From a virus, in IMG/VR virus record IMGVR_UViG_3300030419_008098, positions 32,745-96,744 of that record: a stretch of DNA of 64,000 bases, one strand, 5' to 3'. Position 1 is the stretch's first letter. The number at the start of each line of letters is the position of its first letter. Of this stretch, positions 1 through 64,000 are shown in pieces. The notes below the pieces were generated by a model. That model worked only from the letters and a program-made list of their open reading frames with translations. It made no database searches and had not been told where the DNA came from. The translations under genes and the position numbers were made by a program.

Positions 1-226
1 TTCTATTTTTTAAAGCTTCAATATAAGAGCGTACATTAATTTCCCCTATCTCTCCGAGCTCAATGGGGTCTTCATTGAACCCCACCCGAGTCCCAATTAA
101 ACCTTCCGCTCTAGCAATGGAGCGCTCTAAGATAGATTCATCGTTGGTCGAAAGTAAACTGTTATCTTGCATGTATCGAGCAATAATAACTAAATTCTCA
201 ATAGCTGTTTTATCTTTATTGTCCAT
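1..226 (-). CDS. Hypothetical protein, partial (runs off window start)
   Basis: Read by hand: ATG at 226 overlaps the end of the upstream gene; frame MDNKDKTAIENLVIIARYMQ...EALKNR is open to position 1. Confidence 0.6.
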   Translation of the reverse strand, partial: MDNKDKTAIENLVIIARYMQDNSLLSTNDESILERSIARAEGLIGTRVGFNEDPIELGEIGEINVRSYIEALKNR

Positions 227-1892
227 GCTTAATAACGCCATCAGTTAATCCTCCGGCAGCTTTATTTAAATCTAATCCCACCCTTTTAGAGGCGTTAAAT
301 AATAACTTCAGATAATACAAAGGCTCTCCATGATCGTTAACATGATAAACATCGCTAAATACAATACCATCTTTATTATCGATGTGGTGTTTGTTCTCTT
401 GCCAATAGTATTTTTTTAAATTGTGATTTTCGAGGTAACCTTTTCCCTGCCACGAGTTTTCCACGAACTCTTTAAAAGACTTCGCAAAAGTACGACCCCG
501 GTCAACTTGAAGCATAATACCTCGATAGAGACCCGTATGCTTATCTAGGACGCCTTTCAGTTGATTAAGGTCGGCTAGGTATTCATCTTCGGGAAAGCGG
601 TTGAAATTAGGCAAATGGTATGACGGTTGAGCCTCGTCTTGAAAGACTAAAGCTAGTACATTGTCTTTACTAGCGGCATCTTTAAAAAATTGCAAGGTAC
701 GCTCTCCATTACCGTCAACAATGGTTACTCGTCTCTCATAAAGAGATTCATCATTATTGTAATAAGGAAGAAGCGCATCCTTTAGGAGAGTGTCTTTCAT
801 TACCTCTAGTTGCTTTCGTGTATTAAGAATGCTCCCACTACCGTCCACATGCATCATAATATGCAGGGCTCCATTGGCAGGCAGATGTTTAAAATAATCC
901 CCTCCTTTGCCGGCGTGGCTATAACCCCCTGCGCCTCTGCCGTCTCTCAAGCCTAGCCTATCTTGAGCCAGCGAAGTGGTAATCCCCGCAACTCCCCCCG
1001 CGCCGGCTCCCCCAACTAAACCGCCTACCCCGCCAGACGGAGAAAGAGAATATCCTTTAGTCCCTACACCACCTAAAGCAGGAACCGCCTTCCCGTTTAA
1101 AAGAGCCTCCCCAATTCCAGCTCCCAACCCAGCACTGCCGGCCCCCGCTCCTAAAGCGGGGGAGCCCACACCAGCTCCTATGCCGTGGCTGGGGTAATTA
1201 TAGGCATATAAATCCCCTTTTTTAGTTTTCCCCTCACCTAAAATAGAAGAATCGTCGTCGGGTTTATAATCAAAATCTCCCGCTTTCTCTTTAGCTAAGG
1301 TCAAATTTAACCCATCTTCTTTTTCTAGGCCATAATTTTCATCTTTAAGATCTTCTTCCTGAGCGGCAGTCTTTATAGCAGCTTCCATAGCCGCAATGTC
1401 TACCACCCCCTCAAAGTCTTTTCCAGATTTGTTATGAATAACATCGCTCCCATCGTGGCCGCCATGTAAAGCGACAGTAGGATCACCATGTAAACCATGG
1501 CCACTACGATGCCCAATACTCGTTTTAGTTTCAAAGCCCCCTTTTGTTAAATGATTATTTCCTCTCAATACCACCGCGTCAGAATTGTCTACTACAGCCA
1601 CTCCATGATCGTCTAGTACGAGAACATCGGCGTGGTTATCCAGTACGACACCCACTCCCCGATCTATACCCACCTCCCGCTCCAGTGCTAAAGCGGGTGC
1701 ACGTCTATCAATATAAATAAATTCTTTTTCAGTTGGAGCTATAACCAGCTCTTCCGTGTTATTTGTGTCGCCCTGAGTTATCTGCGTCTCCTCGGCACGG
1801 TTTCCGAGCACCAATAAAATAAACAAAAAGGCGCAGAGATATCCCGCGATAAGATTGAATAACAAAAACCTTTTGAGTTTATTCTTTTTCAT
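216..1892 (-). CDS. Membrane-anchored protein with His- and Gly-rich linker and C-terminal VWA/MIDAS-like domain
   Basis: Basic N-terminus followed by a hydrophobic helix; GAG-rich segment; IMMHVDGSGS matches the DxSxS MIDAS motif. Confidence 0.55.
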   Translation of the reverse strand: MKKNKLKRFLLFNLIAGYLCAFLFILLVLGNRAEETQITQGDTNNTEELVIAPTEKEFIYIDRRAPALALEREVGIDRGVGVVLDNHADVLVLDDHGVAVVDNSDAVVLRGNNHLTKGGFETKTSIGHRSGHGLHGDPTVALHGGHDGSDVIHNKSGKDFEGVVDIAAMEAAIKTAAQEEDLKDENYGLEKEDGLNLTLAKEKAGDFDYKPDDDSSILGEGKTKKGDLYAYNYPSHGIGAGVGSPALGAGAGSAGLGAGIGEALLNGKAVPALGGVGTKGYSLSPSGGVGGLVGGAGAGGVAGITTSLAQDRLGLRDGRGAGGYSHAGKGGDYFKHLPANGALHIMMHVDGSGSILNTRKQLEVMKDTLLKDALLPYYNNDESLYERRVTIVDGNGERTLQFFKDAASKDNVLALVFQDEAQPSYHLPNFNRFPEDEYLADLNQLKGVLDKHTGLYRGIMLQVDRGRTFAKSFKEFVENSWQGKGYLENHNLKKYYWQENKHHIDNKDGIVFSDVYHVNDHGEPLYYLKLLFNASKRVGLDLNKAAGGLTDGVIKHGQ

Positions 1893-2397
1893 TCTTTTTC
1901 TTCTGAGCTTTTTTCCAGGCAGTGGGAGAGGGCCTATCCTTATCTCCCGGCTTCGCTGGTTTGTATTTTTTACCCATCTTCTTTTTCTTTTCTCTGATGT
2001 TATCCCATAGCCCTTTTTCCCCTTCGGATTCGTCCAGCTCGTTCTCTAAACCCTCTTCTCCTTCCGTAATATTAGTAACACTCTTTCCCGACCACATTTT
2101 ACAACTCCAATATCTAGCTTTAGTTTTCGGCCCTGGGTTGTCGCAGTTGTGGCGCGCTCTAAAACTTTTTCGGCGCTGGGGATCATCACGCTTTATTTCC
2201 ATATTAGGGTCACCAAAATTAACCTTCACCACATTTCCTTTTTCGTTTTTTACATAAACAGAGAACTTCTTAGGGCCTTTTGGAGTTCTGAAAGGTTTGT
2301 TTAATTTTTTACCGGCTTGCTCGGCGGCACCCCAGGCTTCATGGGAAACGGGCTCTTCCGTTCCATCATTAATTTTATCTGAAAAATCTAGTTCCAT
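1879..2397 (-). CDS. Conserved basic phage protein (RRKSFRARHNC/ARYWSC family, DUF6321-like)
   Basis: Motifs VKVNFGDPNM, RRKSFRARHNC, KTKARYWSC typical of a widespread phage family. Confidence 0.6.
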   Translation of the reverse strand: MELDFSDKINDGTEEPVSHEAWGAAEQAGKKLNKPFRTPKGPKKFSVYVKNEKGNVVKVNFGDPNMEIKRDDPQRRKSFRARHNCDNPGPKTKARYWSCKMWSGKSVTNITEGEEGLENELDESEGEKGLWDNIREKKKKMGKKYKPAKPGDKDRPSPTAWKKAQKKKNEKE

Positions 2398-2413
2398 GGT
2401 AATATAATTTTAT

Positions 2414-2572
2414 TTACTTACACTTACAATTTCCCGAAAACGCACAATCTTCCGCAGAACAGTCAGTACAGCGACAAATTTTATCTCCATTACATTTGTG
2501 GGAAGGGTAATTGTGGGGAAGAGGGTAGCACCCTCCAATAAATACAGTTAGTAATAAGACGTATTTTTTCAT
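2414..2572 (-). CDS. Small Cys-rich lipoprotein (52 aa, absent from ORF track)
   Basis: Hand translation MKKYVLLLTVFIGG-CYPLPHNYPSHKCNGDKICRCTDCSAEDCAFSGNCKCK; lipobox; fills the gap between genes; GTGTATAAT motif 9 nt upstream. Confidence 0.7.
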   Translation of the reverse strand: MKKYVLLLTVFIGGCYPLPHNYPSHKCNGDKICRCTDCSAEDCAFSGNCKCK

Positions 2573-2589
2573 AATTTATTATACACGAG

Positions 2590-2901
2590 TTAATTCTTAA
2601 TATTATATATTACACTTAGTATAAAATCCAGATTAAAAGAATTAATAGAATCAATGTTTAAGTTGCCGCCTCGTGATGCAACCTTGAATCCTCTTTCATG
2701 TTCGGTAGGTTTGAGTAAGTAAGAAATGAAATCATGAGCCCCACGAGACTTTAACCACTTCCAGTAGAAACTCCGCGTGCCTAATTCACATTCTAATAAA
2801 ATATCCTCACAAACAAAAGTTTTAGCATATAAAGTCACATCTCTGAAACACGTGCTCTCACTGGGGGGAGCACAAAGAGGTGCCTCTATAATAAGGTTCA
2901 C
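2590..2901 (-). CDS. Hypothetical protein
   Basis: Start overlaps the upstream stop codon; co-oriented with neighbours. Confidence 0.6.
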   Translation of the reverse strand: MNLIIEAPLCAPPSESTCFRDVTLYAKTFVCEDILLECELGTRSFYWKWLKSRGAHDFISYLLKPTEHERGFKVASRGGNLNIDSINSFNLDFILSVIYNIKN

Positions 2902-3149
2902 CGCTTTTTAGATTTAACTGACTGAACTAAATCGTAAAGCTTACGAATATCGTTTCGCCGGTCTTCGAGACGTTTGTCCGTGGAAGCCCACCGTTCTCGA
3001 TCCCGCACCTCATTTTTTGCTAAAGTTACATTGATTTCATTAAGTAAACCATCCATTTCCGTTAAACGCCTATTTTCTCGTTTAAGAAAATAACCAATTA
3101 CCGAGATCGCTGTCCCGATTCCCATGAGCCAAAATTCACCATACTCCAT
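2898..3149 (-). CDS. Small single-TM coiled-coil protein (holin/XhlA-like architecture)
   Basis: N-terminal hydrophobic helix FWLMGIGTAISVIGYFL followed by a charged helical tail. Confidence 0.45.
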   Translation of the reverse strand: MEYGEFWLMGIGTAISVIGYFLKRENRRLTEMDGLLNEINVTLAKNEVRDRERWASTDKRLEDRRNDIRKLYDLVQSVKSKKR

Positions 3150-3163
3150 ATTGGAATATACAC

Positions 3164-3194
3164 AAAAAAGGGCGCCAACCGAAGCTGGCGCCCT
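3164..3194 (-). terminator. Rho-independent terminator after hsp20
   Basis: Minus strand GGGCGCCAGC-TTCG-GTTGGCGCCC followed by TTTTTT. Confidence 0.9.
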
Positions 3195-3219
3195 GCGTTC
3201 AGGAGGAGTGGGCGTAAAT

Positions 3220-3708
3220 TTATAAAATTTTAACCTTTTTAGGTGCCGTCGCTTCCTTTTTGGGAACGGAAATCAATAATATTCCATTATTAAATGAGGC
3301 TTCAATTTTTTTATAGTTAATATTTTTACCAAGTTTAAAAGAACGCTTAAAGGAAGAACGCTTTAATTCTTTACGGATATAGCGAGCATTTCTCTGCGTA
3401 TCATGACCTGTTTTAGCTGCACACGATCCGGAAATAGTAAGAACATTCTCTTCGAGGTCGACGGAAACATCTTCTTTTCCTAAACCCGGAATTTCCGCTT
3501 CAATGGTAATCTTATCCTCGTGATCAATTACATCCACCTTGGGGTAAGAGTTGTTCCCGAAAAACTCCACGCCAAATTCTTGGCTAAAGGTGGGGTACGC
3601 CTTACTTATGATATTATCGAATAAAGAGTCGAAGGGCGTAAGAAACTCTTCTCGATTATTGAATAGTTCGCGATTGAACTTTGATATTTGCTGTTTTGAT
3701 TGTGTCAT
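3220..3708 (-). CDS. Small heat-shock protein Hsp20/alpha-crystallin
   Basis: YPKVDV, AEIPGLGKEDVSV, LTISG, SFKRSFKL, ASFNNGILLISVPK; AAGGAG SD at 3714-3719. Confidence 0.95.
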   Translation of the reverse strand: MTQSKQQISKFNRELFNNREEFLTPFDSLFDNIISKAYPTFSQEFGVEFFGNNSYPKVDVIDHEDKITIEAEIPGLGKEDVSVDLEENVLTISGSCAAKTGHDTQRNARYIRKELKRSSFKRSFKLGKNINYKKIEASFNNGILLISVPKKEATAPKKVKIL

Positions 3709-3777
3709 AATAACTCCTTTTAGATGTTAGTGAGCCTTTTAAGTGCTCAGGAAGCCTCTGTGAGTACTTCTGCTTAT

Positions 3778-3805
3778 ATAGTAACATAAAATCTATAAAA
3801 GTCAA
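3778..3805 (-). promoter_or_regulatory. Sigma70-type promoter of hsp20
   Basis: TTGACT-N16-TACTAT with TGn extension. Confidence 0.6.
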
Positions 3806-4257
3806 GAATTTTTAATACGTAAAGTATCGCAATAAAAATTAATAACCTCTAAAATACCCGCATCCAGCGGCGAAAGAGAGGGAAGGGTCGAAATTTTAAA
3901 ATAATCTGCGGTAGTATGCTCTTCATCTAAGGTTGGTTTAAATAAAAAATTTAATTCATGGGCATACAAAATTAAACTGCGGTTAGGGCCGCTTACCTCT
4001 TTTATGTATTTTAAAGAATGAAGTGGAACTTCCAGACCAGTCTCCTCTCGTAGCTCACGCTGGCCGCATACCAAGGGGTTTTCCCCTTCTTCTATCGCCC
4101 CTGTAAAAGGAGACCAATAACCCCCAAAAACAACAGGATGGCCGCGATATTCTACACAACGTTTCCCTAAAAGAACAGCGTCTTTATAAAAAAGTAACAC
4201 TCCTGCCGCTCTAGATGTTGAAGGGGTCGGGTCGGTTCCAGTGGGGGCAACCTTCAT
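3802..4257 (-). CDS. Nudix hydrolase
   Basis: Nudix box GAIEEGENPLVCGQRELREETGL. Confidence 0.9.
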   Translation of the reverse strand: MKVAPTGTDPTPSTSRAAGVLLFYKDAVLLGKRCVEYRGHPVVFGGYWSPFTGAIEEGENPLVCGQRELREETGLEVPLHSLKYIKEVSGPNRSLILYAHELNFLFKPTLDEEHTTADYFKISTLPSLSPLDAGILEVINFYCDTLRIKNS

Positions 4258-5287
4258 AATATCTTTCCTCTATTGTCTCACCCTTCTCTGCGTTGGGGTG
4301 AAGTTCCTCTTTGTCTTCTGTAAAAACACTCCGTTTCACTTTACCGTCTTTGTTTAGTAATACATAATAGGTGGAAGGTTTGCGATAAGCGCAAATATAG
4401 GCAGGGATAGGGTTCCCCTCTTTATCTAGGACAGGTTTTCCTCTATACATTTTATGGCCATCCTTTCCGCACATCAAAGGACCCCCAAAGGTTCCGTCAG
4501 CAGGGTACTTTCCTCTAGCGGCTAAGTTAAGAACAGCCTCTTTTTCGGAAAAGGAATCTATAAATACTTGGACTTCGGTTAAATAGTGCTCGAAGCCTTC
4601 TAGTTCGGCCTCGGAAACCGCTTCCATGCGGACAATACCGGAACCAGGCTTACCAAAAAGGTCTTCAGTTAAGTCAAATTTAAGGAAAACAAATTCAGAT
4701 TGACGCTTGAGATATTCCGGGTAAAGATGTTTGACAGCTAAAGAATACATTAAGTTTTGTAAATTATCCGTTAATTCATTTCCTTTAAAAACCCGCTTAC
4801 TGCTTTTGAAATCTCGAATTATAGCTTTCTTTTTGCGGGAATACAGAAAAAGTTTATCAATGAAGCCTCGAATAGAATATTTTTTACCATCTTCGTCTAT
4901 TACAATATTGAACTCTTCTTCCGAAATTCCTTGGGCCGGCTTCTCTTTTGTGTCTCCGTAAAAATCATAATGCAAACCATTGACAATCATCTTGTCAATA
5001 AGAGCCAAGTTCTCTTTGTCATCCACTTCTAGCTTGCGAGAATAGATGTCCACTAATCTCCCTACAGCCTTACTAGCCCACACTGTACCCCCTTTAAGAA
5101 TCTTTTTATAATGATGGTGGTGGCGAGGGTTACCCAAGCATTCAAAAACCAAATGACATACGCTCCCCCTCGAAGCCCCATCATTGGAGCGATCTGGCAT
5201 TTTAAGCTTATACTTGCACCAATAGATCCAAGAGCAATCTTTAGCCGTTTTTATCCGGCTCGCGGAAAGCGGAGTGAGGTTACTCAT
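4211..5287 (-). CDS. PD-(D/E)XK exonuclease (RecB/PDDEXK_1-like)
   Basis: LSASRIK, RGSVCH, RGFIDKL, IRDFKSS motifs; start set at MSNL (track starts 5293). Confidence 0.85.
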   Translation of the reverse strand: MSNLTPLSASRIKTAKDCSWIYWCKYKLKMPDRSNDGASRGSVCHLVFECLGNPRHHHHYKKILKGGTVWASKAVGRLVDIYSRKLEVDDKENLALIDKMIVNGLHYDFYGDTKEKPAQGISEEEFNIVIDEDGKKYSIRGFIDKLFLYSRKKKAIIRDFKSSKRVFKGNELTDNLQNLMYSLAVKHLYPEYLKRQSEFVFLKFDLTEDLFGKPGSGIVRMEAVSEAELEGFEHYLTEVQVFIDSFSEKEAVLNLAARGKYPADGTFGGPLMCGKDGHKMYRGKPVLDKEGNPIPAYICAYRKPSTYYVLLNKDGKVKRSVFTEDKEELHPNAEKGETIEERYYEGCPHWNRPDPFNI

Positions 5288-6329
5288 CTCCAAAGGCCGC
5301 TAATAATTTACGGTTTTTAATAAGCTTTTTTGAGAGTTGGCGGTTCTGGACAAGGGATTTAGAGTGCTCTAAAACCTTTTTGTAATGAGTTGAAGGATCT
5401 AGATCCTCTACCTTAGTTATCCATTTTTCAAAATTTTTTGAATCCATGTCCCCAAAATCATTACACATTGGCAGGCAAATAAACAATTTCTGATAATCAA
5501 AAAAGGATAATAATTTAAGATAACTTTTAAGAGAGCCAGTTAATCCCCTGTTTTCATTACTCTCAGAGTCATTATTGAAAGATAAAATGATTTTAGAAGG
5601 ATTAAACTGCACTAAGACCGAAATAAGGGCTGGACTTATATCCAAACCAAAACTAACCAGGACATTATAATGCCCTTGTTGATGAAAAGCCAAGAGGTCT
5701 CCAATGCTCTCCACCAAAATAACATAATCCGCCTCCTCTAAGGAGGATAGAAAAAAGGGATTTACATACGCAGGATAGACCCAGTGAGACTTACGACCCA
5801 CATGCTTCCATTTGGGGCGATTGGGTTTATTGAGCATGTCTCTCCCCGAGTACCCATGAATCTGCTCAAATTCATTATAAATAGGAAACACTAACCGTTG
5901 ATACATTCGACCTTGCGTGGCTAGACCGCACTTTAACTTTTTTAACACGGGATCATCTATCCCTCTGTCATTATAAAACCGATAATGAGGTAAAAGTTTT
6001 TTTAAAGAATCCTCGGGGTATATTTCTTCCATTTGTAGTTTCTTGGGAGGGGGAGCTGTCTGCTTGGTCAAGTTTAGAAACTTTTTAGTGTCAACTAATT
6101 TTTTAAATTCGTCGCTATCCTTCCCTAGGGATTTTTCCACTAACCTCTCAAACTTAAGGGGAGGAGTGTTGCTTACAAAATCCCGCCACACCCCAGTATC
6201 TTTATAAATTTGAAGAGCCGTCTGGTTGTCCCCGTTCCTAAAAACAGCACTCGTCTGCCAATAGGAACCTCGATCATGTAATTTATACCCCAAAGAAGTT
6301 AAAACGTCATATATTTCCTGCGTGTTCAC
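5280..6329 (-). CDS. DnaG-like primase (TOPRIM)
   Basis: RLVFPIYN..IHGYSGR, PKWKH, ILVESIGDLLA; adjacent to DnaB. Confidence 0.85.
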   Translation of the reverse strand: MNTQEIYDVLTSLGYKLHDRGSYWQTSAVFRNGDNQTALQIYKDTGVWRDFVSNTPPLKFERLVEKSLGKDSDEFKKLVDTKKFLNLTKQTAPPPKKLQMEEIYPEDSLKKLLPHYRFYNDRGIDDPVLKKLKCGLATQGRMYQRLVFPIYNEFEQIHGYSGRDMLNKPNRPKWKHVGRKSHWVYPAYVNPFFLSSLEEADYVILVESIGDLLAFHQQGHYNVLVSFGLDISPALISVLVQFNPSKIILSFNNDSESNENRGLTGSLKSYLKLLSFFDYQKLFICLPMCNDFGDMDSKNFEKWITKVEDLDPSTHYKKVLEHSKSLVQNRQLSKKLIKNRKLLAAFGDE

Positions 6330-7852
6330 AAATCTACCCCTTCATCTTCACCATCTTCCTCGGCCTGACCCCCAAGGCTCATAGCCTCCACTTGATCCTG
6401 AAGGTCACCGACTTCTACAATGCTGAAATTATCCATTTCAAGATTGATGTGGTTCATCACTTTAGAGCCATCATCCTTTTCGACATAACCTAAAGCCCTC
6501 TGCACATTAGTCCCTAAATGGCGGCATTTAAATTTTTCTAAAACACAATTCCCAAATTGAGCATTCTCTTCTTGGATTTCTTCGGCAACCTTAACGCGCA
6601 AATGAAACATGTGGGAACAGTATTGAATAATTCTATCTGAAAGGGAAACAATGCTTTCATCGTTAAGGATGTTTTCCGGTCTACGATTAGTGACCACGCC
6701 AGACCTATTGCTTTGCACACTCGTAATCATAGAAATAACTGGAGTAGGTTTTCCGTTCTCATCTTCCCCTTGTATTTCTTTGGTGATTAGGTTTTTAAAA
6801 GAAGTAACTAAATCCCCCACTACCTCCCACTCGTTACTGTTTTTCCCTCGCATCGAACTGGTCGTCTTAATGTAATCAAAGCTAAAAATCATAGGATTGT
6901 TGCGTTTAACTTTAGAATAATAAAAACGCCTTAGAATATTAAGCATAGAGGGTACATCCATCCCCGCCACACTATAATAATAGAGCTTCATCTTTTTGAT
7001 TTTAGGCCAAAGATTACGAATTTTATCGACGCAGTCTTGGTTTTGTCGCCACGTTCCATGTTGGATCATGGTAAGAGGCACTCCAGTTAAAGCCGCACAC
7101 TGACGCCATACAAGTTCTTCTTGACTCATTTCTCCATTATCAAAATGAAGAATGGGGATATTGTCATATTTAAGTGCAGCCTTACTGACGAAATCCAGGC
7201 AAAAAGTGGTTTTACCGACACCAGAACGAGCCACTATCACACTTATATTGCCGGGCAAAAGCAAAGAACCGTAAAGTTCATTGATGCGAGGGTGGGGCCC
7301 CATGATGCCAAATTCCTCAACCGGGTTATTCCCTCGGTCTTCCACCAGAAACTCCATGTCTTCATAAATATTCTCGGGGGAACTGCTATCGACAGAGTAG
7401 CTTTCTAAAGAGTCATGAAAAATAGAATCCGCCGCTCCAATAATCTCATCATGAGTAGAAGAAGAGTCCAAGGAGAGCATTTTCTTGCAGACTCCTTGGC
7501 CAGCAGCCCAAACCTTGCGTAGCAAAGTAACTCTACCAAGAGATTTAACGGCAGTTATAACTCCGGATTTATTAATTTTTCGCATTCCCAACTTCTGTAT
7601 AAAATTGGTAATGTCTAATTGATCCTCAAAGGTAATATTTAAATCAATTATTCTTTGGGCTAAAATAATTTCATCAATTTCCTCGCCTCTGTCCAACGCC
7701 ATCTTTAAAACTTTAAAAATGGTTTGGTTAACCTGACTACTCTCAGTATAAAAATCTTTTTCAGAAATATACGGAGCCACCTCAGCATAAACAGAGGGGA
7801 TTTTAATTAAGCCAGCGAGCACATGTTGCTCTAGTTCATATGAGTATATCAT
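6326..7852 (-). CDS. dnaB: Replicative DNA helicase, DnaB family
   Basis: DnaB N-terminal domain (LEQHVLAGL..DFY), Walker A ARSGVGKT, EMS, FDYI, QSNR. Confidence 0.92.
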   Translation of the reverse strand: MIYSYELEQHVLAGLIKIPSVYAEVAPYISEKDFYTESSQVNQTIFKVLKMALDRGEEIDEIILAQRIIDLNITFEDQLDITNFIQKLGMRKINKSGVITAVKSLGRVTLLRKVWAAGQGVCKKMLSLDSSSTHDEIIGAADSIFHDSLESYSVDSSSPENIYEDMEFLVEDRGNNPVEEFGIMGPHPRINELYGSLLLPGNISVIVARSGVGKTTFCLDFVSKAALKYDNIPILHFDNGEMSQEELVWRQCAALTGVPLTMIQHGTWRQNQDCVDKIRNLWPKIKKMKLYYYSVAGMDVPSMLNILRRFYYSKVKRNNPMIFSFDYIKTTSSMRGKNSNEWEVVGDLVTSFKNLITKEIQGEDENGKPTPVISMITSVQSNRSGVVTNRRPENILNDESIVSLSDRIIQYCSHMFHLRVKVAEEIQEENAQFGNCVLEKFKCRHLGTNVQRALGYVEKDDGSKVMNHINLEMDNFSIVEVGDLQDQVEAMSLGGQAEEDGEDEGVDL

Positions 7853-7858
7853 CGTCTA

Positions 7859-7887
7859 ATTCTACCACAGACGACGGGGATTGTCAA
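7859..7887 (-). promoter_or_regulatory. Sigma70-type promoter, probably giving a leaderless dnaB mRNA
   Basis: TTGACA-N17-TAGAAT (TGn extended), then 6 nt, then ATG. Confidence 0.8.
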
Positions 7888-7893
7888 TAACTT

Positions 7894-8160
7894 TTATTCG
7901 TCTACTTGACCGAAGCTTGTATCAATATCGGTTTGGGTCGCTTGCTTTAAATATTCCTCCATAGCTTTGCGTAATCCCATCTCGATAAGTTGGCTTTCGG
8001 TCTTAGAATAAATCATCGGAGTACCATCCTGCCCCGCAAAAATCAACAGAAACCCCTTCCCTGCGTCACCGTTGCCGGAAAAATTATAGAGTTGCTCTAG
8101 TGTATTCTCCGGAAGATGAAAATTAGGAATATTTTCTGGGTCTAAATTGAAGTCGTCCAT
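7894..8160 (-). CDS. Hypothetical acidic protein
   Basis: Co-oriented ORF with TGGACA-N17-TATAAT / GTGTATAAT directly upstream. Confidence 0.65.
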   Translation of the reverse strand: MDDFNLDPENIPNFHLPENTLEQLYNFSGNGDAGKGFLLIFAGQDGTPMIYSKTESQLIEMGLRKAMEEYLKQATQTDIDTSFGQVDE

Positions 8161-8195
8161 GTTTTATTATACACTTTATATATCGGTTTGTCCAC

Positions 8196-8603
8196 TTATA
8201 AATATACCCCTTGAGACTCAAAAAGAGTTTTGGTAAGGTCATCCTCGGGGTAAATTTCCACTAACTTAATGGCATTTAATTTGCAGAAATCCAGTTTTTG
8301 TTGATCGCGCCTTAATTGTTTTACAAATTCGCCTCGCCGTTGATGAAAAAACGGTACATACTTAGTGTGTTGCCTGCCTTGAACTTCTACGGCAATTTTT
8401 TTAGTGGCATTATAAAAGTCTAAAGTCATGCGCGTTCCCACAATAGGAAATTCCTCGAAAACCACATAATTCTCCCAATATTTTTTAAGAAATTGTTTGG
8501 CGGCAAACTGGCATTTACTGCGACTTTGTTGCGGCCAGTTTATTAAATAGTTTTTAGGTTTAGGGAGGCGCTTCAGGGAACCCGTTAAGGTTTTGAACTT
8601 CAT
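8196..8603 (-). CDS. DUF559/Vsr-like PD-(D/E)XK endonuclease
   Basis: EEFPI..LDFY..KIAVEVQGRQH..RDQQK. Confidence 0.8.
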   Translation of the reverse strand: MKFKTLTGSLKRLPKPKNYLINWPQQSRSKCQFAAKQFLKKYWENYVVFEEFPIVGTRMTLDFYNATKKIAVEVQGRQHTKYVPFFHQRRGEFVKQLRRDQQKLDFCKLNAIKLVEIYPEDDLTKTLFESQGVYL

Positions 8604-9715
8604 GTGTTATCTTTAGAAAAGGTAGAGAGCATATCTTGAAAATATTTAATTAAAAATTTTCGCAACTCTTCGTTTTCCTCTAAAAGGGTATTTAGCTTGG
8701 GTTCCCCTTGTATTTTATCCGGAATTTCTATCCCTTCTTCTTTTAAAAGGTTGGTGAGTTCTATGTCGAGGGTTATCCACGCCCCTTTGCGGTGAATAAA
8801 CTCCCACCCGTACAACATATCGATTACTTCTCGTTCCACCCAAATAGAATTACCGCCTTTTCTCCCATAACAAATAGGATATTCTAATACATAGTTAGTT
8901 TTTTCATTAGGAGATTTCTTGACCGTCACCTTAACGTTATGTCCTAAAATTTTATTTTTTATTTTATCTATGGGTTGGGTTTGGTTTTCAAGAATTAAGT
9001 CTTTTTTAAACCTTGGTTCAAATTCCAGTATATAATTAGCAAAATGAAGGAGGGCATTCCCTCCGGTGGCGGTTGTTTGTCGAATTGGAGCTTTGCTATA
9101 CGGATCTAATTTAATATCAGCCCGCACTTGCGAAATAAAAATAGCCATGTGGCCTCTTTTCGCTAAAGCAATACTCATTTTTTGCATAAATTTAGCACCT
9201 AAAAGAGCGCCCCCGGCCACCTTGTGGGCATCACTAAAGCTTTTATTTAAATCCTCTTTCATTATAAGGCCATCCAGAGAATCTAAAACAAAACAATATT
9301 TTATTTTTTCTTTATTATTCATTATGAGAGCTTGGATTAATTCCACCACGGTCTCATAAATATTACTTTCAAATACAAAACAACTCCCGTCTTCCCAGTC
9401 TTCCTCGCTGAAGGCAAATTTCACACCACTGCGATCCCTCATTTCTTTAGGTAGCCGCCCTTCTGCTTTAATGTAGATACCTCTAGAGTCCGGCATCCCG
9501 AGAAAGTTTTTCATAACTTCCAGGGCTTCAGATGTTTTTCCCCCTTCGTTCATCCCAGTAAAGCGGTGGAGGCCTGGACCAAATCCTCCGTTTAACTCAA
9601 AATCAAATTTTAAACTACCGCTAGAAACTCTGTAGGTAACTTCTTCTTCGAAATTATAGTGATGGTCTTTATTTTCTTTTAAGAAAGACTCTAAAGTTTC
9701 GTTGGCTGTACCCAT
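8600..9715 (-). CDS. recA: RecA/UvsX-like recombinase
   Basis: SSGSLKFD..GG, Walker A GMNEGGKT, VLDSL, IFISQVR, TGGNALLHFA. Confidence 0.9.
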   Translation of the reverse strand: MGTANETLESFLKENKDHHYNFEEEVTYRVSSGSLKFDFELNGGFGPGLHRFTGMNEGGKTSEALEVMKNFLGMPDSRGIYIKAEGRLPKEMRDRSGVKFAFSEEDWEDGSCFVFESNIYETVVELIQALIMNNKEKIKYCFVLDSLDGLIMKEDLNKSFSDAHKVAGGALLGAKFMQKMSIALAKRGHMAIFISQVRADIKLDPYSKAPIRQTTATGGNALLHFANYILEFEPRFKKDLILENQTQPIDKIKNKILGHNVKVTVKKSPNEKTNYVLEYPICYGRKGGNSIWVEREVIDMLYGWEFIHRKGAWITLDIELTNLLKEEGIEIPDKIQGEPKLNTLLEENEELRKFLIKYFQDMLSTFSKDNT

Positions 9716-10047
9716 TATTCGTTTAAAAATGCTCTAATGCTTTTAGGTATGGAAAGACGACGATCTTCGCCAATCTTTTCTCCTAAATTATATGATACTG
9801 GAGAGGGAATCTCAAAAGTAAATTCATTATATTTTCGCTTTACCTGATATTTACCAATAGCCGTCAATAAATAAGCCAAACTCGGAACCCTCTCTCCAAA
9901 ATTAACCTTGCTCCAAAAATCCAGATCAGGGTAGTCAGCTAACAATCGCTTTAATAGGGTCATTTCCCTTGCCCAAAAAGGTCTTTTGTTTTTAAGAGGA
10001 ACCTCTACTAATCTTTCTATAATCCTTTTCTTGTCCGTTTGTTTCAT
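9715..10047 (-). CDS. Hypothetical protein
   Basis: Stop overlaps the recA start (TAATG). Confidence 0.65.
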   Translation of the reverse strand: MKQTDKKRIIERLVEVPLKNKRPFWAREMTLLKRLLADYPDLDFWSKVNFGERVPSLAYLLTAIGKYQVKRKYNEFTFEIPSPVSYNLGEKIGEDRRLSIPKSIRAFLNE

Positions 10048-10100
10048 TTTATATAGTCCACTATAGCCGCTGAGCTATTTTAATTTTTTTTCTTTTATTA

Positions 10101-10469
<369 letters not shown>

Positions 10470-10494
10470 AAAATTTACAAAGAACAAGTATACT

Positions 10495-10523
10495 ACTATA
10501 CAGTTATTTTAAACTTTTGTCAA
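10495..10523 (-). promoter_or_regulatory. Sigma70-type promoter of tmRNA
   Basis: TTGACA-N17-TATAGT, 25 nt upstream of the mature 5' end. Confidence 0.8.
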
Positions 10524-10818
10524 GCTTTTGATCTATTTTTTTCTTGATATAACGAAAAAACTTAGGCGGATAAGGAGAGAGAGCACGATATAAAAAAGGT
10601 ACAATGCAAATTGTTACAATAATCACCACAATGGTTACAAAAGGGAAGATGTGAGTAACTTCCTCGGGTGCAAATGTAGGGGCAACGGAGCCATCTTCCG
10701 TTTTGCCTTCTCCTTGACGAGACAGAGCGCTCTTTCTGAAAGGATTTTTACTTGGACCAGGCCCCGGGGTGTAGCACCCTCCAAGCAGAAAAAATAAATA
10801 TATAATTAAATTTTTCAT
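10504..10818 (-). CDS. Lipoprotein with C-terminal TM helix (u-spanin-like topology)
   Basis: MKNLIIYLFFLLGG-C lipobox; hydrophobic IFPFVTIVVIIVTICIVPFLY followed by a basic tail; ATGA overlap at 10815-10818. Confidence 0.55.
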   Translation of the reverse strand: MKNLIIYLFFLLGGCYTPGPGPSKNPFRKSALSRQGEGKTEDGSVAPTFAPEEVTHIFPFVTIVVIIVTICIVPFLYRALSPYPPKFFRYIKKKIDQKLDKSLK

Positions 10819-12074
10819 TTGCCTGTTACCATCCAACCATTACTGTCTGCATCCTTATTGTCACGGGGAGAAGTAGATCTTTCTATTTTTTTTTCTACCA
10901 CCCCGGCAGGCGGCGGGAGGTTGGGGGATTCAGGAGTCGTTTTCTCTGCCTCTTTAGGGTTGGGAGGTTTGTGTTCAGCTTTAATGTGATCCGATAATTT
11001 ATCGTAAGGGCGCCCAAAAGCCTTAGTAAGGGACATATGGGCAGCGATTACCAAAAGTATGGCTAGGGGATCAAAGACAAGCATTAAGACCAATATAATG
11101 GCTCTAACAGCCTTGTCGGCAGCTAATTCAGACCCGCCCATATCCTGAATGGCCTCCGCTACATATTTCAAAGGCCCAATTTCCGCTTCTAGGGCACGAA
11201 TTTTTTCACCATAACTAAGTTTTTCTTTTTCAAATTCGGTTACTCGGTCCATCGCATCACGAATTAAACCATTAGTTTTTTCCACTTCAGCTTGTAGGTC
11301 TTTGACATTGGTACCCCCTTGAGTCCGGAAAGCTTTAATATTGTCACGGAGAGTCGCAATTTCTAAGTTAACGGCTTCCCTGAATTTTTCAATATTATCA
11401 TTATAGGTTTTAATGCTGGCAGACAGTTCGAGGCGCTCTGGCCCTTGTTGGGCTTTTAGTTCTTCGATTTTTTTCTTTTTATTAGAAAATAAACCACCAC
11501 TGGAAGCCTGTAAGGTGGTAAGGGCATCATCTAATTCTTTTCTGCGAGATGTTAATTTATTAATTCTTTCTTGTTCTATTGCAACATCTTTGTCGAGGCT
11601 ACTTAATAATTGGGCGATGCGCTTCTCCTCGCGTTCTATTTCTATGTTAGATTGATTACCTGTATTATTTAAACGATCCTGCGAGGCAGAAACATAATTT
11701 TCGTATTGAGTTATTAAACCCTTCTCTTTAGAGATTTTAGTTTCCAGGGTTTGTATTAAGGTTATTTCATGGGTGGTTTGAGCTTGGTGTTCAATATGTG
11801 ATTTACTTAAAAAACCAAAAATTCCCAAACTCGTAATCCCCATTAAAACTAAAACAGCAAAACATAAATAACCCTTAACTACCCAGGGCGCAATCTTCCA
11901 ATTACGGTGCAACCATACCGCTGCAATAACTTTCCCCAGTTCCAACACTATCCCCATTATCACCACAGAGACTTGCGATCCTGGGAAAATAGTCGCTAAA
12001 CCTAAAATACTAAAATAAGCCCCCACGCAAGAAATGCTGAGGGCGGATAACAGGGTTGTGATTGCAAAAATCAC
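10815..12074 (-). CDS. Multi-TM protein with long coiled coil (conserved phage hypothetical)
   Basis: Three N-terminal hydrophobic helices, about 200 aa heptad region, C-terminal TM (LVFDPLAILL). Confidence 0.7.
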   Translation of the reverse strand: MIFAITTLLSALSISCVGAYFSILGLATIFPGSQVSVVIMGIVLELGKVIAAVWLHRNWKIAPWVVKGYLCFAVLVLMGITSLGIFGFLSKSHIEHQAQTTHEITLIQTLETKISKEKGLITQYENYVSASQDRLNNTGNQSNIEIEREEKRIAQLLSSLDKDVAIEQERINKLTSRRKELDDALTTLQASSGGLFSNKKKKIEELKAQQGPERLELSASIKTYNDNIEKFREAVNLEIATLRDNIKAFRTQGGTNVKDLQAEVEKTNGLIRDAMDRVTEFEKEKLSYGEKIRALEAEIGPLKYVAEAIQDMGGSELAADKAVRAIILVLMLVFDPLAILLVIAAHMSLTKAFGRPYDKLSDHIKAEHKPPNPKEAEKTTPESPNLPPPAGVVEKKIERSTSPRDNKDADSNGWMVTGK

Positions 12075-12079
12075 GAAAT

Positions 12080-12310
12080 TTAACTCAAAGGAAAACTATC
12101 GGGGTTTTCTATTTTTTTACGATCCGAATCGCTTAAAGGGCGCGGACTGGTACGTGCCCCCGGCATTCCAGAATGCCCCCCCATTACAATACCTACATTA
12201 GCAGGACACTGAGCCCCAACGGACTTCAGAAGAGCTGCTTTAGCTAATAAGGAACCGCCCTTAGTAACTCCGCTCCGGAATAAGTCGCAAAATCGACGTA
12301 ATTGAGTCAT
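12080..12310 (-). CDS. Hypothetical protein
   Basis: Fills the gap between genes; co-oriented. Confidence 0.5.
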   Translation of the reverse strand: MTQLRRFCDLFRSGVTKGGSLLAKAALLKSVGAQCPANVGIVMGGHSGMPGARTSPRPLSDSDRKKIENPDSFPLS

Positions 12311-12324
12311 TCAGGCGCCCAACC

Positions 12325-12963
12325 TTAATAATCATGGCGCTCTGAGACATTAAAGGCGCCAATAACATTAGTCGTATCGGTCACACTCGGGTCAGGAGAC
12401 ATGATACGGACCCGCCCCTGCTGAAAATTCCAAGTATCATAGATCGCAACACCAGTTTCCCATGCGTCGGCGGAATACCCTGTGTGAACCCCTGACTCAA
12501 TAACCGCCCAGTTTGTTCCATCATTAGAAACTTCAATAACAAAAGCTCCGCTGATACACTCCCCCCCGGCGGCTTGAATCCAACCAGCATCTGGTATAAC
12601 CGACGAAGCTGTTAATTGATAGGAGTGTTTGGACAGCGCACCTAATTCGTCAGTCGCTAAACTAAGGACGGTGGAAGTTTTTGTGGCATTAACCGCAGTG
12701 GTATCTTGTGATTGAGGGACGCGCCCAAGCCTGCCAGTAACGTTAATGTCACCACTGACGGGAACATCGTGGGTATTCAGCCCCCCCACTGCAACCGAAT
12801 CACTCGGCCACTCTAGGTCCACTGCTACAGAAAGATTTTCAACATTAACATCAATTCCGGTTTGAGGCTCCCATTGAGCCGTAGTGGGATTGTAGTTATA
12901 CGCCAAAGACATGGTGGGGCCATGCCCCAAATTGGAAATATCCGTTATATTATTAACTCCCAT
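12325..12963 (-). CDS. Putative virion structural protein
   Basis: Acidic, S/T/G/V-rich beta-type composition; EVSNDGTNW; GTGTA motif upstream. Confidence 0.5.
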   Translation of the reverse strand: MGVNNITDISNLGHGPTMSLAYNYNPTTAQWEPQTGIDVNVENLSVAVDLEWPSDSVAVGGLNTHDVPVSGDINVTGRLGRVPQSQDTTAVNATKTSTVLSLATDELGALSKHSYQLTASSVIPDAGWIQAAGGECISGAFVIEVSNDGTNWAVIESGVHTGYSADAWETGVAIYDTWNFQQGRVRIMSPDPSVTDTTNVIGAFNVSERHDY

Positions 12964-12978
12964 AATAAATCTTATACA

Positions 12979-13185
12979 CTAAATTAAACCCAAAGCATCC
13001 CCTTTTCTTATTGAATCCCATTTTACTGCGGCATTGCTGGTTTTTTTTCGTTTTTTATATTGACTCAAACACACGGCAACCCGCTGCTTTGAATCCGAAA
13101 ACTCTTGCTTCATGATGTCATCGCTCATACAGCGTTGAACAAAGGAGTTTTTTTCTTCGCCAGAATTTTTAGTAGGGAGAGGCAT
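12979..13185 (-). CDS. Small conserved phage protein (MPLP..FVQRCM family)
   Basis: MPLPT..E..FVQRCM..QRVAVC pattern common in phage head-region genes. Confidence 0.55.
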   Translation of the reverse strand: MPLPTKNSGEEKNSFVQRCMSDDIMKQEFSDSKQRVAVCLSQYKKRKKTSNAAVKWDSIRKGDALGLI

Positions 13186-13227
13186 TTTACAGTATTACAC
13201 TTAAAACCGCGAAGATTTACCTGTTAT

Positions 13228-14241
13228 TTAAAAATCATCCTCTAAAGCGCCGCTTTGCTGGTATTCCCTTACACGCCTTTCAAAGAAATTTCCCATAGCC
13301 TGCACATCCACCACTTCACCTAACCATGGAAAGGGGTTTTTGTCGCTAGGAAAAGAGTAATCTAACCCAATACCTTCCAACCGACGATTCCCGATGTAGT
13401 GCATGTAATCCACGAACATCTCGGCATTTAAACCTAAAATTCCCGTCGGTAACACGTCGTGGGCATAAGCTATTTCAAGCTCCACGGCTTTACGAATGTG
13501 TTCAATGAATTCACCTTGGATAGTTTTAGTCCAGATGGAAGGGTTTTGCTCGATAATAGTATTAATTAAATAAGTCCCGAAGGCAATATGACTGCTTTCA
13601 TCTCGTAAAGTGTATTTAATCTGGTCCGATACCCCTTGCAGTTTGTTTTGTCTACCAAGAGCTAAGAGCATAGCGAAACCACTAAAGAAAAAAGTTCCCT
13701 CACAGACTATATAATAAGTGAGAAGATTTCTTAGGATTTCTTGTTTCCCTGCTTTCGTGTTGGGGTTAAAATCTTGACGACTGATATCCGTCGTGATTTC
13801 CATAAGGAAGTCGTCTTTGGCTTTAATGCTGGGAATAGTTTCGTAAGCATTAAACACTTCTTCAATATCCAATTCCAGGCTATCGCAAATATAAACCACG
13901 GTAAGGTTATGCAAACTTTCTTCAAAAGCTTGACGCAAAATGTACTGGCGACATTCAGCATCCGTAATAAATCTAAAAGCAGAAAGAAGAAGGTTATTGC
14001 CCACCAAAGACTCGCTTCCCGCAAAAAATCCCAAACATCTCTTGACGAGGAGTTTTTCATCATGTGTGATTTCATTATTCTTCCATTGTTTAATGTCATC
14101 TTGCATGGAGATTTCTGTGGGCATCCAATTGTTGGCGCAACTTTTAATAAATAAATCCCACGCAAATTTATGTTTATGCGGTAAGATTCGATTTACCCCC
14201 GCAAGATCAGGGGTGAGTAATTCTCCAGTTTTATCATCCAT
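13228..14241 (-). CDS. nrdB: Ribonucleotide reductase small subunit, class Ic (R2c) signature
   Basis: NNWMPTEI, LGFFAGSESLV, QAFEESLHNLTV, EGTFFFSGF, RDESSH, NFFERRVREYQ. Confidence 0.93.
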   Translation of the reverse strand: MDDKTGELLTPDLAGVNRILPHKHKFAWDLFIKSCANNWMPTEISMQDDIKQWKNNEITHDEKLLVKRCLGFFAGSESLVGNNLLLSAFRFITDAECRQYILRQAFEESLHNLTVVYICDSLELDIEEVFNAYETIPSIKAKDDFLMEITTDISRQDFNPNTKAGKQEILRNLLTYYIVCEGTFFFSGFAMLLALGRQNKLQGVSDQIKYTLRDESSHIAFGTYLINTIIEQNPSIWTKTIQGEFIEHIRKAVELEIAYAHDVLPTGILGLNAEMFVDYMHYIGNRRLEGIGLDYSFPSDKNPFPWLGEVVDVQAMGNFFERRVREYQQSGALEDDF

Positions 14242-14254
14242 AACAAGAGCCTAT

Positions 14255-14283
14255 ATAATAACAAAAACAGGCAGACTTGTCAA
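14255..14283 (-). promoter_or_regulatory. Sigma70-type promoter of nrdB
   Basis: TTGACA-N17-TATTAT with TGn extension. Confidence 0.8.
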
Positions 14284-14286
14284 GAG

Positions 14287-14721
14287 TTATCTTTTTTTTC
14301 CAGGGACAGCGTAAAAACCCACAACCATAAAGCATAAATCCATAAAAGAGCTTAACAATAGCCCCCCCGTTAAAGTTACCACCTTCCAGTCTTCACCCCC
14401 AAATACCCAACTAAAAAAGCCCCATTTGGCGGAGTCCCCTTTAGGTACAATAATATCATAAGTAATAGAGGGGTTATGGGCATAATAAACCATTAAATAA
14501 CACATAGTAAAAGTAATCGACATAAATAAAATACGTCGGGTTACTTTTACAAACGGATCATGCGCCTGCTTAAGCTGGTTCTCCAGCATAGCTTCAACAA
14601 TTTTTTGATCCCGTGCAGCCAACATCATTTGATCTTGGCGTTTTTGCTCTAGCCATGAGTTGATCATGTTGCAGGCAAGTTTAATGCCCGCTCCAATAAT
14701 AGTATTTAGTATAGGTCCCAC
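14287..14721 (-). CDS. Membrane protein (holin-like) between nrdA and nrdB
   Basis: Amphipathic N-terminus and two hydrophobic segments; VGFY near a basic C-terminus. Confidence 0.5.
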   Translation of the reverse strand: MGPILNTIIGAGIKLACNMINSWLEQKRQDQMMLAARDQKIVEAMLENQLKQAHDPFVKVTRRILFMSITFTMCYLMVYYAHNPSITYDIIVPKGDSAKWGFFSWVFGGEDWKVVTLTGGLLLSSFMDLCFMVVGFYAVPGKKR

Positions 14722-14738
14722 ATGGGATTATACACTTT

Positions 14739-17183
14739 TTATTGGCAAGATTCGCAAACTTCTCCGTTAGAAAGCGCTTCTAAACTGCAAGCCTCCGATT
14801 CTGTTTGGGGTGTTTCGATGGTAGATTTTTCTACTTTAGTTGCCGCTCTGTTGCGTAAATAATAAGTAGTTTTTAAGCCGGCTTCCCACGCTTTCATGTA
14901 TAAATCATTGAGATGCTTTAAGGAAGTAGATTTGTTATATAAATTAAAACTGATAGATTGATCTATCCATTTTTGCCTGACAGCATTGATTTCAATTAAT
15001 TTAAACATATCTCGATCAAAAGCGGTTTTATACTTTTCCTTAAGATGGAGAGGGATATCACCGTTAAGAGAGTAAACGTCACCATCCACACTCTTAATTA
15101 AGCGGGCTAATTCCGGAGACCAAAGATTGTGTTTTTTTGCATCGCGAACAAAATGTTCGTTGGTTATATAAAAATTCCCACTCTTACACTCATAAACAAA
15201 AAGAACAGAAAAATTTGGTTCAATACTCTGTTCCACCCCATTGATGTATCCAATGGTGGCCGTTGGCGCAATAGCCATCACATTAGAATTACGCATTCCA
15301 TGTTCTTTGATAGAGTCTCTTACCTCCTGCCAATTAAAAGTAGTTTTATGAGTTTTTTTCTGCCCCCTATAAGACATTAAATTATTCCAACTATCAAGAG
15401 GAAGAATGTTTTGATCCCACAACGACCCAATAAATGATTCGTAAGACCCTCTTTCGGCGGCGAGTTGACTACTTGCTAGAATCGCGTGTCTGCTATAAAA
15501 TTCAAAAAGTTTATCGTTAAACTTAAGAGACTCCGGCGAGTCAATTTGAATATCTAAACGATGTAAAACATCATGAACCCCCATTAAACCCAAACCAATA
15601 GGTCTATGTCGTAGATTAGAGTTAGATGCTTCAGGGGTAGGATAAAAGTTGAGGTCTATTACATTGTCCAACATGCGAATAGCTAAATGAATAGTCTCCT
15701 CAAGTTTAGTCCAGTCCATATCTTGATGGGAAAGCTGACCCTCCTTGCTGTAGGATTCTCTTAAATGATTAAACACATTAACTGAACCCAGATTACACAC
15801 TGCTGTTTCGCCTGTCTCTACTTTTTCCCCTTGTTTATATTGAGAGGCTTTGGTATGTAAAGTTATCTCTGTACAAAGATTAGAGCTATGAACCACGCCC
15901 TCATGTTGGTTGGTGTAGCGAATATTGCATGGGTCTTTGAAAGTATTCCACGGATGCGAGGTCTCAAACAATACTTTTAACATTTTTTTCCATAACTCTT
16001 TCGCTGGAAGCTTATGAAAACTTTTAATTTCCCCACTCTCCGCTTTCTTACAATAAAATTTATATTTTTTATCAAAAGCCTCCCCATACAAATCATGCAG
16101 TTCAGAACATTCTCTCGGATCAAATAGATACCAGTCCTTTTCTTGCTGCACCCGCCTCATAAAGATATCAGGTATCCACGAAGCAGTATTCATGTCGTGA
16201 CAACGAAGTCTGTCATCCCCAGTGTTTTTACGTAGACTCAGAAAAGCTTCATAATCAAGATGCCACGGCTCTAAATATGCACAGCCCGCACCGGGACGCT
16301 TACCCCCTTGATTTACCGCAACTAAAAGATCATTATAAATCTTAAGCCACGGAACCAACCCGCTGGAAATTCCATTAGTTCCTTTAATGTAAGAGCCAGT
16401 AGACCTAAAAGGCGTAACATCCAATCCAAGACCCCCCGCATATTTCGACTTGCGAGCCTCTTGCCATGCTCCATCAAAAATTCCATCTATACTATCGTCA
16501 AAAGTATTTAAATAACAAGAGCTAAGTTGAGAATGACTCGTGCCACTATTAAAAAGAGTGGGGGTGGAGGTTGTATATCTAAATTGGCTCAAAAGATCAT
16601 AAAATTTAATAGCCCATTCTTCTTTATCCTTTTCGTTAATTGCCAACCCCATGGCCACACGCATCCAAAAGCATTGAGGAGCCTCCATAATTTTATTATC
16701 TTGACGAATAAAATAACGATCATAAAGAATTTGGATGCCTAAATATTTAAAGCGCTGATCTCTACTTAACTCTAGAGAATCACTTAATTTCTTAAGATCA
16801 AAATCCAATAATCTTTTATCTAACCTTCCTTCCTTTACAAGACCTTTAATGTTTTGAATAAAAGACTTGCGGTACTGTAAGTTAAAAGTGTCAGAATCCA
16901 CACCTTCTTTAAAAACTTCTTTGTAAAGACAGTTAAGAAGGAGGCCGGCGGCAGCATAAGAATACTGTGGCTCCTTCTCTATTTTTTCTCGGGCCGATAA
17001 AATAAGAGCTTGGTCAATCTCCGCTGTAGTAATCTTGTCATAGAGTTGAAGTTGGGCATCTAGAACTATCTCGCTAGCTGAAACTTCTTTTATGTTTTCA
17101 CAGACTCTCTGAGCGCTAGCATTAATCTTATCGACTTCAAAATCTTCCAAACGGCCATTGCGTTTTTTAACTTTTATATCCAT
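14739..17183 (-). CDS. nrdA: Ribonucleotide reductase large subunit with N-terminal ATP cone
   Basis: VKKRNG ATP cone, TPTLFNSG, LSSC, SNLCTEI, CNLGS, IAPTAT, KTTYY, C-terminal CESC. Confidence 0.97.
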   Translation of the reverse strand: MDIKVKKRNGRLEDFEVDKINASAQRVCENIKEVSASEIVLDAQLQLYDKITTAEIDQALILSAREKIEKEPQYSYAAAGLLLNCLYKEVFKEGVDSDTFNLQYRKSFIQNIKGLVKEGRLDKRLLDFDLKKLSDSLELSRDQRFKYLGIQILYDRYFIRQDNKIMEAPQCFWMRVAMGLAINEKDKEEWAIKFYDLLSQFRYTTSTPTLFNSGTSHSQLSSCYLNTFDDSIDGIFDGAWQEARKSKYAGGLGLDVTPFRSTGSYIKGTNGISSGLVPWLKIYNDLLVAVNQGGKRPGAGCAYLEPWHLDYEAFLSLRKNTGDDRLRCHDMNTASWIPDIFMRRVQQEKDWYLFDPRECSELHDLYGEAFDKKYKFYCKKAESGEIKSFHKLPAKELWKKMLKVLFETSHPWNTFKDPCNIRYTNQHEGVVHSSNLCTEITLHTKASQYKQGEKVETGETAVCNLGSVNVFNHLRESYSKEGQLSHQDMDWTKLEETIHLAIRMLDNVIDLNFYPTPEASNSNLRHRPIGLGLMGVHDVLHRLDIQIDSPESLKFNDKLFEFYSRHAILASSQLAAERGSYESFIGSLWDQNILPLDSWNNLMSYRGQKKTHKTTFNWQEVRDSIKEHGMRNSNVMAIAPTATIGYINGVEQSIEPNFSVLFVYECKSGNFYITNEHFVRDAKKHNLWSPELARLIKSVDGDVYSLNGDIPLHLKEKYKTAFDRDMFKLIEINAVRQKWIDQSISFNLYNKSTSLKHLNDLYMKAWEAGLKTTYYLRNRAATKVEKSTIETPQTESEACSLEALSNGEVCESCQ

Positions 17184-17320
17184 GATACGGGTATTACTAC
17201 ACAGGAAAATAGTCCCCTGTTTTTTCTTCAGTTATATTGTGAGTTTTTCTTGTTTAACCCCAAAAAAAGTGTACGGGTCTGGCTAAAATAATTATTCCAG
17301 CCTAGGGTTTTAAAAACACT

Positions 17321-17349
17321 ATCATACCAGAAAACCTCATCACTGGCAA
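17321..17349 (-). promoter_or_regulatory. Sigma70-type promoter upstream of nrdA
   Basis: TTGCCA-N17-TATGAT with TGn extension. Confidence 0.7.
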
Positions 17350-17378
17350 GTATAAAAAGAAAAAGTTATTCACAGTCT

Positions 17379-18410
17379 CTACGAGAGAAGCGAGTAATCG
17401 TGCTGGTACATTTTTTTTACCAACCCTTTAAAGTCTGTATGACGCTCCCAACCAAGTTCTTTTTCCGCTAAAGAAGGATCCCCGCAAAGCTCATGCACCT
17501 CGGCGGGTCGATAGAATTTAGGGTTTATTTTAAAGATAAGTTGGCCTGACGGGGAGTGATAAAAACATTCATGCTCCTTATTTCCCCGGGAATAATATTC
17601 GATACCGGCTACAGCTAAAGATTCTTCGAGAAATTCTCTTACACTATGCATTTCCCCACTTGCTAAAACATAATTTTTAGGTTGATCTTGATTTAACATC
17701 AACCATACGCCACCCATAAAGTCTTCTGCGTCACTCCAATCACGTTGAGCCTCTAAATTTCCTAGTGACAAAACTGGGATTTCGGTAGAATTATTTAACG
17801 CAATCTTGATTTTAGCCACTCCATCACTAATCTTGCGGGTAACAAAATCTAAACCGCGCCGAGTACCTTCATGATTGAAAAGCCATCCCTGTACCGCATA
17901 AAGACCATAGGACTCCCTATAAACTCTAACTAAATGTCTAGCGGCACATTTCGCCGCACCATAAGGAGACTGGGGCAACAAGGGGTGCTCTTCGGATTGG
18001 GGCGAATGAATTACATCACCAAACTCCTCCGAAGACCCCGCATTATAAAAACGACAATCTGGAACAAAACGGCGTACAGATTCCAGAATATGTAAGACCG
18101 CATCAGCATCAGTGCCCCAGGTTTGAATGGGATATTTCCAGCTCCCCGCCACAAAAGACTGAGCTGCAAAGTTTATAAAGTAATCAGGCTCAATGTCAAT
18201 GATAACATCTCTGATGCTGTGAGCATCCATAAGATCCATATCAATCAATTCAAAACGTTCTTCATTTTCTAAGTGAAGGATGTTTTCATGGTTTTTAACG
18301 CTAAGCCTACGAATGGCTCCATAAATTTTATGAGAAGTCTTTTTGAGTAGGTAATCCACCATGTGGCTCCCATCCTGGCCGGTAACCCCGGTAATGATTA
18401 TTTTTTTCAT
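17379..18410 (-). CDS. gmd: GDP-mannose 4,6-dehydratase
   Basis: ITGVTGQDGS, AAQSFV, SSEEFG, SPYGAAK, LFNHEG, FVTRKI, RDW, FYRPAEV. Confidence 0.95.
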   Translation of the reverse strand: MKKIIITGVTGQDGSHMVDYLLKKTSHKIYGAIRRLSVKNHENILHLENEERFELIDMDLMDAHSIRDVIIDIEPDYFINFAAQSFVAGSWKYPIQTWGTDADAVLHILESVRRFVPDCRFYNAGSSEEFGDVIHSPQSEEHPLLPQSPYGAAKCAARHLVRVYRESYGLYAVQGWLFNHEGTRRGLDFVTRKISDGVAKIKIALNNSTEIPVLSLGNLEAQRDWSDAEDFMGGVWLMLNQDQPKNYVLASGEMHSVREFLEESLAVAGIEYYSRGNKEHECFYHSPSGQLIFKINPKFYRPAEVHELCGDPSLAEKELGWERHTDFKGLVKKMYQHDYSLLS

Positions 18411-18429
18411 ATTAAGATTCCTTATTTAT

Positions 18430-19407
18430 TTAAGCCTGCATTAGTATATCTAATGTAGACGAAATATCCACAATATAATTTTGGTCAAAAAGCGGATTCT
18501 CTTGAGCACGGCCACTTTTTCCTCCGGGATTAGGGTTATGCACTAAAGAAAAAGAAGGAAAGAAGTATTTAGAAAACAGTCTGTCGGTCCCCATTAAGCG
18601 AGGCCAAGAATTACGATAATCTACTTCGAGAATACAAATATTTTTATTCATTAATAAAAGATTGGTCATATTAGCCCCCGTGGGGGAGATGAAAATTTTA
18701 CAACTGTTCAGAAGTAGGGCTTGATCACGGAAACTTAAATTGGCTAAAGTGTCTACAATTTTTACGGAAAAGCCAATCTTTTTAATTTCCTCTGCGAGCT
18801 GCGCGGCATTTAAGATTATGCGAGAGCCCGCCTCTTCTCGGGTGTAGATAATTACATCTTCAGCCGGAGGGGGTGGTAGCTTTAGGGTTGTAGAAATTAA
18901 CTTATATAACAGATGCGCATCCCCGGGATATCGCAACAATCTATCTTCCCCTAAAATAATAAGTTCTTCAAAGAAATAAACTTTTTCGGTTTGATAAACC
19001 ACCTTAATGTTAAACTGAGACAGCGCGCATAAAAATAAAGAATTACACCAATAGTTGGAGCCAGTTTTAAATGTACCCACAGCATCCATATCGCTTAATT
19101 GAGGAAAGGCTGGGGTCTCCAGGGAGTCGCTTTTTACATTAATTAATAAAGTGTCAATCCCCGCACTATTCTCTCTCAAAAAATGAAAAAAATTCAAGAA
19201 AGTATCGTAAGTAAAATGAGCTATATTGTGAACATGTAGTTCATAGCGAAGAGTAGTTCCCTTAAGATGTATAAAGTTCTCAAAAGAAAGGGGTTTATGA
19301 AAATTATATAAGCGATTTTCAATGGAAGTAAAGTTTCCAAACAAATCAGTACCATTATATATTCCTTTATGGGAATTTTTTAAAAATACATTCCTAAAAG
19401 ATTTCAT
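18430..19407 (-). CDS. Glycosyltransferase, GT61/DUF563-like
   Basis: NIAHF, IYTR..RIILN, LSFRDQ, SPTGANMTNLLLM. Confidence 0.75.
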   Translation of the reverse strand: MKSFRNVFLKNSHKGIYNGTDLFGNFTSIENRLYNFHKPLSFENFIHLKGTTLRYELHVHNIAHFTYDTFLNFFHFLRENSAGIDTLLINVKSDSLETPAFPQLSDMDAVGTFKTGSNYWCNSLFLCALSQFNIKVVYQTEKVYFFEELIILGEDRLLRYPGDAHLLYKLISTTLKLPPPPAEDVIIYTREEAGSRIILNAAQLAEEIKKIGFSVKIVDTLANLSFRDQALLLNSCKIFISPTGANMTNLLLMNKNICILEVDYRNSWPRLMGTDRLFSKYFFPSFSLVHNPNPGGKSGRAQENPLFDQNYIVDISSTLDILMQA

Positions 19408-20498
19408 TACTTGTGAAGGGTTTGGTAAATTTTAAGAAGGAAGTACCGCGCCAAAGACGTACTGCTAAAATACTTGAGGGCTCGCTCACTCATTTTTTTA
19501 ATCCGAGTTTCAAATTCGGAAGGGTGGGAATATAAATACAAAGCTTTTTCTACGAGTTCTCTATAATCAGTGCACTCCGCAAAAGAGTCGCATTCTGATA
19601 AAGGATATTCAGAAATGTCTATAGGAGGCTTCGTGAATAAAAAATAACTACCACTTGATAGGGCCTCCCAGGGGCGCTTGGAATCCCAAAAAGGCCAATG
19701 GTCAATGCCCCCATATAAAATACATTTACAGTTTCCCAGGGCGCTTACATACGCGGGATTGGAGGCCCAGCGGTGGTAGGAATGTATGTTCTGATCTTTG
19801 GAGGCCATAGCTGAAATGGGAGAAGGGAACTTCGGGTCACCATAAACTTTACCATAAAAAGTATTTCCGGGAATCAACCCCCTCGCTACTAAAGCGTCCA
19901 CCTCATTCCGTTTTTGGCCGGGACCAGAAATGTGGGCAAAATCTATCTCTCTATCCTTAAAGGAGCGCGACTTGGGATTTTTATAAAAATCCGTAATTCC
20001 AAAAGGTAAATAAAAATTGGCCTCGTGGGAGGAGGTAAATTGCTTCTGAGAGGTGAAGAGAATATCAGGGGTATAGTTTCCTAAGGGAAGGGCCCACCGC
20101 TCTAAAAATACATCCTGGGTTAAGTCCGAGGGCACACATTTACCATGGTCATCTACAAAAGAGTTGGCTTTCTTAATCCATGTGTCGTTACCATTTACCA
20201 CATCACTTCCATCCACCATTATTTTAATAAGGTTAGAGGGAATTAAATCCCATCGGGTGCCCCACTGCTGCCCGCTTAAGCAAAAATCATAACCTTCACT
20301 AGCGGCAGAAATGAGGTTTTCACAAAACCAGGAATTTATGTTTGATTTGAAAACGTCAATTTGAAACCCTAACTTATATAAACCCTCTAAAATTGTAATG
20401 ACGGGAGCCTCGTAACTTTCGGAACCAACGAAAAGAATTTTTTTATTAAAGTTTTTTTCAATTCCCCGAGCTTCTTGAAAATATTTTTTAATAATCAT
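19407..20498 (-). CDS. Glycosyltransferase, GT-B (CgeB/Glyco_trans_1_2-like)
   Basis: YLPFG, REIDF, YVSALG, SKRPWEALSSG. Confidence 0.65.
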   Translation of the reverse strand: MIIKKYFQEARGIEKNFNKKILFVGSESYEAPVITILEGLYKLGFQIDVFKSNINSWFCENLISAASEGYDFCLSGQQWGTRWDLIPSNLIKIMVDGSDVVNGNDTWIKKANSFVDDHGKCVPSDLTQDVFLERWALPLGNYTPDILFTSQKQFTSSHEANFYLPFGITDFYKNPKSRSFKDREIDFAHISGPGQKRNEVDALVARGLIPGNTFYGKVYGDPKFPSPISAMASKDQNIHSYHRWASNPAYVSALGNCKCILYGGIDHWPFWDSKRPWEALSSGSYFLFTKPPIDISEYPLSECDSFAECTDYRELVEKALYLYSHPSEFETRIKKMSERALKYFSSTSLARYFLLKIYQTLHK

Positions 20499-20551
20499 GG
20501 AACTTTTGTATTATAAAGGGAGGTTATTAATATTCTAATAAAAGAACTGTA

Positions 20552-21586
20552 ATGAAAGTGGTGATTGTCAAAGAGGCGTTAGATGAATTAGGGCCGTATT
20601 CATCTTTTGAATACAGGGGCATGTCATTTAAAAAATTATTAAATCAGTTTAAAACTAAAGCTAATGGGGTGCATACATTTTTAGCTTTTCAAGCCGATAG
20701 CATTATTCTTAACCAACCGCCTTCTCAAGGATATAAACAAAATATACCTCTAGAGCGTCAACAGAGGATTCTTTCCGCCACCACCAACACATACAATTTA
20801 AAAGACATATCGTGGGGAAGTTATGATGTGGTGTGGTGTCGCGATGCTATACTGGGGGAAATTGATACACTCAGAAAAAACTACCCTCAAACCTTATTTA
20901 TTTATGAAAATGTCGAACACGCGTTTGCGATAATGGATCCTCGGTATGACATAATTTTAAATCATGTGGATTTTTCATTTACCGGAAAACCCAACAAACA
21001 AGGTTTAACGCCCTTTCCTTATGTAATAAATCCTGCAATTTTAAGAAAAAATATAAACTGCAGCAAAAAAAGGGGGGTTTATCTAGATAGTAGAGACATC
21101 TACGAGTACGCCGAAGAAAAAAACATTAAAGATAAATACAAAAATCTCCAACAAAAATTTAAAACTTTTAATATAAACCTAAACTCTCTTATTCCAAGGC
21201 CAGAATTCTGTTATAGGGAGGTAAATGATATACAGTCCAATACCTATAATTATCTGAAGCGCGTAGGAGAAGCCGAATATTTTGCTTTATTAGCTGACCG
21301 AGAGGGGCAAGCATTGGTAGAAGCCGCCGCTCTAGGATGTATTGTAATTGGTAACGGGACGACGACACAATCGAAATTAATTTGCCATCCAGTATGTAGG
21401 GTGGAAAAATTTTTAGATGGGGGTCTTTTAAGGAATAAAATACTAGCCTTGCAAGAAAACGCCCCTCTTAAAAAAGAAATTTTAGAATACCAAAATACCG
21501 TTTTAGATAATTACTATTATAAATATCAAGAGCGCCTCATTCGCACCGCCCTTTATAATAAAAGAGGGTTAAGGGTTGCGTTTTAA
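20552..21586 (+). CDS. Glycosyltransferase-like protein (GT-B), paralog of 21569-22654
   Basis: GQALVEAAALGCIVI resembles the GT-B Ex7E region; YDVVWCRD shared with the paralog. Confidence 0.6.
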   Translation: MKVVIVKEALDELGPYSSFEYRGMSFKKLLNQFKTKANGVHTFLAFQADSIILNQPPSQGYKQNIPLERQQRILSATTNTYNLKDISWGSYDVVWCRDAILGEIDTLRKNYPQTLFIYENVEHAFAIMDPRYDIILNHVDFSFTGKPNKQGLTPFPYVINPAILRKNINCSKKRGVYLDSRDIYEYAEEKNIKDKYKNLQQKFKTFNINLNSLIPRPEFCYREVNDIQSNTYNYLKRVGEAEYFALLADREGQALVEAAALGCIVIGNGTTTQSKLICHPVCRVEKFLDGGLLRNKILALQENAPLKKEILEYQNTVLDNYYYKYQERLIRTALYNKRGLRVAF

Positions 21587-22654
21587 CTGAAGTGCTGTAG
21601 ATAAAATATTTTGTTGGTATTCTACAAAATAGGTTTGGAGTCTTTGATTTTGATAGAGTAGTATTTCTTCTTGAAGTTGGGGGTTTGATTCGAGCTTAAG
21701 TATGCGCTCTTCGACCTCCGAGTAGGGTTGAAAAGAAGAAAAAAGAGTAAAAGGATGGCATAGGAGATTGTGGTTGGGTGAACGAGTGGTACCAAAGCAA
21801 ATACAATTTAACCCTGCGGCATCCACTAAAGATTGACCTAACCTACCGCTAGTTGAGGAAAAATATTTACTTTCCGCCAGTAAAGATAAATATTGAAAGC
21901 TGTCGGACTCACCACTCGGAGATACGCATAATCCGTTAAGGGAATTCTTGAGATTACAGACTTTCTTAATGTTTCGATCCGCCTGGATGTGGTTTAATTT
22001 AGCCACCACCTTTATTTTGTCGGAGGAATAGCTAGGCGAAGAGGCACTCAACTCTGCCCCCAAAGCATAGTGCATCAGATCCCTATAGTCTATGTATAGC
22101 TGTATTTTTTTATCGCAAGAAAACTGCTTTCTCATTTTAGCTGGAGAACGCGGATAGGGAAATGGGATTTCCTTGTTTAATTCTTGGAGTAATATATCCC
22201 GGGGTGGGTGGTCGTGGCGCAAAATCAAATCATAAAAACGTGAATTGGTGGGACAGAACCCACGACTATGCTCAACTTCCTCATAAACAAAAAGAGTAGT
22301 GGGGTATTTAACCTTATGGGATTGAATGTTTTTTAAAATAGGGTCACGACACCATACTACATCATAATTTTCAAATGGAATCTCTTGCTCGGATTTTACA
22401 GTCCCTAAGGTGGCGTGATAAGTATTGGTATAATTATCTTCTAAAGTGTTGGCTTCAATAATGTCGCATTCATGCCGGGCAAAGTTGTAGCTGTCTAAAA
22501 TGTAATGGTCGGCTTCGAATAACAAAAAGGATTCTAAGCCATTAGTTTTGGTGTTATGGAGCTTTAGTAAATCTTGAAATTTTAAATCCCTATAGTTGAA
22601 AGAGGTGGTGGGACCCAGGACGTCATAATATTGTTTGATTATACAGACTTTCAT
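21569..22654 (-). CDS. Glycosyltransferase-like protein (GT-B), paralog of 20552-21586
   Basis: GQSLVDAAGLNCI, YDVVWCRD, LLCHP. Confidence 0.6.
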   Translation of the reverse strand: MKVCIIKQYYDVLGPTTSFNYRDLKFQDLLKLHNTKTNGLESFLLFEADHYILDSYNFARHECDIIEANTLEDNYTNTYHATLGTVKSEQEIPFENYDVVWCRDPILKNIQSHKVKYPTTLFVYEEVEHSRGFCPTNSRFYDLILRHDHPPRDILLQELNKEIPFPYPRSPAKMRKQFSCDKKIQLYIDYRDLMHYALGAELSASSPSYSSDKIKVVAKLNHIQADRNIKKVCNLKNSLNGLCVSPSGESDSFQYLSLLAESKYFSSTSGRLGQSLVDAAGLNCICFGTTRSPNHNLLCHPFTLFSSFQPYSEVEERILKLESNPQLQEEILLYQNQRLQTYFVEYQQNILSTALQLKRNP

Positions 22655-22704
22655 TTTTTTTTAGATTTATGTGAAAATTAATTGAATATAAAGCAAGAAA
22701 TATT

Positions 22705-23805
22705 ATGGCGTGCAACAAGATTATTATAAATAACATGGCGGAGATTGATGCCTATTTGCAATCTCAAGACACTGAAAACTGTAATATCGCTAACTATGTA
22801 TGGTTGGAGTATGGTTTTTATCCTATATTCTTTAATGAATTGTTTTATGAATTTTTTAATAATTTGAAGGGGAAATATATTGGGTTATGTTTTGAGGGAC
22901 AAGAAATCTTATACGAAGACAAAGTAGATGACTTGTTGATTTTGAAAGATTTTATAGATACTCGCAAAACCTACCTAGATAATAAAGAAACTCCGCTACT
23001 AATTCAAAACTTTAATTCTATAAGCGATAGGGGTATTGCTTTTTGGTATACGTTGCGTAATTTCGATGAAAATGAATATGCTAATGTTGTATACAAATAT
23101 AAATATAAAAACATCCTACACCCTTTAGGTAAAGATGATCCCTGGAGGCTCGGGTTGTTTTCGTGTTTAAAATTTTGCTATGCCACCGGAGAGAAAGAGT
23201 TTTGGACAACTGAAGATACATTGTGGAAAACTTCGGGAACCCTGGGGTGGCGACTCGATAGATGGAGGCAAGATTATAAATTCCCAAATATTCTACCCTT
23301 TGACACCAACGAGTACTATGCCATTTTCGTAAAAAATACCTGGAAAACGCGCAACTTTAGATCGAACAATATTCAAGACATCCTCGTGGGAGACAGTGGG
23401 GCTGAGGGGCAAAGAGGGTTTGGTTTTGTGGATACGGGGTTTTATAAAAACCTAATAGAATATATTTTAAAAAACAATAAAAAATTAGTTATTATTAGCG
23501 ACCTAGTAAAATACCCCATACCCGTTCACCCTAATATAGAAGTTTTTGAGATGAAGGGCTTTTTTGATATAAAAAAATATTGCGCCGTGGTCCATAATAG
23601 TAAAGCGTTTCTAACCTCTTCTACCTCGCCATTAGATTTAGCGTCTTATTATTGTGATACTAATATAGTCTGCCTCGACGACCAGCAAAATAAATTTTCC
23701 TGGGTAGAGCAAATATTAAAAATCAAAAATAAAAAGGGGCTGGCCTTTGATATGCAGCATGATAGCTTCGGGAAACTCAAATCTTTCCTCGAAGAGTTAG
23801 GATAA
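22705..23805 (+). CDS. Hypothetical protein, possibly a glycan-modifying enzyme
   Basis: Long ORF inside the glycan island; weak GT9-like C-terminus (SKAFLTSSTSPLDLA). Confidence 0.45.
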   Translation: MACNKIIINNMAEIDAYLQSQDTENCNIANYVWLEYGFYPIFFNELFYEFFNNLKGKYIGLCFEGQEILYEDKVDDLLILKDFIDTRKTYLDNKETPLLIQNFNSISDRGIAFWYTLRNFDENEYANVVYKYKYKNILHPLGKDDPWRLGLFSCLKFCYATGEKEFWTTEDTLWKTSGTLGWRLDRWRQDYKFPNILPFDTNEYYAIFVKNTWKTRNFRSNNIQDILVGDSGAEGQRGFGFVDTGFYKNLIEYILKNNKKLVIISDLVKYPIPVHPNIEVFEMKGFFDIKKYCAVVHNSKAFLTSSTSPLDLASYYCDTNIVCLDDQQNKFSWVEQILKIKNKKGLAFDMQHDSFGKLKSFLEELG

Positions 23806-23806
23806 C

Positions 23807-24508
23807 TTAGAGCTCAGATATTACTCTCCCCTCTAAGGGCATCATAGGTATATCGGTAGGCTGACCCCAAAGCTGATGGTAGGGATAGGAAAATAAATCG
23901 GTAGAAGGTATCTTGTTTATATCGCAGCGCACAAAAGCCATGTTGACGTGATTTAGCCAGACTAAATCATAGCCTTTCAATGCTCCCAGCTCCAAGAAGG
24001 CTGGCGCAGAGGCGCCATAATAACGGATATTGTTGAGGTGGCGATAACCTGGCTCATATCGCATAACACAACTTTCGGAATGATTGGAATTGTATTCCAC
24101 TAAAACCACCTGTGGTTGATAGTTTAAATTTTTCCAAACCCACCAATCAATACTGTCGATGTCAATGGTGAAGAATTCAAAATCTTCTTTAATGTTATGA
24201 GCTTTTAGGTGAAAATTTACATTTGTAGAATCGTCCTCGCAGGTAACAAAAGAGTTAATGCAAATGGCATCGTGTCCAGCCAAATTTTGTTGGGACTCTT
24301 GAGATTTTTGAGAGTCTCCTTCTATGCAGAGGCCTCGCCAGCCTTTTTCTAGGAGCAATTTAGTATTACTAAGATAAACGCCATCCCACGCCCCCACATC
24401 AACAAAAACTCCTTTTTCTATCCCTTGACGCTCAAAAATCTCTTGTAATACTCCATCTTCATTATTTTGGCTATATTTAGACCAGGGATATTTTGTTAAA
24501 GAACTCAT
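23807..24508 (-). CDS. FkbM-like SAM-dependent methyltransferase
   Basis: YSQNNEDG, FVDVGAWDG..SN, GWRGLCIEGD, IDIDSIDW. Confidence 0.8.
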   Translation of the reverse strand: MSSLTKYPWSKYSQNNEDGVLQEIFERQGIEKGVFVDVGAWDGVYLSNTKLLLEKGWRGLCIEGDSQKSQESQQNLAGHDAICINSFVTCEDDSTNVNFHLKAHNIKEDFEFFTIDIDSIDWWVWKNLNYQPQVVLVEYNSNHSESCVMRYEPGYRHLNNIRYYGASAPAFLELGALKGYDLVWLNHVNMAFVRCDINKIPSTDLFSYPYHQLWGQPTDIPMMPLEGRVISEL

Positions 24509-25194
24509 TGTAATATATTGGCATAGGGAATATTATTCTCTAAATGAAAGAGGTCAGAGGGTTTTACCTTAAATTGGTTCATTAGAGCGGTGGGAACAAC
24601 GTATAGTTTTCCTACGCCTATACAATGAGGCCTAAGAGAAGGATGATAATTTTCGGCTGTATTTGAATAATAATAAACATAATCCCCCAGATTTTTCAGT
24701 GCATCCTTTACAAAACTTAGGTCACACGCTTGATCTTTGTATTTATCATATTGAAGGGGGCGGTGGGGGACATAAAAATCGTCAATTACAATAATCGCTT
24801 TATTTTTATAAACTTTTCCAATTTCCTGGAGTTCGGCATTAAGGGGCCAGTCATTTTCCCAATGGGCATCTAAAAAACATAAAATAAAATCGTGTTGTTC
24901 TTGGAGTAGGGGTAGTTGTTTGGATAAAAATTCTACCGAGTGGGATTTGGTAATTGAAATGTTAGCGGCACCAGCTTCTTTGAATTTCGCGGAGGAATAA
25001 GAAAACCATTCATCGGTGATTTCTACGGTGTGTACATTGGACGCGAAGGCAGAAAGCCATAAAGAAGTGTTTCCTGTATAAGTCCCGGTTTCAATACAAC
25101 AAGATACTTTAAATTTCTCTAATAAAAGTTTTACTTGTTTTTCTACCTGAAGGTCACAATTAAATGCTCCTCCCTGATCATTTGCGTGAAACAT
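24505..25194 (-). CDS. SAM-dependent methyltransferase
   Basis: IETGTYTG, TVEI, FLDAH, IVIDD. Confidence 0.8.
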   Translation of the reverse strand: MFHANDQGGAFNCDLQVEKQVKLLLEKFKVSCCIETGTYTGNTSLWLSAFASNVHTVEITDEWFSYSSAKFKEAGAANISITKSHSVEFLSKQLPLLQEQHDFILCFLDAHWENDWPLNAELQEIGKVYKNKAIIVIDDFYVPHRPLQYDKYKDQACDLSFVKDALKNLGDYVYYYSNTAENYHPSLRPHCIGVGKLYVVPTALMNQFKVKPSDLFHLENNIPYANILQ

Positions 25195-25199
25195 GGAGT

Positions 25200-25973
25200 T
25201 TAGGAATTAGGGATTAAGCAAGTAGGTGGCGGAAGTAATTTATGTTTAGTATTAAGATGGCGAGCCGTATAAAGATCTAGGACTTCTTTTTGGCGTAGAG
25301 AGAGATTGGAGTAGTCTCCCTTGTGGATATCATAATAATTCAATGCCCACTCTAGTTCATCGTAAGAAGCGCCTATTTGGTCTTCGTCGGTCCTATTATC
25401 ATCCCATAGGCCATCAGTGGGGGGAGCAGCAAGAATATCTTCCAAAATATCCAATTCTTTTGCCAGCGAGTAAACTTGGTTTTTGGTTAAATCCGCAATA
25501 GGACTTAAGTCCACCCCCCCATCCCCATACTTGGTAAAAAAACCAATTCCATAATCTTCAACTTTATTTCCCGTACCTAAAACTAAATAGTTGTGGGTGT
25601 TGGCTATACTATAAATAGCGGTCATCCTTAAGCGCGAGGCGGTATTAGCTAAAGCTAATTTATTTACACAAGAAGGGAAGGCCTCCACTAACGAATTAAA
25701 AGAGTCTGTCAGATCAATCGTGTAAGGTTTAATGTTGTTGAATTTCTCTTCGAGCCAATCAATATGATCCAGGGATCGGCTGTGCTGCGAAGCCTCTTGA
25801 TTGATGGGTAAACTTAAGGGGATAACAGGTAGGTTGGTAAGAGCGCCTAAGGTGGAAGTTAGGGCAGAATCCACGCCTCCAGAAACCCCCACTACAAAGC
25901 CCTTGGAGCCGCTTTTATTAGCGTAATTAATTAGCCAGTCCGTAATATGTTTGGTGATTTCAGAATGATTCAT
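25200..25973 (-). CDS. nadE: NH3-dependent NAD+ synthetase
   Basis: GVSGGVDSA, N..SRLRM, GTGNKVE, FFTKYGDGG, PTDGLW..RTDEDQIG. Confidence 0.93.
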   Translation of the reverse strand: MNHSEITKHITDWLINYANKSGSKGFVVGVSGGVDSALTSTLGALTNLPVIPLSLPINQEASQHSRSLDHIDWLEEKFNNIKPYTIDLTDSFNSLVEAFPSCVNKLALANTASRLRMTAIYSIANTHNYLVLGTGNKVEDYGIGFFTKYGDGGVDLSPIADLTKNQVYSLAKELDILEDILAAPPTDGLWDDNRTDEDQIGASYDELEWALNYYDIHKGDYSNLSLRQKEVLDLYTARHLNTKHKLLPPPTCLIPNS

Positions 25974-25977
25974 GAAT

Positions 25978-27087
25978 TTAATCCGTTTGTTTGTAAATAA
26001 AAAGATCTCCGAATTGTGCCTTAAGTACTTTAAGGACTGGAGCTCTTTCGTTAATATGAACTATATAGCCGGCAAGCGCAAGAGCTTCCGCGAATTTAAG
26101 TTGTTGGGATTCCGTGAGAATCGTTGACTCCGGTTTATAAGTTATGGGGCCTAGCTCAATAGGTTTAGTTTTATCGGGAAACTTTTTGATATAATCATCG
26201 AATTGATAAGTGAGATGAAGATCGTTCATTTCATCGGCGGCCTTACAAAGAGGAGCCTCTCTTCCACGGGATAACGCATAACGCCTTAAAGCTTTATTGT
26301 CTCGGGGAAAACACGGTCCTCCGTAGCCATAACCAAACCCCAAATATTTTGAAGAAATACGGGAATCTTTGCCTATTGCCCCCAAAACCTTATCGGGGCT
26401 TGCTCCGCTGGCTACACAAATATCCCCAATCATATTTGCATAAGAAATTTTTGTTGTAAGAAAGCAGTTGAGAGATAGTTTACAAATCTCCGCCTCAAGA
26501 CAGCTGACGCGACAAAAAGTTGGGGTGTTGTTGGTCATTTTTTTGTAATGAGCCTCTATTTCATCCCCCCCCTCTACCGTTGATTCTCCAATTAACACCA
26601 TGTCAGGAGAAAGTTGATCGCGTAAAATTGTGCCTTGGGCAATGAATTCAGGGTTATAAAAAACATTGTAATTATAAGCACTTAAAAGAGACTGAATTTT
26701 GTCACAGTACCCCGGGAAGGTAGTTGAGCAAATGATTAAATTACGCGAGGAATCCTGTTTGCCTAAAGAGATTAATTCTGTAATTAAGTTATCAATGCGA
26801 CTGTGGTCATATTCTCCATTCGGTAAAGAAGGGGTATCTATGACCACATACAAAAACCTACTAAAAGAGACGGCCTCTTCTAGGTTTGTGGTGGCTATAA
26901 AATTATTGCTTTCCTTAAGGTATTTATTAACCCCAGGTTCATCCGAAGAAAAACTCTTTGAGTTTATAGCCTCCACGTAAGCGGTATTAATATCTACCCC
27001 TCTCACACAATACCCAGCCTTCTCTAGGGTGAGAGAAAAGCATAACCCTAATTTTCCTATTCCTATGACGCTGATGTTTTGTTTCAT
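25978..27087 (-). CDS. UDP-glucose/GDP-mannose 6-dehydrogenase family
   Basis: GIGKLG, DTP, STTFPG, NPEFIAQG, GYGGPCFPRD; start set at MKQN (ATGA overlap). Confidence 0.92.
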   Translation of the reverse strand: MKQNISVIGIGKLGLCFSLTLEKAGYCVRGVDINTAYVEAINSKSFSSDEPGVNKYLKESNNFIATTNLEEAVSFSRFLYVVIDTPSLPNGEYDHSRIDNLITELISLGKQDSSRNLIICSTTFPGYCDKIQSLLSAYNYNVFYNPEFIAQGTILRDQLSPDMVLIGESTVEGGDEIEAHYKKMTNNTPTFCRVSCLEAEICKLSLNCFLTTKISYANMIGDICVASGASPDKVLGAIGKDSRISSKYLGFGYGYGGPCFPRDNKALRRYALSRGREAPLCKAADEMNDLHLTYQFDDYIKKFPDKTKPIELGPITYKPESTILTESQQLKFAEALALAGYIVHINERAPVLKVLKAQFGDLFIYKQTD

Positions 27088-27875
27088 GATAGAGTTTTCC
27101 GGGACAAGCATATTTGTTGATCGGCATTATAGGAAGTAATAAAGTCTGCATCAACGATAGAGCAAAATCCTTTGGGCGCGGGCTTCCAGGTATCCGCTTT
27201 AAAAAATAGTTGGTCGTTATAAAGTTCATCGCTGTCGGGGCGAACATGGCGACTAATGGGGTCAGAGTGAATTGCTTGAACCGTAGCGGTGGCATCAATT
27301 AGCGGGATTCGACCAACTTTCGAAAGACCAATAAACCATTGGTCCCAGCGGAATTTAGGGACAATAAAAGGTGGAATGGTAACCCCACGTAAGAAATCGG
27401 TTTTAAAGAGAAAATAATCTATGCCACAGGGATCATGAATGGCCCCGTTCTCGGAGACGACCTTTTGTATGTCTTTTTGGGTCCAGGAGTCCGAAATTAA
27501 ATGAGGAGAAAACCAGTCATAACGTTGACCCACCATAAAAAAATCCTTTACATTTTCTTGCAAAAAAGATGCAGACGCCAGAAAGTCAGGAAAAATCATT
27601 ATGTCCGCATTAATATAACACATGTAGTCGGTAGAGACCACAGAAAGCATTGAGTCGAGAAGTGAATCTAAAAAAGGAAGGCCGCTTTCACTTAGAGACC
27701 CTTCGGGGTGGAGGGTTATATTGTAAGATGAAAGGAGCTCTTTAAACTCATCATTATCGGGACCCCATAAATGGACATCTACCCCTAAGCGGGCCCATGT
27801 TTTAAAGGCGTTAATTACGAGATAGTCGTCTGGAGAAACTACCCCTGAGGTGCAGCAAAAAGTTAGATTATTCAT
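27084..27875 (-). CDS. Glycosyltransferase-like (GT-A; NADI / GxDxF / WD family)
   Basis: YINADI, GQRYD, GIDYFLF, RWDQW, AIH; related to the core of 48532-49965. Confidence 0.6.
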   Translation of the reverse strand: MNNLTFCCTSGVVSPDDYLVINAFKTWARLGVDVHLWGPDNDEFKELLSSYNITLHPEGSLSESGLPFLDSLLDSMLSVVSTDYMCYINADIMIFPDFLASASFLQENVKDFFMVGQRYDWFSPHLISDSWTQKDIQKVVSENGAIHDPCGIDYFLFKTDFLRGVTIPPFIVPKFRWDQWFIGLSKVGRIPLIDATATVQAIHSDPISRHVRPDSDELYNDQLFFKADTWKPAPKGFCSIVDADFITSYNADQQICLSRKTLS

Positions 27876-28728
27876 CGCGAATACAAATATTGTTAAGCGA
27901 GTGGGACCTCATTAGCTCGCGCTGCTCGGTTGTATTGCTCCAATCGCTGAAATTGATATAATTATAATGCTCTACCGGAATAACTTCACAATCGTATTTA
28001 AAATGAGATATAAAAGATTGAGGCGTATTTTCATATACAGGGAAATAGATTTTTTTTAACCCCGGAGCCATTTGAGAAAAAACCCTACTAAAGCTTCCGG
28101 CCCCACCACAAATAAAAATGCTAGCATTAAGTATAGTATTTATGTCTGTCCATAAGTCTTCGGTCTGAAGCGTGCAGTCCCACTTGGAAGATAAAAGATT
28201 TTCAATGACGGGGTTGGATTTATCTTCTGATACTAAAAGGATTTTTTTGGGATTTTCTTTTTCGAAAATCTTTAAAAAATAAGAAGCAGGAGATTGGAGA
28301 ATGTGTCCGGGAGAAGAGGAAAAAATATCACCACCTCTAAGGTGAACCACGATATCATGAGTGTTGCTGGTTTTTTTATAATGAAAAAACGAGAAACAAT
28401 ATTTTTTAAGGACCTCCAAACGCTGGGACTCCACTTCACTTTGTGAAATGTCGAAGTGCTCCCAAATATTCCAAAAATCAGAGGAATATAAACTTTGGTT
28501 AACCAAACTATTCTCCGAATCTCCTCGGAAATCAAAATGGGTTGGGGATAAAATGGGATGATCTAGAACTCGCAAGGGAGATTTTATTTTTTTTGCTAAA
28601 ACTATAGCATTAGATAATTGTAAAACATTATTACCCAAACGCCCAAACCAGGAGTCTAGGAAAAGTGGTTGACCTGTATCAGGGAGAGGAGGTGATTTGA
28701 TCATATATCCATTTATAGGTTTTTTCAA
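27868..28728 (-). CDS. Alpha-1,2-fucosyltransferase-like (GT11)
   Basis: GRLGN..Q, VHLRGGD, SFS; true start may be 28704. Confidence 0.7.
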   Translation of the reverse strand: MKKPINGYMIKSPPLPDTGQPLFLDSWFGRLGNNVLQLSNAIVLAKKIKSPLRVLDHPILSPTHFDFRGDSENSLVNQSLYSSDFWNIWEHFDISQSEVESQRLEVLKKYCFSFFHYKKTSNTHDIVVHLRGGDIFSSSPGHILQSPASYFLKIFEKENPKKILLVSEDKSNPVIENLLSSKWDCTLQTEDLWTDINTILNASIFICGGAGSFSRVFSQMAPGLKKIYFPVYENTPQSFISHFKYDCEVIPVEHYNYINFSDWSNTTEQRELMRSHSLNNICIRDE

Positions 28729-29653
28729 GACCTGTTTCCAAGAAAACAGAAGGAGCCCACCCTAGAACCTCCTTGATCATCGTGTTGTCGCTATTTCTGC
28801 CCCTTACTCCTTGAGGAGCATTAAGGTTATAATTTCGCTTTAATTTAACGCCGGCAAATTTTTCCGCTAAATCTACCAGTTCATTTATAGAAACCATTTC
28901 GTCGCTCCCTAAATTAATGGGACGACTATCGCCTTGCTCCCAAAGTAAATTCATTCCTAAAATGCAGTCATCTATATACATAAAAGAGCGCGTTTGTTCA
29001 CCGTCTCCCCAAATTTCAATTTCATGATTACCACTTAACTTTGCTTCTATAACCTTTCTGCAAATTGCGGCGGGAGCCTTTTCTCTTCCTCCTCTCCACG
29101 TTCCCAGCGGTCCATATACATTGTGATAACGGCAGACGCGGGATTCGATTCCAAAATCTTTTCCAAAATAATGAGTAATTATCTCGCTAAAGAGCTTCTC
29201 CCACCCATAACCGTCTTCAGGATTGGCTGGATAGGCGTCTGATTCTTTTAGGCCTTGTGATTGCGCATCTTTAACGGAAGATTGTATTTCCGCAGGATAA
29301 ATACACGCGGAGGAACTATATAAAATTTCTGAAACACTATTATCTCGCGCCGCCATAAGGGCGTGAACTTGAGTTAATACGCTTTCCATGCAGAGGGCAT
29401 GGTTATTTTGAATAAAGCCCATTCCTCCCATATTGCACGCTAAATTGTAAATGCGATCAATTCCTTCGGAAAGCCTATAGGCGTTTTCCTTTAGTCCCAT
29501 ATCCGCCTCTACATTTGTAGCTTCTGGTGAAAGTTGGTACCAGGCGTTTACTGGTTTGATATCGCTTGCTACCACCTCGTGACCTTTACTGAGAAGGTCC
29601 TTAACTAAATACCCCCCAATAAATCCACCTGCGCCAGCTACTAATGTTTTCAT
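28679..29653 (-). CDS. GDP-mannose 3,5-epimerase-like NDP-sugar epimerase
   Basis: GAGGFIG, LACNMGGMGFI, SSSACIYP, YGWEK, GREKAPAAICRK, GVRGRNSDN. Confidence 0.9.
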   Translation of the reverse strand: MKTLVAGAGGFIGGYLVKDLLSKGHEVVASDIKPVNAWYQLSPEATNVEADMGLKENAYRLSEGIDRIYNLACNMGGMGFIQNNHALCMESVLTQVHALMAARDNSVSEILYSSSACIYPAEIQSSVKDAQSQGLKESDAYPANPEDGYGWEKLFSEIITHYFGKDFGIESRVCRYHNVYGPLGTWRGGREKAPAAICRKVIEAKLSGNHEIEIWGDGEQTRSFMYIDDCILGMNLLWEQGDSRPINLGSDEMVSINELVDLAEKFAGVKLKRNYNLNAPQGVRGRNSDNTMIKEVLGWAPSVFLETGLEKTYKWIYDQITSSP

Positions 29654-29771
29654 ATCTTATATATTATTTAATGCTTTAGAAATTTCTAATTAAAATTACC
29701 GACACATCTTTGATTAGTGCATAGTAAGACTCTAGGGATAAAATTACCATTTTATTTGAGATGAAGAGGGG

Positions 29772-30407
29772 TTAAGTTATTCTTTGGAGAGCTGATTCAT
29801 GTATTAAGGTATATTCCTTGTTATTGGAAGTGTATTGTGTCGTATAACCGTCGGCCCACAGGGACGCTAAAGCAGCTCGTGTGTCTTGAGGAGAAAAATC
29901 CGTGCAAAAATGATGGAACTCTATACAAACTTGAGGGATGCCGCTGTTTCCAATTTCTTCTATCATTTCGTACTCCGCTCCTTCTATATCTAATTTTAGA
30001 ACCGCAATAGAAGAATTCTGGCTTATTATAGAAGTTAAGTTGAAAGCTGGTGCTAGGTGGTAATCATCACTACAATTCTTATTAGACTCAATAATAGACT
30101 CCGAAACATAATCAGGGTTCTTTTGCTTGAAAATTTTAACAGTAGACTCTCCCCCTCCCACAAGAGCCCCTTTAAGAAGGGTAAAATTGGGGGGATTCAA
30201 AGTTTCAATATACTGGTGGGATTTGGGGGTGGGGTCAATACCTAAAATTTTACATTTCTTTAAGGTAATTAAAGCCTCATCAAAGCTAATGTCTTCCCCT
30301 ACACCCGCTGAAATAATAAGAGACTCCGACGGAACTAAATCCAAGCAGATGGCCCAGCCGCCATAGTCAGTGCCTAAGTAATTTAGTTGGATTTGTTTAG
30401 CGGTCAT
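29772..30407 (-). CDS. FkbM-family methyltransferase
   Basis: YGGW, SAGVGEDISFD, DPTP, LKLDIEGAE, IEFHH. Confidence 0.85.
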   Translation of the reverse strand: MTAKQIQLNYLGTDYGGWAICLDLVPSESLIISAGVGEDISFDEALITLKKCKILGIDPTPKSHQYIETLNPPNFTLLKGALVGGGESTVKIFKQKNPDYVSESIIESNKNCSDDYHLAPAFNLTSIISQNSSIAVLKLDIEGAEYEMIEEIGNSGIPQVCIEFHHFCTDFSPQDTRAALASLWADGYTTQYTSNNKEYTLIHESALQRIT

Positions 30408-31317
30408 TAGAAAAAAGATAAGTTAAGATATTATTCCATAAGGAAGGGGGAACATTACTCATGTTTAAGGAATTCGCTTTAATTAAATTTGGGTGATCTA
30501 GGTGTTTAAGATAAATTGCACCTTCGCGGAAATAAAGTTTCTTTACCCCATTCTCCATCTCGTACCCTTTATCTGGCGCAGCTCCTACCATAAGGTTTTT
30601 GCCGGTTTGAACCAGGCATTGGTCAAAAGTTTCCTCAGCTATAATATCCTGTAGTAGCGTGGAGTTAAAATTAGTAGGCGGGTATATCCTTAGGGACCCA
30701 TTGGTAGTGCATCCTGGTTTTTTGTATTCCCCATAAGCGCGCATCTCTGTAAATGAATAGTCCGGATGGGTGGTGCAGAACTCTTTTTTTTGAGTGTTTA
30801 AGTATTTTTCATTCTGAAAAAGATTATTAATGGTCTCTAGGTAGTTTTTTACAACGTTTAAGTTGTTTATAAACCCATTCATGCAAGCGCCATTACATTG
30901 CTCCGTGCAATCATAGGAGGTGAATTTAGATTGTTGCGAACTTAGGTCCGTGAGAATTAAAGTGTCTGAGTCAAAGGTCCAGAAACTCGTGTGTTGAGTG
31001 GTTTGGATAAAATTATACATGTAGAACCACCGTTTGAAGACGAACTTTATCCATTCAGCTGATTGGCCGCAACGCGGCCCTTTTATGAGTTGAAATACCC
31101 TATCAAAAAGTTTTGTAGCTTCACTGTTGTCATACTCCTTGAATGGGAAGAAAGAAACTTTCGCCTCCTCTGCATAAGGCTCGGTCCCCTCGTCTCCTAA
31201 GAGGTATATATCCAAGTCTGGATTAAAGCGCCGTGCTACTCCTAAGGTCGCCCTAAGGTAATTAGGGGGGTCTTTAATGTTGGTTTTATGTATGAAAACT
31301 AGGGGGGAATTAGGCAT
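30397..31317 (-). CDS. Glycosyltransferase-like (GT-A)
   Basis: IYLLGD, FKRWF, FDSD (DxD), EM motif. Confidence 0.55.
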   Translation of the reverse strand: MPNSPLVFIHKTNIKDPPNYLRATLGVARRFNPDLDIYLLGDEGTEPYAEEAKVSFFPFKEYDNSEATKLFDRVFQLIKGPRCGQSAEWIKFVFKRWFYMYNFIQTTQHTSFWTFDSDTLILTDLSSQQSKFTSYDCTEQCNGACMNGFINNLNVVKNYLETINNLFQNEKYLNTQKKEFCTTHPDYSFTEMRAYGEYKKPGCTTNGSLRIYPPTNFNSTLLQDIIAEETFDQCLVQTGKNLMVGAAPDKGYEMENGVKKLYFREGAIYLKHLDHPNLIKANSLNMSNVPPSLWNNILTYLFSNDR

Positions 31318-31969
31318 GATTCAGAGAGTTCTGGCGCTCTTTAATTAAGTTGAGTAGTTTTATTTTATTTTCCACCCCTTTTGTATAATTAGCGTGAAAA
31401 GCTCGGATATTTACCTCTCCAATGTGATGCAATAAGTCCGCATCTGAATAGGGTCCCGGATAAGGACGCCCTCCCGTAGCTAAACCTATACTATAAAATT
31501 CGTGTGATAGCACCCGGGCAGTAACTGTAGGTAGATAATAATTTAAAGCGACTTGATCATCCTCAAAAGCGTCCAGGTTTTCTAGGACAGTCTTAAAAAG
31601 CTTTAATGTTTTGTCGTTAGAACGGGCAACAAAAAAACCAGCACAGCATACGGTAAGATCATTTTGTAGAGCAATGTCCGCGTCAACCAGTTCTTCTATA
31701 AGTTTTTCTTTAAATCTTTGAAGAAAAATTACATCGCAGTCCGCATGAATAAAACAATCTCCCCATGTCTCTTCTATGCCTGTGATGATGAGTTGAACTT
31801 TTTTTCTCATGGTTTTGCTCCATCCTTCCGCATGATACTCTCCTGTAGGACATTCTTGTTCAAACTCTTTAGCGATCAACTTTACTCCAGGATCAACTGA
31901 TAAACTTTTTTTAAAATAATCATGGAAGAGAGTAGAGTGTGTTGGGGTAAAAAAGGTATATAAATTCAT
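31310..31969 (-). CDS. Nucleotide-diphospho-sugar transferase (GT77-like)
   Basis: DCD, CAGFF, DDQVALN, FHANY. Confidence 0.8.
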   Translation of the reverse strand: MNLYTFFTPTHSTLFHDYFKKSLSVDPGVKLIAKEFEQECPTGEYHAEGWSKTMRKKVQLIITGIEETWGDCFIHADCDVIFLQRFKEKLIEELVDADIALQNDLTVCCAGFFVARSNDKTLKLFKTVLENLDAFEDDQVALNYYLPTVTARVLSHEFYSIGLATGGRPYPGPYSDADLLHHIGEVNIRAFHANYTKGVENKIKLLNLIKERQNSLNHA

Positions 31970-32817
31970 GATAGTTGAGTGGGGATGGTTATACTCTGGT
32001 GTAAATTACAATTATTAAAATATCTTGAATAAATAGACCTTCCGTAATCCTGCATTTTCTTTAATGTATCAGGATCTTGAGGAATAGAATCTTTGATGGC
32101 GTGGAGATTGGATTCACTAATAAAGAGAGCACAGTTTTCCCATTCCACAAGCTCGGGTAAAGGAAGCTTTAATCCATCAGAAATTATAATGGGAATCGAC
32201 CCGTAGGAAAGTGCTTCCCAAATACGTATTGTGCTGGGGCCGGTCCCCCTTGGGCAAAGTGAAAAACTACTATCCTTTAATAGATTAATGTAGGACTCTT
32301 TGCTTTCTATCTGTGCTTGTGGGTCTTGTTCAAAATGCCATAAGCCCGTGTCTTGGATAAAAAACTCGGGATCCTTTCCCCATAGAGAATAAATGGTCCG
32401 GCGAGAAACATGAGTGGAAAATGATCCTTGGAAGCTAAGCTTTACGGGTCGCGAATCAGTTGTTTTGAGAGGTGGAGGTGGTAGAGGGGAGTAATGGGGC
32501 AAGGGGAAGAAGTCGTCGGAAGTCGTCGCATGAGGGGTGAAAACCAGAGAGGCTGCAGGGAAGCTTAATAGCTTTACTTGAATATGTTGGCAAATGAAAA
32601 CTAATTTCTCATTGGGGTATTGAGAATTAACTGAATTAATGAAGTGTTGAGCTGCGGGTAAACCATGGGAGTTTATAGTAAATGCGAGAGGTATTTTTAC
32701 AAATACATATTCATCCGAGATTAGCTCATGGTCTTTTTCGAGATTTTCCCAAATGGTTTCTTCTGTTTTGACGGCGTCTGTTACGCCTTCGAAATCTTTA
32801 ACAACAATAAGTCTCAT
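31966..32817 (-). CDS. Exostosin-family glycosyltransferase (GT47)
   Basis: SFSLCPRGTGPSTIRIWEALSYGSIPIIISD; start set at MRLI (TAATG overlap). Confidence 0.85.
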   Translation of the reverse strand: MRLIVVKDFEGVTDAVKTEETIWENLEKDHELISDEYVFVKIPLAFTINSHGLPAAQHFINSVNSQYPNEKLVFICQHIQVKLLSFPAASLVFTPHATTSDDFFPLPHYSPLPPPPLKTTDSRPVKLSFQGSFSTHVSRRTIYSLWGKDPEFFIQDTGLWHFEQDPQAQIESKESYINLLKDSSFSLCPRGTGPSTIRIWEALSYGSIPIIISDGLKLPLPELVEWENCALFISESNLHAIKDSIPQDPDTLKKMQDYGRSIYSRYFNNCNLHQSITIPTQLS

Positions 32818-33653
32818 TACCAATAACACCCTCCTTCGACAATGGCAGCTTGAGGAGGAATCTCTTGCGGCAAGGGACGTATCCAATGACCGTTGTAGAA
32901 TCCAGAAATAACATTATGGTTGTCCCACCGTTTCCCTTTAATACCGAATAAGATTTGAGTAGCTCCCCCTAAGTGGACACCACTCTTACCTAAACTTTTA
33001 CAAAAAGAAATTAAAGGTAGAGACCAGGCGCCAGCTCCTACGATAGCTATATCAAAATCTATAGTCTTGACAGCGTCCTGGAGTTTTAGTAACCCGTCTT
33101 CCCATGAAGAAAAGGGGGAGGGGGTCGTCGCAGCGGAAAAAGGAATTTTTAAAGTGGCGACTTTTACATTAGGAAACAGAGGTTTATCTCTCCAAACATC
33201 AGTAATTTTAGGAAGTTGGGTAGATATACTTTCTATAAAAGGAGAAATAACTAATAAAGTTTTACCTTCTAGGTATCTAGTCCAGGGATCCTCGTGGTAG
33301 TACGGCTCTAATCCTCTAGCATTACAGAAAGAAGACTGGGGAGAGGCATACTGTAAGATGAATTCTTCCAGTTCGTTTTGCCAAACTCCTGCAATATCTA
33401 AGGTTTTGAGGGACTCTAAAAAAATACCACAAAATTGAGTAAAGGTTTCGGGGGATGGAGGGAATACTCCAGCACCGTGAAAAAGTTCGATATGAGGGTA
33501 ACTGGGCCACTGAATAGGGTTGATGCCGTGTATTTTGTGATGAAGGTAGTTACTAAGAGCTCTGCATTCCCCCGCACCCAGTTTGCCCGCAGAGAAAGGG
33601 TTGCCTTGAATTAAAGCATCTCGTATGAGATTATTTCCTTCTACTTCACTCAT
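32817..33653 (-). CDS. GT-D-fold-like glycosyltransferase
   Basis: LEPYY..PW, LVISPF, DFDIAIVGAGAW, HLGGATQILFGIKGKRWD. Confidence 0.7.
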   Translation of the reverse strand: MSEVEGNNLIRDALIQGNPFSAGKLGAGECRALSNYLHHKIHGINPIQWPSYPHIELFHGAGVFPPSPETFTQFCGIFLESLKTLDIAGVWQNELEEFILQYASPQSSFCNARGLEPYYHEDPWTRYLEGKTLLVISPFIESISTQLPKITDVWRDKPLFPNVKVATLKIPFSAATTPSPFSSWEDGLLKLQDAVKTIDFDIAIVGAGAWSLPLISFCKSLGKSGVHLGGATQILFGIKGKRWDNHNVISGFYNGHWIRPLPQEIPPQAAIVEGGCYW

Positions 33654-34425
33654 GTGGAACTATAATGTCTTCAAGTTTTCCGTAAAGAGGGCCGGTATAT
33701 TTGTGGGTTTTGGCATATTTTTCTTTAATTGTACGTTCTTCATATTGCCTTCTGTATTGCACATCACTACCTGTGGAGACTCCGTCTGGATTGAAATAAT
33801 ATAAACCTAAAATCTGATTTACTTTTGCCATTATAGCACCTTTTGTGGCACAACGCAACCAAAATTCTCCATCGGCAGCAGATTTATAATCTTCCTGAAA
33901 GAAGCCAAACCTATCGTGAAGGGTTTTTTTGTAGACTGGAGATTGATGCGGCATGTTGTAAATAATTAAATCTTCTATCGAGAAGGAAGGGAAGTTGTAG
34001 CGCTCCCGCGAAAAGCATGTTTCGAAAAGTTGGTTCTCGGTTCGGGTTATGAGGCTATCCGAATACACAAGGTCAACGTCAGAATTATCTTCAAGGAAAT
34101 TGACCTGTTCTTCTAGCGCCGAAGGGTGTTTGCCGTCATCAAGATTGGCGTTATTTAGATATTTTCCTCGAGCTTCCTTTACGGCGATATTCCAACAGGC
34201 ATATAACCCCGGATCTTCCGTGAGTTTGATGTAACGGATGTTCGAGTATCTTTTCTGGAAATCTCTTATGTAAGCTTCTTCGTTTTCCGGCGAGTTGCCA
34301 TCCACTAAAATTAACTCACATTTGTCAAAGATGCTTTGGCGCGTAATATCGTGGAGGTAATGCTGAATATATTTTTCACCCTTAAAAATAGAGCAAAAAA
34401 TCGAAACTAAAGGAGGCTCGTTCAT
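33646..34425 (-). CDS. Glycosyltransferase family 2
   Basis: PLVSI, ELILVDGNS, GLYACWN, NLDD, ADGEFWLR. Confidence 0.9.
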   Translation of the reverse strand: MNEPPLVSIFCSIFKGEKYIQHYLHDITRQSIFDKCELILVDGNSPENEEAYIRDFQKRYSNIRYIKLTEDPGLYACWNIAVKEARGKYLNNANLDDGKHPSALEEQVNFLEDNSDVDLVYSDSLITRTENQLFETCFSRERYNFPSFSIEDLIIYNMPHQSPVYKKTLHDRFGFFQEDYKSAADGEFWLRCATKGAIMAKVNQILGLYYFNPDGVSTGSDVQYRRQYEERTIKEKYAKTHKYTGPLYGKLEDIIVPHE

Positions 34426-34501
34426 TTGGTTTTCGGCGTAATATATTATATATTATAAAATTTATATATTATAGGAGTATAAATAATTGTTTCCAAAATT
34501 C

Positions 34502-34530
34502 TTGACATCCCTTTGCACTTTTGCTATTAT
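34502..34530 (+). promoter_or_regulatory. Sigma70-type promoter, probably leaderless
   Basis: TTGACA-N17-TATTAT (TGn extended), then 6 nt, then ATG at 34537. Confidence 0.85.
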
Positions 34531-34536
34531 ATGTGG

Positions 34537-34869
34537 ATGCTCATAGAGGAAAGAGAAAAAAACGAAAGCACGTTCTATGTAGAATGCGCCAACTGGAAAT
34601 CGATAGTCAATGCCACTGACGAGACAGAAGCGGCTACTAAAGCATTTGAAGTGTGCCTGGACAAATACCGAGAAAAGACGGAAATAAGCCCTGTAGCAAT
34701 CGTTTTAAACATATCTTCTGTCATGAAGACAATGAGTATAGAAGAAAATATTGACTATGTTTATGCTCCTACCTTCTTATCTAACGCAGGACTCCATAAA
34801 ACTTCACAGGATTTTAAATTCATAATAGAAAACCTCAAACAAAATATAGATGAAACTCCTAGTCGTTGA
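34537..34869 (+). CDS. Hypothetical protein
   Basis: First gene of the plus-strand block; start inferred from the promoter position. Confidence 0.65.
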   Translation: MLIEEREKNESTFYVECANWKSIVNATDETEAATKAFEVCLDKYREKTEISPVAIVLNISSVMKTMSIEENIDYVYAPTFLSNAGLHKTSQDFKFIIENLKQNIDETPSR

Positions 34870-35359
34870 TCCCGATTCAAACCTCTGCCACGAAGCCTAC
34901 GAAGGTGATGCTGGAATTGATATTAAAGCGGCTACAGAACCCACCATCCTAGGATACCGCCTGAACGACCATTACTGGAAATATATAGATTACATCGAAT
35001 ACGATACCAATATAAAGATCCAGCCGGAAGATCAAAACTCCCGCGCCGTAACTTTCTTATTCCCTCGTTCTAGTGTTAGTCGCCATCATTTGATTCTAGC
35101 TAATTCAGTGGGAATAATAGACAGTGGTTATACTGACACCATAAAAGTAAGATTCAAATATGTACCCCAACCCGACGACTACCGCATCCATGAAGGAAAA
35201 TGGCTTTTATTGGATCCAAACATCGACAGAATGTACAGAAAAGGAGACAAAATAGCCCAATTAGTTTTCAGTAATTATTTGCGTCCTGAAATAAAAATGG
35301 TAGAAGAATTAAATAAAACAGAGCGAGGAACCGGAGGTTTTGGGAGTAGTGGAGACTAA
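34850..35359 (+). CDS. dut: Trimeric dUTPase
   Basis: GDAGIDI, PRSS, NSVGIIDSGY, GDKIAQL, RGTGGFGSSG. Confidence 0.95.
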   Translation: MKLLVVDPDSNLCHEAYEGDAGIDIKAATEPTILGYRLNDHYWKYIDYIEYDTNIKIQPEDQNSRAVTFLFPRSSVSRHHLILANSVGIIDSGYTDTIKVRFKYVPQPDDYRIHEGKWLLLDPNIDRMYRKGDKIAQLVFSNYLRPEIKMVEELNKTERGTGGFGSSGD

Positions 35360-35957
35360 AGTTATAGGTATAGCAGGGGTTGCTCGCGTAGGAAAAGATA
35401 CTTTTGCTGCGCACATGGGTAAAGTTTTAAAAAAACAAGGGTTAGTTTCTCAACGCGTGGCGTTTGCCGACGTTCTCAAAAAAGACATAAATTCTTTTTT
35501 ACTTGCTAAATCAGGCGTAAATGCGTATACTATAGATGAAAAAGAAAAACATTTACTCCGCCCCTTAATGGTAGAGTATGGTCGCCTTATGCGAACCTTA
35601 TCTGACGGGGAATATTGGATTAAACAAATAGCAGAAAGAGTAGAAAAAAACATAGAAAACAATATCATCTCTCTCATTACTGATGTCCGTTATCAGAACG
35701 AAGCATCATGGATTAACTCTCTAGATGGAGGCATCAGCCTCCATCTTTTTAGAGAGGGCATTAATCCTGCTAATGAAGAAGAAGCCTTAAATGACCCACT
35801 TACACAGAAAGAATGCTCCTACTCCATTAATTGGGAAACAGTCTCAAGCCAAAAGGATATAGGAAAACAAGCAGCAAACTACATACATGGACTCGAACTA
35901 CTTACAGAACCTCTCCGACCAGGAACTAGTTTCTCTTATTCAAACACAAAGCAATAG
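35340..35957 (+). CDS. Deoxynucleoside monophosphate kinase (T4 gp1-like)
   Basis: GIAGVARVGKDT, AFADVLK, ITDVRYQNE. Confidence 0.85.
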   Translation: MGVVETKVIGIAGVARVGKDTFAAHMGKVLKKQGLVSQRVAFADVLKKDINSFLLAKSGVNAYTIDEKEKHLLRPLMVEYGRLMRTLSDGEYWIKQIAERVEKNIENNIISLITDVRYQNEASWINSLDGGISLHLFREGINPANEEEALNDPLTQKECSYSINWETVSSQKDIGKQAANYIHGLELLTEPLRPGTSFSYSNTKQ

Positions 35958-36489
35958 CAATGACTGCCTTAAAGAACTAGTTTCGCGCCATAGTGGAATA
36001 TATATTGACATGATTAATAATTATGTACCGGGAAACACCATATTCACGAATAAAGACGAATTAATAGCAGACAAAGAATACAATATTTATCAAGCCGCTT
36101 TAAAATATGACCCAACACGAAAGACTAAATTCAGTACTTACCTAGGCAATGAGACAAAATGGATGTGTTTGAATATTTATAACAAAAATAAAAGACACCC
36201 CGAAATTGCCACAGAGAACGAGTTACTAGAGTCGAATAGCCATATAAATACCCACGAACACGAAAAAAATATAGAAAAAGAACTATTTAAAAAAGTTATG
36301 TCAATCATAGAAGAATATCCTGATGACAGAATTTCACAAATTTTCGATATGCGTTATATCGAAGGATCCAAAAATAAAGTTATGCCATGGAAAAACATTA
36401 GCGACAAGCTAGACATGAGCATACAAGGATGCATTAATATCCACAATTCAACCATCGCAAAGTTAAAAATAAAACTCAAAGAAATATGA
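35887..36489 (+). CDS. Phage RNA polymerase sigma factor
   Basis: Region 2 AALKYDPTRKTKFSTYL; region 4 HTH WKNISDKLDMSIQG. Confidence 0.8.
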   Translation: MDSNYLQNLSDQELVSLIQTQSNSNDCLKELVSRHSGIYIDMINNYVPGNTIFTNKDELIADKEYNIYQAALKYDPTRKTKFSTYLGNETKWMCLNIYNKNKRHPEIATENELLESNSHINTHEHEKNIEKELFKKVMSIIEEYPDDRISQIFDMRYIEGSKNKVMPWKNISDKLDMSIQGCINIHNSTIAKLKIKLKEI

Positions 36490-36890
36490 ACCAGCTATCA
36501 GGTACGATTAAAGTAATTGGTGAAACCACTCAATATGGACCTACTTTCCAAAAAAGAGAGTTCGTGGTAACCACCCAAGATAAATTCCCGCAAGATATCA
36601 AACTAGAACTATATCAGGATGATTGCGGCATTCTTGATGATTACTCCGTGGGGAATGTTATTACTGCCTCTTACAACCTTAAAGGTAATGAATATAAAGG
36701 TAAATACTATGTAAATCTTCAGGCATGGAAGCTAGAAGAGCCTCAAGGAGAAAGCGAAAGCGCTGCCCCTGCAGCGGAAAAACCCGCTCCCAAAAAGCGT
36801 GGACGCCCTCGCAAAAACCCCGAACCTCAAATCGAAACCACCGAAGATTTGGCGGAAGATGTAGAAGAATTAGCTGACGCTCCATTTTAA
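36486..36890 (+). CDS. DUF3127 OB-fold (SSB-like) protein with AT-hook and acidic PF tail
   Basis: FQKREFVV, FPQDIKLEL, NLQAWKL; KKRGRPRK; ends LADAPF. Confidence 0.8.
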   Translation: MNQLSGTIKVIGETTQYGPTFQKREFVVTTQDKFPQDIKLELYQDDCGILDDYSVGNVITASYNLKGNEYKGKYYVNLQAWKLEEPQGESESAAPAAEKPAPKKRGRPRKNPEPQIETTEDLAEDVEELADAPF

Positions 36891-36924
36891 TTAGAAAAAG
36901 CCAACCTATTTCCTAAAATAGGGC

Positions 36925-38010
36925 GTGAGAAAATTAATATTTGAAGCCCCTTGTAATTCCCTTAGCTTTGGGAATGTCAGTGTGAATCTCCTTCGGGAGA
37001 TGCACAAGCAAAAAATTAACGTTGCCTTCTTTCCTATAGGAGGCAATCTAGACTACGCTGCATTTGATAGTCTTACTGACGATTTCAAGGAGTGGCTTCA
37101 AGCATCCTTCGAGAACAGACTTAACTTCCTGGACAGGGACACTCCAACCCTAAAGCTGTGGCACTTAAGCGGCTCCGAAGTTAGGGTCGGGAGAAGACAA
37201 GTGCTATACACGTTTTACGAGCTAGATTCGCCCACTGTTCAAGAAAAAAACATAGCCAATCTTCAAGACGAAATAGTGTTTAGTAGTTCTTACTCTCAAG
37301 AGAAGTTCGAACTCTTGGGGTTAGATAACGTTTCCAGTATTCCTGTAGGCTTTGATCCTGATTTTGGTCCCACCAATAAGGAGTACCTAAAAGACAAGAC
37401 CCACTTCGGATTAATGGGGAAATGGGAGAAACGGAAACACACTTGCGAAATAATCAGGGCATGGGCCAAAAAATACGGAAACAATTACTCCTATCAATTA
37501 ACATGCTGCATTACGAACCCCTTCTTTAAGCCTGAGCAGATGAATCAAGTAATTTCGCAATGCCTAGAAGGACGGCGTTACGGAAATATTAATTTTCTCC
37601 CATATTTAAAGACTAATAGTGAGGTTAATGACTTCCTTAATGCAATTGATATAGATCTATCGGGCTTAAGCGGCGCAGAGGGTTGGAATCTTCCCGCATT
37701 TAATGCCACTGCTTTAGGTAAATGGAGCATAGTTCTAAACGCCACTTCCCATAAAGATTGGGCAACCGATAAAAACTCTATCCTTATCGAACCCGAAGGA
37801 AAAGTAGACGCCGAAGATGGAATATTTTTCAAAAGTGGCCAGCCCTTCAACCAAGGTAAAATCTACAATATTAGCGAAGAAAAGATAATTGAAGCCCTCG
37901 AAAAAGCCGAAAGTTATTCTCAAAAAGAAAACGTCGAAGGTTTAAAATTACAAGAAAAATTCACCTACGAGAAAACTTTAAACGGACTTTTGTCCAAATT
38001 AACTGTATAA
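36925..38010 (+). CDS. Glycosyltransferase family 4-like
   Basis: MGKWEKRK, SGAEGWNLPAF; GTG start. Confidence 0.85.
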   Translation: MRKLIFEAPCNSLSFGNVSVNLLREMHKQKINVAFFPIGGNLDYAAFDSLTDDFKEWLQASFENRLNFLDRDTPTLKLWHLSGSEVRVGRRQVLYTFYELDSPTVQEKNIANLQDEIVFSSSYSQEKFELLGLDNVSSIPVGFDPDFGPTNKEYLKDKTHFGLMGKWEKRKHTCEIIRAWAKKYGNNYSYQLTCCITNPFFKPEQMNQVISQCLEGRRYGNINFLPYLKTNSEVNDFLNAIDIDLSGLSGAEGWNLPAFNATALGKWSIVLNATSHKDWATDKNSILIEPEGKVDAEDGIFFKSGQPFNQGKIYNISEEKIIEALEKAESYSQKENVEGLKLQEKFTYEKTLNGLLSKLTV

Positions 38011-38020
38011 TATAATAGTC

Positions 38021-38203
38021 ATGACAAACCTAAAACAAGTTCAAGGAGAAGTTATCTTATGCTGCGGTAAGGGCGGTTGTCCCCGCATAAAGAAGTTTGG
38101 TTCGGACAAAGTAAAAATCACTGACGATTTCGGGAGCACCGTGGTCCTAGACAAAGAACAAGCTTTACTTATTCAGCAGGCTATTAAGCAACTAGATGAC
38201 TGA
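38021..38203 (+). CDS. Small Cys-containing protein
   Basis: LCCGKGGCP, ITDDFG; TATAAT upstream. Confidence 0.6.
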   Translation: MTNLKQVQGEVILCCGKGGCPRIKKFGSDKVKITDDFGSTVVLDKEQALLIQQAIKQLDD

Positions 38204-38510
38204 ATTCATACAATACACCTTAGCCTCAATAGGGTTGATGTGTATTTTAAAATATGGAAGTATATTAAGTCTTCCAAGGAATTTTTTGTCGGCTCAATCC
38301 GAGTTCTTCGACGAATTATTCAAGTGTAGCCTTTGCTTGGGATTCTGGAGCGGGTTACTTATTTCTCTGTTTATATATTATACGGTGGCTCCATGGGATA
38401 CATTTTACTGTTTATTCCCACTGACCTCCGCTCTGTTTTGCTGGATAGGAGATTCTATTATTGGTGTAATTAAATATTCTGAACTGTATTTAAAGAAAAA
38501 ATCTAAATAA
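38196..38510 (+). CDS. CxxC membrane protein (DUF1360-like), paralog of 57135-57455
   Basis: Three hydrophobic segments; LFKCSLCLGFW. Confidence 0.65.
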   Translation: MTEFIQYTLASIGLMCILKYGSILSLPRNFLSAQSEFFDELFKCSLCLGFWSGLLISLFIYYTVAPWDTFYCLFPLTSALFCWIGDSIIGVIKYSELYLKKKSK

Positions 38511-38511
38511 A

Positions 38512-39009
38512 ATGCCTTTATACGATTTCCAGCACCCCGTCACCCATGAAGTGAAAGAACTTTTTTTTCACATGGACGATGATAATAAAACCTATACCGA
38601 CGAAGATGGGGTCAAATGGAATCGAGTCTTCAATCCTATTAATCTCAATGCAACCTACCGCACCTTTGATGAAAAGCGCTTAGTCGATGAAAAAGGAAAC
38701 CCCCTCAAGGTTCAACACTTAAGCGAAGAGTTTGTACGGAGCCAAGGGTTCAAAAACGCTACAGACTACATAGATTATAATAACTCAGTGATGGTAGATA
38801 GAGAAAAAACCCCTGAAGCAAACACCCAAAAGATGCACGATCAAGCGGCAGATAAAGATTTGCAACAAAAAATAAAAGAAAACCAACGCAAACTTGAAAA
38901 AAACAACGAAATAGCGCGTAGAAAAAAAGAGCAAACTAAATCCAACCGTGTGCAAGTCAAGGCCACAATGGATAAAAAAGGCCGCGCTACTAAAGTGAAA
39001 GTTAAATAA
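38512..39009 (+). CDS. FmdB-like N-terminal domain protein (Cys-less)
   Basis: MPLYDFQHP..E, DEDGVKWNRVF. Confidence 0.55.
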   Translation: MPLYDFQHPVTHEVKELFFHMDDDNKTYTDEDGVKWNRVFNPINLNATYRTFDEKRLVDEKGNPLKVQHLSEEFVRSQGFKNATDYIDYNNSVMVDREKTPEANTQKMHDQAADKDLQQKIKENQRKLEKNNEIARRKKEQTKSNRVQVKATMDKKGRATKVKVK

Positions 39010-39383
39010 TGCCCATATACGTTTACGAACATCCCGAAACCCAAGAATCCATTGAAATAATTCAAGGAATGAATGATGCGCATGAATACATTGATGATGA
39101 AGGAGTAGAATGGCGCCGGGTATTCCATGTTCCGCAAATGTCCATGGATACCCAAGTAGATCCTTATAGTGAAAGCGATTACCTTAAGGCTACAGCTAAC
39201 AAAGGTGGGACCATTGGCGACATGATGGATTACAGTAAGGAATTAAGTCAAAAACGCGCAGAAAAAGACGGTACAGACCCTATTCAAGAAAAACACTTCA
39301 AAGACTACGAAAAAAAGAACAAGCGCAAACACCCCTCAAAGGCTAAAGTTTACGAAAGCAAGAACGTAAGAGTAGAGTATTAA
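39009..39383 (+). CDS. FmdB-like N-terminal domain protein (Cys-less), tandem paralog
   Basis: MPIYVYEHP..E, DDEGVEWRRVF. Confidence 0.6.
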   Translation: MPIYVYEHPETQESIEIIQGMNDAHEYIDDEGVEWRRVFHVPQMSMDTQVDPYSESDYLKATANKGGTIGDMMDYSKELSQKRAEKDGTDPIQEKHFKDYEKKNKRKHPSKAKVYESKNVRVEY

Positions 39384-39408
39384 GTATAGATAGTGACTAA
39401 CCCCTTTT

Positions 39409-42003
39409 TTATTTAAGGGGTAAACAATCGTTATTGGCCAAATCCTTTATGGAAATGAATTTTATCCCCTTGTTCAGGAGATCTTGGTTATTTTCTTTGA
39501 TGACCTCAAAAAAGTTCCACGCCATAACGATAATAACGTCGGGGGGCTCTTTAGAAACCATATCCTTGGAATAAATGGGGATTTTGACGCCGGGGATATA
39601 TTTGTTATGTTTCAAAGGGTTATCTTCAATAATGTAAGAGATCTCCTCTGAAGTGATGCCGTAATAATTTAAAGCGGTGGTCGCTTTGGCCGGCGCTCCA
39701 TAACCCGCTAGGACGAGATTTTGGTTTTTTAGTTTTTTTAAGTTCAATAAAACATTCTCCTTACACCGTTTCACCCGTTCTGCAAAATCCCGGTAGGTGG
39801 AGTAATTCTTTATCCCAAACTTGTCTTCCTCTGATAAAAACTCTTCTACCGCAGCAGAAATCTCCCTCTCACCTCGTTTCACGTATAGACGGAGTGACCC
39901 CCCGTGAGTGTCAATATGCTCCACATTAATAATAGTAGAAGAAAGATTATTAAAAAAATTATTTAAAGAAGTTACCGTCCAGTAATTTACGTGCTCATGA
40001 TATATATTATCAAAGGTGAGATCTTTTATTGTATCAACAAGGTATTGAACTTCTATAATAAAAACCCCATCATCTTTTAAAACATCAAAAGCCGCACAGG
40101 CTATCTCCGTTAGATTATCTGCATGGGCAAAAACATTGGAAGCCGTTATGAGATCCGCGTGGCCGTACTGAGCTGTGATGCGTCCACTAAGGTCTTTTGT
40201 AAAATATTCATTAATGGTATTTACCCCGGCCTCATTAGCTATTTGAGCTACATTAGTAGCCGGCTCTATACCCAGAGTTCTTATCCCTTTCTTTTGTAAG
40301 GGTTTTAAGGCAATACCATCATTAGAACCAATGTCCACCACAAAGGAGTTGTGATTTAAAGTGAATTTTTTTATGTAGTATTCGGAGGCTCTTTCAAAAT
40401 GTTCCCTAAAGCTTTGAGTTGTAGAGGAAACATAGAGATAGTGATCGAACATTTTAGAAGAAGGAACCGAATAAGATAATTGACAATTGTGACTCTCGGG
40501 ACAATATACTAACTCCAGAGGGAATAACTCCTCGGGTTCTGAAGGGGAATCGAGTAGGTTGTTAGCTAAAGGAGAAAACCCTAAAGATAGAACAGGTTTA
40601 AGGTGTGCGCTTCCGCTCACACGACAAAAGCGGGAGTAATTAGCCAATAAAGAATCTTTTAAAACTTCATCGACAAGGGGGTACGCTAAGGTATGGGTGA
40701 CCCCATAATTATCATGCTCCCTCTCCCCTCTCACTAAATTTAAAAACACTGAATCTTCCAAAAAAATCATGGTGTGGGCCACATGAGGTTTGATGATAGC
40801 TATATCTCCGGGGTTGATTATTTGAGTATGTAAAGATGAACGGGGGTTGAGTAAGTCCTTTACAACGCTAATGTATCTCCCTTTTAACAAAAGGCATTTT
40901 TGTTCTTGGATGGGGTGAAAGTGATTAGCTCTTATCGTCCCTCTTTTAGACTCTATATATCCAATTAAATTAATTGGTTCTGTGAGCTCGTAGTTAGTGA
41001 TAAACCCTCGTTCATCTACGTAGGTATTGGCGCCTTGCTGAGTATACTCTAGGGCCGGAGGTATAGGGTGAGGGCTCCAGTTGGTAACCATCTCTTCAAT
41101 GCATCCCTGGATACTGTAAAGAAACTCAAAACCGGTCTTAAGTAGTTTCTTGTTAGAGATAGTGTAACCTAGATTAGGAATCTCATCTTCTGTTTCTGTT
41201 AGAGTAACGGAGGGAGCAAACTCCTGGCACATTAAGGCTACCTCCTTTACTGTCATAGATTCCAGTGCACAATGAAAAATCTCTTGTCTAATTTCATCAT
41301 GTTGCTCCATAAATTGAAAACATCTCGCAACATCAATAAGAGGAACTAAACTTTTTAACTGCACCCCGCCTGAAAAAAGCTTTATTTGCCCTCCTTGCGA
41401 TGCAATTTTAGCAAAAAGGTTGGGCATTATATTAATCCGCATATTATCTCCTGAATAGCCGCACACGGAAGCCAATCGTACTATTACATAGTTTTTGCCC
41501 GAGTTCTTTAAATCTTCTTCAGACTGAACCTTACCAGCACTATAGGTTAAGACAGGAGTAGGCTGGATCTCCTCGGAGATATTCTCCATAGTGTCCTCAA
41601 ACCCCTCATAAACAACATGGGTGGATGGAAAAATAATCTTACAATCCGCTGAAGTAAGCTCTATTATATTCCTGGTTCCATCAACTCCCGTTTCTCGAAT
41701 AGAGGAATCTAGTTCTTCATTGGATTCGGTGGCGGTATAAGCCACATCGGTAACCCCCGCCAAATGTATGACTACATCGGCATTTTGGAGGGGACCTCTT
41801 ATTGTGGATACATCTAAAATTCCCGCCTGGATATATTTAAAACCCCACTTCCTGAGTTGCGTAACTAAGGCAGAGGAAAACCTGCGGTCTATAACTGTTA
41901 TATCGTACTTCCACGAAAGACCTGAATACAACTTGCACAGTTCAGATCCTATATACCCCAATCCTCCGGTTATTACTATTTTCTTTTTAGGTTTTAAATT
42001 CAT
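39409..42003 (-). CDS. Three-domain NDP-sugar enzyme: SDR epimerase/reductase + cupin + sugar C-methyltransferase
   Basis: TGGLGYIGS/YSAGK; DERG..RANHFH..HTM; LGFSPLAN, DIGSNDG, ASNVFAH, FDNIYHEH, HGGSLR, YGAPAK. Confidence 0.88.
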   Translation of the reverse strand: MNLKPKKKIVITGGLGYIGSELCKLYSGLSWKYDITVIDRRFSSALVTQLRKWGFKYIQAGILDVSTIRGPLQNADVVIHLAGVTDVAYTATESNEELDSSIRETGVDGTRNIIELTSADCKIIFPSTHVVYEGFEDTMENISEEIQPTPVLTYSAGKVQSEEDLKNSGKNYVIVRLASVCGYSGDNMRINIMPNLFAKIASQGGQIKLFSGGVQLKSLVPLIDVARCFQFMEQHDEIRQEIFHCALESMTVKEVALMCQEFAPSVTLTETEDEIPNLGYTISNKKLLKTGFEFLYSIQGCIEEMVTNWSPHPIPPALEYTQQGANTYVDERGFITNYELTEPINLIGYIESKRGTIRANHFHPIQEQKCLLLKGRYISVVKDLLNPRSSLHTQIINPGDIAIIKPHVAHTMIFLEDSVFLNLVRGEREHDNYGVTHTLAYPLVDEVLKDSLLANYSRFCRVSGSAHLKPVLSLGFSPLANNLLDSPSEPEELFPLELVYCPESHNCQLSYSVPSSKMFDHYLYVSSTTQSFREHFERASEYYIKKFTLNHNSFVVDIGSNDGIALKPLQKKGIRTLGIEPATNVAQIANEAGVNTINEYFTKDLSGRITAQYGHADLITASNVFAHADNLTEIACAAFDVLKDDGVFIIEVQYLVDTIKDLTFDNIYHEHVNYWTVTSLNNFFNNLSSTIINVEHIDTHGGSLRLYVKRGEREISAAVEEFLSEEDKFGIKNYSTYRDFAERVKRCKENVLLNLKKLKNQNLVLAGYGAPAKATTALNYYGITSEEISYIIEDNPLKHNKYIPGVKIPIYSKDMVSKEPPDVIIVMAWNFFEVIKENNQDLLNKGIKFISIKDLANNDCLPLK

Positions 42004-42839
42004 GATGTAAGTTCAGGGCCGCTAAAATAATCAAAACGTTCCGGATCACCGTACTCGGCTACCTTATGGTCTCCGGGGAAAATAATAGACCCATGGGTTT
42101 TATATAAACCAATGATTTGAGAGAAGCCCGAAATACTGGCTATGCATATATCGCTCTCAATGCAGTTTTGTAATTGCGTTAAAGTTCTTTCTGCATTCTT
42201 TTTGCTTGGGAAATAATTAAAACGATTTTTATATTTAGAAAAAAGCCGGTTTATATTCACCTTCTCTCCCTTGTCGTTGATATAGCCATCAGCCCAATCC
42301 CCATCGGAATAAATATTAATGAAGAAATCTTTTAAGTTTTGTTTTTGAATTATGTAATCCAGTACTCTTAAATAATACTCATCAGGGCGCAATCTAGTTT
42401 TAAAGGCACTCCCCTCATAATGAGGCTCCATCGCTACATCTCCGCGCCGAATCGTTACAGTGATATTAGTTACTTGCGGTTTTAAATGATTTTCAAGGAT
42501 CAACCTGCGATATTTATAATGATCCATAAAGTAATTTCTTGTCTTTTCAAAAGATTCCAAAGTGGGTTTTCCCCCTTTTAATTGGTTATAGGAATGTTCA
42601 TCGCATAAAGAGGGAAAATTAGAACGTGCATGATTGCGTGCAGTAGAAAAGTCGTTCAAGCCCAAAAAGTTTTCCACCATCCCATTGTTGCCCAAACCAT
42701 GGCCCAAGGACATTAAGGGAGGTAAAAAAACAAGATTCTGGGATAAGGCAATATTAAGGCCGTAATTATAAGAAACCAAGGTATGCCCTAGGCCCGCGCC
42801 GCGTATTATATTGTCATAGATTAGATACTTGGTATTCAT
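42000..42839 (-). CDS. Fucosyltransferase-like (GT11/GT23 clan)
   Basis: GLGH, IRRGD, YSD, SGFS. Confidence 0.65.
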   Translation of the reverse strand: MNTKYLIYDNIIRGAGLGHTLVSYNYGLNIALSQNLVFLPPLMSLGHGLGNNGMVENFLGLNDFSTARNHARSNFPSLCDEHSYNQLKGGKPTLESFEKTRNYFMDHYKYRRLILENHLKPQVTNITVTIRRGDVAMEPHYEGSAFKTRLRPDEYYLRVLDYIIQKQNLKDFFINIYSDGDWADGYINDKGEKVNINRLFSKYKNRFNYFPSKKNAERTLTQLQNCIESDICIASISGFSQIIGLYKTHGSIIFPGDHKVAEYGDPERFDYFSGPELTS

Positions 42840-43578
42840 TTTTTTTCACAAAATACTCGTATACCTTAATATCCTTCTCATAAAGAGGGAGCAGGGCTTC
42901 CCAATATTTTTCCTTCAGTTTTTGCTTCTCGTCTTCTGGGGAAGTATTAAAAGCCTCCTGATACGCCTCCTCGGAGCTCCCACCGTAGCGCTTGTTATCT
43001 ATCTTGATCCCCCATTTATCACGGAGGATAGATAGCCCAGTTGTAAGGTCCTCCTGCACCATCACCAAGTCCATTCCCTTAAGTAACTCCAAATAATTCG
43101 AATAGCCGCCGGGGTTACACGAAGATAATTCATATACTTTCGAGGGGAATTTATTCTTTTTTAAAAAATATATAATTTTTGATTCAATGTCTAGTTCGTC
43201 GAAACTATTCTTAAAACTGTCCGTGTCGTGCCCCCGACTTAAGTAGACTGCATGCGAAAAATATAACGCAGAAAATAGACGATCAATTGGATGCCTAATA
43301 CACGAAAGATAGAGCCAGTTAGATGAAGCATAGGGGGGCGGGAGCGGTAAATTTAACTTATCAGGGTAAACCATACCCCTAAAAACAAGTAAATTGTACC
43401 AAAACGCTTCTCGCTTTAATTGCTGAGTAGACCCATCTACACCACTATTATATTGGGCTTCAGCGTAGCCTAAAATCTCGTGTCTATCTTTTAAATTCTT
43501 CCGGAAGAACGAAGACGCGCATTTTGGAAACCGAACCAGAAAAATATTATCATAACATTTCACTATCCTTTCACTCAT
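42814..43578 (-). CDS. Sulfotransferase (Sulfotransfer_2-like)
   Basis: 5'-PSB PKCASS; 3'-PB RHPIDRLFS. Confidence 0.75.
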   Translation of the reverse strand: MSERIVKCYDNIFLVRFPKCASSFFRKNLKDRHEILGYAEAQYNSGVDGSTQQLKREAFWYNLLVFRGMVYPDKLNLPLPPPYASSNWLYLSCIRHPIDRLFSALYFSHAVYLSRGHDTDSFKNSFDELDIESKIIYFLKKNKFPSKVYELSSCNPGGYSNYLELLKGMDLVMVQEDLTTGLSILRDKWGIKIDNKRYGGSSEEAYQEAFNTSPEDEKQKLKEKYWEALLPLYEKDIKVYEYFVKKNEYQVSNL

Positions 43579-44620
43579 TTAAAATATCCTTTAAAAAATT
43601 TAGATCTATTTTTATATTAAAATCTTCATCCGCCTTAGTTTCTATCCATTTATACTCGAGCCCCAAAGTTTTTCCAATTTTTGTAAAATTGAGACAAGCT
43701 CTATTCTTAGGGCAGAACTCAAAAACCTTGGGGTTATAATCAGAAAAAATAATATTACGAAAGAGAGAACCATGCGCCCCTATTATAATACTTGCCTTAT
43801 TGAAGAGATTTATATGTTTTTCGATGCCCTCATTCCCTTCAACTACCGTGAAGCCTTGCGACCTTAAATAATTTATAACCTCCGCATTGTTCAATACTCT
43901 CCGCTGCGAAATCCCCGCGACTTTTTCAGGACGAGATAAGTAGAGTTTAGTTGTATTATCTGATTCATTAAGTAATGCATTGTATTTACTCCGCAAGTAT
44001 TTTAATCCATTAATAGAAATCTGACTAGGAGATGCCGTAGGGGAAGGATAATACAACGAAGGAACCTTATAAAGAGTTTGCCCACCCAATGGGAAACTTA
44101 AAGAAAGCCGATCTTTTTCAGGGTAACCAAAGAGAGACAAATGAAAGTCTACATCCGTCACATGAGTCGATAGTGGGGGCGTTATAAGTTTTGTATTCTT
44201 TAAGTGGAGAGATTCTATTTTTTGTAAATCCTGTAACGTATCCCAAAAATGACCAAAAACATAAATGTTAAAATAATGATGTCCATAAACGTAAGAAAAA
44301 CTATCGTCCAACTCAATCACTTCCTTAAAATGCGCCTTCTTCGCAAATTCCGGAGCCAGAGCGTCGCAGGGATTATAAGGGGGGATTGGATTTTTCGGCC
44401 CCCCCCACCCCTTAGCAGCACGATCATGCCAAAAAAGATAATTAAAATTAGCTTCTAAAATTAAATTGAAATCACTATCATATATAGTTCCCTTTTCCCC
44501 AAGATAACAATCTTCCAGATGCAATACATACTGAGGCCAGCTTTCGCTATACTCCTCTGGAGCAAGGGGGCCAAAAAAGTCCCCTTTCTGTATGGGGTAA
44601 TCGATGCGCTCTATTGACAT
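43571..44620 (-). CDS. Glycosyltransferase GT61/DUF563
   Basis: FGHF, LYLSR..RRVLN, IIGAHGS. Confidence 0.85.
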   Translation of the reverse strand: MSIERIDYPIQKGDFFGPLAPEEYSESWPQYVLHLEDCYLGEKGTIYDSDFNLILEANFNYLFWHDRAAKGWGGPKNPIPPYNPCDALAPEFAKKAHFKEVIELDDSFSYVYGHHYFNIYVFGHFWDTLQDLQKIESLHLKNTKLITPPLSTHVTDVDFHLSLFGYPEKDRLSLSFPLGGQTLYKVPSLYYPSPTASPSQISINGLKYLRSKYNALLNESDNTTKLYLSRPEKVAGISQRRVLNNAEVINYLRSQGFTVVEGNEGIEKHINLFNKASIIIGAHGSLFRNIIFSDYNPKVFEFCPKNRACLNFTKIGKTLGLEYKWIETKADEDFNIKIDLNFLKDILNE

Positions 44621-45483
44621 GGGCGATCAATAATTCTAAAATCTTTCAACAGGCCCCTATCCTCCGTGGAGAGTTCCTCTTTTAAAATGGCACATACTAC
44701 TAAATTGTACGGCCTCTGGTTGCTATCTCCTAATTTATCTAGATTGGCGCAGCGCTGAAGATATGATTCATAACGCAAGGGGGATGAGACATCACTTTTA
44801 TCATCATAAAGATCTCCCGTTGGATCATTAAAGCCTCGCACAATCACATGGGGATAGAATAAGGCCCACGCAGCTTTACAGACCTCTCTCACGTTAAGAT
44901 CATATTTATAATTTCCCACCACTTCATAGTTGTCGCATGGATCAACCTCGTCCACAAGAAAACTATCTTCCACAAATTGCCAGACACCATGAGAATAATA
45001 ACGAGTCTCATGAGGCTCAATCAAAACTATTCCAAATCGAGCATGGTCTAGCATTTCATATAGGCCTTTAAGGGGCCTGTGAAAATGATGAAAGGCTTCT
45101 TTACAGAGAATAAAGTCCGCGTCTATTTCTTCCATTTTTTCTGCATTTAATTCCCTGCAATCATCCACGTGCTCCTTGATTAATTGTTTTTTTTCTGGAG
45201 AAATACGTAGACCCGAACAGGTTACATGAGGGACGCCCTGTTTTTTTAAAAAAATAGCTTCTCTAGCTAGAGCATCACCTATGGTAAGCCACCGCGAGGC
45301 TCTCCCGGCGAAAAGACCCAAAATAGGGGTCATGAAATTCAACATGCGATAGTGTCGATTAGTGTCGATATGCTCTCCTGAGTCGTCGTGATGAGAAAGA
45401 GTAAAATGGCTATAATCTCTCTCGCTATAAGCCTCCCCTTTAGGTCGGTAAATTTCGTCCAGCGTTTTGGTTTCTTTATTCAT
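44611..45483 (-). CDS. Class I SAM-dependent methyltransferase
   Basis: WLTIGD, NAEKM, DFILCKEAFHHF, VLIEP. Confidence 0.7.
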   Translation of the reverse strand: MNKETKTLDEIYRPKGEAYSERDYSHFTLSHHDDSGEHIDTNRHYRMLNFMTPILGLFAGRASRWLTIGDALAREAIFLKKQGVPHVTCSGLRISPEKKQLIKEHVDDCRELNAEKMEEIDADFILCKEAFHHFHRPLKGLYEMLDHARFGIVLIEPHETRYYSHGVWQFVEDSFLVDEVDPCDNYEVVGNYKYDLNVREVCKAAWALFYPHVIVRGFNDPTGDLYDDKSDVSSPLRYESYLQRCANLDKLGDSNQRPYNLVVCAILKEELSTEDRGLLKDFRIIDRPCQ

Positions 45484-46103
45484 TCTTCGAATTTATAGTT
45501 AAAATATTTAATATCAATGTCATATATACGCCCTACTATATCTCGCGTTTCCTGATCGTAGAACTTTTGATAGGGAATCTTTTTGCGAACCTCTTTAGAG
45601 TGATATTTAACAGGCAATTCTGTATCCTTAATCCCAAAGTGGTTGCACACTAAGGTAAAATCTTCTTGAAGTTTTTCAAATCTCATAATATGGTTTATGT
45701 TTTTTTCCACATAATCTACAATATCTTGATATTCTACACAGTTCGGCTCTGAAAGATACCATAATTGAGGGCGCAGCGGAAACCCTAAAGGTTGTCCATA
45801 TTTAACAAATTCCTTAAATTCCTTCTGATACCCACGCCCACGTAACTCAGGATGACCATCAGGTAGGGTGTTTCCCCACCACTTTTTGTCTATAGCCCAC
45901 TGAGAGAGAACTTTGTCCCACGGATTGCGCACTGTAGTGAATTTAAAATAAGTTTTCCATTCCTCTGGAAAACCTTCCTTCCATTGCAGAGGAAACCAGT
46001 GTTTGTGAGCCGTTTCGGTTTCTTTGGTGAAAAAATATTCTACGCTAGTTCCGCCAGTACGGTTACAATGAATGAAAATAAATTTATGTGCGTGGTTAAT
46101 CAT
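45480..46103 (-). CDS. Sulfotransferase (Sulfotransfer_2)
   Basis: FIFIHCNRTGGTS, FTTVRNPWDKVLS, RFEKLQEDF, DIKYFNY. Confidence 0.88.
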   Translation of the reverse strand: MINHAHKFIFIHCNRTGGTSVEYFFTKETETAHKHWFPLQWKEGFPEEWKTYFKFTTVRNPWDKVLSQWAIDKKWWGNTLPDGHPELRGRGYQKEFKEFVKYGQPLGFPLRPQLWYLSEPNCVEYQDIVDYVEKNINHIMRFEKLQEDFTLVCNHFGIKDTELPVKYHSKEVRKKIPYQKFYDQETRDIVGRIYDIDIKYFNYKFEE

Positions 46104-46152
46104 TTTTTATTAATAAGGTTTGGTTGCCAATCCATAAGTCTGTTTCATCGTA

Positions 46153-47100
46153 TTAGATATATTTGATTATCTCCTCAACGCTAATGTCATTAACATTTTT
46201 TACTATATGCTTTACATTGAAATCATCTTCCACCTCCACGCCTAGTAGTTTATAATTATCGTTATAAACCATTTCCTTTAAGAAACAATCCCTTAACATC
46301 CGAGAAGGGGAGATGTAATCGAGTTCACAGCATAAGATAATAGCCGGAACTCTACTGCACAGAGCCACATACTTAGAAAAACTATCAGGACTGATTAATA
46401 AATCCATTTGAGATATCAAAGATATAGACTCACTTAAAGATGAGCCGGCGGTATTAAATACCCGAGACTTTTCATCCATAAAAAAATCTTCAATTTTACG
46501 GTGGTTAGAGGGGGCATCAATTAAATAAATATTAGTGTGTTGGTATTTTTTTAAAATTGCATTTATTAGCCTTTTCCACGTAGACCACTTTAATTTCTTA
46601 ACGCCTTCATTGGAGTCTAGCTGAATCGCAATATTCCTGTCTTTAGGGGAAACAACAAAGCGGCTCTTAATGGAGCTATCCAGGGGAAGGAAAGGGGTCA
46701 AAAAGCGGTCCACCTCCACCCCATAAGTATCGAAAAACTCATTTACAGTTTGATGGTTTAATGCATTAAATGTTGGGATATCGACAGGTATAATAAAATC
46801 AGAGGGATGGAAAATGTGTTTATGAATTATATCCCCCCAAGGTGAGGTCGTTTCGCGTAAGGACTTAAGCTTCTGGCGATCAATCGCCGCCTCTTCGCGA
46901 TCAGAATTAACCCCCCAACCTTCATAGGTCATAAAAACTTGCGTCCCATATTCTTTATATAAACTAGGGAGGGGGAAATTGCAGCTTATATGCTTAAGAC
47001 AATCTCCAATACCCCCGCGAAGGCTTGTTTTGAGATAACGCGGGATCTCAAATTCCGGCCTCGGCGTTATGGGACCCGCTGTATTTGGGAACCTATTCAT
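46153..47100 (-). CDS. GT9-like glycosyltransferase
   Basis: GGIGD, DLLISPDS..ALCSRVP. Confidence 0.7.
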   Translation of the reverse strand: MNRFPNTAGPITPRPEFEIPRYLKTSLRGGIGDCLKHISCNFPLPSLYKEYGTQVFMTYEGWGVNSDREEAAIDRQKLKSLRETTSPWGDIIHKHIFHPSDFIIPVDIPTFNALNHQTVNEFFDTYGVEVDRFLTPFLPLDSSIKSRFVVSPKDRNIAIQLDSNEGVKKLKWSTWKRLINAILKKYQHTNIYLIDAPSNHRKIEDFFMDEKSRVFNTAGSSLSESISLISQMDLLISPDSFSKYVALCSRVPAIILCCELDYISPSRMLRDCFLKEMVYNDNYKLLGVEVEDDFNVKHIVKNVNDISVEEIIKYI

Positions 47101-48067
47101 AATACTCCCTTATGTTTCTTACATAATTATCTCCACTACTAAGCCGGTAAGCCTCTAAGCCTTTTTCTCTCATGGCATTTTCTTCCTCTCGGCTTATATT
47201 ACTTAATACATCACGTAAGGTATTATAATCTTTTTCGCGTATTTTTATACAACAGTTTTCCCATTTAACACCTTTTATAGTGGGAAACATCATATTATCG
47301 GACAACACCACAGGAATCGCACCCGAACCCAACGCCTCCAAAAAACGAATTATAGCGGGCCCCGTACCGCTGGGACAGAGTGCAAAACGAGAGCGAGACA
47401 GAGTGTTTTTATAAAACTCCGCCTTCTGCCGGTTGACATAACGCTGAAAACCTGAAACATTTTGACCTAAAATTTGCTCTTGATAGACATCAATATCAAA
47501 CTGCCACCCACCTCGACTCACACAAACACAATTGGCCGGATGTTTATCTTCCATAATATCAGCCCGCACCGGGGAAATATGTTTCTCTCCATAAGATCCT
47601 ATATAAGAATACCAGACATCTTTGGTTTTTATATTTTCCCCCACATTTACCGGCCACAAGAATATGGTTTCAATTCTTATGCCATCTATATAAAAGGGAT
47701 AGGAATTATTACCTTTAAATTCGTAGTCTCTGGTCGTCACGCCTCTCCCATTTACCATATGAGAGGCAAACAGTGTTTTAACTCCCATTTTTTTCAATGT
47801 GGGAAGAATTAAATGAAAGCGATCATGTTGACAAACCGTGAAGGCTGTTTCGAGGGATTCCTGCTCTAATTCCCTTAGTCTTTTTCCGGCACGTTCCTTT
47901 ACAGCATCGGTTCCGTGATCCATTTGATCAATCAGGGTGGCCCAGGGAACCGATAAAAAGGCAACCCCCGTATCCCTTAATGGCTCTTCTTTGAATAACT
48001 CAAAGGCTTTTTTTTCCGTAAGGACCGGCTCTTGCCAGTTCGCTATATTTTTATAGATTAGATTCAT
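47093..48067 (-). CDS. Exostosin-family glycosyltransferase (GT47)
   Basis: SRFALCPSGTGPAIIRFLEALGSGAIPVVLSD. Confidence 0.88.
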   Translation of the reverse strand: MNLIYKNIANWQEPVLTEKKAFELFKEEPLRDTGVAFLSVPWATLIDQMDHGTDAVKERAGKRLRELEQESLETAFTVCQHDRFHLILPTLKKMGVKTLFASHMVNGRGVTTRDYEFKGNNSYPFYIDGIRIETIFLWPVNVGENIKTKDVWYSYIGSYGEKHISPVRADIMEDKHPANCVCVSRGGWQFDIDVYQEQILGQNVSGFQRYVNRQKAEFYKNTLSRSRFALCPSGTGPAIIRFLEALGSGAIPVVLSDNMMFPTIKGVKWENCCIKIREKDYNTLRDVLSNISREEENAMREKGLEAYRLSSGDNYVRNIREYYE

Positions 48068-48542
48068 CGGACAACATCACTTCCGATATATAAAATGAAG
48101 CTTCGTTATAACCTACTATTTTAAGGAGCCTCGCTTTATCCTCAGTAAAACCTTCCTGCTGAAATTTATGCAACGGAATAGACAAGGCACACTCCTCTCC
48201 TTCGGTGGAACCGGGAATCTTAAAAACCTCCACTTCCGCAGAGTCATTTTCGTCCTCATCCTTAAAACCTATTCTACAGCACAAATGGTCTTCTGAATAA
48301 AAATTAAAATTAAGAAAAAGATAATCGTCCAAACTTAAAACTTCCCACGCAGAATTAAAAGGAAGAACCCCGCAGAACCAGTCTTCTCTAGAGGCCGGAT
48401 CTTGAGTAAATTTCAACCGAGGCACCCCATTAGCTACCTCCAAAGGAAGCTTTTCGTTAAAGGATCCAGCCACCCCCTCGCACCAACTATTTTTTAGATG
48501 GTTAGCTAAACAAAATTTAGGATTAAATATATTAAGTTTCAT
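48051..48542 (-). CDS. Hypothetical protein, possible carbohydrate-binding beta-sandwich
   Basis: Aromatic, acidic, beta-rich; SIPLHKF..FYISEV resembles CBM11/CIA30-type C-termini; start set at MKLN. Confidence 0.35.
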   Translation of the reverse strand: MKLNIFNPKFCLANHLKNSWCEGVAGSFNEKLPLEVANGVPRLKFTQDPASREDWFCGVLPFNSAWEVLSLDDYLFLNFNFYSEDHLCCRIGFKDEDENDSAEVEVFKIPGSTEGEECALSIPLHKFQQEGFTEDKARLLKIVGYNEASFYISEVMLSDESNL

Positions 48543-49965
48543 AATTATGAAGTAATTCCAATAAACCATTATCGTTAATGAAAGAAATCTTTCTTATATC
48601 ACCGCTCACAATATTAATATTTTGTTCATAAAAATCTAGTTCATTTTGCCGTGCCTCCGAACTTTTGAGCGCTACCACATTTTTTTGTTTACAAATCTTA
48701 TTATTTTGAAGCTCCAGCTGGATCGATTTCAAGTGGTTTATATTAATGCTCTCTATCCCTTCTTGAAGAATAATAATGTTTTTGAAATTACTAAAGTAAT
48801 GCAGTAAACAGTTAATTATAGCATTTGTTTGGTTTAATTTTTTGGTATATTCATTGGTGTTAAAAATGGGAAAATATTTTGTTTTGTTAATGTAAGGAGT
48901 TAAAGGAGAATTACCTTCAGTAAATTCACAAAAAACTGTTTCAAAACGATTAGCGAAGAGCCCCAGTTGCTTAATAAGTTGACCCCATTTATCATTATCT
49001 TCGTTGCTTAAACTGGATTTGAAGAGAATAACTACAGTTTGAGCTTTTACTGAAATTAAGGCGTCTTCCATAAGCCCGTAATTCAACGCATCCTCATAAA
49101 GGGTTTTGTTATGGTCGCCGGCTTTACTGAGATTAGCGTCATCCCACTGCTGCTCGTGTTTTATGTGATATAAGTCATGTGTGTTTTGGGTAACCTCATA
49201 TCTTTTATTAAGTATCCCCGAATATACTGTGTCCCAATGAGGCTCTCCAATTACACAATCGGGCAAAATTTCCCGACTCTCCAAATAAACCGACTTTCTT
49301 ATGCAGAAAGCATCCACTCCTATTTCATAAACACTAAAAGGAGCGGTCCAGGTTTCTTCCAGCCCATCAGGAGTATCAATATCCTTCCGCAGGAATTCGG
49401 TTACATCTGCATTTTCTTGAAGCAGCTTCTGGTAAGTATCGGGGGCGATAGCACAATCTAGGTTAGAATAAAAAATTAAATCATCAGCGCCGATACTCTT
49501 GGCCGCCTCATCCAACAAATCTTTTAAAAAGGCAAAATCCTTAGGGGATTTAAAAACGGAGGCGGCGCTCCTTTTGAGACGAACAGGCTGCCAGTTGGGT
49601 AATTTTATTCCCCCCGTCGATGCCCCTAATCGCTTCACCCCTTCAGCTTTCGCGCTTCCCATTGAATCCAAAGCCCACATGATTCTGTTGCTTAGACTCT
49701 TGTTTTTAAGCCTACTGGGATCAACCAAATTTACTACATGAACCAGGTTTTTAGCCCGGGTGTTTGCCGTTTTTTTCTTCCGAGCCGATATAGGCTCAAA
49801 AGATAGGCGGTTGTCTTCTTTAAAAAGCGTCTTCCAAATAAATCTATGGGAAGGGTTTTTGGAATACTTTAAATAATAAGAGTCACGCCGCAGGGCATCC
49901 AGCTTTGTGTCTAATTTTTTATTTAAATTTTCCAGGAATGTATTTATTTTATTCAAGAGCGACAC
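48532..49965 (-). CDS. Glycosyltransferase-like (GT-A; related to 27084-27875) with extensions
   Basis: YSNLDC, GVDAFC, GEPHWD, YHIKH. Confidence 0.55.
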   Translation of the reverse strand: MSLLNKINTFLENLNKKLDTKLDALRRDSYYLKYSKNPSHRFIWKTLFKEDNRLSFEPISARKKKTANTRAKNLVHVVNLVDPSRLKNKSLSNRIMWALDSMGSAKAEGVKRLGASTGGIKLPNWQPVRLKRSAASVFKSPKDFAFLKDLLDEAAKSIGADDLIFYSNLDCAIAPDTYQKLLQENADVTEFLRKDIDTPDGLEETWTAPFSVYEIGVDAFCIRKSVYLESREILPDCVIGEPHWDTVYSGILNKRYEVTQNTHDLYHIKHEQQWDDANLSKAGDHNKTLYEDALNYGLMEDALISVKAQTVVILFKSSLSNEDNDKWGQLIKQLGLFANRFETVFCEFTEGNSPLTPYINKTKYFPIFNTNEYTKKLNQTNAIINCLLHYFSNFKNIIILQEGIESININHLKSIQLELQNNKICKQKNVVALKSSEARQNELDFYEQNINIVSGDIRKISFINDNGLLELLHNYET

Positions 49966-49999
49966 TTTAATTATAAAAGCATCCCTTAAAAAATCTACC

Positions 50000-50098
50000 T
50001 TAAGTACCGTGGGCCGGAGGCTTCACCAAGAATAAGGCTCCAGCTCTTATAACTGTTTTGCCAAATTTTTTTAAAATTAATGTAGTCTTTTTAGCCAT
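50000..50098 (-). CDS. Possible small basic peptide (32 aa, absent from ORF track)
   Basis: MAKKTTLILKKFGKTVIRAGALFLVKPPAHGT; GTGTA motif at 50121-50125. Confidence 0.4.
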   Translation of the reverse strand: MAKKTTLILKKFGKTVIRAGALFLVKPPAHGT

Positions 50099-50148
50099 GA
50101 GTCCAGCTCTCTATTCTATATACACCGGAGCTCACCGTAAATATGGAC

Positions 50149-50478
50149 TTAAGTTATTTCCAGAATATTTACCGTAGCATCGAGAAGACCTGATACATCT
50201 TTAGCTTGCAGGTAATCATTCGCCTCCAGCACTACCGGAGCCGACAAAGGCTGAAGGGTAGACTGATTAGGTACCATTACCCCGCTCATTAAGTAAGTAG
50301 TGCGCCCATTCGAATTATCGTAGAAACGCATAGTTGCCAGAGTTTCCACGCCTGTGTTTCGGTTAGCTAAATAAATGCTATTTATCATCGCTGTAGTGCC
50401 AGCGGGGCAACTATAAATACCGCTCCAGGTGTCAGCGGTTTCCATATTGGTGCCAGATACTTTATAAGTTTGAGCCAT
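50149..50478 (-). CDS. Small virion structural protein
   Basis: IYSCPAG, SIYLAN, VVLEANDYL, ILEIT pattern typical of tail-associated small proteins of marine phages. Confidence 0.65.
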   Translation of the reverse strand: MAQTYKVSGTNMETADTWSGIYSCPAGTTAMINSIYLANRNTGVETLATMRFYDNSNGRTTYLMSGVMVPNQSTLQPLSAPVVLEANDYLQAKDVSGLLDATVNILEIT

Positions 50479-50524
50479 TGTTATATTATATACACTTGTT
50501 AAGGAGAATTAAATAAAAATATTA

Positions 50525-50758
50525 TTAAGGCCCTACGCCATTTGACCACTCAGCGGTTTGGAGAATTTCCATAATTTCGGAATGAGTATAGAGAGTTTTT
50601 CCTTCTAAGAACGAGGGAGGGGTTCCTCGGTATTTTACTAAAAACAAAGTATTATCCACAGAATACCGCAACGTACCAGGGGCACTCTCCATTATTTCAC
50701 TGAAATTAACCGTAGAAATATCGGCGGCCTCCAGAATTATGTAGTTAGTTGGATTCAT
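50525..50758 (-). CDS. Small conserved phage protein downstream of the LamG gene
   Basis: VNFSEI..TLRYS..KY.G..P.FL..YTHSEI..EW; start set at MNPT. Confidence 0.55.
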   Translation of the reverse strand: MNPTNYIILEAADISTVNFSEIMESAPGTLRYSVDNTLFLVKYRGTPPSFLEGKTLYTHSEIMEILQTAEWSNGVGP

Positions 50759-50759
50759 T

Positions 50760-51581
50760 CTAAGATGGAACATCTTCTTTATACAGAGGGCCGTTGTTTA
50801 AGGCCGCTGTTGCCCCAGAAACGGAACCGTTATTATTAACCGATGTTGGTGTGGAAGTATCTACAGTTGGACTCTGGGTATCTCCCATCCTCCACCAATA
50901 CAGCGGAGAATAAGGAGCTAAATCTGTAGGTGTGCCCGAGTTATATATTTCCCCCACATCCGAAGCAGAAAGCACAGATCTCCACACGCCCACTTCATCT
51001 ATATTGCCCGCAAATTCATAGTTACTGTCTTCCCGCCGACCTATGAAAAACGTAGAATCATGAGAAGAAACTGTCATCGTACCCAACGTTTCAGCCGAAC
51101 CATTAATATACAGTTTAACTCCATTAGTAGCCCCGCTTTCAATAGTAACGGCTACATGGCTCCATACGTCAGCTTCCACCGTGCCTACACTATTAAGTTG
51201 TATTCCTCCCCCATAAACAGATAAATTGCAAGGATAGGCACCGTTACGGATATACAGAGAGTACTGGCGATTCCCTGCACTTTCTCCTGAGTCTACCTTG
51301 GTCCATATGAATTTAAAATTAGTAGAAGAGGAGTCTGGCTTTATCCATGCCGAAATAGTTATGTCGCCAGCGCTATTTAAGTCTGCGCTAGACGCTACTT
51401 CCAAATAATCATCGGCGCCATCAAAGAGTAAAGACCATTTATTATCAAAAGAGGACGAGGGGGCCTTAAGAAGAAAATTTCCCCCTAGTCTCTCTAAGTA
51501 GTGTTTTTTTAGGCCATAAACACCAGCCTTCGCAGTGCGTTTGTCTTTACCTATATAGCCACTGTTTCCGTGTCTACTCAT
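50760..51581 (-). CDS. LamG/concanavalin-A-like domain virion protein
   Basis: SLLFDGADDY, TISAWIK, WSHVAVT, KLYING, GNIDEVGVW, WWRMGD; start set at MSRH (ATGA overlap). Confidence 0.85.
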   Translation of the reverse strand: MSRHGNSGYIGKDKRTAKAGVYGLKKHYLERLGGNFLLKAPSSSFDNKWSLLFDGADDYLEVASSADLNSAGDITISAWIKPDSSSTNFKFIWTKVDSGESAGNRQYSLYIRNGAYPCNLSVYGGGIQLNSVGTVEADVWSHVAVTIESGATNGVKLYINGSAETLGTMTVSSHDSTFFIGRREDSNYEFAGNIDEVGVWRSVLSASDVGEIYNSGTPTDLAPYSPLYWWRMGDTQSPTVDTSTPTSVNNNGSVSGATAALNNGPLYKEDVPS

Positions 51582-52669
51582 CGCATAAACATTACAAAAG
51601 CTTCCGTTGCACCTGCCGTAGAAGTTCCACCACCACAATCTACTTGGCAATAAGCGCCATCCGAACCGGTAATATAAACCTGCCCACTTACCCACAATTC
51701 TCCAGAGACCTCTACTTTATTTCCACTTACAGACAATAAGGTGTCCCCGGTTCCCACGCTCAATTCATCCTTAAAATATCCTGTATTTCCACTGACTGCC
51801 AGAAAAACCCCAGTGCCAGTAGTATTAAACTGTGTCCCTATTAAGACCAAGCCGGTCCCCGCCGTATAAGCAGTTCCTGCGTTGGTACCGGTAGCTACAG
51901 AAACCCCACTAATCGTCAATTCATCCGTGAACACTCCTTGAGTTCCTGTAATATTTTCAAAAAACGCCGAGCCCGAAGTATTAAACTCCGTTCCCACTAA
52001 AGCTAAACCAGTGCCCGCCGTATACGTGGTGCCGCCACCCCCACCTCCTCCTGCTCCTCCCGTAAGCTGCATAAAAGCGCCGTCATTTCCCGTAACAAAA
52101 GCCCTACGAAAATAAGCATCGCTCTGTCCCGACACGATACCGCTGGCATGAATGGTTTCTAAAACTTGAACACCCCCACTAACATTTAATTTTGCTTCGC
52201 TAAAATGATCAACATGCCCGGTTTTATTAAACCCTAAATTAACATTACCGTTATTACCTCCCGCAAGCCCGCTATAGTAGAGTGTGCCATTGCGAGCAAT
52301 CCAATAAGGAATAATTTGAGTAAGCGTCCCATCTTCCCCTGTACCATATATTCCCCCATCTACCCGTAAGTTTCCTCCGCTAATATGAACCATCGCTTGT
52401 GGGAAGCGGCCTGTAAAACCAGCCCCGGTTTCGAGAGGCAACCCAACCCCTAAGCTATTAAAATTACCTTTATTATATACCTGTAGCGGCCCTTCTATAT
52501 CTACCCCTGTTTTGAAAGTAGCCTTCCCTGTAAAGGTTTTTTCTCCGCTAAAAGTGGCATCCCCACTGATAAAATAATTAATATATTGCCCAGTGGCTAT
52601 AATTTGAGATTGTAAATTACTCAGATCCCCATCAAGGCCGTCAATCTGCTTTGTTTTAATTAAATTCAT
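51578..52669 (-). CDS. Tail-fibre-like virion protein
   Basis: Repeats YTAGTGL.L.GT.FNT.G (x2), poly-Gly linker, very S/T/G-rich. Confidence 0.75.
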   Translation of the reverse strand: MNLIKTKQIDGLDGDLSNLQSQIIATGQYINYFISGDATFSGEKTFTGKATFKTGVDIEGPLQVYNKGNFNSLGVGLPLETGAGFTGRFPQAMVHISGGNLRVDGGIYGTGEDGTLTQIIPYWIARNGTLYYSGLAGGNNGNVNLGFNKTGHVDHFSEAKLNVSGGVQVLETIHASGIVSGQSDAYFRRAFVTGNDGAFMQLTGGAGGGGGGGTTYTAGTGLALVGTEFNTSGSAFFENITGTQGVFTDELTISGVSVATGTNAGTAYTAGTGLVLIGTQFNTTGTGVFLAVSGNTGYFKDELSVGTGDTLLSVSGNKVEVSGELWVSGQVYITGSDGAYCQVDCGGGTSTAGATEAFVMFMR

Positions 52670-52731
52670 ATCTCCTACACATTATACACTTTCTTTAGAC
52701 TTTTTTGTTATTCTATTTAATATCTGGCACT

Positions 52732-53301
52732 ATGAGTTTGTCTTTATATAAGCCTAATGCCAAAAACACGGGAGCGGGATTCAGTTTTCAGATTGGATTG
52801 AACCACAAAACCGGAGAAAGCGTCTTGTATGTCAAGGCCATTAAACAACACAGTTGGGATTCCACTAAAAAACAAGGTTATTTCCAAAAAAATATTGGCA
52901 ATCCCGACAAAAACATCACGATTAAGTTCAATGAGTACGAAATTGGTAATTTAATTTATTCTTTACGGTCTCGGGTGGAATATACAACCTTCCACACCTT
53001 CAATGACGACAAAACTATAATTAAACTCGCCCCCTGGGACAGAAAAGCTAAAAAATCCGTAAAAAACGAAGAAACTGGGGCCTGGGAAGACGAATGGATC
53101 ACGGTTCCCTCCCATGCCCTCTCCTTTAACAGAAACGGTAATCAACTTTTCGGTATAACTATTGATCCCGGAGAAGCCGCAACCATTACAGAGTACCTTA
53201 AGGTGGTTTTAAAGCGTATTTTTCACGAAAGAGCTGACAAACAAATACGTGACATAAAAAAAGGCCAAAATTCCACTAATAGCGAAGATGTACCCTTTTA
53301 A
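52732..53301 (+). CDS. Hypothetical nucleic-acid-binding protein with SSB-like C-terminal tail
   Basis: Beta-rich, ends SEDVPF; start set at MSLS. Confidence 0.45.
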   Translation: MSLSLYKPNAKNTGAGFSFQIGLNHKTGESVLYVKAIKQHSWDSTKKQGYFQKNIGNPDKNITIKFNEYEIGNLIYSLRSRVEYTTFHTFNDDKTIIKLAPWDRKAKKSVKNEETGAWEDEWITVPSHALSFNRNGNQLFGITIDPGEAATITEYLKVVLKRIFHERADKQIRDIKKGQNSTNSEDVPF

Positions 53302-55220
53302 TGAAAAAGAAAAAACTACTTTACCACAGTAATCACTGCAAAGCTTTTACCGGCTTTGGCAAAAACGCCAAAAATATTCTCAAATACCTCCATAAAACCG
53401 GAAAATATGAAATTGTAGAGGCTTCGAATGGTATAGTTTTTGGTGATCCTAAATTAGAGAAAATGCCATGGAAAACCATTGGCACGATTCCTAAAGACCC
53501 CCAAGTCCAGCAAGAATGGAACCGGGATCCCGGCAAGGGAAGGCTTATGGCATACGGTGGGGCGCTCATTGACCAAATAATTAAGGAAGAAAAACCAGAT
53601 ATTTATCTCGGGGTAGAGGATATCTGGGCTTTTAACACTTTCTGGGATAAAAAGTGGTGGAATAAAGTTAACTGCATGGTGTGGACAACCCTGGACAGTT
53701 TACCCATCCTCCCCGAAGCCGTGGCCGCCGCTCCTAAAATTAAAAATTACTATGTTTGGGCGTCGTTTGCCGAGACCGCTTTAAATAAACTAGGTCACGA
53801 TCACGTAAAAACGCTGCGAGGGTCACTAGATACCGATATATTCAAACGTCTCCCCGACGAACATAGAAATCAATTACGCACTAATTACAATTTATCTAAA
53901 GATGATTTTATTATCGGGTTTGTGTTTCGAAATCAATTACGAAAAAGCGTTCCTAATATCTTAGATGGCTTCAAACTCTTTTTAGAAAAAGAACCCAACT
54001 CTAACGCAAAACTACTTCTCCATACTCATTGGGGAGAAGGGTGGGATATCCCGCGCTTGCTCAATGAGAAAGATATAGCCCCCGAAAACATCCTCACTAC
54101 TTACTTCTGTCAAAAATGTCAATCTTATGAAATCAAACCCTTTATGGGTCAAGGTCAAAACTGCCGTTTTTGCGGAGGCGAAAAAACCCAAAACACTACT
54201 AATGTAGGAAGCGGGGTAAGTGATGAGCAATTAAATGAAGTTTATAACCTTATGGATGTTTATTGCCACCCCTTCACTAGTGGTGGCCAAGAAATTCCAG
54301 TTCAAGAAGCTAAATTAACAGAACTTATCACACTAGTCACCAATTACAGCTGCGGAGAAGATAGTTGTTCGCCGGAAAGCGGTGGACTTCCCTTAGATTG
54401 GGCCGAATATCGCGAGCCAGGGACTCAATTTATTAAAGCGAGCACCTCAGCTACGAGTATTTTACGACAGTTGAGCAAAGTCTACAAAATGAAAGACGCA
54501 AAAAAGCGTAGTCTAGAAAAGAAATCTAGAAAATGGGTTCTAGATAACTTCTCTATTCCTGTCATCGGCAGTAAATTAGAAGAAATTTTGGATAAAATGC
54601 CCGCCATAGACTGGGATTTCGACTTTAAAGAACCCCTCCGAGACACAAAATACACACCCCCGCCAATTGAAAGCGACAGTGAGTGGATTATAGATATTTA
54701 TGCCAATGTTTTACGCATGACGGTGGATGAAAACGACCAGGGACACAAACACTGGATGGCAGCCTTAGCTCAAGGCAAAACTCGAGACACTATTTTAGAC
54801 TTTTTTCACCAAACTGCAGCCAAGGAAAATGAAGAAATAGATAAAGAAAGCAAACAAAAAGATCTTCAAGAACTCATTGATGACGATAAAGAAAAACGTC
54901 TTATTGTAGTAATGCCGGGAACCATCGGAGATGTCTACATGTCCACCTCCATTCTTCCTTCCCTGGCCAAACTATATCCAGAATATGCAATCTATTATTC
55001 CACCAAGCCAGAATACTTTGATATCTTAAACGGCAATCCCTATATCCATAAAGTCCTGCCTTTTCATGAACAATTTAATGATTTGCTTTATCTGGAAGGC
55101 CGGGGAGACCATCCAGGCTTTTTTGATATTGCCTTTTTACCCACTATAGGAACTCAGCGAATGTTTAACTATCAACATAACGCGCAAGATAGAATAGAAT
55201 TTGATTTATGCACCTCGTAG
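53301..55220 (+). CDS. GT4 glycosyltransferase with Zn-ribbon insert, DUF4214-like segment and N-terminal half of a GT9
   Basis: TGFG, FRNQLRKS, CQKC/CRFC, GGQEIPVQEA; IYANVLR..G.KHW; PGTIGDV..ILNGNPYIHKV. Confidence 0.8.
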   Translation: MKKKKLLYHSNHCKAFTGFGKNAKNILKYLHKTGKYEIVEASNGIVFGDPKLEKMPWKTIGTIPKDPQVQQEWNRDPGKGRLMAYGGALIDQIIKEEKPDIYLGVEDIWAFNTFWDKKWWNKVNCMVWTTLDSLPILPEAVAAAPKIKNYYVWASFAETALNKLGHDHVKTLRGSLDTDIFKRLPDEHRNQLRTNYNLSKDDFIIGFVFRNQLRKSVPNILDGFKLFLEKEPNSNAKLLLHTHWGEGWDIPRLLNEKDIAPENILTTYFCQKCQSYEIKPFMGQGQNCRFCGGEKTQNTTNVGSGVSDEQLNEVYNLMDVYCHPFTSGGQEIPVQEAKLTELITLVTNYSCGEDSCSPESGGLPLDWAEYREPGTQFIKASTSATSILRQLSKVYKMKDAKKRSLEKKSRKWVLDNFSIPVIGSKLEEILDKMPAIDWDFDFKEPLRDTKYTPPPIESDSEWIIDIYANVLRMTVDENDQGHKHWMAALAQGKTRDTILDFFHQTAAKENEEIDKESKQKDLQELIDDDKEKRLIVVMPGTIGDVYMSTSILPSLAKLYPEYAIYYSTKPEYFDILNGNPYIHKVLPFHEQFNDLLYLEGRGDHPGFFDIAFLPTIGTQRMFNYQHNAQDRIEFDLCTS

Positions 55221-56371
55221 AACAATATGCCTTAAGTTGTGGAGTGAAAATTGACACTCCTTTTGTAGAAACTAGTTATTTTCCTCTTCCTTTTGAAAAA
55301 TATGTAGTAGTTCACCCGAGCAGTGGAATGGGGGCTAAAAACTACGACTACTATAAAGATGTTATTGAATTATGCCTCCCGAGTTTTGCAGAAAATAATA
55401 TAAAAATAGTTCAAATAGGCGGTCCCAAGGACGACCCTTTACCCTTTTGCTACCACACCCAAGGAAGCACTACCTTAAATCAGGTTTTTTATTTAATTAA
55501 GAATTCTCTTCTTTTATTTGGAAACGATTCCTTTAGTGCCCATGTTGCCGGAGGATTTAATAAAAAAAGTGTCTCTCTTTATAGTAACTTATTTCACGAA
55601 TGCTGTAAACCTTATTGGGGAAACCCCAAGGATCAAGTATTTATCCAGGCGGATCGCAAAGGCCTTAAGCCCTCCTTCTCGGCTGAAGAATCTACAAAAA
55701 CTGTTAACAATATTTATCCCGAAGAAGTAGCTAGAAATATTTTAAAACTTTTAAATTTAAAAAACAATTTAAAGGCTTACTCCACTTTACATATAGGCTC
55801 CACTTATAGTCAACCGATCCTAGAAGTAATTCCGGACTTTGCTCCTGTCGGAGGGTTGGTTCCTGCCGATACAGGGATTAATGTACGCCTTGATTATTTA
55901 CACAACCCTGAAATTGCGGCGCAATGGTGTTTTAATTATAAAACCCATCTAGTAATTAAAGAACCCATAGAAATTAAGTTTCTAGAGGCAGTAAAACAGA
56001 ACATTGTTAAAATAACTGTTGAACTTAATGATTCCTTTTCCGAGAATTACATTCGCAAACTGCGCAATTTAGGGATTGCAGTGGAATTGTTTGCTCCCGA
56101 CAATAACCAATTAATGGAAACGAGAGTTGAGTTCATTGATTGGGATGTAGAGAAATTAGACTTTCCTGAGAAAAAAGACCTTGACTTTATAGATGATATA
56201 TGCGATAATACGTATTATAAAAGCTCGAAAACCCTTCTGTCTCACGGCAAACAATACTCCAGTAAGGCTGCATGGGAAGCTAGAGAATCCAAAAGTAAAT
56301 ACGAACCAATCATAGATAGTGAATCCTTCTGGAAAGAATCGCAATATTTTAGAATCTATAATCAGGAATAA
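55208..56371 (+). CDS. C-terminal half of a GT9-like glycosyltransferase plus an extra domain
   Basis: MHLVEQY, VVHPSSG..KNY, VQIGG, FGNDSFSAHVA. Confidence 0.75.
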   Translation: MHLVEQYALSCGVKIDTPFVETSYFPLPFEKYVVVHPSSGMGAKNYDYYKDVIELCLPSFAENNIKIVQIGGPKDDPLPFCYHTQGSTTLNQVFYLIKNSLLLFGNDSFSAHVAGGFNKKSVSLYSNLFHECCKPYWGNPKDQVFIQADRKGLKPSFSAEESTKTVNNIYPEEVARNILKLLNLKNNLKAYSTLHIGSTYSQPILEVIPDFAPVGGLVPADTGINVRLDYLHNPEIAAQWCFNYKTHLVIKEPIEIKFLEAVKQNIVKITVELNDSFSENYIRKLRNLGIAVELFAPDNNQLMETRVEFIDWDVEKLDFPEKKDLDFIDDICDNTYYKSSKTLLSHGKQYSSKAAWEARESKSKYEPIIDSESFWKESQYFRIYNQE

Positions 56372-56373
56372 CG

Positions 56374-57135
56374 ATGCCGCGTCCTAAAAAAAATCCTACC
56401 GTTGAGATTAATAACTCAACGGGACCTTCAACCTTTCTCCGTGACGAGCATGGGTTGCTTCAAAACGTCCAATACACTTTTAATGAGGATGGCTCTGTTA
56501 ATTGGAGAGCTATGATTAAAAACGAACACCTCTTCCCTAACAGGGCTTGGTTTGAATCGCGAGGAAAGGACGTCCCTCACAGCACAGAAGGCCTTAAAGA
56601 CCACCAGCTTCTCATTAAATTAAGCGGAATCAAAGAATTGGCTCGTTTGCGTGGGTTTTCCTCTGTTTCTTTTAAGTCCGAGAAATGCGAAGAGCATCAC
56701 GTTGCCGTAAATTGCACCATGAATTTTATCCCTAATTATGAAACTTGTGGGGAAGAGGTTAGCTTTCAAGACATGGCAAACGCCACCTTGGAAAATACTA
56801 GTAGTTTCGCGACTAAGTTTTTAGAAACCATTGCTTGCAACCGCGCTTTTGTGCGTTGTGTTCGCAATTTCCTCAATGTCCACATTGTTGGTGATGACGA
56901 AATAGATAAATCCGACAAACCTCCAGCAGTGGGAAAAAAGCAAAACCTTAATTCTCTTTCTCCTTATGGTGTTTTGGAAAAACAATTCGGAACCTTTGAT
57001 GACTTCAAGGTTAAACTTCGCGAACTCTGGTCTACAAAACAATATAAAAACGATGCCGTTAAGCAATGGTCTGACTTTTCGGATATACCGGCTAAAGAAG
57101 CTCGTATCTTAATTGGGTTAATTAATTCAGAATAG
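56374..57135 (+). CDS. Conserved phage protein, possibly a single-strand annealing protein
   Basis: LLIKLSGIKELA..., ETIACNRAFVRCVRNFL resembles the Rad52/Erf 'A.xRA.xR' helix; weak. Confidence 0.4.
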   Translation: MPRPKKNPTVEINNSTGPSTFLRDEHGLLQNVQYTFNEDGSVNWRAMIKNEHLFPNRAWFESRGKDVPHSTEGLKDHQLLIKLSGIKELARLRGFSSVSFKSEKCEEHHVAVNCTMNFIPNYETCGEEVSFQDMANATLENTSSFATKFLETIACNRAFVRCVRNFLNVHIVGDDEIDKSDKPPAVGKKQNLNSLSPYGVLEKQFGTFDDFKVKLRELWSTKQYKNDAVKQWSDFSDIPAKEARILIGLINSE

Positions 57136-57455
57136 TGATGGCCTACGTCCTCCTGTCCTGCATAGGCCTGATGTGCATATTGCGCTATGGCTCCATTTTT
57201 AATTGGCCTCGAGATCTTCTGTCGTCCCGTAGTGAAATTTTTGAGGGTTTATTTGATTGTAGTTTATGCCTTGGGTTTTGGTGTGGAATTATAGTGGCGG
57301 GGATTATGTATTTTATAAAGTGGGACCTAAATTATTGTCTTTTACCTTTTGCCTCCGCAGCTATATGTTGGCTTTTCGATGCAATAATTAGAATTTTGCA
57401 GTTGGCCGAAACCTTTTTAAATAATAAAAAAATCCCCCCGAGACCTAGAAAATAA
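57135..57455 (+). CDS. CxxC membrane protein (DUF1360-like), paralog of 38196-38510
   Basis: IGLMCILRYGSI, LFDCSLCLGFW. Confidence 0.65.
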   Translation: MMAYVLLSCIGLMCILRYGSIFNWPRDLLSSRSEIFEGLFDCSLCLGFWCGIIVAGIMYFIKWDLNYCLLPFASAAICWLFDAIIRILQLAETFLNNKKIPPRPRK

Positions 57456-57521
57456 TAAACTAGTTTAAATAGAAAACAAACCCCTGATTCCTTATTATAG
57501 AGGGAACACTACCATTAAGTT

Positions 57522-58361
57522 ATGTCCTTTCCCTCTTCGCCTTCCGAATGTTGCCCTACAGGGTCGGGGTGTATTACAGATTTTCTTTCTGGGGCTGGGG
57601 GAGTTAGTGGATTTAATTTTATTGTTCAAAATAGCCCCTTTCGCACCGGAACAACAGGGAGTGACAGTTGTTGCGACGTTTTATGTTCTGGATTTGAAAG
57701 AATAGATTACGTTAAAGACGGGAGTATTGCTTACGTTAGCATTTATGACGGGGCTGGAGGATATATAGAAAACGCTAGCGGCTCAAGTGGCATTACGTAC
57801 ACCCCTACCACCATGCGAGCTGCCCCCAATACCTGTTGCGAACAACCCCCTACCTTCAACCCGCTCCCTTGTGTCTGCACGGAAATGTATACTTGGTCCC
57901 TTACTTGTACCTATGAGGGAACCACCACACCCTCCCCCATGACTTATACGGCTACTTGCGCATGTTGTATTTCCGGATACAACAATAATTGCGCACCCTT
58001 CCTTTGGAATACTGATACTTGTAAGTTTACCGGACTTTTGTATGACAATGACGGTTATTCTATCTCCACTCTAGCAGGGAGTGGGGAAATATATTTTGAT
58101 CCCTGCAAAAACAAATGGGTGCTGTCTACCTCATGGCCAGGTAGTGCCAATCAATGGCCCGGCGGTGTTTCACTTTTTGCGGATGTTTTAACATGCACCG
58201 GTTTGGGGGAAGGGAGTTTTGAACAACCAGGAAACTTGCCTTACGGTGTTTTTCATGGGGAAGGGGGAGGACTTCCTAGCGGCACAATCTGCTACGAGAG
58301 AGCGGATTGCGGCGCCCCCCGTCCCCCAGATTTTCCAAGCACTTCCAAGGACTGTAGATAA
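57522..58361 (+). CDS. Cys-rich, S/T/G-rich protein (probable virion protein)
   Basis: 21 Cys in 279 aa by hand count, four CC doublets, no signal peptide. Confidence 0.6.
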   Translation: MSFPSSPSECCPTGSGCITDFLSGAGGVSGFNFIVQNSPFRTGTTGSDSCCDVLCSGFERIDYVKDGSIAYVSIYDGAGGYIENASGSSGITYTPTTMRAAPNTCCEQPPTFNPLPCVCTEMYTWSLTCTYEGTTTPSPMTYTATCACCISGYNNNCAPFLWNTDTCKFTGLLYDNDGYSISTLAGSGEIYFDPCKNKWVLSTSWPGSANQWPGGVSLFADVLTCTGLGEGSFEQPGNLPYGVFHGEGGGLPSGTICYERADCGAPRPPDFPSTSKDCR

Positions 58362-59144
58362 ATGTTAATCTACACTCCTATTGAGAAATGCAAAACCGTT
58401 ATTTGTAGTTCTCCCAAATGCGCTTGCCAAACTATTTCTCGGTTAACTTTAAGACTTTTTACCCACCCCTTTTTTAATACCTACCACTTGGGAGCGCCTT
58501 CCGCAAACCCCGACCACCTAAAAGCTCAACAAAAACAATTTACTACCGTCGTCGACCCCTCTTTTAAGAAAATTATTACAACCCGCCACCCCTTAAAACG
58601 GATTTTGAGTTGTTATAATTACATGATCTTAGGATTGCATTCTTATACGCAAGCGAAAAGTGGAGAAAAATGGTTTAAATCTCCTCTGGAAAAATTTACG
58701 GGGAGACCGTTATGTAGCACGACTTTTACGGAATTTATAGATTATATATTAAAAACCCCTGACAACTTACGAGATATTCATTTTTCTACTCAATCGTTTT
58801 TAGCAGAAGATATAAATTTCGATAAAATAATTAGGCTAGAAAACTTTATTGAAGACTTTGAAAATGCCATAACCGATTTAAAACTCCCAGTTGTTCTCCC
58901 AAAACAAATCCAAAGAAATAAAACTAATTACGCCCACTTTAATACCAGCGAACTTACTGAAGAAATTTTAGAAAAAATATATACTATTTACGAGCAAGAT
59001 TTTAAAAAATTCAACTATGCACCCATTAGCCTCCTAGAAATTAAAGAGTATATAAATTCTAAATCCATAGCGGGGCCCGTTCACCAAGGACGCTTAACCC
59101 ATAAATCCCGAGAGTTTAAAAATGAAGGTGTATTGTTTTTATAA
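58362..59144 (+). CDS. Sulfotransferase (Sulfotransfer_2)
   Basis: PKCACQT, RHPLKRILSCY, DIHF..Q, RLENF, IYEQDF. Confidence 0.82.
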   Translation: MLIYTPIEKCKTVICSSPKCACQTISRLTLRLFTHPFFNTYHLGAPSANPDHLKAQQKQFTTVVDPSFKKIITTRHPLKRILSCYNYMILGLHSYTQAKSGEKWFKSPLEKFTGRPLCSTTFTEFIDYILKTPDNLRDIHFSTQSFLAEDINFDKIIRLENFIEDFENAITDLKLPVVLPKQIQRNKTNYAHFNTSELTEEILEKIYTIYEQDFKKFNYAPISLLEIKEYINSKSIAGPVHQGRLTHKSREFKNEGVLFL

Positions 59145-60015
59145 TTCTCACTATGAAAAACTTTACCATCTCTTTAGGGATTCTTTATTAAGTTTAAAAG
59201 AGGGATTTGAGTTAAAGTCTCTCAAAACAGAAGAAGACTTTCCCTATTTAGACACGGGATATACCATGCAGCATGGTAAGTATAAAATCCAATTTATAAT
59301 TAACGCAATCAAGGAGAACCTAGGAGAGTCGATTGTATTTTGCGATGTAGATATTAAATTTTTTAACCCCTTTAAACTTTCACTTCAAAAAGTTTTAAAA
59401 AGGGTCGACGTAGCTTTTCAGGCCCAATATTCAGAACGACGCCCTAGGCGCCCCGGCTTGCCCCCTTTTGATCTTAACGGCGGTTTTATGGCTATTAACT
59501 GCAACCCCACCACTTTGGAGTTTTTTAAAAATGTACTTAAAGTAAATGACGCTAAAACCATTATAGAAAAAGCGTTATTTGTGAATTTACATTTAGTTAA
59601 ACACGAACTTCTCAGTATTAAATTTGCCAGCCTAACTAACGGAGGGGTAGGAGAGTACCACGATCAAATTTATCTCCTTCATGCCAATGTTCACGATGCC
59701 AGCCCTCGGTTAATTAAAAAAATGAATCGAGTAATGAAACGCACTAAAGAAAGCTTAAATGGCAATCGACCTCTCAGCGACAAACGAACTCAACGCCAAA
59801 TAGAACTACAAGGAAACAAAAAGGTGATTGAACAATTTGTAAAAAATGATTGTAAAAATTACAAAAACCAAGAGATAGGGGTGGATTGCGATGACTTCTG
59901 GGTAAAATACAACCAAGAACTCAACGGCCCCGGATGCCGAGGGTGCTTTCAGCGTAAAGTTATAAAAAAATATGCGGATTTAGCTCGCGCTTATTTACTT
60001 ACTCAAAAGGCTTAA
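59122..60015 (+). CDS. Nucleotide-diphospho-sugar transferase (GT77-like) with C-terminal 4-Cys domain
   Basis: DVD, NGGFM, LHAN; tail C-x11-C..GCRGC..KKY. Confidence 0.75.
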   Translation: MKVYCFYNSHYEKLYHLFRDSLLSLKEGFELKSLKTEEDFPYLDTGYTMQHGKYKIQFIINAIKENLGESIVFCDVDIKFFNPFKLSLQKVLKRVDVAFQAQYSERRPRRPGLPPFDLNGGFMAINCNPTTLEFFKNVLKVNDAKTIIEKALFVNLHLVKHELLSIKFASLTNGGVGEYHDQIYLLHANVHDASPRLIKKMNRVMKRTKESLNGNRPLSDKRTQRQIELQGNKKVIEQFVKNDCKNYKNQEIGVDCDDFWVKYNQELNGPGCRGCFQRKVIKKYADLARAYLLTQKA

Positions 60016-63000
60016 ATAGTACCCACCCCGAGCTAAGGACTCCGTCTTCGCATAAGGTAATTAATTTTTTCTCATACCCCTGTAATCCCGTATATTTTAC
60101 ATGCAAAATACTGGGGCCATCTGGATTGGATAGAGCGTCGTAAGGGGTATCGTCGGCCACAATTTCAATTCCTCCAGACCCCTTAATAACAACTTCGTCA
60201 CCACATCCCGTGGCATCTAAAGAGGGAATACTCAAACGGTGTTCGGCCCAAATTTTATTCCACGATTCCCGGCAAACCGACCCTGTCGCCACATCTTGCC
60301 CGCTAATCTTTAAACTGGTTCCGAAACTTGCTTCGTCTCCATAAATCGTACCCCCACTTATAGTTAACCCAGTTATATCTGTAGCCCGAACATTAGTTGC
60401 ATTTAAAGTGGCCGTGCTATGGGTCCACGTAAAGGTAGAGGATCCCCCAAAACTGCCGTTATCATTATATTGTACATAAGTATTGGATCCCCCAGGACTG
60501 GCTCCACCCCCTCCGCCACCAGTTTCTCCGGTATACCCCACCCAGAGAGCACCACCTTCAACTTTAGTTTGAATACCACTAATCCCCGAAATTCCCAAAG
60601 AATCACAACCGCTGGCTTCCAAGGTTCCATCATCTGAGGTGATTTCTGAAAAAGCATTTTCACAACCACTCCCGCTTCCACCCACACTGCCAGTAAAACT
60701 AATGCGGATATCAGGGCCCGAAGGAGTTCCGGAAACTATGGTCTCAATACCCTCCCCTCCATACACATGTAAAGTAGTGCATCCAGTGGGAAACCCCATA
60801 CCTTTATCCGCGAGAAGAGCCACAAAAGTATCCTTGGCACAACCCGTGTACCCTATCCGCAATGCGTCATCTACAATGGAAACATTTATTCCAGAATGCC
60901 CCGTAACAGTTAATGTATCGCACCCGGAAGCACTCAATAGCTCGCCACCAGCACTTACTTTCGAAAAGGCAGTCTCACAACCAGTGGCGGAACAGGTTCC
61001 TTTGCAAATTTCTAAAGACGACGCACTAACTCCAGTATAATCAGGTACCGTAGAACCCGCATTAAAGAATTGATCCCATTCACTGATGCCGGCGTCCTGG
61101 TCGGAATTGTTACCGGAAAAAAAGTAAATTTCGGTCCCTGCCCCAAAAGGCCAAAGTGCAGTATTGTCCGTATCCCAAGTCGTAATATCGGATAAAGTAG
61201 CGTCAATTGATACCGTTTCCCCGTTTTTATTTATCATTGAGATGCAAGCCAAATCCCCGCTACCCCAAGTTCCCTCTACCGCGTTACCAGACAAAGTTAT
61301 TTTAGCATTTCCCTCTATAAAACCTATATTGGAACCGGGGTACGCATCCGGATCGGACCCGGTATAAGTAAGATAGCTATTGCAGTCTTGGGCGTCATCG
61401 GTGTACGAAAAGACAACTTGTCCATTATCGTCAACTGTAATATTCAGCCCTCCGGATCCTGATAAAATTAAATGATCGTCACACCCCTGAGCTTCTATTG
61501 AATGCGTATTGGTGGTAATTCTTCCCCATGCAGCCCCACAACCACTTCCATCGGCCCCACCCCCGGTGGTGCCCGTATAGGCTATCCATAAAGCCCCACC
61601 TGAAACCATGGTGTGAATACCACTAATCCCCGAAATTCCCAAAGAATCACACCCTATAGCTACCAACTCTCCGTCATCCGAGGTGATTCCTGAAAAAGCG
61701 TTTTCGCAACCTCCTCCCCCGCCAGGATGAGAAATAACCAAATCATCTCCGACCCAGGCAGTAGTAACACTTCCCGCTCCTATAATATTAAAACTATCAT
61801 CGCAGCCATAAGCCGTATGCGGAGTGTTGCTCTGGTCATAAACCGTTCTAAATACATTCTCACAACCACTAGTCGTGATTGAGCCTGTAATCCCGGTATA
61901 ACAAATTTCTACTACGGGAGTCGCCCCGGCGGTGTTTAAACTTACATCAATTCCACTACAACCAGTAAAAAGCAACGTATTAGAACACCCCGACGCAGCC
62001 ACCGTGTTGCCCGAAACACCAAATTTATTAAAAACATCCGAACAGCCAGACCCAGTGGCTGCACCCCCCGTAAGACCAGTATAGCAAATTTCTATCACCG
62101 GATACGGCACGCCGTTGGACTCTTCTCGTAAATTTACATCAATTCCGCTACACCCACTAAAAAACAACGCACCCGAACACCCCGACGCAGCCACCCAATG
62201 GGATGTACCTTCGCCTGTAACACCAAATTTATTAAATACATCCGGGCAACCTCCGGATTCGGATCCTGAAACGGTTTCCGAACCACAAGTAGCATTCAAG
62301 GGTAATACGCCCTCCTCCCCAATCCATTGCATAGTCTCCCCATCTGCACCAATGCTGTCATTAAAATATAAAACAGGATCAGTGGCTAAAGTATAGAAGT
62401 ACCCCGAAATCGACCTATCTTTTCCTGTGTTAGATTCATGATCTTGGCTAGCGGACTCACAAATGCAATTAAATAAAGGATGTTTGGAATCAATACAAAG
62501 GGGGATTTTCTGCAGTCGGAGGGGCGCCCCTTTTATAGGTCTTACAGCTTCAGCTAAAGGAATGCCTCTTGATCCTTGCGCTTCACCCGGAGCCTCGTCG
62601 CCGTAATCTTCTGCATTTTCTTTACCCCAATAAGTATAATCACGATCCGTTTGGGGGTAGCCTCCTAAAAACTTTATTTTTTTAGACCCATCGCATCCCG
62701 AAAATCCGGACCAATGCTCTTTTAAATCTATATCTTTTTCGGCTCCGTTAAAGGTGGCTGCAGCACGATAATTGGCGTTTTGATCCATTTGCACTCCCCC
62801 TAATGGCATCGGATCTCCAAATGGCTTAACAGGCGCCCCTGCAATTAACCATTTTCCTGCTCCCCTTTCCCATCCTGAAATCCCTGTCCCCCACTGCGAA
62901 TTAAAGTCCTCAACAGCCCCGGACCCTACATAATTTTCGGCAAATTTCCACACCTTATCGACAGTATCCCATTCGAGAGGAACTGTTCTATTATATGTAT

Positions 63001-63394
63001 ATAAATCTAAACTATTAAAATCCAGCAACAAAGGAGTTTCCGGATTAGGTTCGGCAGGAGCTTGAGTGGGAATACCTTGACCACCCCACCCTTTCACGGG
63101 AGACACCCGCACCTGATAATGTTTTAGGGGAACTGGCATAGGAGAGCCAGTGGTGTCATATATATCGGGCCAGGGTGCGCCTAACGAAAGACTGGGGGTT
63201 AAGGCATCTACGCCAAAGGCGGACCACTCCTTCCAGCCTGCCCTACCCACGCTGCCCCCCGCACTATACTGATAGGCGGCCATGTCCGAATTATTTAATG
63301 AAGGATTTCCATACAAGCCATAAGATTCACTTTGTGACTTGCACTGAAACCAGTCAAGGTAAGCATAATCATTTGGACCGCTAAGAAAACTCAT
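59999..63394 (-). CDS. Long tail-fibre-like protein with nine Cys-pair repeats
   Basis: Repeat GCxxxF..xGCxxL..xGxxGI..YTG; fibre motif PGGSNTYVQYNDNGSFGG. Confidence 0.8.
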   Translation of the reverse strand: MSFLSGPNDYAYLDWFQCKSQSESYGLYGNPSLNNSDMAAYQYSAGGSVGRAGWKEWSAFGVDALTPSLSLGAPWPDIYDTTGSPMPVPLKHYQVRVSPVKGWGGQGIPTQAPAEPNPETPLLLDFNSLDLYTYNRTVPLEWDTVDKVWKFAENYVGSGAVEDFNSQWGTGISGWERGAGKWLIAGAPVKPFGDPMPLGGVQMDQNANYRAAATFNGAEKDIDLKEHWSGFSGCDGSKKIKFLGGYPQTDRDYTYWGKENAEDYGDEAPGEAQGSRGIPLAEAVRPIKGAPLRLQKIPLCIDSKHPLFNCICESASQDHESNTGKDRSISGYFYTLATDPVLYFNDSIGADGETMQWIGEEGVLPLNATCGSETVSGSESGGCPDVFNKFGVTGEGTSHWVAASGCSGALFFSGCSGIDVNLREESNGVPYPVIEICYTGLTGGAATGSGCSDVFNKFGVSGNTVAASGCSNTLLFTGCSGIDVSLNTAGATPVVEICYTGITGSITTSGCENVFRTVYDQSNTPHTAYGCDDSFNIIGAGSVTTAWVGDDLVISHPGGGGGCENAFSGITSDDGELVAIGCDSLGISGISGIHTMVSGGALWIAYTGTTGGGADGSGCGAAWGRITTNTHSIEAQGCDDHLILSGSGGLNITVDDNGQVVFSYTDDAQDCNSYLTYTGSDPDAYPGSNIGFIEGNAKITLSGNAVEGTWGSGDLACISMINKNGETVSIDATLSDITTWDTDNTALWPFGAGTEIYFFSGNNSDQDAGISEWDQFFNAGSTVPDYTGVSASSLEICKGTCSATGCETAFSKVSAGGELLSASGCDTLTVTGHSGINVSIVDDALRIGYTGCAKDTFVALLADKGMGFPTGCTTLHVYGGEGIETIVSGTPSGPDIRISFTGSVGGSGSGCENAFSEITSDDGTLEASGCDSLGISGISGIQTKVEGGALWVGYTGETGGGGGGASPGGSNTYVQYNDNGSFGGSSTFTWTHSTATLNATNVRATDITGLTISGGTIYGDEASFGTSLKISGQDVATGSVCRESWNKIWAEHRLSIPSLDATGCGDEVVIKGSGGIEIVADDTPYDALSNPDGPSILHVKYTGLQGYEKKLITLCEDGVLSSGWVLFKPFE
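60570..60607. repeat. Exact 38-bp direct repeat, copy 1 (core of a longer intragenic duplication)
   Basis: tgaataccactaatccccgaaattcccaaagaatcaca is identical at 61614-61651. Confidence 0.9.
61614..61651. repeat. Exact 38-bp direct repeat, copy 2
   Basis: Identical to 60570-60607; flanks remain similar. Confidence 0.9.
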
Positions 63395-63437
63395 GAGTAG
63401 AAAAATTTAAAATTTACATTATAATAATTACACTATT

Positions 63438-63656
63438 ATGGACGATGATTTTTTAATAGATATGTTTTTTCGCCACGGCTGTACTGGTCCTGACGGCAGC
63501 AAGCTCCCATTGAGAAATTGTGAAAAAATTCATAAATTATATAGAGATGAAGTGGATGGAACATTTTGTAGTGGTTGCGCCATTAGAGCTATTAAAAAAA
63601 AATATGCCCAGCGTTTGAGGATTTTCCTGCAAAAAGACCGAGAGCTTAAATCGTGA
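63438..63656 (+). CDS. Small 4-Cys (CxxC) protein resembling the C-terminus of 59122-60015
   Basis: C-x12-C..Y..E..CSGC..R..KKY; TAGAAA-N16-TATAAT upstream. Confidence 0.7.
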   Translation: MDDDFLIDMFFRHGCTGPDGSKLPLRNCEKIHKLYRDEVDGTFCSGCAIRAIKKKYAQRLRIFLQKDRELKS

Positions 63657-64000
63657 CCTCCCCGGTTTTTCCATAAAAAGTGGCAGTAACGCTTCGCAAA
63701 GGCAACCCCTCTAGCAAAAAAGAATTTATGGCACCAGTAGTTCGGGTGCAATTCGTATTAGTAAGGACACCATTAACAAAATACGTATGATAATCCGGGA
63801 AAACAGTACCGCTTATCTCCACGGCGGAATTTTTATAACTAAAAAAATAATTATTTTCTTCACCCTCTGAAAAATACTGTAATCTTAGTGGGGTTATGCC
63901 GGTTTCATAATCGGCATTAATAATATTATCATATGCATTCTGCGAGAATGTTGTCGTACCGGCACGGATCATGCCAGTTTCTTCGTCATAGTCTTCTTCT
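63646..64000 (-). CDS. 3' end of a probable virion protein, partial
   Basis: Frame stays open past the track ATG to the window end (EEDYDEETGMIR...). Confidence 0.6.
   Translation of the reverse strand, partial: EEDYDEETGMIRAGTTTFSQNAYDNIINADYETGITPLRLQYFSEGEENNYFFSYKNSAVEISGTVFPDYHTYFVNGVLTNTNCTRTTGAINSFLLEGLPLRSVTATFYGKTGEVTI

What the first reader, a model, noticed from the sequence alone, without database searches (positions are those of the whole stretch)
17379..60015. Very large phage glycan-building system: about 20 glycosyltransferases plus sulfo- and methyltransferases and sugar supply
Seen: roughly 30 glycan-related genes in a genome whose replication genes, sigma factor and fibre genes are phage-like. 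They include donor synthesis (Gmd, GME-like epimerase, NDP-sugar 6-dehydrogenase, SDR-cupin-C-methyltransferase), GT2/4/9/11/47/61/77-like/GT-D enzymes, three Sulfotransfer_2 proteins and four methyltransferases. None has an evident signal peptide or TM anchor. I recognise no Wzx/Wzy, ABC transporter or lipid-carrier initiating transferase in the window. Established: GT47 exostosins, GT61, GT77 and Sulfotransfer_2 are best known from eukaryotic glycosaminoglycan and cell-wall synthesis. Inference: a soluble cytoplasmic pathway builds a complex sulfated, methylated, uronic-acid/deoxyhexose glycan directly on phage proteins, rather than converting host LPS.
Basis: partly seen in the sequence, partly recalled or inferred. 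Interest (0 to 1): 0.88.

Follow-up and report, generated by a model that had tools for sequence, protein, structure and literature searches.

The report
Marine phage's variable sulfated-glycan gene islands
An uncultured marine tailed phage devotes about 28 kb to at least 28 soluble enzymes that make unusual sugars, join them, methylate and sulfate them. The kind of island is known from other large marine phages, but this one is unusually large, adds sulfation, and its target (virus particle or host surface) is still unknown.

Summary
Between 17379 and 60015, 28 genes have support as glycan enzymes: 4 sugar-nucleotide enzymes, 18 glycosyltransferases (13 well supported, 5 weaker), 3 Sulfotransfer_2 proteins and 3 methyltransferases. 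They cover 28.0 kb, which is 66% of the interval and 29% of the 96.7-kb contig. None has a membrane segment. The contig holds no initiating transferase, flippase, polymerase or PAPS genes.

It is a real phage, not a chimera. It is an IMG/VR record (CheckV 69% complete) from a lineage of at least 597 marine contigs. One relative carries a terminase and tail fibres. Depth is flat and an independent contig bridges the RNR-Gmd-GT junction.

The region is not one system but a mosaic. Conserved blocks (Gmd; dUTPase-sigma-SSB-GT; a four-gene GT-B module found in at least 106 contigs) alternate with three cassettes that are swapped even between strains 95-99% identical.

All four searchable relatives carry sulfotransferases, and one also has an APS kinase.

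The target is unresolved. I favour decoration of phage-made proteins (0.4) over remodelling of host envelope glycans (0.3).

The closest published analogues are pelagi-/cyanomyophage host-recognition clusters and P-SSM2 "LPS" clusters. This scan has already noted similar phage sulfo-glycan islands on other DNA (296 notes).

The parts
17379..18410 (-). GDP-mannose 4,6-dehydratase (Gmd). Lineage-conserved and sits next to RNR. The variable DNA starts just downstream of it.
   Evidence: PF16363 2e-103. 73-78% identical in G001/G002. 42 hits in helicase-flank loci. Strains X3/X5 diverge at about 18.4-18.5 kb.
18430..19407 (-). GT61-family glycosyltransferase (cassette A)
   Evidence: PF04577 7e-17
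19407..20498 (-). GT-B glycosyltransferase, Glyco_trans_1_2-like (weaker support)
   Evidence: ESM atlas features 0.97, structure TM 0.67-0.69 to PF13524 clusters. No Pfam or PHROG hit.
20552..21586 (+). GT-B (GT4-like) glycosyltransferase from an orphan family
   Evidence: Only 7 metagenomic homologs. AF2 pLDDT 83. Foldseek PDB hits TreT/MshA/BshA at 3e-7.
21569..22654 (-). Paralog of 20552-21586 (GT-B)
   Evidence: 34% identity, 4e-62
22705..23805 (+). Unassigned 366-aa ORF. A GT-B-like C-terminal motif is seen by eye only.
   Evidence: No Pfam, PHROG or PDB hit; sequence read
23807..24508 (-). Probable FkbM-like methyltransferase (indirect support)
   Evidence: phmmer 5e-7 to G002 ORF 76748-77512, which matches PF05050 at 5.6e-20
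24505..25194 (-). Class I SAM methyltransferase-like protein (weak)
   Evidence: Methyltransf_24/11/25 hits at 1.5e-4 to 2e-3, all below the cut-offs
25200..25973 (-). NH3-type NAD synthase (NadE). Not a glycan enzyme.
   Evidence: PF02540 8e-51. 46-58% identical to 146 of 151 Flavobacteriales genomes.
25978..27111 (-). UDP-glucose/GDP-mannose 6-dehydrogenase family, with a short C-terminal region
   Evidence: PF03721 + PF00984. PDB 3gg2 6e-39, AlgD 3.5e-33.
27084..27875 (-). Unassigned 263-aa ORF (GT-A-like by eye only)
   Evidence: No family hit
27868..28728 (-). GT11-like (fucosyltransferase-type) protein with an HLRGGD motif (weaker support)
   Evidence: Atlas score 0.98 to viral clusters; PF01531 is carried by 16-39% of members of neighbouring clusters
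28679..29653 (-). GDP-mannose 3,5-epimerase (GME), not Fcl
   Evidence: PDB 2c59 7.5e-92, against about 1e-21 for GDP-fucose synthase
29772..30407 (-). FkbM-family methyltransferase
   Evidence: PF05050 3.6e-7, above the cut-off
30397..31317 (-). GT-A, GT8-like glycosyltransferase from a family with no Pfam model
   Evidence: 103 homologs, none with a Pfam domain. AF2 pLDDT 92. Foldseek hits glycogenin/XXYLT1/YeGT at 3e-5. Viral GT-A matches.
31310..31969 (-). Nucleotide-diphospho-sugar transferase (GT77-like)
   Evidence: PF03407 7e-11
31966..32886 (-). GT47 exostosin-like / RXYLT1_C glycosyltransferase
   Evidence: PF03016 5e-22
32817..33653 (-). GT-D-like protein (weak)
   Evidence: PF22882 25.7 bits, cut-off 27. 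Homologs sit in 12 bacterial loci beside the 30397 family.
33646..34425 (-). GT2 glycosyltransferase (shared with G002 at 46%)
   Evidence: PF00535 5e-17
34513..36890 (+). Conserved non-glycan block: small ORF, dUTPase, dNMP kinase, sigma factor, SSB
   Evidence: PHROGs 135, 139, 351, 4932. Syntenic in G002 and in 7-18 further loci.
36925..38010 (+). Conserved GT-B glycosyltransferase (phrog_2170)
   Evidence: phrog_2170 4.6e-23. 49% identical in G002. 55-62% identical in 18 loci.
38196..38510 (+). Small 3-TM CxxC membrane protein, paralog of 57135-57455. Function unknown.
   Evidence: 49% identity; hydropathy; no GtrA match
39409..42003 (-). 864-aa fusion of SDR (RmlD/epimerase-like), a cupin-like middle domain and an NDP-hexose C-methyltransferase. 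Predicted to turn a 4-keto-6-deoxyhexose into a C-methyl branched deoxysugar.
   Evidence: PF01370, PF04321, PF08421, PF13489, PF08484. Cupin motifs by eye only, with no PDB hit.
42000..42839 (-). GT11-like protein with an invariant RRGD motif (weaker support)
   Evidence: 45 homologs. Invariant H19, R131-R132-G133. 4 of 27 homologs match PF01531 weakly. hhalign to 27868 gives probability 81%.
42814..43578 (-). Sulfotransfer_2 sulfotransferase
   Evidence: PF03567 2.8e-6, 28.1 bits, above the 22-bit cut-off
43571..44620 (-). GT61-family glycosyltransferase
   Evidence: PF04577 8e-15
44611..45483 (-). Unassigned 290-aa ORF
   Evidence: No hit
45480..46103 (-). Sulfotransfer_2 sulfotransferase with relatives in G001 and G002
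   Evidence: PF03567 7e-11
46153..47100 (-). GT9-like protein (weak)
   Evidence: PF01075 8.7e-4 in the own-genome search, below the cut-off
47093..48067 (-). GT47 exostosin-like glycosyltransferase, paralog of 31966-32886
   Evidence: PF03016 1.3e-12
48051..49965 (-). Two unassigned ORFs (172 and 477 aa)
   Evidence: No hits
50149..52669 (-). Fibre-like proteins leading the minus-strand run of cassette B: a phrog_1276 protein, a LamG/concanavalin-like protein and a Gly/Thr-rich repeat protein. These are possible glycan acceptors or receptor binders.
   Evidence: PF13385 7e-28. phrog_1276. S+T 18-21% and G up to 19%. No match in 50,697 phage records.
52705..57135 (+). Widely conserved four-gene module: a 198-aa unknown, a 639-aa GT-B (phrog_2170, weak DUF4214), a 387-aa GT9 and a 253-aa unknown
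   Evidence: 28-64% identical in G002. At least 106 contigs carry the 639-aa gene. All four genes co-occur in 75-80 of 80 loci. Absent from G001.
57135..57455 (+). Small 3-TM CxxC membrane protein (paralog of 38196-38510)
57522..58361 (+). Cys-rich (7.5%), S/T/G-rich 279-aa protein with no signal peptide. Possible virion protein or acceptor.
   Evidence: no family hit
58362..59144 (+). Sulfotransfer_2 sulfotransferase (the best-scoring of the three)
   Evidence: PF03567 1.5e-19. No match in GenBank phage records.
59122..60015 (+). GT77-like nucleotide-sugar transferase with a C-terminal Cys tail
   Evidence: PF03407 2.7e-5, 24.7 bits, above the 22-bit cut-off. Paralog of 31310-31969.
59999..63394 (-). 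1131-aa G/S/T-rich protein with about ten two-Cys repeats. Fibre-like, but it matches no known family.
   Evidence: A single distant homolog.

Best explanation
What it is. The interval holds a set of phage-borne cytoplasmic glycan assembly genes. A conserved backbone alternates with three strain-variable cassettes (18.4-34.4, 39.4-52.7 and 57.5-60.0 kb). The backbone is Gmd, one GT-B next to the sigma/SSB block, and a GT-B/GT9 four-gene module.

What is shown. The enzyme families, their solubility, the mosaic of conserved and variable blocks, and the recurrence of sulfotransferases across the lineage.

What is inferred about the chemistry.
- Host GDP-mannose is converted by Gmd to GDP-4-keto-6-deoxymannose.
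- The 864-aa SDR-cupin-C-methyltransferase then makes a C-methyl branched 6-deoxyhexose from it.
- GME makes GDP-L-galactose or GDP-L-gulose.
- The 6-dehydrogenase makes a uronic acid.
- About 18 soluble transferases assemble one or several complex, probably non-repeating oligosaccharides.
- FkbM-type methyltransferases and three PAPS-dependent sulfotransferases finish them. PAPS comes from the host, or from a phage APS kinase as in relative G002.

What is the most likely target, though untested. The acceptor is a phage-made protein, such as virion fibres, the capsid or the Cys-rich and G/S/T-rich proteins interleaved with the enzymes. This would give the particle a strain-specific, anionic glycan coat. 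It would be the phage counterpart of chlorovirus and mimivirus autonomous glycosylation and of mycobacteriophage virion glycosylation.
For: Enzyme assignments.

Solubility and missing membrane partners:
- All enzymes are soluble, and the contig has no multi-TM partner.
- PGT, GtrA and exporter-sized membrane proteins are absent from five lineage records.
- Bacterial homologs, in contrast, sit in loci where 30 of 72 have an ORF with at least 6 TM segments within 10 kb.

Too many transferases: 18 is far more than any O-unit or seroconversion module needs (own knowledge of O-antigen loci).

Conserved backbone: Gmd and a GT module are kept across divergent phages (42 Gmd hits; at least 106 contigs). 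A conserved, phage-encoded acceptor explains that most simply.

Gene neighbourhood: enzymes are interleaved with, and follow on the same strand, fibre-like low-charge G/S/T-rich proteins.

Strain-level swapping: cassette content is replaced right after Gmd in strains 95-99% identical.

Sulfation as a lineage trait: sulfotransferases occur in 4 of 4 relatives and in 0 of 14 control genomes. Relative G002 has an APS kinase.

Precedents:
- PBCV-1 encodes GMD plus virus-encoded transferases for its capsid glycans (PMC4691112).
- Megavirinae fibrils are glycosylated by virus-encoded clusters (PMC10117803).
- Mycobacteriophage capsid and tail-tube glycans, as cited in PMC12619734.
- Fold matches of 30397 and 27868 include giant-virus and cyanophage transferases.
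Against: - No virion protein of this phage is identified. The contig is about 69% complete and lacks capsid, portal and terminase genes.
- The 'fibre' proteins have no homology support.
- No acceptor motif was tested.
- Soluble transferases are equally typical of lipid-linked pathways.
- Bacterial homologs of these families lie in envelope-polysaccharide loci.
- The published reading of comparable islands is host O-chain modification (PMC7029224, PMC1079782).
- The near-complete relative G001 lacks the 'core' GT module.
- The islands sit among replication genes, not inside a head or tail operon.
Confidence: 0.4

Rival explanations
1. Host envelope remodelling. The soluble phage transferases extend host undecaprenyl-linked (or lipid A-core-linked) intermediates on the cytoplasmic face. 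Host flippases, ABC transporters and ligases then export the altered, sulfated and methylated glycan. This changes the infected cell's surface and would block superinfection, stop progeny being lost on debris, or alter grazing.
For: - This is the standard reading of the closest published islands: P-SSM2's 24 'LPS' genes (PMC1079782), S-SCSM2R (PMC12801897) and pelagimyophage HRCs (PMC7029224).
- The families GT2, GT4, GT8, GT9 and GT11 and FkbM methyltransferases are typical of LPS and O-antigen synthesis.
- Bacterial homologs lie in envelope-glycan loci alongside homologs of other island genes.
- Marine Verrucomicrobiota make sulfated exopolymers from clusters of GT, methyltransferase, sulfotransferase and gmd genes (PMC7356697).
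- Hypervariability matches the variability of host glycans.
Against: - Five lineage records hold no initiating transferase, GtrA, flippase, polymerase, ligase or transporter.
- 18 transferases would give a unit far larger than known O-units. A host Wzy or Wzx would have to accept it.
- A GT module conserved in at least 106 divergent phages needs a conserved host acceptor.
- No integrase or lysogeny module was noticed on the contig, although no integrase family was searched for.
Confidence: 0.3
2. Several targets at once. The conserved GT-B genes (36925; 53301/55208) serve one conserved purpose, such as a virion protein or a nucleic-acid or cell-wall target. The swappable cassettes act on the particular host strain's surface glycan or on variable fibres.
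For: - The architecture is mosaic, and the core and cassette genes have very different conservation.
- The core module sits beside the DnaE/ClpB and dNMP kinase/dUTPase blocks.
- The cassettes carry their own fibre-like genes.
Against: Nothing positive assigns any gene to any target. Gmd (core) supplies a precursor that only a cassette enzyme, the 864-aa fusion, is predicted to consume. That argues for one connected pathway.
Confidence: 0.15
3. DNA hypermodification. The transferases build glycans on modified bases of the phage DNA to evade restriction.
For: - Phage GT-B enzymes glycosylate hydroxymethylated bases. Diverse DNA glycans were reported by Pyle et al. 2024, which I know only from its citation in PMC12619734.
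- dUTPase, a dNMP kinase and a nucleoside deoxyribosyltransferase-like gene are present.
- Foldseek lists T4 alpha-glucosyltransferase among many GT-B matches.
Against: - No thymidylate-synthase-type hydroxymethylase occurs in five records, one of them 95% complete.
- Sulfation, C-methyl sugars and about 18 transferases go far beyond any known DNA glycan.
Confidence: 0.05
4. Artefact. A host LPS or capsule locus was mis-assembled into a phage contig.
For: The gene content looks bacterial. The contig is metagenomic and linear with no terminal repeat.
Against: - GC is uniform at 0.37-0.41.
- Phage genes are interleaved with the glycan genes and are syntenic with G002.
- Depth is flat at 12-13x.
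- An independently built 10,965-bp contig bridges 13391-24355 with 0 differences.
- Pieces 99-100% identical turn up in a second study.
- Relatives carry comparable islands.
Confidence: 0.01

Closest known systems
Host recognition cluster (HRC) of pelagimyophages and cyanomyophages (Zaragoza-Solas et al. 2020, PMC7029224)
   Same: A large hypervariable island in big marine phages (34-45 kb on average). It mixes fibre genes with many glycosyltransferases and sugar-nucleotide enzymes, and it under-recruits in metagenomes. Here the interval is about 43 kb and strain-level replacement is seen.
   Different: HRCs lie in the structural region of T4-like phages, between VrlC and gp14. This lineage has a DnaE-type polymerase, and its islands lie among replication and nucleotide genes. 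Sulfotransferases and the C-methyl sugar fusion are not reported for HRCs. The fibre identity is unproven here.
Cyanophage 'LPS' / cell-wall gene clusters (P-SSM2: 24 genes, PMC1079782; S-SCSM2R: 22 genes with 13 GTs, PMC12801897)
   Same: Lytic marine phages with tens of epimerase, dehydratase and transferase genes whose target is unknown. Fold relatives of 30397 include an S-SCSM1 transferase, and the GT47 protein matches S-SKS1.
   Different: This window has at least 18 transferases, against 13 claimed as possibly the highest number in a marine phage. It also has three sulfotransferases and a different phage lineage. The genome is smaller, so the share of coding capacity is far larger (29% of the contig).
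Autonomous glycosylation of giant viruses (PBCV-1 GMD/GMER + A064R etc.; Megavirinae fibril clusters; PMC4691112, PMC9614988, PMC10117803)
   Same: The virus encodes GDP-mannose 4,6-dehydratase. It has soluble transferases and methyltransferases that need no secretory pathway. A conserved core is combined with clade-specific transferases and rare bacterial-type sugars.
   Different: Those are eukaryotic NCLDVs whose glycans have been chemically proven on the capsid or fibrils. Here the virus is a tailed bacteriophage, nothing has been measured, and sulfation is added. PMC4691112 contains no mention of sulfate or sulfotransferase.
Mycobacteriophage virion glycosylation (Freeman et al. 2023; known here only through citations in PMC12619734 and PMC12801897, because the paper itself is not held)
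   Same: Phage-encoded transferases decorate the phage's own capsid and tail-tube proteins.
   Different: Those systems have one to a few transferases, no donor synthesis or sulfation, and actinobacterial hosts. No homology was tested here.
Bacterial sulfated exopolysaccharide / O-antigen loci (e.g. the Pontiella putative sulfated GAG-like cluster, PMC7356697)
   Same: The same mix of GT2/GT4-type transferases, methyltransferase, sulfotransferase and gmd. Bacterial homologs of island genes cluster together.
   Different: Bacterial loci include membrane initiation, flipping and export proteins. The phage island has none.

Membership tests
Phage hypervariable host-recognition / glycan island (HRC type) | A large non-syntenic island flanked by conserved modules, variable between close relatives | tested here: met
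   G002 and G001 share the flanks but few island genes. Strains X3 and X5 (95-99% identical) break off at about 18.4 kb. The core blocks are conserved in 18-80 loci and the cassettes are not.
Phage hypervariable host-recognition / glycan island (HRC type) | Contains tail-fibre genes | tested here: inconclusive
   LamG, Gly/Thr-repeat and 1131-aa repeat proteins look fibre-like. They match no annotated fibre.
Phage hypervariable host-recognition / glycan island (HRC type) | Located in the structural module of a T4-like myophage (between VrlC and gp14) | tested here: not met
   The flanks are RNR, DnaB, a DnaE-type polymerase, dUTPase, sigma factor and SSB. The contig has no T4-type structural genes.
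Complete bacterial Wzx/Wzy- or ABC-dependent polysaccharide locus | An initiating phosphoglycosyltransferase (Bac_transf or WecA type) | tested here: not met
   PF02397 gives no match in G000-G004 but rings in 11 of 14 control genomes. No multi-TM ORF is present.
Complete bacterial Wzx/Wzy- or ABC-dependent polysaccharide locus | Flippase, polymerase or transporter (proteins with 8-14 TM segments) | tested here: not met
   The hydropathy scan of all ORFs of at least 80 aa finds only one 5-segment protein, outside the island, and two 3-TM miniproteins. This was hydropathy only. No Wzx, Wzy or ABC HMMs were run.
Seroconverting gtrABC module | GtrA-type flippase | tested here: not met
   PF04138 gives no match in five records but rings in 13 of 14 controls.
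Virus-autonomous virion glycosylation (chlorovirus / mimivirus / mycobacteriophage type) | Virus-encoded sugar-nucleotide synthesis together with soluble transferases | tested here: met
   Gmd, GME, dehydrogenase and the fusion enzyme; 18 soluble transferases.
Virus-autonomous virion glycosylation (chlorovirus / mimivirus / mycobacteriophage type) | Glycan covalently attached to virion proteins | not testable with these tools
   This needs virions: glycoproteomics and sugar and sulfate analysis.
Phage DNA glycosylation (T4 AGT/BGT type) | A hydroxymethylase of the thymidylate-synthase family that makes the acceptor base | tested here: not met
   PF00303 gives no match in G000-G004 but rings in 10 of 14 controls. 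G000 is only 69% complete, whereas G001 is 95% complete.
PAPS-dependent carbohydrate sulfotransferases (Pfam Sulfotransfer_2) | A Pfam match above the gathering score | tested here: met
   28.1, 43.1 and 71.6 bits against a cut-off of 22. PAPS-binding residues and activity were not examined.
GDP-L-fucose pathway (Gmd + Fcl/GMER) | A GDP-4-keto-6-deoxymannose epimerase/reductase | tested here: not met
   The only candidate, 28679-29653, is a GME (7.5e-92) rather than Fcl (about 1e-21). No other candidate exists on the contig. The SDR part of the 864-aa fusion may act as the reductase for a C-methyl sugar instead.

The most novel reading that the evidence does not exclude
A widespread lineage of marine tailed phages builds, with its own genes, a strain-variable, sulfated and methylated heteroglycan coat on its virion. 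The coat would be rich in GDP-mannose-derived deoxy, C-methyl and L-sugars. This would be the first sulfated glycoconjugate made by a bacteriophage and a bacterial-virus counterpart of giant-virus glycan coats. A more speculative extension is that the coat mimics algal sulfated polysaccharides and so is captured by polysaccharide-foraging hosts (Flavobacteriia or Verrucomicrobiota).
Probability: 0.35. Interest if true: 0.85.

Novelty: new variant of a known kind. Interest (0 to 1): 0.58.

Why it matters
Large glycan gene islands in marine phages have been known since 2005, but what they glycosylate has never been determined.

This lineage is an extreme and tractable case:
- The backbone is conserved (Gmd plus a GT module in over 100 contigs).
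- The cassettes are swapped between near-identical strains.
- Sulfotransferases occur in every relative that could be searched.
- One relative has its own APS kinase.

If the product sits on the virion, phage particles in the sea would carry anionic, antigenically variable glycan coats. That would bear on adsorption, grazing, aggregation and the marine pool of sulfated carbohydrates.

If the product sits on the host, it would be lytic-phage seroconversion on an unprecedented scale.

Either way the island is a source of uncharacterised enzymes. These include a GT8-like family without a Pfam model, an orphan GT-B family, RRGD-motif GT11-like proteins and an SDR-cupin-C-methyltransferase fusion.

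Tried and rejected
Searches that gave nothing useful:
- PHROGs on 20 unassigned ORFs gave nothing of use.
- Single-sequence PDB searches of 19407, 20552 and 22705 gave only noise.
- Profile searches against PDB gave no credible hit for the 30397 family, the 42000 family or the 639-aa core GT.
- The middle domain of the fusion has no PDB hit.
- The Pfam GT11 model run over the genomes found no candidate. GT11 likeness therefore rests on the atlas, hhalign and weak hits in homologs.
- A peptide-pattern scan of IMG/VR with sulfotransferase 58362 found no relative, and tblastn against GenBank phages found none either.

Structural and neighbouring proteins:
- The 1131-aa and 363-aa fibre-like proteins have no phage match and one distant homolog.
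- A well conserved 764/436-aa gene pair lies next to the Gmd/sulfotransferase block of G001 and the APS kinase of G002. It could not be identified.

Regulation and expression:
- A shared late-promoter motif was sought in upstream regions. TATAATATA is enriched (6 matches against 1.5 expected), but mostly within one intergenic region, so there is no usable signal.
- No RNA holder was listed for the stretch.

Tools and hosts:
The 133,516-bp contig that carries an identical 30397 protein could therefore not be fetched.
- Complex prediction was not used, because there is no defined pair to test.
- Host assignment was not settled. See the NadE item under things noticed in passing.

Full report
**What the DNA is.** The window is the last 64 kb of a single 96,744-bp contig with GC 0.40 and no terminal repeat. 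The contig is an IMG/VR virus record that CheckV estimates at 69% complete.

Outside the flagged interval it encodes a set of divergent replication and accessory genes:
- DnaE-type polymerase, clamp loader, DnaB, primase and a RecA-like protein.
- RNR and a ClpB-like ATPase.
- Hsp20 and a tmRNA.
- Two sigma factors.
- A TnpB-type nuclease.

No capsid, portal or terminase gene lies on this piece.

The DnaB helicase has 50-60% identical relatives on at least 597 IMG/VR contigs, the longest of them 178-184 kb. Relative G001 (128.6 kb, 95% complete) carries a large terminase and a 1442-aa tail fibre. Relative G002 carries rIIA/rIIB. The lineage is therefore a tailed phage, and G000 is its non-structural half. 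Cultured phages are remote, with at most 33% identity to DnaB.

**Checking the observation.** Pfam and PHROGs support the following genes directly:
- Gmd
- two GT61
- two GT47
- two PF03407 (GT77-like)
- GT2
- GT9
- two phrog_2170 GT-B proteins
- three Sulfotransfer_2
- an FkbM methyltransferase
- an NDP-sugar 6-dehydrogenase
- an epimerase
- the 864-aa SDR + zinc-ribbon + C-methyltransferase fusion

The epimerase is a GDP-mannose 3,5-epimerase (2c59, 7.5e-92) and not Fcl.

Fifteen ORFs of 200-370 aa had no hit, so I tested the larger ones by other routes:
- 20552 and its paralog 21569 belong to an orphan family of seven metagenomic proteins. They fold as GT-B (pLDDT 83; Foldseek 3e-7 to TreT, MshA and BshA).
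- 30397 belongs to a family of over 100 proteins that has no Pfam model. It folds as a GT8-like GT-A (pLDDT 92; glycogenin, XXYLT1 and toxin-type transferases at about 3e-5).
- 19407 resembles Glyco_trans_1_2 clusters.
- 27868 and 42000 are GT11-like, with HLRGGD and an invariant RRGD motif.
- 46153 is weakly GT9-like.

The tally is 4 donor enzymes, 18 transferases (13 solid, 5 weaker), 3 sulfotransferases and 3 methyltransferases. That is 28 genes and 28.0 kb, or 66% of the interval and 29% of the contig. Four to six ORFs stay unassigned.

The claims of no TM anchor and no signal peptide also hold on a hydropathy scan.

**What is missing.**
- No ORF on the contig has four or more hydrophobic segments, apart from one protein outside the island.
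- Bac_transf and GtrA models find nothing in G000-G004, although they ring in most control genomes.
- The remaining 33 kb of the contig holds regulators, a GuaC/IMPDH-like enzyme and nucleases. It holds no sulfate-activation, fcl or export genes.
- An APS kinase is present in relative G002, which also has six sulfotransferase matches.

**Not an artefact.**
- GC is flat.
- Phage genes (dUTPase, dNMP kinase, sigma factor, SSB) sit inside the interval, in synteny with G002.
- In the probable source sample, depth is 12-13x across 12-32 kb. An independently built 10,965-bp contig spans RNR, Gmd and the first GTs with no differences.
- A second study holds pieces 99-100% identical across the same 20 kb.

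**Architecture: a mosaic, not one locus.**
- Gmd is 73-78% identical in G001 and G002 and recurs beside the replication genes in 42 fetched loci.
- The block 34.5-39.4 kb, which includes GT 36925, recurs in G002 and in up to 18 further loci.
- The four genes at 52705-57135 recur together in 75-80 of 80 loci, and the 639-aa gene is on at least 106 contigs. G001 lacks this module.
- Most genes of 18.4-34.4, 39.4-52.7 and 57.5-60.0 kb have no counterpart, or only a weak one, in relatives.
- In two 2025 seawater samples, strains 95-99% identical over RNR and Gmd diverge at about 18.4-18.5 kb. One of them rejoins near 29-32 kb.
- Relatives fill the same slots with other glycan genes. GT47 and GT61 occur only in G000 and G002, whereas sulfotransferases occur in all four relatives and in none of 14 control genomes.

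**Predicted chemistry (inference).** All three identifiable nucleotide-sugar routes start from GDP-mannose or a similar pool:
- Gmd gives the 4-keto-6-deoxy intermediate.
- The fusion enzyme combines a C-methyltransferase, cupin-like motifs and an RmlD-like reductase. It is suited to turn that intermediate into a C-methyl branched 6-deoxyhexose. From my own knowledge, this is comparable to the proposed virenose route of Coxiella.
- GME gives GDP-L-galactose or GDP-L-gulose.
- The dehydrogenase may give a uronic acid. Its C-terminal region is short, so its activity is uncertain.

L-fucose is not predicted from phage genes alone.

**The target.** No computation here decides it.

The points that favour phage-made acceptors are:
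- Membrane partners are completely absent across the lineage, whereas bacterial homologs sit in loci with such partners.
- There are too many transferases for a repeat unit.
- A backbone conserved across divergent phages is most easily explained by a conserved phage acceptor.
- The enzymes are interleaved with low-charge, G/S/T- or Cys-rich fibre-like proteins.
- There are proven precedents in chloroviruses, Megavirinae and mycobacteriophages.

The points against are:
- The fibre-like proteins are unannotatable.
- Soluble transferases are also normal for lipid-linked synthesis.
- The enzyme families and their bacterial neighbourhoods are envelope-type.
- The literature on the nearest analogues favours host O-chain modification.

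DNA glycosylation is unlikely, because no hydroxymethylase is found in five records. I put virion or phage-protein decoration at 0.40, host envelope remodelling at 0.30, split targets at 0.15 and DNA at 0.05.

**Comparison and novelty.** Hypervariable islands of 34-45 kb that mix fibres and glycosyltransferases are described for pelagi- and cyanomyophages (PMC7029224). P-SSM2 has 24 'LPS' genes (PMC1079782). S-SCSM2R's 13 GTs were called possibly the highest number in a marine phage (PMC12801897).

This window exceeds that count and sits in a different, DnaE-type lineage among replication genes. It also adds three sulfotransferases, and I found no paper on phage sulfotransferase islands. I therefore rate it a new variant of a known kind.

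The scan itself has already noted similar phage glycan and sulfation islands on other DNA: 296 notes in at least 271 genomes. Those notes are leads, not evidence.

**Host.** The island's NadE is 46-58% identical to 146 of 151 Flavobacteriales genomes and matches none of 151 Verrucomicrobiota at 1e-20. This is one gene and a weak hint, so the host stays open.

Noticed in passing
window 10103-10469 (-): ARAGORN calls a tmRNA gene with tag AATSVLLTQIG. Its 3' end gave the only nucleotide match to a cultured phage, 33 nt to an Alcaligenes phage.
   Followed up: no
G002:C1:60855-61103 (relative; ORF 60312-61133): An APS kinase (PF01583, 48.7 bits) occurs in the relative with six sulfotransferase matches. 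It lies next to a highly conserved 765/427-aa gene pair of unknown function. In G001 the same pair lies beside the Gmd/sulfotransferase block (73-84% identical between G001 and G002). The pair has no PHROG, PDB or phage-record match.
   Followed up: partly
window 25200-25973 (-): A short NH3-type NadE sits inside variable cassette A. It is 46-58% identical to 146 of 151 Flavobacteriales genomes and matches none of 151 Verrucomicrobiota at 1e-20.
   Followed up: partly
window 30397-31317 (-) and loci L105-L176: A GT8-like GT-A family with no Pfam model: over 100 homologs, with invariant H10, D116 and D118. It is spread over Cyanobacteria, Flavobacteriia, Verrucomicrobiota and Planctomycetota. 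It often lies next to homologs of the GT-D-like gene 32817.
   Followed up: partly
window 52705-57135 (+): A four-gene module (198-aa unknown, 639-aa GT-B with a CxxC insert, 387-aa GT9-like, 253-aa unknown) is conserved in at least 106 IMG/VR contigs. It usually lies next to the DnaE/ClpB block and is absent from the near-complete relative G001. Its function is unknown.
   Followed up: partly
window 38196-38510 (+) and 57135-57455 (+): Two paralogous 3-TM miniproteins (49% identical) carry a CSLC motif, and each follows a conserved GT gene. They do not match GtrA. They could be holin-like or redox proteins, or small lipid-carrier flippases.
   Followed up: partly
window 18400-18500 and 27558-30804: Contigs from two 2025 seawater samples are 95-99% identical upstream. 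They break away at about 18.4-18.5 kb, and one joins 27558 to 30804. These are strain-level cassette replacement points.
   Followed up: partly
window 25978-27111 (-): The NDP-sugar 6-dehydrogenase aligns to residues 3-374 of 450-aa homologs and has no PF03720 hit. Its C-terminal nucleotide-sugar-binding domain looks truncated.
   Followed up: no
G000:C1:22832-24351 (outside the window; L002:6835-8351): A GuaC/IMPDH-like enzyme (PF00478, 9e-53) lies next to a nucleoside 2-deoxyribosyltransferase-like protein. This may be purine or GTP supply, or nucleotide salvage.
   Followed up: no
protein P0008 (identical to window 30397-31317): The identical protein is recorded on a contig of 133,516 bp. 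That is probably a longer assembly of the same phage.
   Followed up: no

Follow-up and report, generated by a model that had tools for sequence, protein, structure and literature searches.

Ser/Thr-Gly dipeptide excess in a set of fibre-type proteins of an uncultured marine phage

Two proteins encoded in a 64,000-nucleotide stretch of DNA from an uncultured marine phage (the window) contain many more Ser-Gly and Thr-Gly dipeptides ([ST]G) than shuffled sequences of the same composition. The reading we favour, held at roughly even confidence, is that a set of fibre proteins particular to this lineage has a repeat architecture of which the excess is the signature. Its short beta-strands, with inward hydrophobic residues at positions -3 and -1, would terminate in an outward Ser or Thr, and the Gly that follows would form a turn. 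Such units, stacked every 6–7 residues or arranged as Cys-containing repeats of 50–70 residues, would build an intertwined trimeric beta-helical shaft. The principal fibre, of 363 aa, would consist of a helical N-terminal anchor, a neck of triple beta-helix resembling that in receptor-binding proteins of lactococcal phages, and repeat modules, together with a LamG lectin-fold partner. The dipeptides would then be conserved because they are critical to the fold, so that modification would not be required to account for their number.

Dipeptide counts in the window

The expected number of [ST]G was obtained for each of 71 ORFs of the window from 2000 composition-preserving shuffles. The 363-aa protein (51578–52669, minus strand), a tail fibre or receptor-binding-type protein to judge from its homologues and trimer model, contains 31 (13 SG and 18 TG) against 13.0 expected (z 6.1), exactly the number that the earlier note had estimated by hand. 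The 1131-aa protein (59999–63394, minus strand) contains 65 against 32.7 (z 6.8). The predicted surplus over composition is therefore borne out by the shuffles for both proteins. Smaller numbers were found in a 109-aa protein matching phrog_1276, of unknown function (50149–50478, minus strand; 5 against 1.5, p 0.0045), in which five of the seven glycines follow Ser or Thr, precisely as claimed; in a 279-aa orphan protein with 21 Cys (57522–58361, plus strand; 14 against 7.5, p 0.0075); and in the C-terminal part of a protein truncated by the contig end (63646–64000, minus strand; 5 against 2.1, p 0.027). The count for a 212-aa protein (12325–12963, minus strand) was not significant (7 against 3.9, p 0.07). 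After correction for 71 ORFs only the 363-aa fibre and the 1131-aa protein remained individually significant. The four minor proteins together gave 31 against 14.9 (z 4.9), in a set that was picked post hoc in the earlier note. The suggestion that all of these share one pattern stands for the 1131-aa protein, where the words SGC, SGISGI and YTG were found, and for the 279-aa, truncated and 212-aa proteins only when pooled. Thr-Gly is about as frequent as Ser-Gly in these proteins.

The pattern had been described as not evident in the enzymes. This holds, because the 65 remaining ORFs of the window, when pooled, show no excess (138 against 127.7, z 1.0). Nor is the excess general among structural proteins. 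A Laminin_G_3 (concanavalin-like lectin fold) protein is encoded immediately after the fibre (50760–51581, minus strand; Pfam E 7e-28), its ATG overlapping the fibre TGA as ATGA, an arrangement that points to translational coupling; it contains 5 [ST]G against 6.2, counted on the longer GTG-started ORF. In a complete relative, G001, which has the same glycan genes, the tail sheath and two tail fibres typed by PHROG are likewise unenriched (z -0.9 to -1.6), as is the 4557-aa protein, so the picture of virion proteins as a class loaded with the dipeptide was too broad.

A 55-aa two-Cys repeat, [ST]GC...[ST]GC-D-x-L-x-[IV]-[ST]G-x-[ST]G-I...Y-T-G, recurs about nine times in the 1131-aa protein, for which searches of Pfam, PHROG and PDB gave no match. 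Most of the protein's excess lies within the repeat copies (27 against 11.5; 16 against 8.0), and 22 dipeptides against 14.1 (z 2.5) lie outside them. The two-Cys motif is also present in a homologue of the fibre (P0015), and an 808-aa orthologue of the whole protein is found in G001. The truncated protein has a 504-aa [ST]G-rich orthologue (z 4.4) in the tail-gene region of G001. The label 'virion-type' given to these proteins has support for the 363-aa fibre and, indirectly through their tail-region orthologues, for the 1131-aa and truncated proteins; none of the 109-, 279- and 212-aa proteins could be assigned a structural role, and for the 279-aa protein no Pfam or PHROG family, no relatives and no atlas lead were found.

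Conservation and architecture of the 363-aa fibre

Sixty homologues of the fibre were found, which together contain 1427 [ST]G against 982 expected, with z above 2 in 30. In the eight closest (28–43% identity), Ser or Thr was kept in 70% of cases when it preceded Gly and in 33% when it did not; Gly was kept in 71% of cases after Ser or Thr against 49% elsewhere, and the hydrophobic class in 73%. The homologue at 43% identity shares 24 of the 31 [ST]G columns. These comparisons show purifying selection on the [ST]G sites and bear out that part of the earlier note which held that the dipeptide had been selected at high density.

The same results bear on whether the excess is an artefact of chance or composition. 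The proteins are rich in Gly, Ser and Thr, and four of the six named lose individual significance on multiple-test correction. However, the shuffles preserve composition and still leave z values of 6–7, the reverse dipeptide G[ST] shows no excess in the fibre (16 against 13) or the 1131-aa protein (34 against 32.7), the excess recurs in the homologues, and individual alignment columns conserve the sites. We regard an artefact as refuted, with a negligible chance of being correct.

The fibre, which has no family in Pfam or PHROG, comprises an N-terminal helix, a beta-repeat of 6–7 residues, a two-copy repeat (YTAGTGLxLxGTxFN) and a conserved C-terminal end (SGELWV[ST]G...CQVxCGGG...EAFVMFMR); it contains only two Cys. 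Its [ST]G excess is distributed from end to end and amounts to 21 against 7.3 (z 6.1) outside the two-copy repeat. Dipeptides at residues 35, 41, 47 and 54 are spaced by 6, 6 and 7. In a context logo of 96 sites the hydrophobic fraction was 0.56 at position -3 and 0.66 at -1, compared with 0.34 at -2 and 0.36 for the background. From this hydrophobic-x-hydrophobic-[S/T]-G context we infer the end of a beta-strand ahead of a turn, with the hydroxyl pointing outward. Eleven homologues with differing C-terminal parts share the N-terminus (MNLIQxKQ...SGDSTFSGxKTFTG), and fibre-type C-terminal modules occur among the homologues: Peptidase_S74 in 3 of 40, and also RCC1, CBM5_12 and Big_6.

A homotrimer of fibre residues 1–333 was predicted with a score of 0.81, the best of three controls scoring 0.00. 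Of 30 proteins solved as same-chain pairs 20 attained that mark, as did 1 of 23 single-chain structures; these counts hold only roughly here, because the alignment was custom-made and three copies were modelled. Contact agreement between runs was at least 93%, with a partner pLDDT of at least 80. The lowest-error interchain contacts in the model are shifted by about 6 residues (64–58, 58–52, 103–96), an offset that matches the [ST]G spacing. The monomer model had a pLDDT of just 40, and the trimer result may stem in part from likeness to solved fibres.

Comparison with fibres of other phages

Fibre proteins of well-studied phages (T4 gp34–37, gp12 and gp10, lambda J and stf, T7 gp17, P2 H) gave observed/expected ratios of 0.4–1.45, with no [ST]G excess, and those of P-SSP7 gave 1.2–1.6. 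Triple beta-helices have been solved for some classical fibres. Because the classical fibres lack the excess, Ser or Thr before a turn Gly is not a general structural need. The earlier note had allowed that its pattern might be a pure beta-turn preference of fibres; a generic fibre trait is excluded by the ratios of the well-studied set, which with TP901-1 included span 0.4–1.5.

A near structural parallel is the lactococcal phage TP901-1 BppL (ORF49; PDB 2f0c, 3d8m, 4v96), which like the 363-aa fibre has a helix followed by a short-period beta-repeat at its N-terminus. The fibre family profile matched BppL residues 18–62 only weakly (E 0.013–0.03 over about 45 residues), the two sharing the word [ST]GD.T..G.KTFTG. 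At two of four aligned sites BppL has A-G and N-G, whereas close homologues of the fibre rarely replace the Ser or Thr, and BppL overall shows no [ST]G enrichment (7 against 4.5, z 1.4). A PDB search found no solved relative for the remaining 300 or so residues of the fibre, including the Cys-containing C-terminal motif. The absence of an excess from classical fibres and the weakness of the BppL match both run against a role in the fold alone.

Other proteins of G001 are enriched: its 702-aa protein has a z of 9.9, and its 639-aa protein is likewise [ST]G-rich. These two and the 279- and 109-aa proteins of the window share the excess with no mutual similarity detectable by BLAST, which looks like common pressure rather than common descent. 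This too is an observation that fold alone does not readily accommodate.

Glycan genes and possible glycosylation

Pfam scans identified about 20 sugar-related genes in the contig and no exporter. Among them are a UDP-glucose/GDP-mannose dehydrogenase family protein (25978–27111; PF03721/PF00984, once), two GT47 domains (PF03016; 31966–32886 and 47093–48067), three Sulfotransfer_2 proteins (PF03567) and two GT61 proteins (PF04577; 18430–19407 and 43571–44620; E 7e-17 and 8e-15). G001 gave six sulfotransferase, two GT47 and one GT61 matches. The families named in the earlier note (UDP-sugar dehydrogenase, GT47, sulfotransferases) are thus encoded, none of them being glycosaminoglycan-specific. 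GT47 includes many enzymes unrelated to glycosaminoglycans.

That note had proposed a proteoglycan-like system. In such a system Ser-Gly would be xylosylated and extended to sulfated glycosaminoglycan-type chains with UDP-GlcA, GT47 enzymes and sulfotransferases. Ser-Gly and the three enzyme families are indeed common to the window and to proteoglycan attachment. The acceptor context differs: acidic residues show no surplus within three positions of SG (1 against 1.2; 5 against 6.2), nor does SGxG (0 against 0.9; 3 against 2.7), a hydrophobic residue precedes the site, and Thr-Gly occurs as often as Ser-Gly. Searches found no GT14 (Branch/XylT) or GT64 in the contig, which is 69% complete, and no GT14 in the complete G001, whereas control genomes did give GT14 matches; a search for GT43 also returned nothing, its control having matched nowhere either. 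The proteoglycan-like system is largely refuted by the flanks, the lack of SGxG excess and the failure to find GT14, and we consider it very improbable. An EOGT-like route, in which GT61 enzymes would add sugar to (Y/F/L)-(S/T)-G near Cys in Cys-containing repeat proteins, is scarcely better placed and also very unlikely to be correct. Animal EOGT, a GT61 enzyme, modifies C5-x-x-G-(Y/F/L)-(T/S)-G-x2-3-C6 in EGF domains (PMC5388531). The first GT61 protein of the window weakly matches EOGT 9wjk (E 0.004), and the 1131-aa protein has 18 [YFL][ST]G against 4.3 expected and 21 cases of [ST]G followed by Cys within 0–3 residues against 3.6. This word excess derives, however, from one internal repeat; the strict consensus was matched in none of the five proteins and Pfam detected no EGF domain in them, the 363-aa fibre has just two Cys, and the GT61 genes lie 8–40 kb from the [ST]G-rich proteins. 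GT61 also covers plant xylan-modifying enzymes.

A stronger candidate, though one to which we give appreciably less than even weight, is that [S/T]-G, beyond its role in the fold, provides putative O-glycosylation acceptors. The likeliest enzymes would be those of a four-gene module on the plus strand, with the wider island elaborating, methylating and sulfating the chains. The module comprises a conserved 198-aa protein (52705–53301), a 639-aa glycosyltransferase matching phrog_2170 (53301–55220; weak GT1/GT4-type and DUF4214 signals), a 387-aa protein whose match to the GT9 (heptosyltransferase) model covers the C-terminal side only (55208–56371; PF01075 E 1.2e-6) and a conserved 253-aa protein of unknown function (56374–57135). 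It adjoins the fibre divergently in the window and in four relatives (L005, L006, L007 and L009), to which the 198-aa protein is 53–75% identical; identity to relatives is 57–71% for the 639-aa enzyme, of which IMG/VR holds 342 relatives, and 56–73% for the 253-aa protein. On the other side of the module in the window is a second [ST]G-rich protein, the 279-aa orphan, followed by a Sulfotransfer_2 protein (58362–59144, plus strand) and a nucleotide-diphospho-sugar-transferase-like protein (59122–60015, plus strand), both assigned by domain match. In G001 the module adjoins the 808-aa orthologue.

The module genes travel together in 80 IMG/VR loci (198-aa in 76, 387-aa and 253-aa in all 80), although these represent one lineage and not independent samples. 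In these loci z exceeds 3 in 20% of immediate downstream neighbours and in 25% of ORFs within 2.5 kb, compared with 3–6% elsewhere. Glycosylation is also consistent with a hydroxyl residue as conserved as the Gly and, by its context, probably facing outward; with an excess in mutually non-homologous proteins that the examined fibres of coliphages, TP901-1 and P-SSP7 show weakly or not at all; and with the large set of sugar genes unaccompanied by an exporter. On the other hand, such adjacency is expected in a tail-fibre region anyway, the upstream neighbour of the module is not a fibre in most of the 80 loci, and the unenriched PHROG-typed fibres of G001 (63–68 kb) adjoin glycan genes (72–98 kb). 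No relative free of glycosyltransferases was found for comparison.

The proposed system would resemble the bacterial autotransporter heptosyltransferases, which glycosylate Ser in turns of beta-helical adhesins. A precedent exists in TibC, which heptosylates Ser-313 of TibA in '...QNSGG...', a Ser-Gly in a turn, and which modified Ser and not Thr (PMC4358343). As with TibC and Aah acting on TibA and AIDA-I, a putative GT9-type enzyme lies beside a repetitive, probably beta-helical surface protein, and the sites are similarly dense. In the window, by contrast, Thr is as frequent as Ser, the acceptors are candidates, and only the C-lobe of GT9 is recognised: the 387-aa protein aligns with positions 106–221 of the 247 in the PF01075 profile, the N-lobe being undetected by Pfam, and its structure model has a pLDDT of 52. 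A PDB search with this protein gave RfaF (1psw) as the single hit (E 0.41) and no TibC chain. In mycobacteriophages, glycosyltransferases encoded by the phage are reported to O-glycosylate virion proteins (Freeman et al. 2023, cited in PMC12619734), and the citation places the glycans at the C-termini of capsid and tail-tube subunits. Both systems have phage transferases in or beside structural genes and a proposed coating of virion proteins; the window differs in its candidate internal strand-end fibre dipeptides and in a far larger gene set with sulfo- and methyltransferases.

If the dipeptides are structural only, they define a large family of so far uncharacterised fibre modules in marine phages, whose marks (a simple signature, repeats containing Cys and a conserved motif at the C-terminus) could aid annotation of tail fibres that Pfam and PHROGs miss. 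Should they accept sugars as well, tailed phages would have their first case of sequon-directed tail-fibre glycosylation; it would explain very large glycan gene sets without visible export machinery, and would have a bearing on how hosts are recognised, how virions are shielded from proteases and grazers, and how sulfated glycans arise in the sea. Tentatively, a widespread lineage of uncultured marine myoviruses may carry a hydrophobic-[S/T]-G sequon at outward-facing strand ends of several unrelated outer tail proteins, which the module would glycosylate and a variable island of about 20 sugar, methyl and sulfate transferases elaborate into a sulfated fibre coat. It is a similarly speculative suggestion that such a coat would work like autotransporter hyperglycosylation, wholly virus-encoded. 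The clustering of [ST]G-rich ORFs within 2.5 kb downstream of the transferase module in the 80 loci is a further observation that sits uneasily with a role confined to the fold.

Ser/Thr-Gly dipeptides in the window and in other fibres

Ser/Thr-Gly dipeptides ([ST]G) were counted in 71 ORFs, and the expected number for each was obtained from 2000 composition-preserving shuffles. The 363-aa fibre protein (51578-52669(-)) contains 31 dipeptides versus 13.0 expected (z 6.1), exactly the number reported by hand count in the earlier note, and the 1131-aa protein (59999-63394(-)) contains 65 versus 32.7 (z 6.8). The excess claimed for these two large proteins therefore survives correction for composition. 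As the shuffles keep composition and there is no excess of the opposite order, G[ST], a composition artefact or chance was rejected for both. The same pattern had been claimed for four smaller proteins, where it is significant only when they are pooled (31 versus 14.9, z 4.9). These are the 279-aa protein (57522-58361(+); 14 versus 7.5, p 0.0075), the 109-aa protein (50149-50478; 5 versus 1.5, p 0.0045), in which 5 of 7 glycines do follow Ser or Thr, a truncated protein (63646-64000; 5 versus 2.1, p 0.027) and the ORF at 12325-12963 (7 versus 3.9, p 0.07). The remaining 65 ORFs together contain 138 dipeptides versus 127.7 expected (z 1.0), in line with the earlier note's remark that the pattern is not evident in the enzymes.

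The main source of the excess in the 1131-aa protein is a 55-residue unit present in about nine copies (residues 376-660 and 801-965), with two cysteines and five semi-conserved [ST]G positions in the arrangement [ST]GC...[ST]GC-D-x-L...Y-T-G. The rest of the protein has a modest excess (22 versus 14.1). The repeats have no relative in Pfam, PHROG or PDB, a homologous-protein search with the repeat region returned nothing, and nothing useful came from the ESM Atlas for the 1131-aa or the 279-aa protein. The excess in the 363-aa fibre is independent of its two-copy repeat (21 versus 7.3 outside it). The 279-aa protein, whose gene has the transferase module on one side and a sulfotransferase gene on the other, contains 21 cysteines, with CC pairs and the word CCPTGSGC; it matched no family and is absent from all relatives examined.

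The excess is not a general feature of fibres. T4 gp34-37, gp9-12 and wac, lambda J and stf, T7 gp17 and P2 H gave observed/expected ratios of 0.4-1.45, none with z >1.5, and BppL, the receptor-binding protein of TP901-1, has 7 dipeptides versus 4.5. The fibres of marine podovirus P-SSP7 gave ratios of 1.2-1.6, with z 2.7 for gp17. For the nearest homologues of the 363-aa fibre the ratios are 2-3.6 and the z values 4-10. Equal enrichment in fibres of phages without glycosyltransferases, which the earlier note had raised, was not seen in this comparison, which covers unrelated fibres only; scans of GenBank, IMG/VR, bacterial genomes and metagenomes yielded neither a homologous fibre from such a phage nor a relative lacking the transferase module. 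Four fibre homologues (P0012, P0014, P0029 and P0031; alignment A4) contain tandem repeats of about 70 residues with four cysteines, have ratios of 3.0-3.6, and carry runs like Y-SG-YI-SG-Q-SG-IFDWL-SG-N-SG-YM. The C-terminal word of the window fibre, SGELW-I-TGSDGA-CQV-C-GGG, is found again in P0012, P0014 and P0016, and the ...EAFVMFTR end of the window fibre is also present in P0014 and P0016. No IMG/VR loci were found for the A4 proteins, and IMG/VR scans with this subfamily, with the 1131-aa protein and with the fibre alone gave no matches.

The earlier note had described virion-type proteins as loaded with the dipeptide. The 96.7-kb IMG/VR virus contig, of which the window is bases 32745-96744 and for which CheckV estimates 69% completeness, contains no recognised capsid, portal or sheath gene, so 'virion-type' was a guess that needed a test. 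A complete relative of 194.5 kb (G001, which contains the related locus L006) has six sulfotransferase, two GT47 and one GT61 matches, and z >3 in only 6 of its 185 ORFs. The strongest excess seen is in its 702-aa protein (137694-139802), in the tail-gene region, with 46 dipeptides versus 13.5 (z 9.9) and runs such as VSGYVSGYITGH...SGVSGEV. The other five are the fibre orthologue of 530 aa, a 504-aa protein likewise encoded among the tail genes, a 169-aa protein adjoining the sheath gene, a 639-aa protein whose gene lies in another part of the genome, and a 259-aa ORF; the 808-aa orthologue of the 1131-aa protein reaches z 2.8. No excess was found in the tail sheath (z -1.6), in two strong PHROG tail-fibre/tail-spike matches (z -0.9 each), in a 4557-aa ORF of the tail-gene region (C1:143302-156975(-); z -0.1), or in the LamG protein encoded beside the window fibre. 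The claim thus fails for virion proteins as a class: the signature is a property of a subset of fibre-like proteins, not of virion exposure as such.

The 363-aa fibre and the conservation of its dipeptides

Pfam and PHROGs gave no match for the 363-aa protein, and an exhaustive HMMER search recovered 60 relatives. These have the N-terminus MNLIQxKQ...SGDSTFSGxKTFTG in common and vary in their C-terminal parts. Pfam domains among 40 relatives are Peptidase_S74, a chaperone domain of fibres and spikes, RCC1, CBM5_12 and Big_6. Judged from the sequences, a constant N-terminus with varied C-terminal domains is the modular pattern of tail fibres. The family profile gave a weak match (E 0.013-0.03) to the receptor-binding protein of TP901-1, in its N-terminal helix and neck, with the aligned word ...[ST]GD.T..G.KTFTG.... 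The repeat region has no relative in the PDB, and a GenBank search with the homologue P0006 matched its RCC1 domain only. An identical fibre is encoded on a 133.5-kb contig.

The stop codon of the fibre gene overlaps the start codon of the LamG gene (50760-51581(-); Laminin_G_3, Pfam E 7e-28) as ATGA at 51578-51581(-), and this overlap suggests that the two genes are translationally coupled. The lectin-fold LamG protein is a plausible distal binding partner of the fibre. The ORF finder's GTG start for the LamG gene, at 51695, is probably incorrect.

As a monomer, the fibre was modelled poorly by AF2 (pLDDT 40). A homotrimer model of residues 1-333 scored 0.81, versus 0.00 for the best control; the score mark, only a rough guide here, is reached by 20 of 30 proteins solved as one-chain pairs and by 1 of 23 solved single chains. 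At least 93% of contacts agreed between trimer runs, with pLDDT of at least 80, and the pass may be partly owed to likeness with solved fibres. The lowest-error contacts join residue i with i-6 of the next chain, the same period as the [ST]G sites, which in the N-terminal part lie at residues 35, 41, 47 and 54. By hand count, about 57% of the [ST]G sites lie among the interface residues as compared with about 61% of all residues, which is uninformative.

Retention of the sites was counted in the eight closest full-length homologues (28-43% identity). This replaced a count over all 50 partial hits, in which retention was only 55% versus 45% and was diluted by distant matches to the repeats. In the eight homologues, Ser/Thr before Gly is retained in 70% of cases versus 33% for other Ser/Thr (odds ratio 4.9), Gly after Ser/Thr in 71% versus 49% for other Gly, and the hydrophobic class in 73%. 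Shared [ST]G columns number 24 of 31 at 43% identity and 19 of 27 at 29.6%. By this measure the dipeptides are under constraint equal to that of the core. The enriched proteins form at least five groups with no BLAST-detectable similarity between them. Short modules move between groups: the 169-aa protein of G001 has a 24-residue stretch in common with the fibre, and the repeat word of the 1131-aa protein (FSGCSGI...ICYTG) is found again in the fibre homologue P0015.

The transferase module and the meaning of the dipeptide

The fibre gene is divergent from four genes (52705-57135(+)) encoding a 198-aa protein, a 639-aa glycosyltransferase (53301-55220; phrog_2170, E 5e-19), a 387-aa protein (55208-56371) and a 253-aa protein. 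The 387-aa protein matches the C-terminal part of the GT9 model only, and its AF2 model is poor (pLDDT 52). By eye, the last 120 residues of the 639-aa protein (...VVMPGTIGDVYMATSLLP...) resemble a GT9 N-terminus; Pfam detected no GT9 N-lobe there. The related loci L005, L006/G001 and L009 have the same gene order, with the module between the fibre and a second [ST]G-rich protein, and of these genes the short contig L007 retains just those for the fibre and the 198-aa protein. For the 639-aa protein, an IMG/VR scan returned 342 relatives. Among the best 80 of these loci, which form one lineage (54-63% identity) and are not independent samples, three module genes are invariably found together, and 76 loci also have the 198-aa gene. 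The upstream neighbour is in most cases not a fibre (z >3 in 3%). On the downstream side z >3 is reached by 20% of the directly adjacent ORFs and by 25% of those up to 2.5 kb away, versus 3-6% elsewhere. The association of module and [ST]G-rich ORFs is real, but could be no more than a consequence of where the module lies, at the border of the fibre genes.

Among the 96 sites of the two large proteins, hydrophobic residues occupy position -3 in 56% and -1 in 66% of cases, and position -2 in 34% (background 36%). This alternation would mark the end of a β-strand, with the -1 and -3 side chains on one side. The Ser/Thr would then face the opposite side, outward, and the Gly that follows would be the turn residue. 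On balance we give an even chance to [ST]G being the mark of the fold in a family of trimeric β-repeat fibres particular to this lineage. A serious rival, to which we assign somewhat less than an even chance, is that these sites also accept sugars transferred by the adjacent module. The hydroxyl residue is dispensable in classical fibres, the excess is common to unrelated proteins and the module is a constant neighbour, all of which favour modification.

The form of glycosylation proposed in the earlier note, analogous to that of proteoglycans, is very unlikely. The acceptors here differ in being hydrophobic at -1 and in lacking acidic flanks; there is no SGxG, and Thr is as common as Ser. Searches for the enzymes found no GT14 or GT64, and that for GT43 was uninformative. 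A reading after EOGT, the animal GT61 enzyme that modifies EGF domains, is favoured by the GT61 domains encoded in the window and by the excess of [YFL][ST]G and [ST]G-Cys words in the 1131-aa protein; however, there is no strict match to the published EOGT consensus (PMC5388531) and no EGF domain in these proteins. To our knowledge, phage virion glycosylation is not known at fibre strand ends. In mycobacteriophages it affects capsid and tail-tube subunits, at their C-termini (work cited in PMC12619734). The closest working analogy is autotransporter hyperglycosylation: in TibA, a GT9-type enzyme modifies Ser in β-helix turns, including Ser-313 in '...QNSGG...' (PMC4358343). The 387-aa protein, however, has no similarity to TibC, the heptosyltransferase that acts on TibA.

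Glycan genes and the variable region

The window is GC-poor (about 40%) and encodes a DnaB-type helicase, a primase, a UvsX-like recombinase and a ribonucleotide reductase; a DnaE-type polymerase gene lies upstream of it. The glycan set is very large, with GDP-mannose dehydratase, UDP-sugar dehydrogenase, epimerases, several methyltransferases, two GT61, two GT47, a GT2, a GT-D-like protein, Nucleotid_trans proteins and three Sulfotransfer_2 proteins. No GenBank phage matched the region, the fibre or the 639-aa transferase, a bacterial genome scan found no prophage copy, and a metagenome scan gave three loci.

Relative to L005, L006 and L009, about 12 kb of additional genes are present in the window (39409-51695); they encode a fused epimerase/C-methyltransferase, a GT61, a GT47, two sulfotransferases, a 477-aa protein of unknown function and the LamG operon. 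In those three loci the 124-aa gene (39009-39383 in the window) lies within about 2 kb of the fibre gene, and from this gene order 39409-51695 looks like an insertion or variable island. Paralogous small genes flank it, one on each side (57135-57455, 106 aa, and 38196-38510, 104 aa), and both match a single ORF in L005, L006 and L009 (46-58% identity). A second phrog_2170-type glycosyltransferase of 361 aa (36925-38010(+)) is 62-69% identical in relatives, a higher conservation than that of the fibres; it is found, along with the 124-aa gene, in 31 of the best 80 of the 342 IMG/VR loci.
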